Of a stretch of 64,000 nt of DNA, positions 1 through 64,000 are shown piece by piece; within the stretch, counting starts at the first letter, position 1; each line of letters opens with the position of its first letter. The DNA is taken from contig OY740814.1 of NCBI GenBank assembly GCA_963514005.1, positions 15,810,001-15,874,000 of the forward strand. The letters run 5' to 3'. The notes under the pieces are model-generated. The model saw only the letters and a list, made by a program, of their open reading frames with translations, searched no databases and was not told where the DNA came from. The stretch comes from Raja brachyura (Eukaryota). Position numbers and translations under genes: made by a program.

Positions 1-187
1 CCAAGTCACTGGATGGATTTAAGAGAGAGTTAGATAGAGCTCTAGGGGCTAGTGGAGTCAAGGGATATGGGGAGAAGGCAGGCACGGGTTATTGATTGGG
101 GACGATCAGCCATGATCACAATGAATGGCGGTGCTGGCTCGATGGGCCGAATGGCCTCCTCCTGCACCTGTTTTTTATGTTTCTATG
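1..187 (+). mobile_element. 3' end of CR1-type LINE (young family)
   Basis: Nearly identical to 21810-21989 (gatcagccatgatcacaatgaatggc...gggccgaatggcctcctcctgcacc), which continues a CR1 RT fragment; ends in a tttctatg-type tail. Confidence 0.8.
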
Positions 188-442
188 ATAGAAGGACACG
201 GACGCAATGCAGGTAAAGAGGATTAGTGCAGATGGCCAAAAGGGTCGGCATAGGCGCGATGGGCCGAAGGGACGTCTGCGTGCTGCTGCCGTCATGACTC
301 ACCCGTGTGCGTCGGTTACAGGACCCGCTCCAGCGCGGGTGGACCCGAGGTCCTCCCAACTCAGTCCTCCGGCTCCCCACAATACCCGGACCTCCGGTAT
401 CCCACAATCCCACGGCGTGACCGAGCAGGCGGGCGGGCGGCG

Positions 443-464
443 ATGGCGGAGCCTGACGACTGGG
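443..464 (+). CDS. EIF3J: eIF3 subunit J exon 1 (MAEPDDW, phase 1)
   Basis: ATG at 443 in good context (gcgATGg); donor g|gtgagc at 465; in frame with exon 2. Confidence 0.85.
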
Positions 465-613
465 GTGAGCGCGGGATTGGGGACAGGGCCCGGGACCGGT
501 GGTCCCCGGGCTAAAGGCCGGGCGGCGACGCGAGTCGGGTGGTGGCGGCGTCCCCCTCCCCCTCCCCCTCACGGCATGTCCTCTCGTTAACCGGCGGCTT
601 CCATCTCTTACAG

Positions 614-705
614 ACACCGTGGACTTCGGAACGCCGGAGGAGTCGGTGGCGAAGCCGGTGATCTTGGACAGATGGGAAGGCGAGGACGAGGAGGAGGACG
701 TGAAG
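614..705 (+). CDS. EIF3J: EIF3J exon 2 (DTVDF...DRWEGEDEEEDVK)
   Basis: ttacag acceptor, aag|gtaaag donor; DRWEGEDE.EDVK is the conserved eIF3j N-terminal motif. Confidence 0.95.
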
Positions 706-2459
706 GTAAAGGCCGGGCCGAGCGGCCAGACCGCGCCGGGCCCAGGCTCCTCGGCGTGGGGTAGAAACTGCTGGAGCCGCTGGCTCGGCCACGACCCGGG
801 CTGTCCCCCACGTTTATCCTGTGGGCGTGGGGAGCAAAGGCCCTACAGCGGGGTGTGTATCAGGGCGTGGAGGGAACAACCACCCCGGACGCTGCCTATC
901 GTCAGCCTGGGGGGAAAGTGCCAGCATTTACCCTGGAGTTATGTACACGTCATGTGTTCGCCCCGCTGGGCCAAGTTGTCCGTCCTCGCCTCCATAATTG
1001 GGTTCCGGTTTGTTTTTGGCCTCATCCTTGGTAATATTTTACTCGGTAATTTCTGGGCTAATACCCACAACAGATTTCTGTGCTCCTGGTTTCTTAGCTG
1101 GGTTTAATCGAGTGATACAGCTCGGAAAGAGGCCCTTCGGCACAATACTTCAGATGTGTCCTGCACCTCCCAATCCCGGTATCCTGTTCTTTCTATCTTT
1201 CGTTTCCCCTGAGGTAAAATTTTCCCTCATTTGTTAACACTGAATAGAAGTTAGAAACAAGGAATTGCAGATGTTGGTTTACAACACAACTGGCCATATG
1301 CTGGCACCAGCAGACCCTCACTCTGTCTCTAAATAACACTTCATACTTGTTTTGGCCTATTCCCTGCCGTGGTTTATCCCCCCCCATACTCTCTTACAGC
1401 TTTCATTTCCCGCCCCTACTATCAGTTTGAAGAAGGGTCCCGATCTGAAACCTCGCCTATCCCAGTTGTCCTAAGATGCTGTTTAACCCGCTGAGCTATT
1501 CCAGCACCCTGTGTCTTCTCCTCAATACATTATTACATTTGCTTTTCAAAAATAAACTTTATTCACAATATGTGAGGTAATATATTTGAACCATTAACTC
1601 AATATATTCTCATACGGTGTATGAAAAGTACTTGTGTTTCCTCCTCAAGCAATGTGAAATGTTTGAGGTGTTAAGTGGCACCCAACCTCTCAGTGCATGT
1701 GATAGTAAGATCCTAGATACAGACTAAACCCAAGCAATCTAGGGAAAACGTGCAAACTTTACACAGATAGCACCCGAGGTCATTATCGAACCCAAGTCTC
1801 TTGCACTGTGAGGCAGCAGCTCTACCAGCTGCACCATTGCTGTCTGTTGGATTGTGCTCGTTGGCAACATTTACTCATGAACATCATACTCTGGAGGACA
1901 CATCTTAGTAATCTTTATGGAAAAAGTTTTGTGGTTGGTTTGCTACGCTTTTCAATAAGGTTTCCCACTCTCCCGCTTCTGATACACATTTTAGTTATGG
2001 TGAACTATGTACTTTGTTGGATATTATGGTAGTGAGCTTAATGCCCTTGTGATCAGTAATGGTAAATAAATTGCTTGAATCTTTTCACTTCATAAATGTT
2101 GTTCTGGGGAATTATAGTGGAAAAGATGGTGAATGTTCAGGTTTCTCCATACACCTTTATCTGTGGCAATGTTTAATTCTGAAATGTTAAGAGAGAAAAT
2201 TTAAAATTATGTTTGTCAGTAGGCTTCAGATTGTTCCTTTTGCTATTGATTTGCACCAAAGATGTTGTTAGGAGTGTTGAATTCTATGCATTCAAGTAGA
2301 TTAATATAGCATCCCAAAAGTTGGTATGGATCATTGGGACAAAAAGCTTACTGGTAGTTTTGGGTGAGTAGGGGTTGATGGAGAGTGGACTTATTATACA
2401 CAACATCACAGATTTTGGGTCTTCTGCCTACACTGTAGTAGAGGATAATATCCCATTGT

Positions 2460-2587
2460 GTGGGAAAGAACTGCAGATACTGGTTTTAAATGAAAATAGA
2501 CACAAAATGCTGGAGTAACTCAGCGGGACAGGTAGCATCTCTGGAGGGAAGGAATGGGTGACGTTTCGGGTCGAGACCCTTCTTCAG
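2460..2587 (-). mobile_element. 128-bp Penelope-derived mini-element carrying a hammerhead motif
   Basis: Flanked by 15-bp direct repeat ataatatcccattgt (2445-2459, 2588-2602); same sequence as the 3' ends of the GIY-YIG elements at 10200-10745 and 11035-11475. Confidence 0.8.
2560..2587 (-). ncRNA. minimal hammerhead ribozyme motif (intact core)
   Basis: Minus strand ctgaaga-agggtctcgaccc-gaaac-gtc: CUGANGA, stem II, GAAA, GUC site. Confidence 0.65.
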
Positions 2588-4605
2588 ATAATATCCCATT
2601 GTTCTATTGAAGCCCTCTTGTTCTCAGTATTTTAAACATACCTGACAACTGCTTGAAATTGGTGTTCAGTTGAAACATGAATAGACACATCCTGTGTTTA
2701 AATAGGATTCTGGAAGGTCTTTAGAGGTGTTGCTCCCACTTGCCAAGTTGCTCTATCTATTGGAAAATACTTGGTTTTCATTTTCCATGCTTCCTGCACT
2801 CCTTCAAGGCCCAATTGCCCACCTGGCCCCCTGCTTCCTCATGAGAGGGAGAGGGAGGTTTCAGATCCACGCCCTTCTTCAGACTGGATGTTCTGACATT
2901 CAATCTCTAAGTCCTCTGACAACTTTGGTTACTTGGCTACGCCATGTGCAAAATGCTGATAAAATTCAGTATCACCCAATACCGAACTCCCTTTATTGTA
3001 GATCTAATGAAAACATTGGCAATGTAAAACAATATTGGCATGTAGACATATTGTAAAACTGTTCTGATAGTCCTGAAAGTAAGAACAAGGCTGAAAAGTT
3101 TTAAAATGTCAGCAAAATCAGTATGCTGAATTAACCCCTTAAGCTTCTGCTGACTATTACAAACCATTCGAGCTTTATGTCATCAGATTGATACAAGGCA
3201 TTAGGCTGACTGTTGATTTTTTTAAAATGTTATTGTTCAATGAATTTCATCTTTCAAAAGCAAGACTTGTGTATTTACTACTATCATTATGGCAATCTTG
3301 GAATTAGTATAGGAATCAATAATCACAAGCCATAAAGCAAAGTCCAGCAGATCCGGCATATTTTGAGTAAAAATGGAAAATGGTCGCAACAGTCAGCAGG
3401 ATAGACAGCAGCTGTGGAGAATGAAATGTGGCATTAATGTTTCGGGGCAATTAATTTTTTGAGAACCTGGTTTCATTTTAATTTGAGCTATGGAAGATGT
3501 GCATTATTAAATGTAATCCTTTAAAATTTGGATTGTGTAACTATATTTGTCACTAGTATTGTGAGCAAGCTGAGTTAATGAATATCATAGGAATAAGTAA
3601 TCTAATATCAAACATTAAGAGCTTCTGAAGATAGCAGTTCTCTGATTTATATATTTTATGGCGTCTTTTATTGTTAATAAAATCCCAGGAGGAATTTGGG
3701 AGAAATGGGAGCATTTCCAGATAATGCTAAACACGTGGAAATCGCAATTGCGTTGAATGGTTGAGACATAGATCCATGTAAAGGATAGCTGACGGAGGTG
3801 GAAGTAGCAAAATATCAAGTGATATACTAATGCAGAGAAGCTAGTGTAGAGCAGAGATATTAACATAGACAAATTGGGCCACATGACCAGTTTTGGTTCA
3901 AAGTGTTCTATTACTTTCTGCAGTAATACTTCTATGAAGTCATTCATCACAAAACCAGTTCATTCAGCCCAACTGATCGATGCCAAGGTCTTAAGCTAGT
4001 TCCTTTTGCCTGCTTTTGGTCTGTAACCATTGGTATTTTTCCTGTTATGTAGCTGTCCAAATTTATTTTAAATTCTTCAACACTTTATCTGCCAATTAAT
4101 GCACCACCCTCTGTGTAAAAAGGTTACCCACAGGTTCCTTTAAATCTTTTTCCTCTCACCTTGTATCTCTAGTTTTTGATTCCCCTTCATCTGGGTTGCT
4201 AGATGACAGTTTGTACGTAATGTGAAGCAGTACATAGATTTTCAAAGCCATATAAAGTGTTGTGGAAGGCATTAATTAATAATACTAGTGGGGGAATCTT
4301 TGGATAGAAAAGCCATGTTAGAAAGGCAAAGTTACAATTGTCGTCGTTGAAAACATGTCTTACAATGCTACGTACAACAGTGACCACAACTTCTTCTGAA
4401 GTGTGGATGGCCGTTGGCTTGCTAGGTGCTCATCTGCCCTTTGATAGGTCTTGTTTTTGGTCCTGTTGGGCGTCCACAGCCCCTTCCTCACCTGGAAAAC
4501 CAGGTGGGGGAGACGGTTTAGTCGCTGACTATCCGACCATGGAGCAGGTAGCATGGGATTACATGGTACCCGTGGCGGTGGGAACTCCCCCTGACCTGAC
4601 CTAAA

Positions 4606-5430
4606 ATGGTCATGGGGGATTTCAATATGCAAGTGGACTGGGAAAATCAGGTTGGTACTGGGTCCCAAGAGAAGGAATTTGTAGAATTCCTACAATTTCC
4701 ACAGCAGATGTGCAAGGTCCTCAGTGAGTATTTCTCCTCTGTTTTTACTGTGGAGAAAGACATGAGGACTGGGAAACTTGGAGCAGTCAATGGAAGTGTC
4801 TTGAGAGCTTGAGTGTATTACAGTTGAAGAGGTGCTGAAGATCCTGATGCATATGATGGTAGACAAATCTCCTGGGCCTGATCAGATATCCGCGTACACT
4901 GTGGGCAGCTAGAGATGAAATTGCAGGTACCCGGGTAAGATTTATGAGTCGCCATTAAATACAGGTGAGGTGCTAGAAGCCTGGAGGGTGGCATCTGTCC
5001 TGCCTCTATTCAGGAGGAGCTGTAGGGAAGAACCTGGGAACTACAGGGCACAGAGCCTAAAATCTGTGGTCGGAAAGATACTAGAAAATATTCTGAGGGA
5101 TAAGATACATGCATTTAGATGGACATGAGCTGATTAGGGATTGTCAGTATGGTTTTGTACATGGGAGGTCATATCTCACGAATCTGATTTGAGTTTTTTG
5201 AGGATGTGACCAAAAATGTTAATGAGGTCAGTGCTGCAGACGTATATGTGGATTTCAGCAAGGTATAGTAAGTTTGCAGATGGCACCATTGGCGGAGTTG
5301 TCAAAGTATACAGCAGAAAATAGATCATCTGTAGAAATGGGCAGAGAAATGACGGATGGCGTTTACTCCAAGCAAATGTGAAGCAAATGAGAAAGTATGG
5401 GGAAATTGTATAGTTAATGGCAAGATCCTT
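4606..5430 (+). mobile_element. decayed, internally deleted CR1-type LINE
   Basis: Fragments MGDFN..VDW, YFSSVFT, KSPGPD, PGNYR..SL typical of CR1 endonuclease/RT. Confidence 0.75.
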
Positions 5431-5853
5431 CATTGATACCTTTTGGCTGTTTCCATTACAAATATTTGCATCGTTTTTATGAACAATATTACTGTGTCCA
5501 TCTCCTTAATGTATGGATAACTCTTCAGCCTATATCCTGAGGAATTTCGAACAAATTCTACTGCAAATTGCCTGACATTTTCCTATTTGACTGTTTATAG
5601 GTAGTTTTTTCAAAGGGCAAAATGTGTGGCTTGGTAAAGGAAGCTGTAAATTTAGTGAGCCCTAATTCAAATATTTGCCTGATAATATGTTGGAGATGTT
5701 GATACAGACGTGTATTCCAGCTCCGCAATATCAACTCTACAGATTTGAATGTGTGCTCAACTTTTGAATTTCTAAAGTATTGTTAGAAAGAACGTTTAGC
5801 AGCTTTAGGGGATGACATTGGGCAATGGAAGTATAAAATGGGCTACCTATCTG

Positions 5854-6220
5854 CAGGGCTCACACTTAACTTTTTTTCTCTGATGCCAGGCAGACAACCT
5901 AGGCAGCTTTTTAGGTTGCCAAATGACAGTTTAGGTGGTCATTTAAGACGGCTTGCATGACGCGTGCGATAATGTGCTCGGATGAAGCGCGTAGTTACCA
6001 GTCGGAATTATGCTCAATGAAGCATTCACATATTATTTCTGCTTCAAATAAAGTCACAAACTAAACATATTCACCAATCATGACATGATATGTACCGCAA
6101 TGACATGCAGCAAAATTACAATACAGTATCACAACTCTTTTTAAACGTTGCAGTGAATCCAATTTCTATTATTTCTTTCCACTTCCAGACAAAAATGTGG
6201 CTGGATTATTCAGCGTATGA
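5854..6220 (+). mobile_element. possible left end of hAT-like non-autonomous DNA transposon
   Basis: Starts cagggctcacacttaac (CAGGG terminus); no matching right TIR found. Confidence 0.35.
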
Positions 6221-6225
6221 TCAAC

Positions 6226-7385
6226 CTCAGTGAGACCAAGCGCAGTCTTGGCGATCACTTCGCACAACACCTCCACTCAGTTCGCAACAACCAACTTGAT
6301 CTCCTGGTGGCTCAGTACTTCAACACCCCTCCCATTCCGAATCTGACCTTTCTGTCCTGAGCCGCCTCCATGGCCAGAGTGAGGCCCACCGCAAATTGGA
6401 GGAGCAGCACCTCATATTTCGCTTGGGTAGTTTATCCCAAGCGGTATGAACATTGGCTTCTCCAATTTCAGGTAGTCCTTGCTTTCTCCCTCCTTCCCCC
6501 CCTCATTCCCAGCTCTCCCACAGCCCCGCTGTCTCTTCCTTTCTTGTTCCTGCCCGCCCCAACATCAATCTGAAGAAGGGTCTTGAGTCAAAACGTCGCT
6601 TATTCCTTCATTCCATAGATGCTGCCTCACCCGCTGATTTTCTCCAGCTTTTTTGTCTACCAACGGGATTCCACCACTGGCCACATCTTCCCATCTCCTC
6701 CCCTGTCGGCTTTCTGCAGAGACCACTCCCTCCGTAACCCCCTGGTCAATTCGTCCCTTCCCACCCAGACCACCCCCTCTCCTGACACTTTCCTTTGCAA
6801 CCGCAGGAATTGCTACACTTGTCGCTTTATCTCCCCCCTTGACTCCATTCAAGGACCCAAGCAGTCTTTCCAGATGCGGCAGAGGTTCACCTGCACCTCC
6901 TCCAAACCCATCTATTGCATCCGCTGCTCTAGGTGTCAGCTGCTCTACATCGGTAAGACCAAAAGTAGGCTTGGCGATCGCTTCGCCCTACACCTCCGCT
7001 TGGTTCGCGATAACCAACCTGATCTCCCGGTGGCTCAGCACTTCATCTCCCCCTCCCATTCTGAATCTGACCTATATGTCCTGGGCCTCCTCCATGGCCA
7101 GAGTGAGGCCCACCGTAAATTGGAGGAGCAACACCTCATATTTTGTTTGGGCAGTTTACACCCCAGTGGTATGAATATTGACCTCCAATTTCAGGTGGTC
7201 CTTGCTTTCTCCTCCCCTTCCTAGCTCTCCCTCAGCCCACTGTCTCCGCCTCTTCCTTTCTTCTTCCTGCCTCCCCCCACCCTCACATCAGTCTGCAGAA
7301 GGGTCTTGACCTGAAACGTCGCCTATTTCCTTCGCTCCATAGATGCTACCTCACCCGCTGAGTTTCTCCAGCATTTTTGTTTACC
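6226..7385 (+). mobile_element. tandem partial Penelope-like retroelements (GIY-YIG endonuclease 3' ends)
   Basis: ORF 6619-7224 has a CNRRNCYTC Zn-knuckle, IYCIRC..C..LYIGKT..RL..RF..H, HF and GMN motifs; 6226-6660 is a second copy of the same 3' end. Confidence 0.88.
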
Positions 7386-7394
7386 CATTCACAC

Positions 7395-7611
7395 AAGTTC
7401 TGTTATCCCATTTCCCTCACCCACTCCCTACACATTAGGGGCAATTTTACAAGGGACAAGTTAACCTCCAAAGCCAATGCGTCTTTGGGATGTGGGAAGA
7501 AACCCACACTCTTGCAGGGAGAATAAGGAAATTCAACACAGACAGTGCCCGAGGACAGGATCGAACACAGATCTCTGGCGTGTGAGGCAACAAGTCCACC
7601 AGCGATGCCGC
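7395..7611 (-). mobile_element. tRNA-derived V-SINE (HE1-like)
   Basis: tRNA-like head with B-box, then V-domain-like gtctgtgttgaattt...gtgggtttcttcccacatcccaaagac. Confidence 0.7.
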
Positions 7612-10124
7612 TATATTTTGTTTTCCAACACACAAAAAAATATAAATTGATAACTTTGGTTCCTGAAAAAAAAAAGAAACTATCCATTTTCAGTCTTAAA
7701 TCTCTGAGTGACGCTATGTCCCCCTTTACAGCTACTGTATGTTTTAATTCAGTTCAAGACTTATGGGGCAATACATTGGCCATAAAGTAGCTGCCTAAAA
7801 ATGCCAGAGACCTGGAATTGATCCTGAATATGGGTGCTGTCTGTATGGAGTTTTCTCCATTTCCCTTTGATCGAATGGGTTTTCTCCGGGTGCTCTTGTT
7901 TCCTTCCACATTCCAAATATGTGCAGGAACCTTTTTCAGACCCAACCCAAAATGTAATATTTTCCTTTTGTCCAGATATTCTGTCTCACTTGTTGAGTTA
8001 CTCCAGCTTTTTGTGTCATCTTCAGTTTAAACCAGCATCTGCAGTTCCTGCACACACAATACTATACGATAGAACTTTATTAATCCCAGGAGGGAAATTG
8101 TTTGTGTGTGGGTATATTATACACACACGCACACACATTTATTTATATAGTTATATATTCATATATAAATATACACTTTTGTTTTCTCGTTTATAACATG
8201 GTTTACAGAGTACTATGTTTACATATTCTGTTGTGCTGCTGCAAGTAAGGATTTAATTGTTCTAACTGGGACGTGAGAGAATAAAACACTCTTGACTTGC
8301 GTCGCTGATGTGTAGGATAGAACTAGTGTACGGGTGATCGGTGGTCGGCGTGGACACGGTGGGTTGAAGGGCCTGTTTCCACGCTGTATCTTTAAATTAA
8401 ACCAAAAACACTAAAGCCAGAGGAAATCTAAAGAATGGTCTCTACCCGAAACGTCACCCAATTTCTTCTATCCAGAGATGCTGGCTGCTCCATGGAGTTC
8501 CCCCGCACAATTAAAGCATGGAATAGTCTTCACACTACCATAGTTACCCAATCAGACGCCACTAAATTTAAGGTAGCTCTTTTTTCCCCAAGAACCCTTA
8601 AGTCCAAGTCAAGAGAGTTTTATTGTCATGTGTCCCAGATAGGACAATGAAATTCTTGCTTGCTGCAGCACAACAGAATATGTAAACATAATACAGAACG
8701 GGAGATAAAGGTTCAGTGTGTCTATATACCATACACACAATAAATAAACAGATAAAGTGCAATAGGCGGTTATTTTTCAGGGTTTGGTGGTGGAGGGTCC
8801 ACTCCAGTTTAAATTCCATTTGGAATATTTTTGGAGGACCAGGAAACCAAGAAGCAAGAGTTACTCCAGCTCCAGGGAGTGATTCTGCGTTGGTTTTCAG
8901 CAGTTGCGGCGAGGTGGCGACCAGACAGCAATGGCGGCCAGATCTCCCACAATGCAAAGAGAGGGAGAAAGTGCCCGGCGCCGAACAGTTGCCATGGTAG
9001 TGCGCATGTGCAGGGCGGCCGATGATGTGCAGGCCTTTGCCGTGCCGGGGGATGAGGAGCGGACGGAGAGCGGAGAACTGCCGGCCCAGACTCGGATCGC
9101 GGGCGGAGATAGAGAGGGGGGCCCGCTCAGAATTGAACGATAGGTGTCCCGGGTGCTTGCCAAGCCGGGCAAAATGGCACGGCTTTTAGGTGTCTAGAAT
9201 TATAGTGTCACTTGCAGGGATTTCAGGCAATTGTGATTTAATTGAGGGCTGAAATTAAAACTGGAAAAACTGAGTGGGCCAGGCTGCATTTGTGGGAAGA
9301 GAATCACATTTAATATTTCCGGTCAAGGTCTCTTCAGCAGAATGGATGAATCACTTGAAACATTAAATCTGTTTCTCCTTCCACAGATGCTGCTTGACCT
9401 GCAGAGCGTTTCCAACATTTTCTGTTTTAATTCCAGATTTTCAACATGGCAATTAAAGAAAAGTTATTGTCATGAAATTAATGTGATGAAAACATTAGAT
9501 CCTAAATGAATGAATTCAACATAGCCAATCCCAAGTTGGATGTTGAAATTCTGTGCATTCTTTTTGTAGTTAATATCAACCTCCCAGTGGTGGTTCAAAC
9601 ACATTGTGTAATTTTTTTGCTGATTGGGAAGCCTTTTAGTATTTCACCAGCGTATTATTTTTTGTGTAAACTAAGCCACCAAATATCCCAAGGCTGCAGT
9701 GGAACCTGATTACTGTTCTCACATAGTTTACTGCCAGAGGTCACTGAAGCCAATAGAGAAAAAACAGGATCAATCTGTTCCTTATGTTCCCAGCTCATGG
9801 CAATCCTGAGACCAGCTCATTGTCAACCAGGGTTTCAGCTGATATCTTATGATTAATATCTTAACAGTACTCCATTGATAAGGTACGAGGATTTAAATGA
9901 TTTAATGTTTCTTCATAAGATACATTTTCACAAAGATATTTACTCTTTGTAGAACTAGAGGGCACATAGCCCTAAATTAAATTTATTTTGGGGTAGTTTT
10001 GGTGTGGATCAATCTCATTTTACTTGTTACACCTTCAGTGGAACATTTGTGCCAATTTGCTACATTTATAGATGGAAGTTCTTGCATCAACAAATGGTAA
10101 TTTAAATTGTCTTTGTTTCCATAG

Positions 10125-10167
10125 GACAACTGGGATGATGAGGACGAAAAGAAGTCACTTAAGACAG
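10125..10167 (+). CDS. EIF3J: EIF3J exon 3 (DNWDDEDEKKSLKT)
   Basis: tttccatag acceptor, g|gtaaaa donor; DNWDD eIF3b-binding motif. Confidence 0.92.
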
Positions 10168-10199
10168 GTAAAAATTAAGATTGCTTTATAATTCTAAGG

Positions 10200-10745
10200 G
10201 AGACACAAAAAGCTGTAGCAACTCAGCGGGTGAGGCAGCATCTCTGGAGAGAAGGAATGGGTGACGTTTCGGGTCGAGACCCTTCTTCAGACTAGTAAGT
10301 GGAAAGGGATGTAGATGCTGATGTAGAGATAAAGAATGAAAAGTATGCAAAAAAGTAATGATGATAAATGAAACGGGCAAATGTAGGCTGTTGGGTGAAA
10401 ACGAGAAACTGGTGTGACGGGTGGGAGAAGGATGGAGAGAGGGAATGCTGGGGTTACTTGAATTTGGAGAAATCAAAATCATACCATTGGGCTGTAAGCT
10501 GCCCAAACAAAATATGAAATGCTGTTCCTCCAATGTGCGTTTAGCCTCACACTGACAATGGAGAAGACCTAGGATAGAAAGGGCAGTGTTGGAATGGGAA
10601 GGACAATTGATGTGTTTAGCAATCGGGAGATCGGGTTGATCCAGGTGAACTGAGCAAAGGTGTTCAGCGAAACGACTGCCCAGTCTACGTTTGGTCTCGC
10701 CGGTGTACAAGAGTCCACATTTTGAACAATGGGTACAGCAGATGA
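10200..10745 (-). mobile_element. Penelope-like GIY-YIG element 3' fragment
   Basis: YTGETKRRLGSRFAEHL...EEQHFIFCLGSLQPNGM followed by hammerhead-bearing tail. Confidence 0.85.
10263..10290 (-). ncRNA. minimal hammerhead ribozyme motif (intact core)
   Basis: Identical 28-mer to 2560-2587, downstream of a GIY-YIG ORF fragment. Confidence 0.65.
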
Positions 10746-11034
10746 CCTGTGATTCATGATAGAAATAAATAAAAATATCAGAGGCATAGATAGGATAGGC
10801 AGTCAGAATCTTTTCCTAGGATGGAAAAATTAAATACTACAGGGAATAGCTTTAAGGTGATTGGGGCAAAGTTTAAAAGAGATGTGTGGGATGTTTTTTT
10901 ACAGAGGGTGGAGACGCTACAGGGCGTGGTGGTTAAAGCAGATATATTGGTGGTATTTAAAAGACTTTTCGAAAGGCATATGGATATGCAGGGGATGGAG
11001 TGATATGGGTTATGTGCAGGTAGATAGGTGATGG

Positions 11035-11475
11035 TAGACATAAAATGCTCGAGTAACTCAGCGGGACAGGCAACATGACTGGAGAGAAGGAATGGGTGAC
11101 ATTTCGGGTGGCGACCCTTCTTCAGACTGGTGTCGGGAGTGGGCGGGACAGAGATAGAATGTAGTCAGAGACAGTAAGACTGGTAGGAGAACTGGGAAGG
11201 GGGAGGGGTGGAGAGAGAGGGGCAAACAAGGGCTATTTGAAGTTGGAGAAGTCAATGTTCATACTGCAGGGGTGTAAGCTACCCAAGCGAAATATGACGT
11301 GCAGTTCCTCCAATTTGCACTGCACCTCACTCTGACAATGGAGGAGGCCCAGGACTGAAAGGTTAGATTGGGAATGGGAGGGGGAATTAAAGTGCTGAGC
11401 AACCGGGAGATCAGGTAGGTTAAGGCGGACTGAATGGAGGTGTTCAGCGACATGATCGCCGAGCCAGTGCTTGGT
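11035..11475 (-). mobile_element. Penelope-like element 3' fragment
   Basis: Reverse complement of the 6226-6660 unit; inserted in a CR1 3' fragment (10780-11550). Confidence 0.8.
11098..11125 (-). ncRNA. minimal hammerhead motif (core intact, variant stem II loop and stem III)
   Basis: ctgaagaagggtcgccacccgaaatgtc. Confidence 0.55.
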
Positions 11476-13021
11476 TAAGTGGTGGTCTTAGCATTATGTT
11501 TGGCACAGACACTGTGGACCAAAGGGCCTATTCCTGTGCTGTACTGTTCTATGTTTTATGCATGAAAAATGTTGCAACATAATGTACCAACTCTCATACT
11601 CAATGTCTTGTCCTATGCTGTAAATCCTATCCTATCCGCCTATATCGCCACTTTCAGTGAGCTATGGACTTTCACTGCAAGGTCTCTCTGTACATCATTG
11701 CCCCTAATCTCCCTGCCATTTACTCTATATATCCTGCCACGCGGTGAGTTCCCAATTGTATTACTTCATACTTGTTTGGATTCATTTCCAGCTGCCCCGC
11801 TCCATCTAACTATCCAGCTGATCTGTATCCCACTGTGCCCTTGGACAACCATCGTTGACTATGGTTCCACCAATTTTTGTGTCATGTGCATACTTACTAA
11901 TCACTATGTTCTCATTCAAGCCATTTTTATATAATATAAAGAACAAAGATCCCAGTAAAGTCCTTGTGGTACACTACTTGTACAGAGTTCCTGCTATAAA
12001 ACACTAATCCACCACAACCTTCTGTCTCCTAGCACCAATTTTGGATCAATTTTGCCAATATGCCTTCGAGTCCTATAAGTCTTAACCTATTGGATCAACA
12101 TACCATGCAAGACCTTGCCAAAAGCCATATTAAAGTCCATGTAAACTAAATCTACCACAATGTCTTCATCAATTGTCTTTGTTGCCTCTTACCACCTCAA
12201 AAAGTAAAATTTGTGAGACAGGATCTCCTCTTCACAAAACCACATTGGACTCCTAACCTTGGAATCTTCTCCAACAACTTTCCTGCTACTAATGTAAGCT
12301 CCAGACAATAGTTTCTTGGATTGTCCATACTGCCCCTTTGGAACAACATCCTCCAATCCTCTCGTACCTCACCAATGGCTAATAAATATACAATATATCT
12401 CTGTCAGAGTCTCTTTGTTAAAGTTCTCTCCTATAAACTTCAATTTTTCAATATCAATTCACTACTGTTGACATGTGATTCCCTTGATCAAACCTTCAAT
12501 ATCCTCTAAAGTTATCTAATCTTACCATCTTTGCTGTTTTACCTCTGCAGGAGCATGCTGACTCTCATCTTACTTATTCGATGCTGTTTTCGATCCTTCC
12601 CCTTTTAATGATCCTTCCATAAGCTAGGATACAGTTCTATTCCCCTCGACTCTGAAACTGATGCTCTGCAATGATAATTATATTTCTGCACTTTGTATCT
12701 TTCCCATCGCTCTACTCATTTACTTTTTGTTTGGCTTGATTGTATTTATGTATAGTGTTATCTGATTTGATATGATAGATGCAAAAGGAAGCTTTTCACT
12801 ATACGTTGATACACGTGACAAATAAACCAAAAACTAAATAAAAAATGGAAATAGAACTCCACCCACTAAACCCACATCAGACAAATGAAAACATTACGTT
12901 GGATATTGCAGGTCAGATCGAAATGGCAAAACTAAATGCATCATTTTTACTTATAACTGATAAAATGATATAAACCATGTCACCAGCTGGGATGTTGATC
13001 TTTCTGGAATTTTTAATACAG

Positions 13022-13119
13022 AAGGCAAGGTTTCAGAAAAGAAGAAATTAAGTGACAGGATTAAAGAGAAAGAGGAAAAAGAGAAGCAACTGAAGAAGAA
13101 AATCGCAGCTCTAAAAAAT
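13022..13119 (+). CDS. EIF3J: EIF3J exon 4 (EGKVSEKKKLSDRIKEKE...LKN)
   Basis: atacag acceptor, aat|gtaagt donor; matches human VKISEKKKIAEKIKEKE. Confidence 0.92.
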
Positions 13120-14361
13120 GTAAGTTGCTTCTATTCTTGGGGAAATTCCTGCGAGCATCTCTTCAGCCAGTAGAGGGCCCTTGCGGGGGAATTGAATTCC
13201 ATTATAAATTATAAATGTGACAGTGAAATGCTCTAGCATTCAGCATTGACCAAAATTCAGGACTAAACACAAAGCAGTCAGGATGTACACTTCTGCTGAA
13301 CCATCCCTTGAAAATTTGGAAATGCAAAAGGAGTTTTAACTGCAACAGTAAATATTCATTGTAATCTTATTGAAGAAGTAACAGGTGGCATTTGAGGAGA
13401 ATGGGTGGTTTGTTTTATCACATTTCTGCCAGTATTATTTTGTTTTACATTTGATTTTTATAAGGATGATATGTTATCTGACCTCAGGCAAACATCCCAC
13501 ATATTGATATTTATGTCAGACTTCAAAGTCACAACTCAATCCCTGTTTTAAGATCATTCATTGGCTCATTATATTTCTTTAAAATTTACTCTCACATTTT
13601 TAACACAGACGGTGAATGCAAACATGTTGCACCATTATCTCTGATGCTGGTGAACATGGGGATTTCTAATGGAACAATCCATTAAGGAGTGGCATGGTTT
13701 TTAACACAGCTGACTAGACATGCTCTCTTCTGCATTCATTCCTTGGAATATTTGGTATTCGGTTTGATTGGATCACTGTTTGGATAGGAGTTGTTGCACA
13801 AGGAGTTTTATGGTATTTTCATGAATTCCCTATCTCAATGAACCAAAAGCCCATATTCACCAATAAGGAAGATGATTCACCCCAAGAAAATTGGTACACA
13901 CCTTTCTGAGCCGCCTTTTCTAGTAGACTAGGAGTTACTGAATGTGAATTCAAATCACAGCGTGGCAGTTTGACAACTTGGTACAAATTCATTATAAAGC
14001 AGTTCTCAAAGTGACTGAGGGTAATGGATTGGTCCAAAACCTAGCTGATTTACTCGTGTTCTTTAGGATGTTGCCCAGTGTGGATCTGTATGCAACTCCA
14101 GCTCAACATCAACTTGGTTGACTCTTAACTGCCCCTGGCATAACATTGCATTGTTTAGACCTTAGGCAGTTCAGGAAGGTGGTCCATTTCCTCCTTAACC
14201 TAGTCAGGAATAGGCAATGTCATGAATTGAGAATAAATTAATATAGAATTTGTGAAATAATGAGGAATAGGAAAAGTAAAAATTTACAGGTGTGGTATTT
14301 TGATGTTACTGAGAGGTACTGTAGGCACGTCATACTGCAGCAGTCTAACATTTCTTTTAAG

Positions 14362-14476
14362 TCGTTAAAAGCGCAGGAACCATCAGAACTCTCGACAGAG
14401 GAACAACTAGCAGAGAAACTTCGACTAGCGAAGCTACAGGAGCAGGCAGACTTGGAAGTTGCGAAGGACACATTTG
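14362..14476 (+). CDS. EIF3J: EIF3J exon 5 (...EEQLAEKLRLAKLQEQADLEVAKDTF)
   Basis: tttcttttaag acceptor, g|gtaagc donor; conserved EEQLA.KLRL.KLQE..DLE.AK.TF. Confidence 0.93.
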
Positions 14477-15898
14477 GTAAGCTGGCAATGAATGTTCTTT
14501 AAATTAAATTCAGATACAGCATTATTTGGATAGTTTCTTGTTGATAGAGTATCCAATGTGATAGTGTGGCACTGCATGTGTGCCCAGCGTTTTCTGAAAT
14601 TATTGGGCTCTGATTTCAATTGATTTTCAGTAAATAGCTGCTAGAACTCCCCTGGGCACAATCACCTTGTTTTTCATGCTCTGTGGCAAGTGTTGTTAAC
14701 AGTTCCAGAAAGTGTGAGTCTGAAGGCCGTTTGATTTGTTTAACTGAGCTAAACGGACCAATAACTTCCCAACACTAATCCCTGGTCAACATGGAATTAA
14801 CTAATGTTAGCCAGGAATTAAGAGATTTTATCAATAGACTGTTGTTGAAATTAAGCCGACTACTTTGCAGTGGAAGTGCCTTACCTGTTTTCATTTGTGA
14901 CAGACCGATGTCTCTGGCGTGGCTGGGGTTTTCTGCCCATCCATAATTATCCCTGGGAATTTATGTGTGAGCTGCTGCCTTGAACTACTGCAATCCTTGT
15001 GGAGCTATTCTGATAGTGTTTCCCATATTTGATGGATGTGGAGGACTTTGTAGCTGAAGAGCAGCCCATAAAATGGAAAAATTAATTAACAAAGCCTTCC
15101 ACCTACTGAAGAGTGTTAGAAGGAACAGCTAATTGGCTGAGAACAGATTGTCCTGGTGGATCCCAGAACAGAAATTTACTCCCATCATCGTGATGATCGC
15201 TTGACATCCTTCCGCTGGCTCTCATGTTAATTGCACATTTAAATTTAAACTATGAAATAAATTTGGTAGGTTTTGGAATAAGGGACAGGGCGTGGAACTA
15301 TTTAAATGACTTTTAAAGAACTGGCACAGATGCAATGCATTGAATAGCCTCCTGAGGGGATGATGATCAAGAAATTTAGAGAAGCAATTTGGAGTAAAAC
15401 TTGGTGCAGTTCTGTTTTTTTGCTATAGATGGGGCTGAAACGCCACGGCTAAAGCTGCATGGATGTTTGAAGTCAGGACATTTTATTATTTCTGTTTACA
15501 CTTAGTCTTAGACTTGGACTTTTGAGTGGTTCAATATGCAGAAAAAAATATTTTCTATTGCTTTTACCTCATGTGAGTAATCCCATTTCATAAGCACAGC
15601 AGGATCTGCCCGTTCAGATTTTTCTGGTCCAGAATTATCTAGCTGCACTCCATTCAATCATTTAAGCATATTTTAAAAATAGAAGGCCTTGCCTTTAACA
15701 TTCAGTGTCGCACTTGCGTATGTCCAGAATAGTTAGCTGTTTTTCAGAATTAGTTTGTAGGTCTTTCTGAAAGATGAAGGATCACAGCACTTACAATAAA
15801 GCCTGGAACTTTTGCTACAGTTCTCGAATTGCTATTTAAATCCATTTTGAAAGTTTATTCAAATGCTGTGCAAATTCCAGTGTAGAGCGCTGCAGCTA

Positions 15899-16070
15899 CA
15901 GTGCCCTCCATAATGTTTGGGATAAAGACCCATCACTCATTTATTTGCCTCTGTACTCTACAATTTCAGATTTGTAATAGAAAAAAAATCAAGTGGTTAA
16001 AGTGCACGTTGTCAAATTTTATTAAAGGCCATTTTTATACATTTTGGTTTCACCATGTAGAAATTACAGC
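15899..16070 (+). mobile_element. Tc1-like transposon left-end fragment
   Basis: TA|cagtgccctccataatgtttggga terminus typical of Tc1 TIRs; no partner end seen. Confidence 0.55.
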
Positions 16071-17523
16071 AATTAATTGGGTGCATTGTCAGAATGTGAC
16101 ATGATTGGGTTAGCAATACTATTGGTGGAAAATATTACCAAAAGCTCCTGATTATTTTATGTTTTCCTTTCCATTCCAGATTGTTGGAAGGATATATAAA
16201 CATGTTTCAGCTATGATGGCCCAAGGTTTTGTGGCATTTCTAGAGTCCATGGGAGTGGACACCAAATGTTGGTGCCTTCCGAGTTGAAAATCATGAATAA
16301 GGGTTATCTGTGCTGTTAATATTTGTGCTGAGATGGTTTAAAAAAAAAAGACTGACGAGCTTTGCTGTGAAAATGAATGAGATCAGTGGGAAAATATTTT
16401 TATTGCTTTTAAATTAAAGCTTCAATCTAGACAGACATAAGAAAATTAAAAATAGAGGTTTAAAGTTCAGGAATTGAGGCCAGGTCATTTGCAGAAGAGG
16501 TAATATGGCCTTTGAGATTTCAGTAATCTCGCAACATTTCCGTGGGAATTGTGGGGAGCAAAGTGTATTGTACAAAGCTGGCCTTGATATTTGACAGCTA
16601 TACCAAGGAATGTCTAAAAGACAGTGGAAGGAATAATGGCAGCCAGATTAGTTCTTGAAATAAACTCTCTTCTTTGTAATTCTTTAAATTCCTGAAGTGA
16701 AAATATCACCTATTTTCATGTTATTGAACATTGGTTAATTCAGAAGGACAGTGAGCCACATTGTATGACTGGCGTGTGCTCACTTTGAGCTTTGCTTTAT
16801 GTAATATTACATTCTGGGCTCTTGTGCACCACCATAAGTAGTTCTACTGCTCCAAACTGATCTCCAATTTCAATGCTCACAGGTATAAACCATCTGGGCA
16901 ATCAGTTGATGGATTAATATTGGAAACTAATGGATGACTTAAGAGTTCAGAATTTAGCTTCATACTTATATTACACTGGTGGGAATTGGCCATTAGTTCC
17001 TACTCCAGTTTACCAGAAATTTTCAAAATGTAACAATAGGTGTTACATCAATACCCACTGCAAATGAAGATTAGCCAGTTCCAATCGTACAGTTGGCTGC
17101 ATCCAGATTCCTCTTTGAGACCGTTTTTTTTATTGTGCTCTAGATTGCATGTGGGAGGATTTTTTACATTATTTTGTTATGTGTTGTGGCTTGTAGGTTT
17201 GTGCCATTATTTCCCAGTGAGGGTTGAGGTCGTGTGCGGACAGTGGCTGGGAGGAGAATTGTGCTTTAGGAACGAAGCTCTGTGGTCAATTCCAGTCCTG
17301 GAATATTACATATGGTCAGGATAAATCTGGTCTTAAAGTAAGGAACTTTTACATAAAGGGAAACTCTGAAGTTACATTTGTTTTTTGAATCAAGTGTGTA
17401 GGACATTATTTGCTTCACTATTGAGTTTGTGATCCGGGGTAAACAACTTTATTAAATAGGGTACACAAAAGGCTGGAGAAACTCAGCGGGTGCAGCAGCA
17501 TCTAAGGAGCGAGGGAGATAGGC

Positions 17524-17551
17524 GACGTTTCGGGTCGAGACCCTTCTTCAG
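17524..17551 (-). ncRNA. minimal hammerhead ribozyme motif (intact core) in a short (~95 bp) element
   Basis: Identical 28-mer to 2560-2587; possible 7-bp TSD ttaaata (17452-17458, 17554-17560). Confidence 0.62.
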
Positions 17552-17899
17552 ACTTAAATATATAGGTTGGGACCTGGGGGACTCTTTTTCATGGACTTTA
17601 CATCTCCATTGATGATTTGATCCATGGCATCTGAGCCTCCGCTTGGCTCCTTTCCTGCTTGTTGCAGTGAGTGGTGTAAAGTACCCTTGAATTGAATTGA
17701 TTGTGGCTGAAGGTGCAAGACTTCAATGAGAGTGTCAATGATTAAATCAAGTGGTGCTGATAATCTTCAATTGATCTGAAAATATTGATGAAAAGCTGTA
17801 AAGATTAACTGCTCCACTTCATCTTGTCCTGCTCTTCATGAGGGCATATTTTAGAAGCCCTTCGATTAGGTTCTGCATGTGAGGCTTGCATTAAGATAA

Positions 17900-18725
17900 G
17901 AGCCCATGGTAGTAGAAGCAAGGTTCTATCATGCATAGAGATTATCAGTGGACTTTGCACTTTGGTAGAAGGAATAAAGATACAGATACTTTCTAAATGG
18001 TAAGAGGATTCAAAAATCGAAGGTGCAAATGGACTTGGGATTGCTGGTGCAGCATTCCCAAAAGGTTAATTTACAGGTTGAGTCTGTGATAAGGAAGGTA
18101 AATACAATGTCTGCATTTATTTTTAGGGGACTAGAATATAAACATATTGATGTAATGTCAAGGCTTTATCAGGTGCTGGTGAGGCCACATCTGGAATATT
18201 GTGAACAGTTTTGGGCTCCATATCAGAGAAAGGGTGAGCTGGCTTTGGAGAGGGTCCAAAGGAGGTGTACGAGAGTGATCCGGGGATGATCGAGTTAATG
18301 CAGACCGTTTGGAGCTGGGCCTGTACTCGCTTGAGTTTAGATGCAATGGGATCTCATTGAAACCTACCAGATAATGAAAGGCCTACATAGAGTGGACATG
18401 GACAGGATGTTTCCAGTAATGGGAAGGTCTAGAATCAGAGGGTGCAGCCTCTGAATAGAAGGATGTACCTTCAGCATAGAGATGAGGAATTTATTTAGCC
18501 ATAAGGCGGTGAATCTGTGTTTATTGCCACAGGTGTCTGTGGAGGCCTAGTCATTGGGTATTTTGAAAGCACAGGATAGATTCTTGATTAGCAAGGGTGT
18601 CAAAGGTTAAGGGGACAAAGCAGGAGAACGATACATCATTCTCCAGGGGGAAAAATACATCAGTCATGATTGAATGGCACAATAGACTGGCTGAATGGCC
18701 TAATTTTGCTTCTGTCTCATGGTCT
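17900..18725 (+). mobile_element. CR1-type LINE 3' fragment
   Basis: DLG.LV...LY..LVRPHLEYCEQFWAPY...LERVQRR. Confidence 0.85.
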
Positions 18726-19291
18726 TGTATCCTTGTCTCTCGGCTTCCTCATTGCTCATGGTTGTGTGAAGACGGAGAAAGATGTTGTTTTGGAATTGAC
18801 TAAGGAATATAATGTTGAAGCCTACAGAGCATTGAATACAAGGTGGAGAACGTGCTGCATCCTGTGATTGATGGCCACTTTGGGCACTGAAACATTCTTG
18901 TAATACTCCAGATAAATGTTACATGTCTTGCTGTCAGCTGCATCCTCCTTGCAAATAATTGATTTTTTTAATATGGCAAAATGTTTAATAATTTGTAATT
19001 AAGTGTTTTTTTGATTTGATGAAATGGTGAAGGCGTCTTATGAAGCAGAAAAATATTAAGAAATGTATGGAATGTCATTGTTTTGAGTTGGGATTGTAAC
19101 TGTTTCCAAGCAGTAATGCCAATATTGGGGTGTAGTCCAAAATAAAGACCTAGTTAATAATATGACTGATTCCTGCTCATTGTGAACCTAGTTTTGGTGC
19201 TGACTCTCCAAGGTTCCATATCATAATAAAATGTCCTCTAGTTGAATCTTCATCTTCCAAGCAATTTAGTAGAATATGTTTTTAGTAGAAA

Positions 19292-19564
19292 GAGTGGCAC
19301 AGCTGGTAGAGCTGCTGCTTCACAGTATCAGAGACCTGGTTCATTCCTGACCTCTGGCATTATGTGGAATCTCTCTATAGAGTGACCACGTGCATTTCCT
19401 CCAGGCGCTCAAATTCCCTTCCACATCCCAAAGACGAGTGTAGGTTAATTGGCTCCGTAAAATTGCCCTTAACGTGCAGGGAGTGGATAGTAGAACTAGT
19501 GTGCACGTACGTGCAGACTTGGTGGGCCAAGGAGCCTGTTCCATACTGTATATCTAAACTAAAC
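19292..19564 (+). mobile_element. V-SINE (HE1-like)
   Basis: tggcacagctggtagagctgctgc head, V-domain, LINE-derived tail ending ctaaactaaac. Confidence 0.7.
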
Positions 19565-20187
19565 AATATAGTAAATCTCCATGTCATGGGAAGAAAGATG
19601 AACTTGCATTCCTTTGAACTTGAGGAAGATCAGAGCAGTTTTCCTGAGCCCTGGCAAATATTTATCCACCAGCGAGCAACAGAAATAACACATTGATTTA
19701 TAAATTGTTGTTTTTGAGACTTTGCCCACTGGATGCTGTGCTCCACAAATAAACAATTGGCTGTAAATATTTTAGTACGTGCTGAAGCCATGATTGGTCT
19801 TGTCTCCTTTTTTCCTGCGCTAATGTGGGAGTTACACTGTAGCCCAGAATCAATGGAACTGAGAAACTTCTAATTTTTGTAGTTGAAGTATTGAAGCTAG
19901 GTAATCTGGGGACTGCCTTACACCTAAGGTATGTTGGGTGGAAAACCAAGAATTGTGAGGAGGACTGTGATAATGCATTACCTAGGGGGAGATGTATAAT
20001 CTAAGTGTCTTTGCTGCAGAACTTTGCCTCTCTACTGTATATCGCAAATTTTTGTCTTATTGATGACATTTACTGAATCACATGAAAGACTGTTTATGTT
20101 GTGAAGAGTGCATTGGGGTGTGAGGAACTGGAATTTTGAGACTTGTCCAAAGTAATAGAATTTTTGTTTCACATTACCTTCCTCCAG

Positions 20188-20352
20188 GCATGAACAGTGT
20201 AAAGCAGTTTGGAATTGACTCCATGTGCCCATCTACTAGAGAAGACTTTACAGAATTTGGGAAACTTTTGAAGGAAAAGATTACACAGTTTGAAAAATCT
20301 ATACATTATGTGGACTTCTTGGAAAACTTACTCACAGACATTAGCATTTCAT
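20188..20352 (+). CDS. EIF3J: EIF3J exon 6 (GIDSMCPSTREDFTEFGKLLKEKITQFEKS...)
   Basis: cctccag acceptor, t|gtaagt donor; strong match to the eIF3j core. Confidence 0.95.
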
Positions 20353-20724
20353 GTAAGTTGATTATGTGGGTGTAGACATTTTTGTTGGTTTATATATTTT
20401 GGTATTGTCAAAAATTAGTAATCATGCTGGCATGGTCTTCTAATAGTCTTGTAGGATTTCAGAGTCTAACATTGAGCTTTTGTGTTATCAAAAATTGATC
20501 CGCCTCCAAGGTACATTTGGACGTAATCTTCATACAGGATCCCTTGCATAATCAAACAGGGGAATTTTATTCTGTTCGTGTTTAGTTTATGCAGAGTCCA
20601 GAGGCATTTGTCTGATGGGTTCCATCTCCAGGGTAGTATTTTTGGGTGTTAAAATGTTGCTGTTTACTACTGGGCCCATGTGTGTTTGGGGTTGCAGGAG
20701 TTCAGCTCTGACTTTTTTTTTCAG

Positions 20725-20798
20725 TGGAAGCTGACGACTTGAAAAAGCTGAACAACTCTTTAACGTCACTGTGTTCTGAAAAACTTAAACAAGAAAAG
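20725..20798 (+). CDS. EIF3J: EIF3J exon 7 (LEADDLKKLNNSLTSLCSEKLKQEK)
   Basis: poly-T tract plus cag acceptor, aag|gtaaga donor. Confidence 0.95.
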
Positions 20799-21466
20799 GT
20801 AAGAAGATCCTCGGCATCTCAATTTTCCCCACCTCGTATTGGAGCCAAGAGGCGGATAAAATAATATTGAGTTTTTAAACGGAGGCACAGAGATTCTTAA
20901 CTCTGTTCAGGTCGCAATCAAAAAGTAGGTGTGGCTTAGTGTAGAGTCACCACTAAGTCAGAGAGATCAAGATAAACATCCTGCCAAACATTTTATCTTA
21001 AAATTCTGGTTGTTCCATATGCAATACTGAGAGAGTTCTGATATGTTGGAATTGCAATATTTTGGAAGAAACATTAACCCAAAGCTGGGCAACATTTCAC
21101 CTGTGAGATGTTTCCATCCAATTTACCTCTGTAAGTGACACATTACTCACTCTCACCATTCCCTTACCAACACTCACCCTGCATCCATAATATTGTTCAT
21201 GTGGGTGGCAAAGTTTGATCAGCAAAGTCTGCAGCCTATACCTTTGGAATATAAATGTTCATTCAGATAGATGCTGTGAGAGTACTTGCTTCCATCACCC
21301 ACTGGTGTCCACTCTGGGTGAAAACATTCTGCCTGGGATACCTGTGAAGCCTCTAATGCTTTACCCAAAATTTATGCCCTCTAGCTTTAACTTTATACCT
21401 GTAAGTAAATGATATTGTGCTGGTTTGTATAAATCCTGACTTATTTTGTATAAGTTTTAATGAGAT

Positions 21467-21989
21467 AATTTGAGGAAGGACATCCTTGTGATTGAGGTAG
21501 TGCAGCGTAGGTTCACGAGATTGATCCCTGGGATAGCGCGACTGTCATATGAGGAAAGATTGAAAAGACTAGGCTTGTATTCACTGTGGTTTAGAAGGAT
21601 GAGGGGGGATCTTATAGAAACATAAATTTATAAAAGAACTGGACAAGCTAGATGCAGGAAAAAATGTTCCCAATGTTGGGCAAGTCCGGAACCAGGGGCC
21701 ACAGTCTTAGAATAAAGGGGAGGCAATTTAAAACTTAGGTGAGAAAAAACTTTTTCACCCAGAGAGTTGTGAATTTGTGGAATTCCCTGCTACAGAGGGC
21801 AGTGAAGGCCAAATCACTGGATGGATTTAAGAGGGAGTTAGATAGAGCTCTAGGGGCTAGTGGAATCAAGGGATATTGGGAGAAGGCAGGCACGGATTAT
21901 TGATTGGGGACGATCAGCCATGATCACAATGAATGGCAGTGCTGGCTCGAAGGGCCGAATGGCCTCCTCCTGCACCTAATTTTCTATGT
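21467..21989 (+). mobile_element. CR1-type LINE 3' fragment
   Basis: [11 protein letters not shown]...[15 protein letters not shown]-type frame plus 3' UTR shared with 1-187. Confidence 0.85.
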
Positions 21990-22358
21990 CACAGAGAAAA
22001 AACTTAAAAGTAATACAAATTATTTTGGGGAGCATTATCACTAATACTGGTTCACTGACTTTTGTGAGCCATTACTTCTGAAGTAATTTTTCATGGTTTA
22101 CTATCAGTACCTGTACATCGAACTCTGAGCCTTTAGACCTGGAATGCCAATGTCCTTTAAGACTTGCTTAATTCGCAAAGCATTTGGCCACCTGTCCTTT
22201 GATTTGATGTTAGTATTTTGTTCAATAACAATCATATGAAGAACTTTGAGATTTTTTGATATTGAATGTACAGGTTGTTGTAGAAGATTTACACACAAAT
22301 AAACTCCTTTCAAATCTTCTGGTCAGGAAGGCTGACTATTTTTGTTTCAACCCTTTAG

Positions 22359-22475
22359 CAAACCAAAGCCAAGAAGAAGAAAAAGGCCCCTGTCCTCGCG
22401 GGTGGATTTAAGGCAAACCTGAGAGATGATCTTGATGACTATGATTACACGCAGGAGTACGATGACTTCATGTGA
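22359..22475 (+). CDS. EIF3J: EIF3J last coding exon (QTKAKKKKK...QEYDDFM*)
   Basis: ccctttag acceptor; TGA at 22473-22475; YDDFM C-terminus is diagnostic; spliced CDS is 726 nt. Confidence 0.95.
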   Translation, partial: QTKAKKKKKAPVLAGGFKANLRDDLDDYDYTQEYDDFM

Positions 22476-23129
22476 TCCTGTCCTCATAACCCAGGCTTCT
22501 TCCAGCATGTTTTTTGTAGACAACCTCCTGTTGCTGGTTTGTCCTTGAGCTGCACAGAACCCTTGCGTTGTTATGGAACTAGCCAGGACACTGGATGCCC
22601 CATAATAACATCAACAGGTTTTACTACTGGTACCATAATTACGCATCGTTACTGTCAGCGACAACACTCACATAGCACTGTGGAGAAAGTACCTGCATGG
22701 ATTTGGGGTGGGTGGGGAAGAGAGCTATATATTTGGAAAAAAATATGGAGCCTTGCAGTGTCAATGCCTCAGCATCTATATTGTGACCTGAACTGACCTA
22801 ATATCACGTTTATTGTGATACTGTAGAATTGCAGAGTCGGATTACTATTTTTAAAAGTTCTTAAATTTTGCCAGTGTTTTCTCTCTCAGAAACTAAAACA
22901 GTCCAACTAGAGAACCTGATTTTCTGACATTGTCTTTTGGTTTCCGAGTCAGTCTGCCTTAAGAGAACATGCCCTCTGAATTGGGCTAATAGGCAAGAGC
23001 CATGTGATCTCCCTATGGTGTTGCTTTTTTTGCCCCGCCCCCTTGGGAAACTGAAGACTTTAAAGAAAATAACATTTCCATTTACTCTCTTTGCTCTTCC
23101 ACCATCACTTTAAAATAATGATCTTTTCG

Positions 23130-23280
23130 TCAAATTGCTGTTTGTGGGAGCTTGCCGGTTACAGATTAACTGCTGCATTTCTTGCATTAAAACAGTGACT
23201 ACAAAGAGTACTTAATTGGCTGTAAAGCACCTTGTTCCATCCTGAGTTTGTGAGAGGTGCTAAATAAAAACCATGCTCTT
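23130..23280 (+). mobile_element. ancient Deu-domain SINE (SacSINE1/AmnSINE-like) 3' fragment in EIF3J 3' UTR region
   Basis: acagtgactac...gtacttaattggctgtaaagcac...tcctgag...gtgagaggtgcta resembles the DeuSINE tail; a related copy lies at about 52410-52630. Confidence 0.55.
23263..23268 (+). terminator. candidate EIF3J poly(A) signal AATAAA (proximal)
   Basis: AATAAA about 790 nt after the stop; usage not shown. Confidence 0.35.
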
Positions 23281-24249
23281 ATTTCAGGGGTAAAATATTG
23301 TGCGGCAGGGTTATGGGAGAGTTCACCCATTGGCCTAGGTGTTCTCACTTAATGTATGACTGGTGTGGACAAAATCTAGTTGCAACAACGCCCACTTTGC
23401 TGGCTTAGCTTGTGGCGATGAATGACTGACTGGTTGACAGACTGGACTGATGCCACTTTTTTAATGGGATTATACTTTGAAGTCTGGCTTTAGGCAAGTC
23501 GGGGAAACTTACTGAGCCTTGAATGTTTCAATGCTGCCTATTTAATTGGTCCTATCAGAGACCTGGCATTTGGCTTTAAGCATTTTTGTTGAAAGCATGA
23601 GATAGCAGAAAGAAGACCCATGTGAAAGGATTTTGAATCAAAGATGCTAACAATAGGGGAAATTACTCTTCATGCCAGCGACTTGCACTAATGGAACTGA
23701 ATGCAGAAACTTCAAGGAAAATGCTGCAGTGTGAAATGTGGCCTTTATTTTTACATATTCCACTCTAGAGTTGTGGGATAAACTCTCTTGCACGGTGTTG
23801 AAGGCATGTGCTGCTTACTAGCTGTAACTCTGGCCGGTCTTTTGTAATGGGTTGGAAGTGGGTATAAAGTGACATCAGTGCAGTAAATGTTCAGTTTATT
23901 CTTTTTAACTGCACTTTACATAGATTCTACAAATGATCATGAGGTGCTTTTGCAACCCAGTATAATTTCTTAGTAATGGGAAATTATGCATTATTTTCAA
24001 AATCCCGTGGTATTATTTTAATTAGCAATAGTTGCATTTTGCAGTCTTGAACACAAACAGCTAACAGTAGCTCTTGTATTGACCTCTCTACCTGTCCCAA
24101 ATTTATTATACGAAACATAACTTCCCACTATCCATTGAACAGTACAACAGATGAGTAATTTATTTTTACATTAATCTTATCTGTTGTTGATTAGTCAGGA
24201 AGGCTTTACTACATGTAAACATAATTGGACACTTGCTATGTTTCAGGAA

Positions 24250-24255
24250 AATAAA
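24250..24255 (+). terminator. candidate EIF3J poly(A) signal AATAAA (distal)
   Basis: AATAAA followed by T/GT-rich sequence (ttttctgcattgtttctcgtg). Confidence 0.45.
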
Positions 24256-25078
24256 TGAATATAATATCATTTTCTGCATTGTTTCTCGTGCCCTTCAGAA
24301 AATATAAACCAGACCTGGTTGTGATTTACAAAGATTGCAGCATACATTCCCATTTGTTATAACTTTTTTATTTAAAGGGGACTGCTTTTCTAATTTTACC
24401 CATCTTTGATTTCACTCCTGTGAGATCAGAATTGTACTATACTAGGATGGTTTTGCCTTATATATGGGATGTTAACTGCTAAATATTTACCTCCAGGAGA
24501 ACAAACAAGTGGTCATCCAAGACACTATATTGAAATATCATTCCTGCAAGGCTTGATCTGAAACTGCTAGTGATAACAGTATGGTTAAATGGCTATTCAG
24601 CCACCACAAGTCTGTACCAGCTGTAGGTAGGTCAATCCCATTTTCTTCCACTATACTACTTTCCTTGTATTCTGGTAAATTATAGTCTGTAAAAGCCTGC
24701 CTGACATCACCCTTGCAGGGGCTGTGTACAATTAAAGAAACCTTTCCCAACCATGCTTTACCTGTCACATAGAATTGGCAGCCCTATTCATTAAACATCC
24801 TGCTGGTTCAAGGTTCAAATCCCATGGGTCCTTCTGCCTGCCTTTGTTTCCAGACCCTAGCCTAGATATGTATAGATGAGATGGTGCTACTATGAGAGGT
24901 TTGTATTACTGTCATACAAGCTTTAGTAATCTTAAATCATGCATTCTGGCCAGGTGCTAGAAGTTGGTAATTATGGCTACTTTCTGAGTATTCAGTGCAG
25001 TTGTTACAGACCTGTGATGATGGTACAGACCAGTGAATGGATGCAGGCAGCAAAAAGATGTTAAAAAAATGTCATTGT

Positions 25079-25084
25079 TTTATT
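25079..25084 (-). terminator. candidate SPG11 poly(A) signal AATAAA
   Basis: First canonical AATAAA on - downstream of the SPG11 stop; an ATTAAA variant lies at 25308-25313. Confidence 0.4.
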
Positions 25085-25308
25085 TCAGCCATTGTATTCA
25101 GGGCCGGCATGTTCTTGGGCTTTAATTTACATTTGAAGGATAATTGCATGGTAGTCACTCTAATACCATTCAGAAACTCTACCCTGCACTGCACTTTGCT
25201 CAACTACTATTTCCAAGTAGCAGCTGTATATGTACTATTCATTCACCAAGACATAGTTGCTTTTAGTCTGAATGTAAATAAGCATTGTACTAAACACCAG
25301 TGAAATAT

Positions 25309-25503
25309 TTAATGTGTAAGAAGGAACTGCAGATGCTGGTTTAAACCGAAGATGTAGACACAAAAAGCTGGAGTAACTCAGCGGGACAGGCAGCATCTCG
25401 GGAGAGAAGGTCTGAAAAAGTGTCTCATCCGGAAACGTCACCCATTCCTTCTCTCCAGAGATGCTGCCTGTCCCGCTGAGTTACTCCAGCTTTTTGTGTC
25501 TAC
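25309..25503. mobile_element. fold-back Penelope-derived mini-element with 57-bp inverted arms
   Basis: Arms 25354-25410 and 25447-25503 (56/57 complementary); 13-bp direct repeat accagtgaaatat at 25296-25308 and 25502-25514. Confidence 0.8.
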
Positions 25504-25623
25504 CAGTGAAATATGGGTCAACTCAAAAGCGAAACGTATTTACATAATTACATTTTTTTACAATCTGAACAGACTTTATATGTATTGAGCTTCAACCCAA
25601 ACTGAAACTTAGAGCATAAATAC

Positions 25624-25804
25624 TTAGCTGGCAATCATGTCTTTTAGGTAACATCTTGTCTGGGGTTCTTTAAGGAGCTTGTTTGCTATGTCTGTGAAAT
25701 TGTGTTCATAAGCCATTTTATAAAACAGGTAGACATCTTCACAGTACTGCAGTAACCGCTTCAGATTTTGACTTGCTCCAGCATTTCCCTTTTGTTGTTT
25801 AAAT
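25624..25804 (-). CDS. SPG11: Spatacsin last exon (human exon 40 equivalent)
   Basis: NLKRLLQYCEDVYLFYKMAYEH...PQTRCYLKDMIAS* matches the spatacsin C-terminus; ttccag acceptor, TAA stop. Confidence 0.95.
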
Positions 25805-26813
25805 CTGGAAGTATTAAAAAAAGACATCCCAATTTCCAATCTTGTACAAGGAAATATTTTTATTTACTGCATGGATTCTCTTTTCAAACATCTTTATAAC
25901 TGGAATGCAGTTTGGCTTCACAAATCTTATTCTTGTTACTTTCTGTGATAATCTATATCAGTGTGGTGTGAACAACAACTGGCAAATTTGTAATATTTTC
26001 TCTTTCCCATGCTCAAAAACAAATTTGCCTTTTCACACATGAGCTAAGCTTATGGGCCATATTTTTTTATTTCTTCAATAATAGGACACCAGCTTGGTGT
26101 GTTACCTATCCCTAATTGACCCTGAAATAAGGGAATAGTTAAGAGGACCATGGATCTGGATTCACTCATAGGCCAGACTGAGAAAAGAGGGCAAATTTTC
26201 TTCCTTGAAGGATATCAGAACCAGGTGATATTTTACAATCTGTTGGTTGTTTACATTACCTGACTGGCTGCTTTTAATTATTCCTTTGATATCACTGGAT
26301 ATTCCTTCACCAGCAATCAAGGTTACATTTCTCCTCCCACAGAAACTGCTGGTTACCCAGTGGAATGACTACCTTTCAGTCAGTGACGAGCATGATTTTA
26401 AGGGAGCTTGAGATGTCCAAGCAATCATTATGTAGTCAGGCAGAAGGAATGATGCCCCACAATAAAAGACATTTCATTTGCACATCTAAAAACTTTAGTT
26501 CCAGTCTACCCAAACAGTGAAAATACTGATTTCCAAATTTTATTCTCACGGTTCAGTACTCGTTACATCAGCTCTGAAATAACGCCAACCTTCTTATTTT
26601 ATTTAGATCCTTAGAAACAATTGTCAATGAGCAAATAAAAACTTTTCTCTCCTCTTACAAATAAATCATTTGTGTATCTTTAGGTTTTGTCTCAATTCTC
26701 CCTTCCCAACCAATAGCTATACGAATAATATATCATGGAAACTGAGCCTTCAGCCTAAATCATCCAAACCAACCAACATGAGGTAGTCCAATAATAGTAT
26801 CAATAATACTTAC

Positions 26814-26965
26814 TTAGTGGAAATTTCCTCAAACAGGCTGTGCTGGAGCTGGTGCTGTTGTTTAAACTCCTCTAGATAAGCAAAATCACCACAAACAATC
26901 ACATGCTGGTACAGAACCTCTGCCCAATCAGGTACAAAGTCATATGCCTCTGCAAGTATGGAAGC
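26814..26965 (-). CDS. SPG11: Spatacsin exon 39 equivalent
   Basis: ASILAEAYDFVPDWAEVLYQHVIVCGDFAYLEEFKQQ; AG/GT boundaries, 152 nt. Confidence 0.95.
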
Positions 26966-28287
26966 CTAGAAAGGAAAAAGAGAGAATTGAATGAGTTCTG
27001 CAGTTAAGGTAAATATTATCATTGACCAAGAAACTCAATGGACTTTGGGGCTTCCAACAGGAATGTATATGTCTATAAACTAGTTTAATGGTTGAGTTGT
27101 CAGTAATGCTGATTTCTCACAAGATAGTTAATTGCATAGAATTCCAATATGTTACTACAACATTTTTTTTGTTCTGGACTTTCCGTCCCCAGATAATCTC
27201 AGTCTAATTATCTGGATGAGTGTATCTGGAAGCTCAGCATTTTCCTGGGTTTTTAAACATTCATGCCTTCACCACAGGTTTACAGTGGCTATGGTGTGTA
27301 CCATCTACAAATTGCAGTTACTCACCATAGCTACTCTGACAACAACCTTCATTTATTGTCGTGTGCTAATCAGTCAGCGGAAAGACGATACATGATTACA
27401 ATCGAGCCGTCCAGTGTACTGATACATGATAAATGGAATAACATTTAGTGCAAGGTGAAGTCCAATTAAAGATAGTCCGAGGGTCTTCAACGAGGTAGAT
27501 AGCTCAGGACTGCTCTCTTGTCCTGTCCCAAACCTATGGTTTGTGACCAAGGTGAAGAGCAAAAAAGTTGTAATTTAATAGTGTACACCATCAGAAAACA
27601 CTAGTCTCCACAGACATTTTTAGCCTTTGGATTTCTCCCCAACCTCAGCTAATTGTCTGATCCATATCATAATTGGAAAGCTGGTGCTGTGCACAACCTT
27701 GATGAAGGGAGCAAAATCAGCAACTACTTTACCTGAATTGAAGCAAAATGATCAGAATTAAAAGAGCAGCTTAAAGTAAGAACAACCATTGCTGGAAATC
27801 TGAACTAGAAACAAAATTGGAAATATATAATTTCTTTACTTGCAAGAACACACAATGGGCCCTGGTTAGGACCATACACCATCGGAAAACACTGATTTCT
27901 GGTGGGAAGGGATGTGGGGAACTGTATCCATGCTCTGTCAAGAAGAGGGAATGGGAGCTGAAGTGCAGGAATAGCTGAGCTACACTTTATGGCTCTGTCC
28001 ACTGTGATAAAGCCAAAAAGGTGTGGAAAGTCTTGTCATTGAAGGCAATTTGAGAGAGGCTGAAACTTGGAGAAATAAATGGAATCCTTACAATATGTAG
28101 TCAAGATGGCCGGAGAGTTTTGGGGCTTCTGTGGATATTCATTGTTAATTTTTCTGTTGAGGTAGATATAGAGGGGGGGGGGGGGAAAGCTAACCCGTTA
28201 ACGTGTTCAGCCACTCTGCCAACCTGTAACTAAAGTGAACTAAATTGATCCATACGGCTAATGTAACTAAACAATTATTCACAGTAC

Positions 28288-28443
28288 CTGATAGAACTTT
28301 GGTAAGGAGAGGATACATGTCATCAAGTCATTTCTCTGCAGATTAATTAACTGCACATCCTGGTTGCTGTTTAAGAAGTGGAGCTGGAGAGTCACCAGTT
28401 TGGCTAGCTTCACACACTGAGAGGCTCGGCGGATACACGAGTC
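28288..28443 (-). CDS. SPG11: Spatacsin exon 38 equivalent
   Basis: DSCIRRASQCVKLAKLVTLQLHFLN...LSLPKFYQ; 156 nt, phase 0/0. Confidence 0.95.
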
Positions 28444-28999
28444 CTAGAAACAGGAAAGTTAGCAGGTATTGAAACTCAGTGAAAACCAGTGACTTAACAT
28501 GACCGCATAAGCCCCATTACCACAGAGTTATTAACTAAGGGACAAGTTATAATTTGGGTTGGCACCATCATACTCAACAACTTTGTTCCAGAACATTAAG
28601 GATCACACGCCTAACACAAGATAGCAACAATCTTTATTTGAGCACTCCCTGTCTACTTCAGCAGATAAATCTATGCTTCCTCTAAATGGCTTTATGTGGG
28701 TGGGATGAGTATAAATAATCTTTTATTTGCATTGGTTTTAAACTGGGAGTATACTCCTTAACAGACCTTGCTATAAATCAAAATAAAAATCTGTTTTGTA
28801 CACATTTATTCTGGAACAAAGCATGGAACTAACTAAAACATATCCGTCAAGATTTAACAACAGTATTCAAGCTGTAAAGCACTTTCATGTCACATAATTA
28901 TACAACCCTTTGGCCCAAATTGCTAAACAAGGTGCCCCATCTAAGCAATTTCTATTTGGCACATATCGCTCTGACCCGTTCCTATCCATGTACCTGATT

Positions 29000-30295
29000 C
29001 AAATTCTTTTAACAGGTGATCGATGGTTTGCGTGGACTCACATGGCCTGTTTCCATGTGGTATCCCTAAACTAAATGTTATTGTACCTGCATCAATTAGT
29101 TCCTCTTGCAGCTTGTTACAGAGCTGCACCATCTTCTGTATGTAAATATTGGCCCCGAGGTCAAACTTTCTTCTCACCCTAAATCTATACGTTTGTTCTT
29201 GATTCCCCTACCTTGGGAATATTATTCACCCTATTTCCTCATGATTTTATACACCTGTATAAGTTCAGTGCACTAAGGAATAATACAGTGGGTCAGGCAG
29301 CATCTCTAGAGGATATGGATAGGTCAACCTTTCATGAATCTCAGGCCCTTGAGATTATTTTCTGCACTCCTTCCAGCTTAATGGCATCTATCTAATAACA
29401 AGGTTGCCAAAACTGAACACAATATTCCAAATGTGGCCTCACCAATGTCTTGCACAACTGTAACAGTGTCCCAACTTCTATGGAGATACAGGAAACTGCA
29501 GATGCTGGAATCTTGGACGAAAATAAACTGCTGGAGGAACTTAGCAGGTCAGGCAGCATCTGTGGAGGGGATGGACAGACAATGTTTTGGGTTGGGACCC
29601 TTCTTCAGACTTGAATCCAGCTAAACACCAGTCTGAAGTCGAGTCTCAACCTGAAATGTCGCTTGTCCATTCTCTCCACAGATGCTGTGTGAACCTCTGA
29701 ATTCCCCCAGCACTTTGCTTTTGTCCCAACTGATGTACTCAATTCCCCGGCTGATGAAGCCAGTGTGCCAAAACTCTTCTTCACCTCCCTATCTATCTTC
29801 AATGCCACTTTCAGGGAACTATATAATTATTCTAGATCCATTTGCTCAACAACACTCCCCAGGGCCTTACCATTCACTGTGAAGATCCTGTCCTGGTTTG
29901 ACATACCAAAATGAAATACTTCATACTTATCTGAACAAAGTACCATTCCTCAGACACTTGCCCAGCTGATCAAGATCCCACTGTAATTCTTGATAACCAC
30001 CCACATTGCCTATCTTACCACTACTTTAATGCTATCTGCAAACATGCTAACTATAATTACACATTCTCATCCAAATCATTGAAATGGATGACAAAACAGC
30101 AATGTTCCAACAAGGATCCCTGAGGCACACCATTAGTCACAGGCTACCAGTCCAAAAATATATTACCACCAACATCCTCTGCTTACTTCCATGAAGCCAA
30201 TTCTGGATCCCGAGCATCTAACCTTCCAGAGCAGCCTACCATGCAGAAAGTTATCAAAGGCCTTGATTAAGTCCATATAGACAATGCCTACAACC
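29000..30295 (-). mobile_element. decayed CR1-type LINE with nested Penelope mini-element (29477-29721)
   Basis: Reverse-strand CR1 motifs; nested element flanked by tgtcccaact duplications. Confidence 0.7.
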
Positions 30296-32370
30296 CTGGA
30301 GCTGTGAAAGGTGTTATATAAATGGAAGTTTTATATTCCTGTCCAATGTCCCAGGCACATGGTGGAGGAGCTGGCTGTATGACTGAAGAACAAGAAGCTT
30401 GTTTGTAATTTACTGATGACACTGATCAGAAAGATAACAGCCTGCTTACCAGCGATAAACAGACAAAATAGTATGTACAATACAAATAAGAAATTAATTC
30501 TACATAATAGTTCCAAATGCCAGGCTTAATGTAATTTGCATCTTCAAAGAGTTAATGCAGAAAGAGGTTTATGAATTATAATTATACGATTCGCTTGCTT
30601 TGGAAATTCAGTGAGTTAAATGACATAGAGACTATAATGGCTACAAATTTTAACTTTTGTTAGGTGACAATGTCTAGAGAAACAGCAAGGAGGTTAAAAG
30701 ATAGAGGGTGAATTAACAAGTCTAAAACTAACAACCAATACTTTCCTGATTCTATTTGAATTCTGCCAACATACATACAAAAAGCCTTATATTTATATAG
30801 AGACACAAGGAACTGCAGATGCTGGTTTATAAAAACACAAATTGCTGGGGTAACTGGGTCAGGCAGCATCTCTGAGTACATGGACAGGTAATGTTTTGGG
30901 TTAGGACCTGTCCTCAGACTGATTGTAATGTGGGGGAGAATGCTGGAAAAGAGGTGGGGCAGGACACACCCAGGCAACTGGAAGGTGGATGGGGGGGGGG
31001 GGGGGTTTATTGGCAGATAGTTGTATAAAGGCGGATGGAGGCAAGGAAGGAGAGAGGAGTGAAATGTAAACCCAGCGGGTGAGATATGGGGGGGGGGGGG
31101 GTTATATATATTTATTTCAATAATATGCCCATGAAGCACCTTGTGCATTAAAATCTTTATATAATGATCTCCAAGAAACAAAATAAACATAAATATCCAA
31201 GGAATATGTAAGGATTTGCCATCAATTCCAAATGTTATCAGGAAAACTGAAAGTGGAGCTTCATCTGGAACAAACGTTTTGTCATGCACTGACAAAGCAG
31301 AGAAAACACCCTGAAATAGTCCCACATAAGTTTGAGAACCAATCAACTTTAATTGAAGCACAGTAAATTGTTCTCTCCAAATCTCGAGACTGGCAGGGAT
31401 CATAACTAAATCCAGCTCTGAACAGCAAGAACACTCAATTACAGACACGACCATCACATTGAAAGCAGCCTGTACAATATATTGACGCATAACCCATCCT
31501 GTACTGTGGCATATTTTAAGCAAAGCAAAGATGTTTCCAGGCTGCACATCTTGTAATTGGAATGTGACATTCAACCTGTTGGGTAAACACTTAAGGAGTC
31601 TGCAGCTTTATTTGAACATAAATATCTTCCTCTGATGTGCTGGTCAATATCTTCCTTTAATCAATACAATTTGTTAACAAAAGAGATGCAACAAAAAAAG
31701 AACTAGCAATACCTCTGGAAGTAAACGGTGTAAATTGATGTTTCAGGCTGAGACCCTGCATCAGGACTGAGGAGGAAAGATTGCCAATAAATAGTACAGG
31801 CGACAAGTACAGGCTAGAGATACAGCATGGAAACAGGCCTTTCGGCCAACCAAATACACACCGACCATCAATAACCCGTCCACACAGGTTCTATGTTCTC
31901 TCACTTTCATATCCACTCCCTACACTCTAGCAAACAATTTACTGAGGCCAGACCTCCACCTAGTTCCATCTGCCCATCACCTCTCTCCACAGGTTCCACC
32001 TATCATCTACCAGACTCTTGTCCCCTCCCCCCCCCGCCCCTTCATTCTTCCATATACTGACAATATTTCTTCCATCTCAGTCCTAATGCAGGGTTTTGAC
32101 TTGAAATGTCGAACTAACAGCTTTTGCCTCCACATATGCTACTTGACCCACCAAATGAATCATACCAAAAAAACAAATTGCTGGGGCAACTCTGTGGGCT
32201 CTTTTTTTGTATCATTTCTTTGGTGTTTGCTGAAAATATCAGTTTGAAGTTTCTGCATTCAAAAGCAATTCATGATGACATTTTTTTTAACGTGATATAC
32301 CTATACAAGAAACCATTTTGTATCACTGGTAACATTTGAGAATTTAAGCCCCAAGTATCAAGGCATTTAC

Positions 32371-32447
32371 CTTTGAATAGCTCTCAGCAGCATCTTTGAG
32401 GAAGCTCAGAATCTTCACCAAAGATTTATTCAATTCAGGAGTCACCT
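32371..32447 (-). CDS. SPG11: Spatacsin exon 37 equivalent
   Basis: EVTPELNKSLVKILSFLKDAAESYSK; tttcag acceptor, aag|gtaaat donor. Confidence 0.9.
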
Positions 32448-32537
32448 CTGAAACGTGAAAAAGAGAGCAGTTTAATAGTTTCAGGTCATACACCTTGGAC
32501 AATTTCAAAAACAATAAAAATAATTCACAGGGCGTAA

Positions 32538-33695
32538 TCTATCTATCGATACATAACTAACACTCTGATCTTGTGCTCTTCCGGTTTACGCGTTTTTTCT
32601 ATGCGCAAAAATGGTACGCGATAGCACTACAATCTTTCGTCAGGCCACTCGCCGTTCTCATGTGCTGCGAGTGCAACAAGTTTCGTTCCGATCGGTAGAA
32701 TATTGTAAAAGTTAGCAAGGTTTAATAATCTTAAAAAACCGCTCGTGCGCAGATCAATCTCCTCTCCTGCCAGTCAGCGCCATGCGGATTGGTCTCTTCT
32801 CCTGTCACTCCCCGGCTGGTCTGCCCCTTCCTGCGCCATTGCGTCTTTACTGGAGCTGAGGATGGCCAGCGGAGGTCTCCAACCTGACACAATTTTCGGA
32901 GGGACCGGAAGCGGCTCGGCGTGGAGTCGGAGAAGTCGCCAAACGGAAAGCGGAGAGTCTGATCCCGGCGGAGGAGAGCATCCAGCGTCCGCTGTGAGTC
33001 CCAAACACACCGCCATCGCAACGCCCTGCAGCTCCAGCCCCTTTCCCTCCGGTACCCCTCACTGGCTCCTGCCCTCCCCCCCCCCCCCCCCCCCCCCCCC
33101 GTGATACACCCCTCTCCCCCATGGCTCTTCCCCATGCCTTTCTCCGAGCTCTCCACCGCCCACCCACATGCCGTCGCGGCCGTAGCTCCTGGTGCTTCAG
33201 AGCCGAGGATCCACGCTGACGGTTGATGCTCTTCTGGCGTATGCAAGAATGGAGAGGAACGGTAACTTGGAGATCCTGGGGAGGTGAGGGAGTGTGGGAG
33301 AGGGGATAAATGGAGAGGAGGGGAGAGGAGTTATGGAGGGAGGGTGGGAGTGACGGAGGGATTGGGGGAGGGTAGGAGAGGGAAAAGAGGGAGGAGGGAG
33401 AGGAGCGGGGGAAGTTGGGAGTGGGGAATAGAGGGATAGGAGGGCAGTGGGGGAGGTGAGGGGGATAGAGGGATAGGAGGGGGATAGAGAGGGGAGAGGA
33501 GTTATGGAGTGAGGGAGGGAGTGACTGAAGGTAGGGGATTGGGGAGGGGAGGGGAAAGAAGAGGAGGGGGAGAGAGTGCTAGGGATGAGGGGAAATGAGC
33601 TGTTTGTGCAGTTGGGAGCTGTGGGTGAGGGAATATTGCATTGGGGGACCAAGCCTCCTGTGTGACAGGGACCCAACGGGTCCCACTTAGTCTAG
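32538..33695 (+). mobile_element. non-autonomous Helitron
   Basis: Inserted A^T; 5' TCTATCTATC; 3' hairpin gggaccc-aac-gggtccc (33668-33684) 7 nt before terminal CTAG; no TSD; exact 5' TC could be one of the adjacent TCTA repeats. Confidence 0.75.
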
Positions 33696-34439
33696 TAAAT
33701 AAATAAAACTCAAGATTACATAAGGAGGTTCTGAAACATAATTGGAATATATGTTTGCAGCTGCAACTAGGATAGAAGCAAATGTTGCAGAAAATGAACC
33801 ACGTAGTCAGCTTGTTAAATGGTCCACTGACTATATTTTCAAACACAGCTGTAAATGTGATTCAGACTTGTGAGATTTTCCAGTTTTATACCATATTAAT
33901 TTTGTCAAAACACATTAGAATCATATCATTAGTGGAGGGAGCTAAGATCATGACTTGTAATCTGGTTTCCACAAGAAAAATCTGTTGGAATCAGCTGGTC
34001 CAGAGGTTATGCCTTAATTCATTATCACTTGTATTTTTCTCATTATATTTTAAGATAGTTTATGATTTAGTACCAGATCATGGAAAATAGCTGGGTCTGA
34101 TATTGAGAGTTATTTATTTATTTGTTACAATGCTGTAGGAGGCCATTTGGCCCACAAGTCAATGCTGGCTTGCAGGTTGACCAAACCCCTCAGTGATATA
34201 TCCCACTCCTTATTTCACCAACATATTCACTAGCACATGCCCATAAATACCCCTTTGATTCTTTTTTAACAGAGTCATTCAGCGCAGAGATAGGCTCTTT
34301 GGCACAACTTGTCCGTGCTGACCAGGATGTCCACCCAAGCTAGTCCCATTTGCCTGCTCCTGCCCCCTATGCCTCTAAACCTTCCCTGTCCATGTACTCG
34401 TGCAATTGTCATTTAAATGTCTTAACTACACTGAGGATT

Positions 34440-34625
34440 AATTCAGTTGTTAATTAACCTACCAGCAATTCGTGGCGTTGTGGAAGGTAACCAGCGCATC
34501 GGGAAGAAACCCATGTGGTCACGGGGAGAATGTACAAACTCCATACAGACAGCATCAGAATCGGGACTCTGGAGCTGTGAGACAGTAGTACTAACCATTG
34601 CGCCTGCAGACCAACCACTGCACTG
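34440..34625 (-). mobile_element. V-SINE fragment
   Basis: V-domain gtctgtatggagtttgtacattctccccgtgacc on minus. Confidence 0.7.
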
Positions 34626-35017
34626 ATTGACCTGGTTCTGAAGGTTCTCAGGTTGCGCTCGTTGTTGCTGCATAAGCAACAGTCGGCACACATTAAACTC
34701 TCACAGTCAAGTTTCTTCAGTGTCGGAAAGCAGGTTGTTCACAGATGGAGGATTGGACATCCTTAACAAAAATGCTTCTGTTTGGTGACAAATCCTTTTC
34801 CACTTCATTAATAAAGCTGAATCACATTTCATTATAAAGGAAATTATAACCTTTCAATGGTTCAGGTTTACACGGAAGATTTTGTTTTGGGGAGATTTTG
34901 GTGGGAAGTCAAATTATGATCGGTACAATTTCAAGCTAATATTAGGACGAACGTTCATACTCAATCCCTCTTTTTTCTGAATTGCAAAGTGCGGCAGTTC
35001 CTACAGCAGATACTCAC

Positions 35018-35186
35018 CCCACGGTTGTGATTCTATGATTTTCAGCTGGACTCTGGCTGCACCCTCGTGGTTTTCCCCAATTTCACGACACATGCTGAAG
35101 CAGAAGGCCACCATGTTGTGCTTCTCACTGTCACCGGGCAAACAGCGCTTGATGTAGTCCAGAAGAGCCGTTTTCAGATTTCCATT
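35018..35186 (-). CDS. SPG11: Spatacsin exon 36 equivalent
   Basis: NGNLKTALLDYIKRCLPGDSEKHNMVAFCFSMCREIGENHE...IESQPW; 169 nt. Confidence 0.96.
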
Positions 35187-35344
35187 CTGTGTTTCAGAAA
35201 ACAAAATCTGCCCAAAATTACTTTATGGAAATTATCTGGAAGATTAGCAAAGTTGAGGAATGATTCTCGGAGAAAAAACAAAGGTTAACAATCTGGAACC
35301 CCACACAATGAGCTCCTGATCTACAGTTTGCATTTTGTATGTAA

Positions 35345-36000
35345 AGGTGTGTGAGAGTCTACGACCAGAGGGCACAGCCTCAGAATAAAAGGACATACCT
35401 TTAGAATGGAGATGAGGATTTTTTTTTAGCCAGAGGGTGGTGAATCTGCAGCATTCATTGCCACAGATGGCTGTGGTGTCCAAGTCATTTTTTTGAAAGC
35501 AGAGATTGATAGATTCTTGATTAGCAAGGGTATCAAAGGTTACAGGGAGAAGAGGAGATTCAAGGGGGGGAAAATTGATCAGCCATGATCAAATGGCGGA
35601 GCAGGCTCGATAGGCTGAATGGCCTAATTCTACTCCTATGATTTATGAAGATTATGTGATAATTCCCAAGAATGTTACAGGGACTGGAAGGCTTGAGTTA
35701 TTAGGAGAGATTGGTAGGCTGGAACAACTTGCCTTGGACTGAGGTTGATCATAAAGGTTCATAACATGAGGGGCATAGATGAAGTGAATGGTCATGGTCT
35801 CAGAGTAGAGAAGGGAATACATTTAAGGTGATAAGGGAAAGATTTAAAGAGGGCCTGAGGAGCATGTTTTTTTCCACACAGGGTAGCGGATATGTGGAAT
35901 CGTCTGCCAAAGGAGGGAGTGGCACTGGGTGCAATCACAACATTTAAAAACATTTGGCCAGGTACATGGATAGGAAAGGTTTTCAGGGATAGGGACAAAA
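35345..36000 (+). mobile_element. two adjacent CR1-type LINE 3' fragments
   Basis: Shared ccagagggtggtgaatctg and gatcagccatgatc...gaatggccta motifs with other CR1 copies. Confidence 0.7.
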
Positions 36001-36771
36001 GGGTCTTAGTTTATTTTCGTTGTGCACCGAGGTACAGTGAAAAACTTTGTTTTAGTGGTATCTAGCCAAATCATATACAATACAACAAACCATACATTGG
36101 AATAGTTTAGTTTGATACCTCTATCGGTGTAGACAAGTTGGGTTGAAGGGACTGTTTCCAAACTGTATAACACTATGGCTGTGCCCAGTGGTGTTGGTGT
36201 CAGTACTCGTAGTCTAGAAGCTAAGATGAAGTACACTCCAGAATAATGGGAAATGGATTTGGCAAATGTGGTAATTTGAGGCCAGTATCGGCTTACAAAA
36301 GCAGCAAGGATTCAACTGGTCCAATGATGTAATGAAGAGGTATTTTTGACCAGTCCCATACTTTACAGTTGAATCAGTGGCGTCAAGGAAACGAGGGATG
36401 GTCTAGAGAAGGAGACTCTGTCAATGGCATCCACAGCCCCATGGCAAGTACTTTAAAAAAAAGTTCTGATAATATCCTTGATTATGAGGCCCATCATCTT
36501 TCTATTACTATTAAACAGGAAAACTGAATTTTGGCTTAATTTCTCATGAAGGATAACATCTCCTATGTTCTAACACCAGTCCTACATTACATTGCTTAGT
36601 AAACAAAACTGGCTTGTTTAAACAATGTTTTTTATAAATCACATGTAGATACCAACAATATGTTAAATAATTAACTCTGTTAATAATTACACTGTCCCAG
36701 TCCTCCCTGTGTTTAGATGGAAAATACGAGGAAAGGTTAAACAGATCTAACCGCTTGTCAATTGCACTCAC

Positions 36772-36879
36772 CGACAGAACCTTTTTCCTCAACAGCATTT
36801 CAAACCTATGATTCTCATGGAGCAGGTCGAATATATAGGTCATGTCGTTGTATCGCCCGATGCCAGTGACCAACCGTAC
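36772..36879 (-). CDS. SPG11: Spatacsin exon 35 equivalent
   Basis: VRLVTGIGRYNDMTYIFDLLHENHRFEMLLRKKVLS; 108 nt. Confidence 0.95.
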
Positions 36880-37993
36880 CTACAGAGACATGGTTTCTGG
36901 TTCATTCTTTACAGTGTGTTCACGATACTTTAATTACAATTTGTAGAGGCTTGGAAAGAAAGCGGATTCAGTAATGTGATAATACAAAAAGACATTGGCA
37001 GATAATATTTTCTTATCTTTAAGAATTCCAATTCCAACATTTCACATCTATTCCGATGAAAGATCAACAAGTTAACCATTATTTCACCAGAGGCTACACC
37101 ACTGGCTGAGCATTTTCAATTTGAAATATGTATACATTAAATTAGCATGCAACTGTTAAATAGGTACAAGCAGTAAACCTACAATTTCTGATGTGGTTAC
37201 ATGTCAAATTCATCTTAAACCTTTACCTGAACAAATAGCCTGAACTCTTTGTTTCAATTTTCCAGTTTCAGCAGTTTTATGCTGATTTTCCAGTTTATTT
37301 ACATTTGCAGTAAGATTTGTTGAGTTTGTGCTCAAGAATTAATGAAACATTTATTAGTTGGCTAAGCAACAGCTCTTTGAAATGTATGTGGACCTGCAAA
37401 ATGACTAAGGAGCCAAATCCGTGATCTAAGACGGCTAACGTTGGGATTTGTGTGGCAGAACACTTAATATTAACATGTGTGATGCAAAAGATTTCTCTAT
37501 GCATGAAGGCACACACCTCACAGAGTAGGATAGCAAATTGGTTACATTACTAGACCCATATTCTCATCCAGCAATACAAACTGTCACCATTCATTATTGG
37601 GAATGGTTATTACACAAAACAAATTACAAAGATTAGAGTAAAATTGTAGTGCTACGAGGAGGGAGATGGGATTAAAACCGAAGGCTCATAGAGCAAAGAA
37701 CTGAATGCCCCCATTCTATGTTCAATGATCAAGTCGTAAGATTTTTAGAGTAAAATAATTGAATATCAGTATTGCAAGCCTTTAGTCCCATTCTCCAAAC
37801 ATTTCCCTATCAACCTGCCAAAAGAAAATAACTTATTGCTTTTGTGTGACAATTCTTTTCCTGCAATTAGAAAGAAGACTTGACATCAATTAATTCATAT
37901 GCACATAATAATTGGAAGCAGTTCTCTTCTACCCACAGTAACCTTTCATCCATGTACTTTTAAAGAATGTATCTGCCGTTGCCTTTAGAAGTA

Positions 37994-38506
37994 CAGGCAC
38001 TTTCAGGCTAACGTAAGGGTTACGATCCGTGAACCTTTACGTAAATCAGATTTTACCTGTCAGAATCACCATCCCCATCTTGAAATAACTCACTGAGCCT
38101 GAAGGGTCATGACCCAAAACATTGCCTGTTTGTATTCTCAAGAGATGCTGCCTGATCCATTGAGTTACTCCCCTACACTTTGCATCCATCATTGAGAGTA
38201 TTGACTGTCTCAGCGGCATCCGGCTATGATCGGGGCACTTTCTGCCCTGCACGGCTTTGTGGATAAGCACCATCACTGTTGCTGGCTTGAGTTCCATCTC
38301 ACCGTTGGGGCACTTCCTGCAGCACGCGGCCATCTCGGCAAACACTGCTACCATTGCCGGCTTTTTTTGCCGACCTACACTTGAGTGATCATATAGTGTT
38401 GTGGAAATTACAAACTGCCTTGATTGCATGAGGGGCTGAATACAGAATTTTTTATACAAGTGTTAGTTTATATAAGTCGCCTATGGTGTAAGTCGGGGAG
38501 CGTCTG
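37994..38506. mobile_element. Tigger/pogo-like MITE with nested Penelope mini-element
   Basis: TA|caggcac...gctaacg left end and gtaagtcggggagcgtctg|TA right end (imperfect TIRs, TA TSD). Confidence 0.5.
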
Positions 38507-39409
38507 TACTCATAATCTCTACTTCCACTGCCCTTTGAGGAATATCATTCTTAGGCCTCAGAGAAAGGATCTCCCTTTTATTTAAAGAGGAAATATGGCT
38601 CTGATGCAGAGGTGACTTGAACTGTTAACAATTCCTTTCCTTCCACAGATGCTGCTTGATCCGCTGAGTTCCTCCAACAGTTTGCATGTTGCTTCAGATT
38701 CCAGCAATTGCAGTGTCTTGTGTCTGGAAGGATCTTACATGCTTCAATTATCCTCGCTTTGTCTTTAGACACAATCGTAGCCTGCCTGCTCAACTTTCCT
38801 CATGTCAGCCAGCCCATTCTAGCTGAATAAACTTTCTCTGAACTGCTTTTGACACTGCAACATCCCTCCTTAAATAAGATTAAAATGGTACACTGTATCC
38901 CAGATGTTGTCACACCAATGCCTCGCATAAGTGAAGCATAACCTCCTTACAGTTGGATTCATTTCCTTTCACAATTAACATTCTGTTAGCTTTCCTAGTT
39001 CCTGTTATGTCTTCATATCATCTCTATATGAATCATGCACAACGAATCTGCATTTCAGACATCTGTGATTTCTCACCATTTAAATAACTTGTTAATTTTA
39101 TATTTTAATATTCATATCAAAACAGAAAATGTCACTTTCCCACATTATATTTCATACGCTAGATCTTGCACATTTGATTAGCTTACCTTTATACCTCTGT
39201 AGCCTTCTTATGGCCTCTTCAGAACCTACTTGTCTTTAGGTTTTTTAGCAAATTTGAAAACATACCTTTGATGCCTTCACCCAAATTCTTTATACATTCT
39301 TGAAGCCCTAGTACCAGTCCTTGCGCTACAACATTCATAGCAAACAGAAAATACCACATCAAATGCCTTCTCGGAGTCTACCTAGTTATACACAAGGGTT
39401 TTACTGTAC

Positions 39410-39543
39410 CATGAGACTGTACTCTTCATTGGGAGCCAGGTGTTTGTGACTGAGATGGCGAGCAGCTTGCAATACTCGACTAATCCCCTCCATGTGGCAC
39501 GTCAGGCTGAAGCAATCATGGGCCAGAATCAGCAGTTCCACAG
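39410..39543 (-). CDS. SPG11: Spatacsin exon 34 equivalent
   Basis: VELLILAHDCFSLTCHMEGISRVLQAARHLSHKHLAPNEEYSLM (read manually, not in ORF track); 134 nt. Confidence 0.95.
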
Positions 39544-41021
39544 CTTGAGGAATGATGGAGGAGTCAGAAGTCAACAAACAAACAAATAACAGATCCTTTC
39601 ATCACTTACATTAACTGGCATTTATATTATTTATTAATCTTCGATATTCCCAAATGCCTTATACAAAATTAAATACCGGGATTCCCTGGGTTATGAATGA
39701 CCTGACTTACAAAAATCCGACTTTAAATATGGAGCAACACAGGAATTCAACTGGTAGAGCTGCTGCCTCACAGGGTCAGAGATGCGAGTTCGATCCTGAT
39801 CTTGAGTATTGTCTATGCGGAGTTTGCAGAGCCTGTTTCCATGCTGTATCTTTCAGCAATCAAGAAATCAAAATTCTCTTGGACATTTTCAAAACATTTT
39901 TCAAGCCACTAATAATAAAGTTCCATGGTACACATTTACACAGTATATATTCCACTAGTTTAATTATGGATAGTGTTTCAGAGAAGGAAAGGTTCTTGCC
40001 AGATTGTGCAAGCTTCCTTCTATCTTCTGGAGGGCTTATGAATCTTGGTTTCCAGCACCCCTAACAGTACAGGTGTCCTCAGCACTGGGAGCCTCAGGCT
40101 GAATATGTGCTCAGATCTCCGGAGCGAGACTCAAACCCACAACCTTCTGACACAGCAGCATGAATGAGTGTAATCAACTGAGCAAGTACTTCCTGCTGAG
40201 TAAGCTGCAACAAAGGGCACCTTCAATGGGTGTAGGTTTGTTAACGAGCTGGGGGGGATAATCACATTTACAGACATCAAATACCCCTACTGAATATTAA
40301 GAGATTTCAAAATGGAAATGGTTAAGTGAATAAATGGGAGGAAGATTGTAGGATAACGAGATGATCAGAGGAGTGGAACTGATTGGTGAGTTTTCAAAGG
40401 GCCATGGTTGTACAACAGAGGGTACGTGAGGAGGGAAAGATTTAAAGGGAATCTGCGCACGTTTTTCACACTATCATGGTGGGTATATGGAATGCGCCAC
40501 CTGAGATGGTAGAGGTAGGTACATTTACAATGTTTAAAAGGTATATGGACAGGTTCATGGATACAAAAGGTATGGAACGATATGAGCCAAATTCAGGTAA
40601 AGAAAGGCACTCTGGAATCCAACTGCTCAAACTTAAGGTTGGTTGGTTTAGGTGAGCTATCTTGCTCTTGAATGTTCAGACAGTATTCAGCATCATTAGT
40701 CTACACTCACCATGACATCCTAGATCAGTGTTTAAGCTTCACACATCCAACTCGGGGGCAAGTAAGTTACCACAAAGATAAATAATTATTCCTCATCTCA
40801 AAGCTATGGCCAAACAAAACAGCAGCTAACTTAGGATCTGCTTGGCATTACCTTTGGAGATAGTTTCAGAATCATTGACAAAAATGAGTAATAGACAATA
40901 TTTGGTTGACAGGAAAGACCGGTTTAAATTGTAACATAAAGCAGTTTTTGCACCCTTGTTACTTTGTACGATTACTTCATCATAGCCATTCAGTAGAGCT
41001 TTTGAATTTCCAATTACTTAC

Positions 41022-41165
41022 TGCACTCCAACTCCCCATTGGAAATGGATGAGATTTTATCCAGTAGCTTCGTGCCAACAAGGATTGGGTCTTGGCACAG
41101 TTTAGCCAGCTGAAGAAAGGCCTCTTTCCCATCAAGAACGCTATAGATCTGTGTCATTCCCAGCC
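41022..41165 (-). CDS. SPG11: Spatacsin exon 33 equivalent
   Basis: ...AFLQLAKLCQDPILVGTKLLDKISSISNGELEC; phase 1/1. Confidence 0.92.
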
Positions 41166-42169
41166 CTGTGTGAAAAGACAATTCATAGGACAACTGTCAT
41201 GTATGTGAATTATACCCTCTGATCCAGACCTGCTCACCAAGTGTTCCATGATACTTCTAAGTGCATAAACACCTTTAAACAGCTGTAATTTCACCAACAG
41301 GTTGGGTCTATAGAAGGGTCGCGAGCCGGAACATCACCAATTCCTTCTCTCCAGAGATACTGCCTGTCCCACTGAGTTACTCCAGCGTTTTATGTATATC
41401 TTAAAACATTGCTTCTCAGTTGTTTATGTCAGAATCCATGCTAGTCGAATTGGGTGATAATTCTCTCCCTTGGGTGAAAAGGCCAAGATTAAATCAGTTT
41501 GGAGAACCCAAAGTGGCCCCTAACTATTGCAGTTATCATCACTGAACTATCTGGCATTTGATTCTAAACTCAATCCAAGACAGTCCACGTGAAAACTATT
41601 TAGACTTACCCGGCAACAGTGGGCAGCTTTACTCTGAGTGCAATACAACTCCGAGAAGAAATCCAAGATATGACAGGACCAATACCAGATTGAACTTTTT
41701 TTCAGCTTTGTGTAGAGTTCATTAAAGCCCTCTGTTGTCTCTGAGTGCAGGGTGACCAACTCCTCCCAGCTATCTGCCAATATAACTCTTGTGTGGGTAA
41801 TTTGTGACACGTTGCAGTCAGCCTTCAAGTATGCTCCCAATATATTGACCTTCTCACACCATCCTGAATGCTCTTTGTCCACTTAGGCAGGCAGTGAACA
41901 ACCTTGATATTTGTTTGATATTTTGACACTGAATGGTACCAGGAATTAGACTACGTCACCTGCAGTGTCAGGTTTGAAGATTCTAACATATTCAGCTTGT
42001 GTAGTCATGACAGCAGACTCGGGCTAAGTTACAGAGGTTTCATTTATCCTTTATTATGTGCCAGAGCCTTTTGTCAAAAAAGTACCAGTGTGAATTTATT
42101 TGCCATTGTCATCAAGCTTGAAAGATGCAAAGAGTAGAAGAATATAAGGGGGAGAGCTACGAAGACATT

Positions 42170-42800
42170 TCATGGAGTCAAAGAGCTATACAGCACAACT
42201 CAACAATGCCTACCCTTCTTGCCTGCAATTGCCTATATCCCTCTAAACCTTTGCTCATGCCAGTACATGTTCAAGTATCTTTTAAATGACACAATTGTAC
42301 CTCCTTCTGCCACTTCCTTTGGCAAACCCCTCCAAACACACACCGCCCTCAGTGTGGAAAAGCTGTCCTGCAGGTTTCTTTTAAAATCTTTCCCCTCTCA
42401 CCTTAAACCCAATTTTAGATTCCCATAGCCTGGGAAAAGATGTGGCTATTCACCTATCTATGCCTCTCATGACTTTCTAAACTCCCATAAGATCACCTCT
42501 CAGCCTCATATGCTCTTGGCAAAAAAAGTCCTAACCTAGCCAGCGTCGTCTCATAACTCAAACCCTCCAGACCCAGTAACATCCTTGTAAATCTTTTTTG
42601 CATCTGTTGCATTTTAATGACATTTTTCCAATAGCAGAATGACCCCGAACTGTACATGTTACTCAAAATACGACCCTGCCAACAGACATAACACGACGTC
42701 CCAACTCCTCCAGTAAATCTGACTGATGAACGAAAACATGCCAACCTTTCATCAGCACCCTGTCTACTTGTGTCGCCACTTTCATTGAACTAAATACTTG
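42170..42800 (-). mobile_element. CR1-type LINE 3' fragment
   Basis: MQKRFTRMLLGLEGLSYE..L.RLGLF in ORF 42493-42744. Confidence 0.75.
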
Positions 42801-44147
42801 CATCCAATGGTGTACTACAATTTTCAAGGAGGATTCCCCCCCCCCCCAGAAAAAAGCTTTTCACTATACCTCGGTTAGGTGTGGCAATAAACTAACCTAA
42901 TTTATTGCGTACATCCTCCTATCTTGTCTGCACCTCATGCTCAATACACCACTTTGGCACCATTTAACCACAGAACCACGAACAGCCCTAATCTTGGTAA
43001 ATGTCACAAACTCAACAAATTCCACACACAGACAATCAACTTCATGACATAATCTTTTTCAGATTCATTCAAGAGGAGGCTTGGTTCTTTCGTCAGTATG
43101 TTCGAGGAACCTGTAGATTTTCATGCCGCTTATGTAAAAAACCCAAGAGACGTGAAACTGAAATCAGAAATTATTTATAATTATTTATAATCTTAATAAT
43201 GACCTCACTGGGTAAGACACAGATGGGACTTTGCAGATGTGTCCATGGGGAACATAGTTGCAAAACTAAATGTCCTCAGACCAGTTATGAAGGCATATTA
43301 ACATGTCCTTAGGACGGACCTGCATCAGATATAGACGGCAAGAGCAATATCAGCAACTTATTTCTGGACCCATAAAAATCTGGCAATGTGCACCTCGATT
43401 TAATTAGGTTTGCACCATTTTCCCATTTTCTTTTTGGAATGCTGTGGCTTTTGCTGGGATAAAGTTCAAGGAATGTCAGACTTTGAATTGATTATTCAGG
43501 CACAGACCAACTCGAAACCTCAGTCGACAATTGACCATTGCAGGCGAGATGCCTGGAACACAATCAGGTTGGGTTCAATCCTGCTCCTCTGTCATTATCC
43601 AGCTAGGATCACCCGAGATACCATTCAAAATCAGGAAAATCACCACATCCCATGCTCCCTGTGCTAGCTGCTTAATCCAAATATAGAGTAAATACAATAG
43701 TCTAATATAAGGTGACATGTTCCAAAAGAGCTGGCACTGAATTGACGGACTCCACAAGAAACATATAGCTGACCCCTCCTTCAGAAGCTCGCATTCCTCC
43801 AAGTGTACTTCGATTTTATATTTCTGTCATTTGCAATTTTTCTTTTTCGATCCAATATTATTATAGCAGTGGTTTATAGGTATGAAATAGTTTGATGTTA
43901 CCTCTGCCGTTGTAAACACTTAAATTAATTTATTTTGAAGTCATGAATCAGAATAAAAATATGACTTCCAGACATGAGGATCTTTATTCGTCAATCAGTC
44001 TAACGTTTTCTCTGGAAGTTATCAATGAATTAACTTGTACTCTGGAATTGAAGCCACTGCTGAGAGGAACAGAGTTCTGGATTCCATACACAAATTGCAC
44101 TCAGGTCTATACAAGACACCCAGTAAATAGCAAGACAGAGGGTTTAC

Positions 44148-44346
44148 CTTTAGATTGTGTTGTAGACAGCAGGGCCTGAACCACTACATCTGCCACCAGA
44201 GCTGCCACTGCCTCTGCTTTCAGTCCTTGCGTGGTGATAAATGCCTGGGCCTTTTTATAACGGTCCGGCTGTTGTGATGATAACACTTCCCTCAGAACTG
44301 TGTCAGAATCTTGAGTTGAGATATCATTGAAGGAAAAGCCGAGCTC
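44148..44346 (-). CDS. SPG11: Spatacsin exon 32 equivalent
   Basis: ELGFSFNDIST...SQQPDRYKKAQAFITTQGLK...; 199 nt. Confidence 0.95.
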
Positions 44347-45514
44347 CTTTGGAGTAAGAAAATAAAAAATGTGACTACGGATTTTTTTTTTTACCTTCAG
44401 TGATTATTTATTTCACCAGTTCATTAATGATGTGAAATAATTTATTCAAAAAGCCAAGTGAAAATTATGGATCAGGATGCCCCAAAAAAAATTATAATTG
44501 GTGGTTTGATATTACAAAATACCTTGGCACACACGGAATTACCACTTTTCACTGAAGTGTGAAATGTAAAATACTGCTGCTTGACCTGGCTATGTTGTAC
44601 AGTAGAGAATTGGAAAAGGGAATTGTGAACAGCGGAAAGTAAAGAGGGCCAGGAACAACTCTAAGAAATGACAACATTAAGGGAGGAGATTTGGTGAAAT
44701 GCCAAACATAGAAAATAGGTGCAGGAGTAGGCAATTCTGCCCTTCGAGCCTGCACCGCCATTCAATATGATCATGGCTGATCATCCAACAAAGTATCCTG
44801 TACCTGCCTTCTCTCCATACCCCCTGATCCCTTTAGCCAAAAGGGCCAAAGGAACAAGTTAGAAAATAAAAAAAGTAGATGATGAAAATATGAAATAAAA
44901 CAGAATATGCTGGAAAAATCCAGGTCGATCAGAATCTATGGAATGAAAAACAATATCTCAGGCCTGGACTTTTCATCAGAATGAGGAAATAATAGACAAG
45001 AAGGGGTAGGATGCACAGAACAAATGGAATTCTAAGATAGAGTGAGAACAAATGAGCAAATGCAGCTGTCAGAATTAGACTATGTTTCTTTGTTTGCCAA
45101 ACCCTCCCTCGTCATCTCTGAAAGGCAAGTTATTTTTTTCCCTTTACCAATTCTGATGAAGGACCTGAAATGTTAGCTGTTCCGCTTTCCACAGATGCTA
45201 CCTAAGTTGGTGGATGTTTCTGCATTTTTTTGTATTTCTGTATTTTCTGTTTCTAAGTCAGTAAGACAGTTGGCAATCACAAGGAGGGAGAGCTTCAGAT
45301 TATGAATAATAATGTTTTGAACAGGAATCTTCTGTGCTGTAAGAAGCGATGATTCCAGTTACCTTCTCTGGAAGTTTAGAAAGCCTTGCATGTATTCTCT
45401 GGAACCTTGTTCCCTTCCACATTCACAAAGAATCATTCATAATCCTAATATTTCCTGCTGGGGAGATGATCACTAAGTGTCTTGCAGATTTATCCCTCTT
45501 CTGTTTACATTTTG

Positions 45515-46017
45515 GTCAAGTCAAGTCAAGTTTATTCTTCACATACACATACGGGATGTGCAGTGAAATGAAAAGTGGCCGTGCTCGTCCAAAAAACAAA
45601 CAAACAAACAACATACTACAAACAGAATTACATGTTCTTTTCCATAATAAAATATTGTGGTACAGTAACTAGTAGAGTTAGTCCCTGGTGAGATAGGAGT
45701 TTACGGGCCGAATGGCCTCTGGGAAGAAACTCCTTCTCATCCTCTCCATTCTCACAGCACGGCAGCGGAGGCGTTTGCCTGACCGTAGCAGCTGGAACAG
45801 TCCGTTGCAGGGGTGGAAGGGGTCTCCCATTATCTTATTGGCTCTGGAGTTGCACCTTCTGATGTATAGTTCCTGCAGAGGGGCGAGAGAAGTCCCCATA
45901 GTGCGTTCGGCTGAACGCACTACTCTCTGCAGAGCCTTCTTGTCCTGGGCAGAGCAATTCCCAAACCAGATTGTAATGTTTCCGGACAAGATGCTTTCCA
46001 CAGCCGCAGAGTAGAAG
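45515..46017 (-). mobile_element. Rex1/Babar-type LINE 3' end
   Basis: ESILSGNITIWFGNCS..DKKALQRVVRSAE....D..HP...LF.LL.SGKR.R......R...SFFP.AIR C-terminal domain; AATAAA plus (CTTGA)n tail. Confidence 0.85.
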
Positions 46018-46758
46018 GTCTATTCTTCAGCGTTTTTTTTCAGGGTATTTAATTCTCAATGTTCCCAAATGATGCCTCAGTAATTGGAGTCAGAGGACAG
46101 AAACATAAATGGTGCTATTATGCATTGAACCCCCTGACCTATAATACAGTACAGCCCAGTATGAACTGCAGTGTTTATTGCCAGAATATTAACACTAAAG
46201 TGAACAGGACAGAAGACAGATTAGGATTGCACTGGTTTACAAAAAAAAACTTGACTCTTTTGTTTAACATCACATTGACATTAGTGCAGCGTCCATTTCT
46301 TGTAAACATCCACTTTAGCACAAATGCTGCAAATTAAGAAAATTTGCTTTAAGATAACTGTAAATACTAACAAAATGGAGTAAAATAATGTATCCCCAAG
46401 ACAGTACCCCAAGATGAATGCACAGCGCATTTGAACTGAGATAGTAAATGATCATCAGTTGCACAAGTGATTTGTAGCAATGTGACTGATTCCTGCTCAC
46501 ACATCAGCACTTTGGCAATGATCAAGTGCACAAGGTGGATAACAGCAGGGGTTGGAATGATACCATTATTAGAGAACACAATCCTACTTTATATCTCTTC
46601 TCCCATTTCTGGGCATCTATTTGGACCAATTGAGTAAGACATTTCTTTCTTAGCACTGATTAGCAGTGATTTACTTTCAGCTACATGTAATTTAAGAACA
46701 GTGGTAGTATTTGTTACCAGATTGTTACACGAATTGTAAGAAAAATGTAATACAGTAC

Positions 46759-46907
46759 CTTTGAGAGCTCGTATAAACTAAGAATCTGATGGCAATAACT
46801 CTTTCCATGGTGGCTCTTGTTAATGAGAATTTGCACATCCTTAACAACCTGGTCTTTAAAAATGTTGTCTTCCTCGCACTGAACAAATGATGAGGCTGCA
46901 TTGCTCA
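46759..46907 (-). CDS. SPG11: Spatacsin exon 31 equivalent
   Basis: ...HGKSYCHQILSLYELSK; gacag acceptor, aag|gtactg donor. Confidence 0.9.
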
Positions 46908-48632
46908 CTGTCAGCAGAATCAAATAAGGAAAGAAAAACATGATTGCTTATTGATTGTGCAACAAAAATATGATTACTTATTGATTGTGCAATAAAAAAC
47001 ATGAGAACGTGATTTTACTGCGTAAAATCCGGTAGAGCCCAAATCTAGAACTCAGTCTCACTTGATGTAATCATTTAGCAACAAAATACACAAAGTTAAT
47101 AATCAGATTAAATAAAGAAAATGTACAAAACAATATGCAATTATTATTTTCTCCAATAGATTAATAATACTCTCCTGAGCTTGGATGGAAAGCAGCAATT
47201 GTCATGGCAAAGAATACATCTTAATCTAAACTATAAAAGGACAGAGTTCACCACCTCTCTCTATTTTTATGGCAACTATCTGATATTTCCAAAAGCAGGA
47301 AAGTACTGAGTCAGGAAAACTCTTTCTTGCAGGTTATGTTGTAAACCGATCAAATTTGCAACAGACGGTTTTGCTACTCAACGGTTTTCTTTGCATTTCC
47401 ATTTCTGATGCCTCGAAGTCCTTTAAATTTCTGTAGAAGAGACTGTTCAGCCACAACAATTTACCAAGAGTTATCAAATCAATTCCCAGTTTTCAGTTCA
47501 TAGTCTTGCAAATGACAGCACATCAAATGCTTGCTTAAATACTTTATGTGTGCTTTATTTATTTATCTATCAATTTATTTATTTATTTATAAGGTGGGGG
47601 GGGCGCATTACTGGTATTTACTCCCCACCACTAACTGGTGATAAGGAAGTGATGATAAGCCACCTCCATGAATGGCTGCACGTCTTATATCGGGGTTCCC
47701 TCAGTACCCACCCCAATGTATAGAGTTCCAGGATTTGGAACTGGTGACTGAATGAAGGGCTATTTTTTCTTGATATCAGGTGAGTTGAAGAGGAACTGTG
47801 TAAGTGGAGGGGTTCTCCTGCACCTACTGCCCACACCATTTGTAGCAGTGGTCAGAACTTAAGAGGTGCTTTAGGAGTAGTCTTGGTTAGTAATTCTGGT
47901 GCATTTTGTAAATCATTTAAGTATGTTGCTTTGTCCTGGAAAAACTCAAGCCTCTGTTGTGTTGTTGGCACTGAACTCATCCAGGCAAGTACAGAATGAT
48001 TCATCATACACCTAACCTAAACCTTCTGGATGGTCGGAAGGTTTTGGGATGTCAGGATGCAAATCATTTTCTGTAACATACCCAACCTGCTCTTGTAACT
48101 GTGGCACATATTTAGCTGGTAACATTACATTTTTGATGATTGGGAATTCTGTGATAGTAAGGCGACTGAATGCCAAAGATAAATGATTGTACAATCCCTG
48201 GTTAATGAAGGCCATTGCTTGCGCCCATGTTTGAATGCAGCCCTGGTCTATGTCTCCAGATTATGGACAGCTCTGCTGAAAGAAATAAAGTGAATAGGAA
48301 GGACCAAACTAAGTTCCTCTATTTCATTTTAAACTCCTCTCGGCTGCCTTTATTCCAAAGTAAATAACCACAGCAAAGGCAATCTCTCTGTGTAATGAAA
48401 GTTTGTCAATTAAGATATAATCAGTGCACATCAGCTTTTTCAAGCACTTACATCCTCCCTGCATTGTGTTAACCCTGGATTATGTGGGTGATAAAGTGGT
48501 GGCCTATTTTTATACAGTTCTGGCATAACCTCAATTTATTTTATAGCTCAGCCAACTGTGGAAAGTAACCCAAATGCCATCTTAATAACCTTGCCACCAT
48601 CAGAGGTGAACAGAATGCATGGTTTAAAATGG

Positions 48633-48940
48633 TTTAGTTTAGTTGAGAGATACACCACGGACATAGGCCCTTCGGCCCACCGAGTTCGTGCCGACCAGCG
48701 ATCCCCGCACATTATCACTACCCTAAACACACTAGAGACACATTTACATTTATACCATACCAATTAAGTTACAAACCTGTAAGTCTTTGGAGTGTGGGAG
48801 GAAACCAAAGATCTCAGAGAAACCCACGCAGGTCATGGGGAGAACGTGCAAACTCTGTACAGACAGCACTCATAGTCAGGATCGAACCTGTGTCCCCGGT
48901 GCTGTAAGGCAGCAACTCTGCCGCTGCGCCACTGTGCCGC
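48633..48940 (-). mobile_element. full-length V-SINE (HE1-like)
   Basis: Head gcggcacagtggcgcagcggcagag (A-box), ggttcgatcc (B-box), V-domain, tail gggccgaagggcct...aactaaactaaa. Confidence 0.85.
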
Positions 48941-50092
48941 TCCATGGTAGTTAATTACATTCAAGTCCAATTACCCCAACTAATTTTACTTCATTCACAC
49001 AAATGCTGTTCACTTCTTGTGTGCTGCTTAAATATGAAATGAACCAGTACTCCCAAACTTCTGCAGAGTTCTTTAAAATCAGCATACTTCTAGACATCCA
49101 AACTCTTCCACACACAGTTATTGACTATCTGTGAAACCATTCACATTGTGATAATTATTCCACGCTCAATGACAGGAACATTACCCGTTGGACAGAGTTA
49201 GTTCTTACAATGATGAACATTAATTGTCCTGACACCAGTGAGGAGAGGAAGGATTACATTGCATTTAGAATTAACAATTAACATTGGAATGATTTATGCT
49301 GTAGTCAATGCTCCCTTTACTATCTCTATCAACTTTGCATTTTAAGAGGCCTCTTAACATGACAAATAAGCACACTGTTGCAAGCTCATCGTTACATCAA
49401 TACAAACTGAAGAAAATAAACACAATGAATGGTCAAAGTCTTAAACTCTTGTTGAAGAGTCCGTGATAATGGAGAAGCTATTATAAGCTGTTAAGACATT
49501 ATTGATGGGGATAAATTGACATCAACAGGAATGAGATCATCTTCTCTTCCATTTCCACATCTTTTACCTCCACAACATTTATCTCAAACATCCCAAATGC
49601 CTAGTCAAGTCCAGCACATTGATGGCCATTTCTGAACACCATTAATCTGATTTGCGACTGGACTGTCTGCAAGCACTCTCTTCCAGTTGCTTTGCAATCG
49701 CGAAATTTGGTCCTGGACCACACTAACAGATCATTTTGTGAAATAATATTTGAAAAACACCAGGTTAGGACAAAAAGCTTGGAATTGAGTTACTAAGTTC
49801 CGACGCTTCTTTCAAAGAGTGAAAAACAAACTGCTGAAGAATCTCAACAAGTTAAGCAGCATCTATGGAGGCAAAGGGGTTGTTGTCTTTTTGTGTCAAG
49901 ACCCTGCTTCAGGGGTCTAGAATCAAGATGTCCGCCATTCCTGTCCCTCCACATTTGCTGCTAATTCTGTCGAGTTCTTCCAGTAGATTGTTCTGATTTG
50001 CAGTCTCTGCCCTTTCAAAGATCCTGGTACAAATATCGTAGGCCAAATGGCCTCCGGAAGGAGTTGTAACAATGACAAATAAACCAACTTAC

Positions 50093-50852
50093 AGCTTGGT
50101 GTCCTTTTTCGATGGTGTCTCATCTCTCCATTCAAAGCAACATCTGTAGTCAAAAGAATCTTGATTGTAGGGTGGAAATCAGTTGTTTGTGCTTCTCCTG
50201 AAGCTAAAGCTCTACAGTGGAGAACTAGTGATAAGTCCTGGTTATAAAATTCAAAGTATCTACAGACTCTACTGGCTTCATGGATGTATCCTCCATCTAA
50301 TAAATTGCCAATCAAAATATTAAGGGCCTCTTTTTCCGCTGCTCCTAGCCTACATTTGGAAGCCAAGTCCTTGTTTGGAAATCCTTCCAGCCTGAGGTAC
50401 TTTGATGAGTTCAGAGCCGGCAGGTTTGAGAACAGGAACTCTTTGGTGGCATCTTCAAAGGTAATTTCGCCGCAGATCGAAACCTGCCATGAACACCTTG
50501 AAGCTGTGGACATCAGCAAAGTCTGCTGACTGATGTGGCATAACCAAATCCTCTTCTCCACCTCCTCCAGCTGTTCCAAGAGTGGTGGGGTGCTGCTTGA
50601 CAACCAATGGCCGGCTATCATCAGCAACATGCATTTTTCCTGAATATCCAGAAGCTGTTCTTTCAAAGGTAATGGTGACTGCGACTTAGTGGACACCTTA
50701 TTATTCGCCTGGGACAGGAAGAATTCAGAGGCAACTACATTGGAGATCAAATTATTTTTGAAACAATCGTGGCACTTTTTCCAAAAATTTATTCTCGTCT
50801 CCTTCCTTTGCCACTGACCACGTCGTTTCAAATCTTGTAACTCCTGAGACAC
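50093..50852 (-). CDS. SPG11: Spatacsin large exon 30 equivalent
   Basis: Longest real ORF segment: W..KETRINFWKKCH..F...LLDGGYIHEASRVCRYF.FYNQD..LVLHCRALASGE; ttacag acceptor, t|gtaagt donor. Confidence 0.96.
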
Positions 50853-51476
50853 CTGTAAGAGAAGAAGAAATTAAATAATGGATCGAAACACAATATGGAA
50901 TTTACTATTTTAGTTTGTTCAGTTAGTTTAGAGAATAAGCATGGAAAACGGCCCTTCCGCCCATCGAGATCATGCCGACCATCACCGATCAAGGAATGGG
51001 TGACGTTTCGGGTCTGAAGAAGGGTATCAACCCGAATCGACACCCATTCCTTCTCTCCAGAGATGCTGCTTCATCCCCTGAGTTACTCCAGCATTTTGTG
51101 TCCAGCTTCATTATAGAGGTGGTCCATATTGTTCCACTGTTGAGGTAAGATTAAGGTTGTACAGGTTGGTTCAACCTAATGGTTGTAAGAAAGTTTTTGA
51201 TCATTCCGCTTCCCAACTTTCTAGCTGATTATGTCCAATTGTATCTGTCCATAGCCTTCTTTGTTATCTATGTCCCCCAATTTTTGTGTCTTCTGAAAAC
51301 CTAGTAAACATAAGCCCTACATTCTGATCCAAGTAATTTGTACATATTATAACCAACGAAAGTTGCAGCACGATCCTGTGGTACACCATGTTACATATTT
51401 TCACTTGGAAAAGCATGCATGCACCACTATACTGTGTCTGCTATCACCCAACCAATGCCTTTCATGCCTTGTACCC

Positions 51477-52231
51477 TAATGGGCCTGTCCCACTTTGGCG
51501 GTTTTTCAGGCGACTGTCAAGTTGCTGGCAGTCGCCTGAAAAACCGGCAACTGGAATGGCAACTGTCAGAGTGGAACACACACACACACACATCGCTTCC
51601 TTCACCAGTCTGTTATGCAAGCGGGGGGAGTGCTGTCTGAGTGAAATTCACACAGAGCAAAGCTGATACACAGAGAGCAAAGCAAAGTGATACAGACACA
51701 CACCGCGATGAACAGGAAGGTTGATGCTGTAATTCAGATGGCTAAAGCACAGCAAGTCCTTTAAAATAGGAGGGAGAAGGAGTGGAGACAACTTTTAAGA
51801 AGCCAGAGATACACGGCTGTGAAGCTCGACGGACATTCAACATTACCGGTACTTGGCTAGTTACATTACTTGGTTCTGAAAACTACTGCTTATGTTTTTT
51901 TCCCCAATGAGCCAATGAAATTTACCGGTTAGCACCGGCTACAACCTACGAGAAGATTCAACCTCCTGGCAACCCACCAGGACCTCCTGCCGACCTACCT
52001 ACAGATAGAGAATTCTCGCTACTCTCCATGTCAGCTTCATTCTAGTCGCCGCTAATTTTTCAACATGTTGAGCAATTCGCGGCGACTATAAGGAGGCCGC
52101 GACTAGATCCCAGAATGCGGGAACTCCTCACGACCATGAAGGCAACTCCCCGGCAACCACCCACAAACATGTGGCGACTGCATAATCTCCTGCAGTCGCC
52201 TAAATAGCGCCTAAGTGGGACAGGCCCATTA
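51477..52231. mobile_element. MITE / non-autonomous DNA transposon (PIF-Harbinger-like)
   Basis: 19-nt perfect terminal inverted repeat taatgggcctgtcccactt, extending imperfectly to about 40 bp; no ORF. Confidence 0.8.
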
Positions 52232-52805
52232 CCCTCTGGACTAGCCTACCATGTGAGACTGTCTCATTTGATTGACTATTGAGTAGGTAACCAAGATGAT
52301 TGATGAAGGTAGATGTTATCTGTATTGAGTGTAGTAAATCAAATCAGTGAAACCTACAGTAGAGTCAGGAATGCTGTTAACCAGTTGGTAGATAAAAGCA
52401 AGGACCTCTCACGTAGTCAGAAAATGGCATTATCTTGAGGAGTAGGGCAACTCTCCTCAACATCCAGGCCAATATATATCCCTCTCACAGTGTTATTAAA
52501 TATGGTCGGTTTCCAATTGGTATTTGTCGCGACTTGCAGTGCATGGAATGTCAACCATATGCTCCATTTATAACAGTGGCTACATTTCAAGCAATACTGT
52601 AAAGCACTTTGTATTGTCCTGAAATACAATCATTTATTTTTGGTTCTAATCTAAGGAACTTTCCAATCAGAATTAAATCTAGGAACAGCTCTTGTTCCAT
52701 CAATACTCTCTACTGAGAAAACAATTAATATGACCAAAACCAAGGCATATTAGACCTAATTTATAGTTTTGTCCTATGATCAAACTAAATGAACAAAAAC
52801 ATCAC

Positions 52806-53020
52806 CTCATCAACAAGCAAGCTGTCCACCGCCAGCTCGGCAAGATCTGCCACCTGCCTTGCCAGAACAAAGAGTCCTTTCTTCTGCAATTGGTTCAGAA
52901 TATTCCCACACACATACTGTAGGGTTTCCACACTGCAGTCAGAGAAGAGCGAGTGATCGATGGAGATTGACGTTTCCTGCAGGAGATGAGCAAGTTGGCT
53001 CAGTTTTTGGAAATCCGGAC
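52806..53020 (-). CDS. SPG11: Spatacsin exon 29 equivalent
   Basis: PDFQKLSQLAHLLQETSISIDH...LARQVADLAELAVDSLLVDE; 215 nt. Confidence 0.93.
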
Positions 53021-56000
53021 CTAATTATGAGAGACAAACCTTCAATTATGCATTGCAACATAAACTAGATGTGAACATTTCAAAATTCAATTGGAATATT
53101 TACTCCCAAGTAACAAAGTTCCATTATCCTGAGGAAAGTAAGACAATAATGTGGAATAAACTTTGTGGTAACTATTTATTTTTGAGGGGTTGGTACAACC
53201 TACAAAACTGGTAAAAAGTCTTCATTTATCAATATCCTGACGACATCCAACAATGGTGGAAGGGGCTGTTTTTTCGATTAAAAATATTCATATATACTGT
53301 ACAAATTAATATCAAAATTATTTAGCTTAATGTTATTGTTATATCCGCCTGAGAAATGCTGTATTAAAAAAATACAATTAACTGCATTTGTCTAATAACA
53401 AAATGTACTGCTGAAGTTTTACACAAATTGGGCAACTGGTGGAGATGCTGGGATTGACAATGTGACTTTAACAAAGCCTCAAGGTGGCAAGAGGTCACAA
53501 AGTGCTGGAGTAACTCAATGGGTTAGGCAGCACCTCTGGACAACATGGACAGGTGATGTTTTGGGCTGGGACCCTTTGTCAGACTCCAGTTGCTTGTTTC
53601 TGCAAGGTGGGCTCACAAAAATTGTCTTTTCACTTTTTCAATGGAGGTGAAATTGAAAAAAAAAGTTAACAGAAAAGGAAACAATGCCATATGACGGTGA
53701 TAGGGTTACCCAACCATGAGAATATTAGAGATATCTATAAAAATTGTTCCAGAACTCCTTCATTGTAACAATGTGAAAATAAGTGTGATGTTCGTATAGT
53801 CATATGAGGGCAACAATTGGATAGTGTTTTGCCTGATTTTCAGGTCCAGTCTCTGTAACCGTTGTGCGGCAGTAACACAGACATCACCATCAACGGGATC
53901 GAGTATCGACCTGTGATTGAAGATTAAGGATATCTCTGCCTTGCTGACCACTACACAAGCTAAGACACCCAGTAAATTCATGTTTTGCACTGATTTAACC
54001 ATTATTGGCTGTTAAATGGCACCACTGGAGATCACAAGGGGTAATTTTTGTAAACCTACTTAAAACATCAGCAGAAGCACTTCTTGCCTCTGCATCAGAA
54101 CCATGTGCCGCTCCTGCCACACACGCACTCCATGTCTTGATCCCTCTCTAATCTCCCACTTTATCCCAGAAAAGCCTGAATCCAGCACCCAGCCAGTTAA
54201 TGTTGGTCCTCCACAGAATGGATGAATTTGTTCCTGGGCTGGGCTAATGGTTACAGCAAGCCTGCCATCTACTGACGTTGTGTGAAGATTAGCATAGCAT
54301 GGTCCTCTCCAGCATTGTTTGGGCACAGTGGTTGTTCACACTGCAACTCAACATCATTATCAATTTCTCCTGTTTAAATTACTTGCAGTTTCTGCGTAAT
54401 TATAACTTCTATTGCTAAAATAGACAAATTAGTCGAGGGTGTCCAAAAATCAGTCAGATTTGAACAGTCATGAGTACTTATGTCGAATATTACCGAGCTG
54501 CAAACACTGGCTGTTCCATTCATCAGCAGAATACAAGGAAAACGTTCTGTGGAGTTTCATTTTGTTACCAGTGATTTATTCAAAAAGTATTTCACATTTC
54601 TGAAAAGTTTCAAATGGGGACTTTTCTTCCGCTAACAAACCAAAGAAAAGATGAATCTAATCATCAAGGGTTCCCTTTCAGCAGAAACTTGGTTTGCAAG
54701 CTCTTTGTTCTTCTATAAAAGGTAGAATAAACATCTTTGAAATCATTTTAAATGATACCCTATTTGCTGAATAGAGGTTACAGTAAGCTATCACCTTCCT
54801 GTATGATTCATGACAAATAGAAAATTGCTTCCATATGATTATATTCTGGTTTATCCTGTATGAAATTAATTTCCTTGCTCAGGAATCAAAGCTTTTACAA
54901 ATAATGCAAACCATATGCCATCCTGCTCCTTCAGATGTAAACTGATCTGGGAGCTGTGTGCTGATTTCATTACCTTGCATTTTTCCATTTGATACCAGAT
55001 TTTATTCACAAGCGTAGTGAAACCATCCTAGACATTTGCTTAACGGGGAGGTACAAGGGTCATGACAGGGAGTGTTGAAAAGTGTCAGACAATTACAAAT
55101 CAAATGCTGATCGCGGATTCCCACTGAAAATGATCATGGCACAGTCTTCTAACCTGTCATTTACAAAAAGATCTGATTGAAGTCACTATCACACCTGAGG
55201 GAGCCTGAAACACATCTAACGGCAGGAGAGCAGTTTAGAAGCTCTAACACGGAGACTGTTTAGAAAAATGAGGGATATATGAGGACACCTTTTTATGGAA
55301 CAGATATATTGTGATGTATTTCACAAGGTGTTTGAAATGTGAATCAACCAAATATCCCTCAGATAAAAGGAATAATGGAGCCTTCATGGTATTAGGATTA
55401 TATACAGCTTCCTATTTATTGACAACCAAATTCTTCATTGTCTATGGTCATGACATGCCCCCAACCTTTTGTCAAAACGATTCCGTTCAGTGTGGGTGCA
55501 CAACTAGAGTCCGCAGATGGTTTGTAGCTTGCTCTGTTCTTACCCGACACAAGAGGACGCACCTGATTGTCATTTTATTTTGTAAGGAACCTAAGGCAGT
55601 ACAGGAGATTTCATGGAGAAAATGCTCTTCATTTTGACACGCAACCTGCATGTGAGCTGTTTGTAATGTAACAATTGTCGAGAGGACAAATAGCATCGAA
55701 TGTTATGGGTCATATTGTTCCTAAATGCCTCAGGCACTTAGCTTCAGCAATAAGTGGTTTGTTTTTCATGATATACTGCACAGAATGCAAAACTCTGTGT
55801 TTAGCAAGAAATTAGGAAAGCAAGTGATATTATAGCCTGTTTTACAAAAGAATTGTAGAATAATAATAAAGAACTCCCAATGCAATTGTGTTGGGGCTTA
55901 TGAAACCACACCTGAAGCAAGGTGTCCCTTTTTATTCCCTTTATCAGAAGACATGTTTGCCTTAAAGGGAATCTAATAGACCTTCCTAGGCAGAGGGAAT

Positions 56001-56306
56001 TAGCTGATGAAGAGAGATAATTAGACTGGGCCTACAACCCTTTGTACAGAGAATGACAAGCAATCTATTTGAAGTATTAAGTTCTTCAAGCAAATGCTGA
56101 GAGGCTAATCTGCTGCAGAGTCTAGAAATGTGGTCAGCCACCTGAGAGTGATGTGAGTAGAAACTCCACTCAAAGGATTCCCAACATTGAGAATTCCCCA
56201 TCCCTAGTGACTTGACCTTTGAGTATATGTGATGTGCTTGAAGGTATCCCAAGGTTGGGGGGAAATCACTATGTTAATAAAGATCTCGATTTGCAAACAT
56301 CTTTAC

Positions 56307-56469
56307 CATTAGATACAAAGGTGTAGTCAACATCAGCCAGTAACTGCAAAAGCTTTCCAAGTTCATACTGTGTTGGGCATTGTTGCATCATCAGCTTCAG
56401 CAGCAGACTAGCCTGTGACTCCATCCACTCCACTGGAATTTTCGTGTCTGGTAAATCTGCAGCCTTCAG
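56307..56469 (-). CDS. SPG11: Spatacsin exon 28 equivalent (most 5' exon found)
   Basis: IPVEWMESQASLLLKLMMQQCPTQYELGKLLQLL; 163 nt. Confidence 0.95.
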
Positions 56470-57940
56470 CTGTGGTAAGGAAAATAAAGACTGGTAAGAA
56501 TCAAGTTCTGTACATCTGGAATATTTTAAGAGACTCAGAATCATTCTGATTTTGTTATGGCTTTTGCTAAACTATAGGCTTCTGGTGGTCTTGGATTATC
56601 ACGCACTATCACAGTTTTCAGCACGATGCCCACAAGGTCTGTTGTACCACAACTGCTTAATGTTCCTTCATATCAACAGACCAAATTCTAGGCCAACATA
56701 TGGAATGTACTGTATATATGGACAATGTCATCAAAGCAGCCTTGTTATTCAGCACATAATCTAGTTTAGTCCTGAGAGTGCGATGTCACAGCAGGTAATA
56801 AAGCTGCTGCCTCACCATTCCAGGGACTCGGGTTCCATCCTGGCCTTGGGTGCTGTCTGTGTGGAGTTTGCATGTCCCCTCCATAACTATGTGGCTTTCT
56901 TCCGAGTTCTACAGTTTCCTCACTGTGACTAAAAATGACATGCAATATAATTCTGCCTGAATTGTACTTTAAAATTATAACATCAGTTATCTCTAGGAAA
57001 CAATCCATTATTCTATTTTGTTGTAAAATATGTATGGACTTTTCTTCGAAGGATATTTGCAAGGTCATATCCCAACTTGGTGACAAACAACTGTGCAAAA
57101 ATATATCAGGCGCAAAATTAACACTGCACCAAATAAAGCTCAATATCTGCATCATCTTCTGTACTTCCCTTCAAAAATGTGATAACCCACTGACTATGCT
57201 GTAAAATGGCAATTCACTGAATAGGATATAATATTAAAGGATGGTAAGTTATCAAACCAGCACCATCCATTGTTAGATTCTGCAGTCCACTATCTGAAGG
57301 GAAAGTTCAAGATGGTTACACAACATCTGTGGAGATCCGGGTCATGGCAAGGCCGCAAGTGGAACCATTAAGCACACAAGGAGCCATTTGCCAGACAAAC
57401 CAAATAGTCCCCCACACTGTTCTTTCCACACATTATTCCTCTTTGGAATCTAATCCAATCACCACATCATTAAGATGTCAAGACCTTGGAGCAGATGCAG
57501 AGAAAAATCATTGGGCCATGGATGAAGAATTAACATTGACAGAAAAATTGGGATTCTTCTCCTTAAAGCACAAGAGATTAGATGGTTTCCAGTCAAAATC
57601 AAGAGGGGATTACACTCAAAAAGGGAAACCATCAACAATTTCAAATTTGAACAGACTTTAATGAGCCATTATTTTGAACTGCTGTGGTCTTTCTGGTGAA
57701 GATATGTCTAGATGATATCGGGAGGGGAATTTCAGGATTTAGACACAGTGACCAAGAAGGAATGGCAATATATTTGTCAAGTCAGGAAGGTGTGTGCAAA
57801 GAGAACCAGAGACAACATGTAGAAAGCTTATATTGTGCTGTGAACAATTAGTATCTGGAATTTGTTGCCTGTTGAATGGTGGAAAGAGAGAAACCATGTT
57901 GAATTTGATGTAAGAATTATGTTTGTCTCTTCTTGCTTTC

Positions 57941-58073
57941 NNNNNNNNNNNNNNNNNNNNNNNNNNNNNNNNNNNNNNNNNNNNNNNNNNNNNNNNNNNN
58001 NNNNNNNNNNNNNNNNNNNNNNNNNNNNNNNNNNNNNNNNNNNNNNNNNNNNNNNNNNNNNNNNNNNNNNNNN
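57941..58073. other. assembly gap (133 N)
   Basis: Run of N. Confidence 1.
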
Positions 58074-59254
58074 CTGGATGCCACGCTATGGCAAAGTTAT
58101 GATTATGCAGAAAAGATTCACAGGGATATTGCCTGGATTGGAGAGCTTGAGATCTAAGGAGAGGCTGAATCTGTTTTTGCTAAAGCAAAGGAGGCTGAGA
58201 GGTCAAATGATGAGTGAAATGTTGAACAACTCGTACTCATCAACCTCTCCTTTTCTCTCGTAGTTCATGTTGAGATTACTGTGTACAATTCCCTGATTGA
58301 TGGCAAACGCCAGTCTGCTGATAATAGTTTTGCAGATGAAGTTACAATGGATATGAAGTTGGATATGGTTCCGCCAATAGGAGTTATCTAGTCTCCAAGA
58401 CCTCACTCATGAGGCAGCTTCTGGAGACTTCAAGAACAGTGCCAGAAAGTTGCAGAATTCAGCAGCAGACATGTTACTTGTGCATCTCAAATGCCAACAT
58501 GCCAACTGAGGAACCTGAAGTGCTGAAACGAGAATGCAGTGTTGATATGGAAACTGATCTGGTAATGTGTTTCCCTGGATATAAAATTAAAACCAGCTTC
58601 TCTGACCATTTTTCTGCTGTTCTTTGTTTATTCTGGAAAGGAGCCAGGAATGAAAACCGTGTCATCACAGATGGCATGAAGCTGGGGTTATTATGAGGAT
58701 GATCTGGAAATAAGCCAGGCCATGCATCTGGTAATATTTTAACATTGTTCCTTAACCCTTGAGTGAATCCACCAGTTCAAAAGAAGTCTGAGGAAGGATC
58801 TCAACCCAAAATGGCACCTATTCCTTTTCTCCAGAGATGCTGCCTGGCCCGCTGAGTTACTCCAGCATTTTGTGTCTATCTTCAGTTTAAAAGAAAAGCC
58901 ATGCTCCCCTTAAAGGGAACTTCACTGTGTTCCATAACCCAGCTTCAGAATCCTTTGTCAAATATTGTAATATATGAGCAGAAACAGCCACGTTGTAGCT
59001 CTGTGAGCAGTTAAATATAATGTGGATCTTGCTGCATCACTGATAATCTACTCGCCCACTACTTGGCACGGAATAAATGATTTACTACACATGAAATTTG
59101 GCCGAGCTTTCCTGTCTGGTGAAAACGTTTTGAAATGCTAAATAAAACAATCTAAGTTTAACTACGCAAGTATCCTTTCTATGAAAGGCTAAGTGCCATT
59201 ATATAACAATCATTCAAAAATCCCTCACACCGACAGATAAAAACAAATAGTAGT

Positions 59255-60027
59255 GTGGACGCATGGCAGATGAAGTTTAATGGGGATAAATGTGAGGTTA
59301 TCCACTTTGGTAGCAAAAACAGGAAGGCAGATTACTATCTAAATGGCGTCAAGTTGGGAAAAGGGGAAGTACAACGGGATCTGGGGGTCCTTGCACATCA
59401 GTCTATGAAAGTAAGCATGCAAGTACTGCAGGCAGTGAAGAAAGCGAGTGGCATGTTGGCCTTTCTAACAAGAGGAATCAAATATAGGAGCAAAGAGGTC
59501 CTTCTACAGTTGTACAGAGCCCTAGTGAGACCACACCTGGAGTATTGTGTGCAGTTTTGATCCCCTAATTTGAGGAAGGACATTCTTGCTATTGAGGGAG
59601 TGCAGCGTAGGTTTACAAGGTTAATTCCCGGGATGGCGGGACTGTCATATACTGAGAGAATGGAGCAGCTGGGCTTGTACACTCTGGAGTTTAGAAGGAT
59701 GAGAGAGGATCTCATTGAAACATATAAGATTGTTCCCGATGTCCAGAACCAGGGGCCACAGTTTAAGAACAAGGAGTAAACCATTTAGAACGGAGACGAG
59801 GAGTGAGTGGTGAGTCTGTGGAATTCCCCGTCTCAGAGGGCGGTGGAGGCAGGTTCTCTGGATGCTTTCAAGAGAGCGAGATAGGGCTCTTAAAAATAGT
59901 GGAGTCAGGGGATATGGGGAGACGGCAGGAACGGGGCACTGATTGGGGATGATCAGCTATGATCACATTGAATGGCGGTGCTGGCTCGAAGGGCCAAATG
60001 GCCTACTCCTGCACCTATTGTCTATTG
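59255..60027 (+). mobile_element. CR1-type LINE 3' fragment (young)
   Basis: WQMKFNGDKCEVIHFG...DLGV...LYRALVRPHLEYCVQF, then a premature stop and a deletion. Confidence 0.9.
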
Positions 60028-61009
60028 ATGCAGCACTTAAAAATATACCTCAAACTACTTGTCTGCACTGAATCATATACAGTTAAATTATATTTATATT
60101 GGGGCCATGTCATTGGGAAATTCTGAGCATAACTTTTTGACATCGAGGAATCTTTGCACCATTTTAAATGTACTGCAGCTTTGACAGGGATGATGTTCCA
60201 GTTACCCACCATTCAAACAAAACACCAACATTAACTATCACCCTGCAATCCTTTGTATTGTTAGGCAATACTCAAATCACACAAAGAACTCATGTTAGAG
60301 TGCTCAAGGGTGTCACAGGTTATGGGGAGAAGGCAGGAGAACGGGATTGAAAGGGAACAATAGATCAGCCATGATTGATTAGTGGAGTGGATTCGATGGG
60401 CTGAATGGCCTAACCCTGCTCCTATGACTTATGAACCTATGAAGGACCCCGTTGAATATTGCGAACTAAGAAAAATACAAATGCTTCGAATGTACGTGCA
60501 TTAATAGAATTTCTGCTGGATCAAATTTACAAACCTGGCACTCTTGTTGAAACGGCTGAGCCCAATACATTTCCTAACTTAAATGGTTATCCTACACTCT
60601 TTGAAACATCAGATCGGACCCAGAATGGGCCAGCGAGTGAACAACAGGAAAGTTGATATCTCATGGATCTCTTAGGAGCCTTTAAGACATGGAAAACATA
60701 TTTAGGACAATTTATGAAGTGCTCAGAGTGAACAATTGCTTCCTTGTCATGTAATTTGATATGAGAAAGGGGATGGGGGAAAGAGACAGAGAGTTTTTCC
60801 ATACAGTTGCTATTCTTCAGTTGCTGCCAAATTCAATGATGCAGCATTGATATTTAAACATATAAAGTTCAATTGTTAAATATAGCTTGACGCCAATTCT
60901 TCCTGCAATCCCCCCCACTATTAAATTTCTTGCTGAGAACCGCAGATACCTATTAGTGACAATGGCCTCTCTCAGCATGCCAACAGGCCCATGGGCAATG
61001 TACCCCATT

Positions 61010-61700
61010 TATTTCCTGCATCTCTTCTCACAATGCATCTCTTCCTGGCCTGATCAGAGATAGGATTCTTCTGAACCTCATCTTCCACCCCACCAGGCTC
61101 CATGTTCAACAGATCATCCTTCACAATTTCTGCCACCTTCAATGGGATTCACCACCACGCCACTTTCCCACTTATTTTCCCATTCAGCACTGAAGGGACC
61201 ATGCCCTTCACAACTGCCTGGTCTGCTCTTTTATATATACCATTCCACCTCATAGCTCGCCCCAATGAAATCAGAGGCGATGCAGCATGTCTCTTGACCT
61301 CGTCTTGACCCACCATTTGGTGGCCCAATCTGTGAAGTTTCAGGTGAAGCTGAAGAATTTGCCTTTCTTCAAACTTGTGTGATCTCATCTCCACTGATGT
61401 ACCCAAACGCGAATTAGATAACCACAATGCAAAGTGACTGCATTCAGCCCCTAAGAGTGACCCTGAACTTGTCGTTTTAATTCTTTGCCCTGACCTATCT
61501 TCCATATGCTACACTGTTACTTCAAAGCCCAATGCAAGTCTGAGAATCAGCACTTCAACGTCTGTCTCGGCACGCTGAAACCTTTGGGGGACAATGCTAA
61601 ATTTAACACTCGTCTGCTTTGCTGCAAGCTTATCCATTTATAATCTTAACTTGATATCTGCCTGAGCTACTGGGCATTTCCTGTATTCTTCTGCAGTTTT
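61010..61700 (+). mobile_element. old decayed Penelope-like fragment
   Basis: ttccaccccacc...cagatcatccttcacaatttctgccaccttcaatgggatt resembles the region around 6661 and upstream PLE coding sequence. Confidence 0.5.
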
Positions 61701-61789
61701 CAGATTTCTGACCTGCCTTTCACAGCTTTAATGAATCCCCTTCATTGCTCCTATCGCAGTAACAGCCCTCAATAATCTAGTCACTGGTA

Positions 61790-62620
61790 CCCAGACGCGG
61801 CGCCGACAGACAAGAGGCTGAAGCAAAGAAGCCGAAGCCAAAGAACCGAATAGAAACGAGGCCGAAACGCGAATGAACCGAAATAGTCCGAAAATGAAAC
61901 GCCTACTAATCGAAAGGATGCGACACCTAAACGCCTACGAACCGAAAGGCTGCGTCACCTAAAAGCAAACTTATCGAATGGCAGCTCAGTCGATACGTCA
62001 CCTACCCGAAAGGCGGCAGAGCCTACAGGCCAAAGGACCGACAGCCGCTCAACAGAAAAGTCCAATAACGGACTTGGCGTTGCCGGGGGGCGGGACTTGC
62101 CAGCGATTGGTCCAGACCCCCGCGTCCATCACATCACTGTGAAGGCATGAACATTGCCCCAACCTTCCGCTCCACCCGACCCGCAGCCCGCGGAGGGTGG
62201 CCGTGGGAGAGTGGGGGCTGTCCCGAGCGATGCACACCTTCGGCCGCGTTCAATTTGGTGCTTGGGTTCAGATTGCCCAGTCACCTATGGCTCGTGTGGG
62301 AAAATGAACCCCTCGGTCCCGTCTCCCCCTTTATCTCTCTCTATCTCCCTTCTCTCTCCTCCTCTCTCCCCCCCCCCCGCTCTCTCTTCCCACCCTCCCC
62401 ACCCCACTCTCTCTCCCTTCTCTCTCCCCCTTTTCTCTCTCCTCCGTCTCCACCCACGGGAGCGTCCCAGTCACTGACCGTGATGCACCGCCATCGGACC
62501 CCAACCTCCACACCAGGGTGATTCCCCCCCGACTCCCGGACTTTGACACCCACACCAGGGTGATTCACCCCGGCCGCGGGGACAGACGGTTTATTTATTA
62601 CCGTCTCGCAAGCTCCCACG
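61790..62620. repeat. CpG-rich unclassified element with 16-bp phased repeat array, CCAAT/GC-box cluster and C/T tract
   Basis: Abrupt CpG enrichment; YCKAH-like motif every 16 bp from 61846 to 62042. Confidence 0.65.
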
Positions 62621-63844
62621 CACAATACAGGCAGCATCTCTGGAGAGAAGGAATTGGTGACGTTTCGTGCAGAGGCGTTCTTGGGTAAGGGGAATCAAGA
62701 ATTAGAGGGCATAGGTTTAAGGTGAGAGGAGGAAGATTTATTTAATAGATACCTTATTGCAACTTTTTCACACAGAGTATAGGGGGTATATGGAACGAGT
62801 TGCCAGAAGTAGTTGCGACAGGTATAATAATAACATTTAAAAGATATTTCGGCAGGTGCATGGATAGGAAATGGAACATATTAGTGGGAGAGGCAAAACA
62901 TTGGTAAATGGGACCATCTTAAATGGGCTATCTTGGTTGGCATGGATGAGTCGGGCTGAAGAACGTGTTTTTTTGTTGTAAGACTATGATTGACAAAGGG
63001 AAACTATCTGAAAACATCCTGAATCCCTGTAAATTATTCTAACTTTCCTTCCAAGTGACAGGGTCCAATGAGTAAAAAAAAGGGCAGATGGAGACTTAAC
63101 ATCATTTGAAAACAATTATAGTAACACTGAGTTTATTACATTGCAAGTTATTGGAAAAGCCCTAAATTGCTAGACAGATTCCATTATTTCAGTAATTACA
63201 ATCCCCAGGAAAATTGATTTTTGCCTCTAATTTAATCTGACTGTCAAACATCATTACAGTTTTAAAATGTTGACTCCAAAACATTGAAGTTACAAAGATC
63301 CCCATTTAATAAACATGGAACTAAAAGTCTGCAGGTGGAACTCAGCAGATCAGGCAGCATCTGTTGAGTAAAATGGACATTCGCCATTTTGGGTTGAGAT
63401 CCCTCCCCTTCCAGCATCTGCGGTTGTTTGTGCCTTCATTTAACGAGGCTGCATGAGTAAAACTAACCTTTACGCATGGTTTTCAGAAGTGGAAAATAAT
63501 AAATGATCATACTGATTTGATTGGGAGACTAATAATCACCACCAAGCAGACAAGGAAATCAAGTACAGATAATTAAATAAAAACTAGTATTGGTTAAAGG
63601 TGACCATGCAACCACTGCATTGTTGCCAATACCCACCTGCTTCACTAATGTTCTTTGGGGTAGGAAATCGCTCTGCCCTCAATCTGTGGTCTGATCCTCA
63701 CCTCAATGCCACACCAATATAGGTCATTCGTAACTACCCGCTGAGATGGCCCAGCAATCGATTCAGTTATTCAATCTTTAGAGATTTGGCAGCCTATTCA
63801 ATCACAGGTGCAAATTGCTGCTTTGAAGATAGGATTATGGATTT

Positions 63845-64000
63845 ACTTTAGTTTAGAGGTACAGCGTGGAAACAGGCCCTTCAGTCCGCCGAATCCGCAC
63901 TGACCAACAATCACCCGTACACTAGTTCTATCCTACAATCCAGGGAGAATTTACAGAAGCCAATTAACCCACAAACCTGCACGCTTTTGGAATGTGGGAT
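63845..64000 (-). mobile_element. V-SINE 3' part, running off the window
   Basis: Same tail as 48633-48800. Confidence 0.75.

What the first reader, a model, noticed from the sequence alone, without database searches (positions are those of the whole stretch)
1427..63405. About 20 dispersed minimal hammerhead-ribozyme motifs carried by Penelope-derived short elements
Seen: a recurrent 28-mer CTGAAGA-AGGGTCTCGACCC-GAAAC-GTC. Exact copies lie at 2560, 10263 and 17524. Variants or partial copies lie at about 1427, 6570, 7293, 8428, 11098, 25412, 29580, 29633, 30890, 31738, 32083, 38099, 41308, 45153, 51002/51014, 53555, 58788, 62659 and 63385. Where an ORF is attached (6226-7385, 10200-10745, 11035-11475), the motif sits just 3' of a GIY-YIG ORF. 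Established: CUGANGA...GAAA...UH is the hammerhead core, and Penelope-like elements carry minimal type I hammerheads thought to act as dimers. Inference: stem III here is only the palindrome ACGU (GAA-ACGU-C), so a monomer cannot fold but two RNAs could pair to give two cores cleaving after GUC. Stem I is only about 2 bp. Roughly one copy per 3 kb would make this a very abundant ribozyme-like family if the density holds genome-wide.
Basis: partly seen in the sequence, partly recalled or inferred. Interest (0 to 1): 0.72.

Follow-up and report, generated by a model that had tools for sequence, protein, structure and literature searches.

The report
Penelope retroelement ends with minimal hammerheads
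These repeats are short, mostly decayed end-pieces of a Penelope-type jumping gene in what is likely a ray or skate genome, and they carry the outline of a tiny self-cutting RNA already described for such elements; what stands out is their number (an estimated one million) and that the copies were likely made from RNA that had not cut itself.

Summary
The 28-mer is exact at 2560, 10263 and 17524 (all minus strand), and every listed variant marks a ~95-nt repeat unit. The genome holds 50,608 exact copies, 97,582 copies with an intact minimal-hammerhead pattern and an estimated one million units. The unit is the pseudo-LTR of a Neptune-type Penelope-like element: an unbroken 1,203-codon RT+GIY-YIG frame elsewhere in the genome is flanked by two units with this exact 28-mer. 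The motif matches the minimal type I hammerhead described in 2014, so the class is known. Against a working ribozyme family: only 3 of 32 window units keep core and palindrome; catalytic G12 decays like other CpG bases; folding predicts the core is sequestered; 47 of 85 young copies start within 6 nt of a point 3 nt before the core, only 1 at the cut site; 42% of units sit in head-to-head pairs. The short units are likely minimal target-primed insertions copied from uncut RNA. Cleavage was not tested. The scan reported this family many times before, with the same reading.

The parts
2457..2588 (-). Solo pLTR unit with tail; exact 28-mer 2587-2560, core and ACGT palindrome intact; predicted cut between 2560 and 2559
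10200..10293 (-). pLTR unit ending a 5'-truncated element; exact 28-mer 10290-10263, intact
10480..10752 (-). GIY-YIG fragment upstream of the 10263 unit
17462..17554 (-). Solo pLTR unit of the youngest subfamily (same type as the units flanking intact ORFs in L258-L271); exact 28-mer 17551-17524, intact
11034..11128 (-). pLTR unit; core intact, stem III palindrome lost (ATGT)
11251..11475 (-). GIY-YIG fragment upstream of the 11098 unit
6218..6661 (+). First copy of a partial tandem: GIY-YIG C-terminal part, 3' UTR, unit 6567-6660 with G12 changed to A
6662..7385 (+). Second copy of the partial tandem: CX4CXXC linker, GIY-YIG (open frame 6619-7224), 3' UTR, unit 7290-7384 with A6 changed to C
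1424..1516 (+). Decayed unit with pyrimidine-rich UTR upstream
7941..8058 (+). 5'-truncated decayed unit with tail
8425..8503 (+). Decayed unit, core changed
9257..9427 (.). Old head-to-head pair (9341 minus, 9376 plus)
25296..25514 (.). Head-to-head pair (tail arm on minus, short arm on plus) between two copies of a 13-bp target-site duplication (25296-25308, 25502-25514), about 110 nt after the SPG11 stop codon; both cores damaged; predicted -122.6 kcal/mol hairpin
29489..29719 (.). Old head-to-head pair (29611 minus with tail, 29630 plus)
30804..30920 (-). Decayed unit with tail
31704..31764 (-). Old variant unit (CTGATGC-type core)
32083..32151 (+). Old decayed unit
38101..38190 (+). Decayed unit lacking the start of the core
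38601..38719 (+).
41304..41399 (+). Decayed unit, core changed
45151..45204 (+). Old unit, stem II partly deleted
49796..49990 (.).
50990..51104 (.). Head-to-head pair: short minus arm 51014-50990, plus arm 51011-51104 with stem III changed
53495..53585 (-). Decayed unit
58784..58879 (+). Decayed unit, G12 and stem III changed
62627..62675 (-). Partial unit lacking the 5' core
63323..63406 (-). Old partial unit

Best explanation
The repeat is the pseudo-LTR of a Neptune-type Penelope-like retrotransposon and carries that class's minimal hammerhead motif; the dispersed short copies are likely minimal target-primed insertions, reverse-transcribed from uncut RNA and left to decay. Steps: (shown) in intact elements the unit lies just before the ORF start and about 250 nt after its stop. 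(shown) Copies end at two fixed 3' points, about +97 and +132, counting +1 as the A three bases before CUGA; (inferred from Anolis Poseidon) these are two internal reverse-transcription start sites. (shown) Most young short copies begin at about +1; (inferred) +1 is the 5' end of the element RNA, made from an internal promoter, so priming in the 5' pLTR runs off the RNA after 95-135 nt. (shown) 42% of units lie in head-to-head pairs, mostly one tailed and one untailed arm of one subfamily, with varied junctions; (inferred) both nicked strands are extended or the first cDNA is copied back. (predicted) In naked RNA the core pairs with downstream sequence, so cleavage would need a partner copy and the element's protein, and it matters, if at all, only in source elements.
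For: Intact element L261 (G000:C30): unit, 1,203-codon open frame with YIDD, CX4CXXC and GIY motifs, second unit, exact 28-mer in both; RVT_1 E=3.8e-4 and GIY-YIG E=1.8e-3, both under Pfam's cut-offs; 87 homologs, most with RT and HTH domains and some with GIY-YIG annotated, 52 of the 53 with a recognisable GIY motif carrying the CX2-5CxxC linker. Ends of 85 young arms: 47 start at -6..+6 (mode +1, 13 copies), 1 at +32; 3' ends 50 at +92..+100 and 25 at +127..+135. TSDs of 7-18 bp in 23 of 56 solo copies vs 2.1 in shuffled pairings. Pairs: 132 of 311 units head-to-head, 5 tail-to-tail pairs; 44 of 56 classifiable pairs have one tailed arm, p=1e-5; arm identity 85% (74 pairs) vs 75% between unrelated arms; only 1,595 loci have the perfect junction. 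G12 kept in 37 of 54 copies vs 81 of 106 for a downstream CpG. P(stem II) <=0.03 in six monomer constructs; dimer fold -12.7 vs -21.1 kcal/mol for the best dimer; +26.3 kcal/mol in a natural 239-nt tandem. Literature: PMC4209133 (min-HHR), PMC11167929 (tail = two RT starts, both strands extended, HHR protein-assisted and dispensable in vitro), PMC8557442 (inverted copy, one-sided tail), PMC2377424 (internal promoter in the pLTR).
Against: No transcription start was mapped; no raw RNA reads were on hand. The initiator-like YYANWYY at +1 is a recalled consensus, short, and easily met in a pyrimidine-rich UTR; the ACGT does not sit at the spacing I recall for the Drosophila RGACGTGY element. An extra G at the 5' junction is weak (8 of 14 non-C at +1, p=0.03, but also 4 of 5 at +6). 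Non-CpG core positions are more conserved than downstream ones (518/549 vs 1984/2205, p=0.001), so constraint exists at some level, though the difference comes mainly from A positions and T shows none. One young copy does start exactly at +32 (L326). Nearest-neighbour folding ignores Mg2+, tertiary contacts and proteins. Neptune is assigned by the linker motif only, which Nematis shares; no tree was built. The young sample comes from the first 3.9 Mb of one contig.
Confidence: 0.78

Rival explanations
1. The short units are an independent non-autonomous family (SINE- or retrozyme-like): they are transcribed on their own, cut by dimeric hammerheads, and reinserted by the Penelope enzymes.
For: An estimated million copies; sharp ends; short direct tandems with two intact cores exist (239-nt period, L273); tandem non-LTR retrozymes derived from PLE pLTRs are reported, including in one chondrichthyan (bioRxiv 10.64898/2026.07.22.740005, parts 1-3). 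A unit that carries its own internal promoter could be re-transcribed.
Against: 5' ends avoid the cut site (1 of 85; 3 of 311 at the matching profile column); only 18 same-strand neighbours within 250 nt among 311 units; short copies carry the same subfamily marks as full-length elements; junctions of pairs are heterogeneous; the L273 tandem includes ORF-start sequence and one 14-bp TSD, i.e. one compound insertion.
Confidence: 0.1
2. The 28-mer is conserved as DNA or protein-binding signal (promoter, RT or endonuclease site) and the hammerhead match is vestigial; it never cuts, even in source elements.
For: Helix I is 2 bp; active folds are predicted to be unstable; downstream blocks are nearly as invariant across four subfamilies (46 of 62 positions vs 24 of 28 in the motif); no two-sided compensatory change was established; an older variant has C at position 9; in Anolis, HHR mutants did not affect insertion in vitro (PMC11167929).
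Against: Subfamily differences fall where a hammerhead tolerates them: loop II (YYCG), U-A to U-G in stem II, GUC to GUU at the cut site, U-A to U-G in helix I, N7, while the UTR right upstream differs between subfamilies. The same architecture cleaves slowly as dimers or with protein in other PLEs (PMC4209133; PMC11167929).
Confidence: 0.2
3. The roughly 98,000 intact cores are active in cells, pairing in trans between transcripts and cutting host RNAs.
For: 97,582 intact patterns; the unit is present in thousands of contigs of runs guessed to be RNA; the four window copies with an intact core and stem II are all on the minus strand, opposite to an eIF3j-like gene, as avoidance of sense copies would predict.
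Against: n=4, and the gene's extent was not mapped; a 4-bp intermolecular helix and a competing hairpin make trans dimers unlikely; no sparing or excess loss of G12 relative to other CpG sites; many copies are locked in hairpins by an inverted partner.
Confidence: 0.06

Closest known systems
Minimal type I hammerheads (min-HHR) of metazoan PLE pseudo-LTRs (Cervera and De la Pena 2014, PMC4209133)
   Same: CUGANGA core, extra base between 9 and 10.1, G10.1-C11.1, palindromic 15.2-16.2 without loop 3, position in the pLTR, mostly single dispersed copies, some opposite-strand pairs, need for dimers
   Different: Helix II is 4 bp with a YYCG loop (7-8 bp in Schistosoma); helix I is 2 bp (4-5 bp there, 2 bp in D. 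virilis); 97,582 intact patterns vs about 4,000 in coelacanth and 9,000 in Xenopus (different descriptors, not strictly comparable); one dominant sequence rather than many heterogeneous families; no cartilaginous fish named in the parts I read
Neptune/Nematis EN+ Penelope-like elements (PMC8557442, passages)
   Same: Single RT + C-terminal GIY-YIG ORF, CX2-5CxxC linker, partial tandems, inverted 5'-truncated copy, 30-40-nt tail on one end
   Different: Here the commonest product is the smallest possible version of that layout, at very high copy number, with a sharp 5' end point just before the ribozyme
Anolis Poseidon element PAc (PMC11167929, parts 1-2)
   Same: Two 3' end points separated by a tail, HHR in the pLTR region, no sign of copies or reads starting at the cut site
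   Different: Other clade; in PAc the ORF starts inside stem II, here the first Met lies about 165 nt downstream of +1; no biochemistry here
Non-LTR retrozymes (bioRxiv 10.64898/2026.07.22.740005, parts 1-3; PMC7229834, listing only)
   Same: Derived from PLE pLTRs, type I HHR, present in vertebrates including one chondrichthyan
   Different: Retrozymes are defined by direct tandem repeats; these units are mostly solo or inverted, and tandems are rare

Membership tests
min-HHR of PLEs | Conserved core CUGANGA...GAAA...UH | tested here: met
   Exact in intact elements; 97,582 genome matches, control 0; intact with palindrome in only 3 of 32 window units
min-HHR of PLEs | Extra base between positions 9 and 10.1 and G10.1-C11.1 pair | tested here: met
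   Seen directly in the 28-mer; all four subfamily majorities
min-HHR of PLEs | Palindromic 15.2-16.2, no loop 3 | tested here: met
   ACGT in the three younger subfamily majorities; decayed to ACAT in the oldest
min-HHR of PLEs | Helix II supported by compensatory change | tested here: inconclusive
   Only one-sided U-A to U-G change (7 of first 100); A10.1 with U11.1 in 9 of 14 vs G10.1 with U in 35 of 86, counted by hand from the first 100 of 1,619
min-HHR of PLEs | Helix I of 4-5 bp | tested here: not met
   2 bp only in all subfamilies, predicted probability 0; a 2-bp helix I is described for D. virilis (PMC4209133)
min-HHR of PLEs | Location in the pLTR of a PLE | tested here: met
   L258-L261, L126
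min-HHR of PLEs | Self-cleavage as dimer or with protein | not testable with these tools
   Folding only; Rfam gave no hammerhead hit up to E=1
Neptune/Nematis EN+ PLE | Single ORF with RT and C-terminal GIY-YIG | tested here: met
   1,203-codon frame; Pfam scores under the curated cut-offs
Neptune/Nematis EN+ PLE | CX2-5CxxC linker before GIY-YIG | tested here: met
   CNRRNCYTC in the window ORF; 52 of 53 homologs with a GIY motif
Neptune/Nematis EN+ PLE | pLTR, tandems, inverted 5' copy, one-sided tail | tested here: met
Neptune clade proper | RT phylogeny groups with named Neptune elements | not tested
   No named reference sequences were on hand; homologs carry no clade names
Non-LTR retrozyme | Direct tandem repeats with an HHR in each unit | tested here: not met
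   18 same-strand neighbours within 250 nt among 311 units; rare exceptions such as L273
Non-LTR retrozyme | Monomer ends defined by ribozyme cleavage; circular RNA | tested here: not met
   DNA 5' ends at the cut site in 1 of 85; circular RNA not testable

The most novel reading that the evidence does not exclude
This genome carries about 98,000 intact minimal hammerheads, the largest self-cleaving RNA family I found reported for a vertebrate, and when the element's protein is expressed it unmasks the core so that copies embedded in host transcripts pair in trans and cut them.
Probability: 0.06. Interest if true: 0.75.

Novelty: new member of a known kind. Interest (0 to 1): 0.3.

Why it matters
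The ribozyme class and its link to Penelope-like elements are known since 2014. What this family adds is scale and clean end points: about a million insertions and unbroken source elements give a large natural record of how these poorly understood elements copy themselves. It suggests that the RNA starts three bases before the hammerhead core, that it is copied uncut, and that the two arms of an inverted insertion start at different sites. That makes the open question of what the PLE hammerhead is for directly testable in one family. An estimated 220,000 inverted pairs would also be a large source of hairpin RNA, one of them just after the SPG11 stop codon.

Tried and rejected
Rfam scan of the window: no hammerhead family up to E=1, one chance plastid hit on the 25.4-kb hairpin. 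Sequencing runs: no RNA holder listed, only Logan contigs with RNA guessed, so cleavage ends, starts and strand could not be read; searches show presence only. Walking upstream from degraded copies found RT and the 5' junction but no unbroken ORF among those loci; a distant homolog as query did. Covariation at 10.1-11.1 was not established. The first conservation test (core 96% vs 90%) is biased by alignment edges and was redone on 55 copies with upstream UTR. In one search, 10 ends at -142..-213 are probably failures to extend through a C-tract and 8 arms ran to the edge of the fetched stretch; they were kept in the 85 and counted as long. L216-L218 and L222/L223 may be duplicates, so pair statistics use only the 80 sample stretches and the window. 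Cap-derived G and DPE ideas are weak. Strand bias against host genes was not tested beyond four window copies. Lunse et al. 2017 is not held; I saw only its title and its summary in the review PMC6765202, so it may list this motif. Supplement file 1 of PMC4209133 could not be searched; file 2 has no shark or skate entry. bioRxiv supplements were not opened and may name the chondrichthyan families. Literature searches for Penelope with skate, shark or cartilaginous fish gave no paper on this family (listings only).


Full report
Observation. The 28-mer is exact three times in the window, all on the minus strand, with 6 matches at up to 3 mismatches and none in 100 shuffles. It is the 5' part of a unit of about 95 nt, or about 135 nt with a tail. 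Only 3 of 32 units aligned with the extended profile keep both the core and the ACGT palindrome. Rfam has no hammerhead match here.

Host and setting. The minus strand encodes spatacsin (SPG11) exons from 56523 to 25627; the best hits are a sawfish (81%) and a shark (71%), so the host is an elasmobranch, probably a ray or skate (inference). An eIF3j-like gene starts near 443 on the plus strand; the Pfam support is weak (E=0.32) and the EIF3J-SPG11 neighbourhood is recalled from human.

Abundance. The genome (2.70 Gb) holds 50,608 exact copies and 97,582 matches to an intact minimal-hammerhead pattern, both with control 0. In 80 stretches of 10 kb that I chose at round coordinates on large contigs there are 311 units, 181 covering the motif, 32 passing a strict descriptor and 10 exact; this scales to 1.05 million units (bootstrap 0.87-1.23 million). 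The unit is also in contigs of runs under five organism labels, which shows presence only.

Source element. Upstream of the GIY-YIG region, other loci continue into an RT with a YIDD motif, and in L126 the unit plus tail runs straight into the element body. A search with a distant homolog found unbroken frames up to 1,203 codons. In L261 the order is unit, 1,203-codon frame (first Met at codon 13; RT, CX4CXXC, GIY-YIG), about 250 nt, unit, with the exact 28-mer in both units; L258-L259 hold four repeats at a 3,965-nt period with five units, the first three identical (recent duplication or assembly effect). The CX2-5CxxC linker marks Neptune and Nematis (PMC8557442, passages); the window ORF and 52 of 53 homologs with a GIY motif have it. 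No tree was built. The unit is therefore the pLTR. Four subfamilies are seen, 8.5-15.6% diverged from their own majority, with different UTRs right upstream of an almost fixed motif.

The ribozyme motif. Cervera and De la Pena (PMC4209133; parts 1-2 of 4 read) describe this architecture: no loop 3, palindromic 15.2-16.2, an extra base before G10.1-C11.1, location in pLTRs, thousands of dispersed singles, low activity only as dimers. Here stem II is 4 bp with a YYCG loop, and subfamily changes are tolerated ones: U-A to U-G in stem II with GUU at the cut site (7 of the first 100), U-A to U-G in the 2-bp helix I, and N7. A two-sided change was not established. I read this as constraint on source elements and neutral decay of copies (inference).

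Folding (prediction only). In six monomer constructs stem II has probability 0.03 or less; in most of them the 5' strand of stem II pairs with the bases just after the cut site. The two-core dimer scores -12.7 kcal/mol (-6.1 with helix I) against -21.1 for the best dimer and -16.6 for two monomers. In a natural tandem with two intact cores 239 nt apart the active fold costs 26.3 kcal/mol, and with the tail present the tail pairs with the core. The window's own tandem (6570, 7293) has G12 and A6 changed. This fits the Anolis element, whose hammerhead cut only with protein and was dispensable for insertion in vitro (PMC11167929, parts 1-2 of 4), and the Xenopus dimers of which 1 of 9 cleaved (bioRxiv 10.64898/2026.07.22.740005, parts 1-3 of 5).

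How the copies arise. For the youngest subfamily (54,436 matches) I fetched 90 stretches around the first 100 matches, and 85 arms were scored against L258. 47 start within -6..+6 of the A three bases before CUGA (mode +1), 9 at +7..+28, 1 at the cut site (+32), 2 further in, 26 further upstream. 3' ends cluster at +92..+100 (50) and +127..+135 (25). Solo copies have 7-18-bp target-site duplications (23 of 56 vs 2.1 by chance). In the 800-kb sample 132 of 311 units form 66 head-to-head pairs against 5 tail-to-tail. Of 73 pairs, 56 could be classed and 44 have one tailed and one untailed arm (p=1e-5); arms are of one subfamily in nearly all pairs by eye and 85% alike against 75%; junctions vary, and only 1,595 loci have the perfect one. 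This is the known inverted-copy-plus-tail layout (PMC8557442) at its smallest. The model: RT primes at one of two internal sites in the pLTR and runs to the RNA 5' end at +1; a second arm comes from priming on the other strand or from copying back. That +1 is the transcription start is inferred: D. virilis Penelope has an internal Inr/DPE promoter in its pLTR (PMC2377424, passages), the bases at +1 fit a recalled initiator consensus, and a junction G is weakly enriched. It would also explain why helix I has only 2 bp. Fold-back at the short TCAG-N-CTGA palindrome could explain pairs but not solo copies, nor the youngest subfamily, where the upstream bases are CC.

Comparison and novelty. It works like, and by sequence and position is a member of, the PLE minimal hammerheads; activity is untested and helix I is shorter than the usual 4-5 bp. 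It is not a tandem retrozyme. My searches found no paper on this family in cartilaginous fish, but Lunse et al. 2017 could not be read and the 2026 preprint covers one chondrichthyan. The scan's own notes, opened after my analysis (by sequence gave nothing), report the same family and reading many times in this and related genomes; they are not independent evidence. One of them reports a pair starting at the cut site, which I did not test.

Verdict. Real, abundant, known in kind. Interest 0.3, for the scale and the mechanistic clue, not for a new ribozyme system.

Noticed in passing
window 5850 to at least 9040: A multi-copy composite element, about 85-90% identical between loci, with a shared left end at 5850-5864 in 21 of the 29 other loci examined. 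It carries the nested Penelope tandem, SINE-like pieces and further units, so two hammerhead units 723 nt apart were amplified as passengers. Terminal repeats and TSD were not checked.
   Followed up: partly
window 25296-25514: Inverted pair with a 13-bp TSD about 110 nt after the SPG11 stop codon (TAA at 25626-25624), with no AATAAA or ATTAAA between them by eye; predicted hairpin -122.6 kcal/mol. A contig of run X10 covers 25496-25804 and leaves at the exon edge. A candidate for A-to-I editing or 3' UTR regulation.
   Followed up: partly
window 2560, 10263, 11098, 17524: The four copies with intact core and stem II are all on the minus strand, antisense to the eIF3j-like gene; too few to test.
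   Followed up: no
window 31704-31764, 49824-49912; G000 matches: An older variant with C in place of A9 (CTGATGC/CTGAAGC before AGGG) recurs, about 15 of the first 100 matches; either an inactive lineage or a shifted register of the extra base.
   Followed up: partly
L273:4908-5377 (G000:C1): One compound insertion within a 14-bp TSD: short inverted arm, unit plus about 100 nt of ORF start, then a second unit with tail; suggests a template jump at +1 and a further priming site inside the ORF.
   Followed up: partly
L258-L259 (G000:C18:46.36-46.38 Mb): Four-copy tandem array of the element, period 3,965 nt, first three repeats identical; open frames of 1,033 codons lacking the N-terminus seen in L260-L262.
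   Followed up: partly
L126:545-560 region; L258 about +165: The ORF start overlaps a splice-donor-like AAG/GTATG; Penelope elements are known to carry introns near the 5' end. Not tested.
   Followed up: no
window 24900-25339: A 3.4-kb contig of run X10 with higher depth than the SPG11 contig ends in the hairpin from the other side; it may be a long 3' UTR of either neighbouring gene.
   Followed up: no
window 17978-18289, 45678-46019, 59207-59560: Fragments that look like other LINE-type reverse transcriptases (by eye); no Pfam match at E<=0.1.
   Followed up: no
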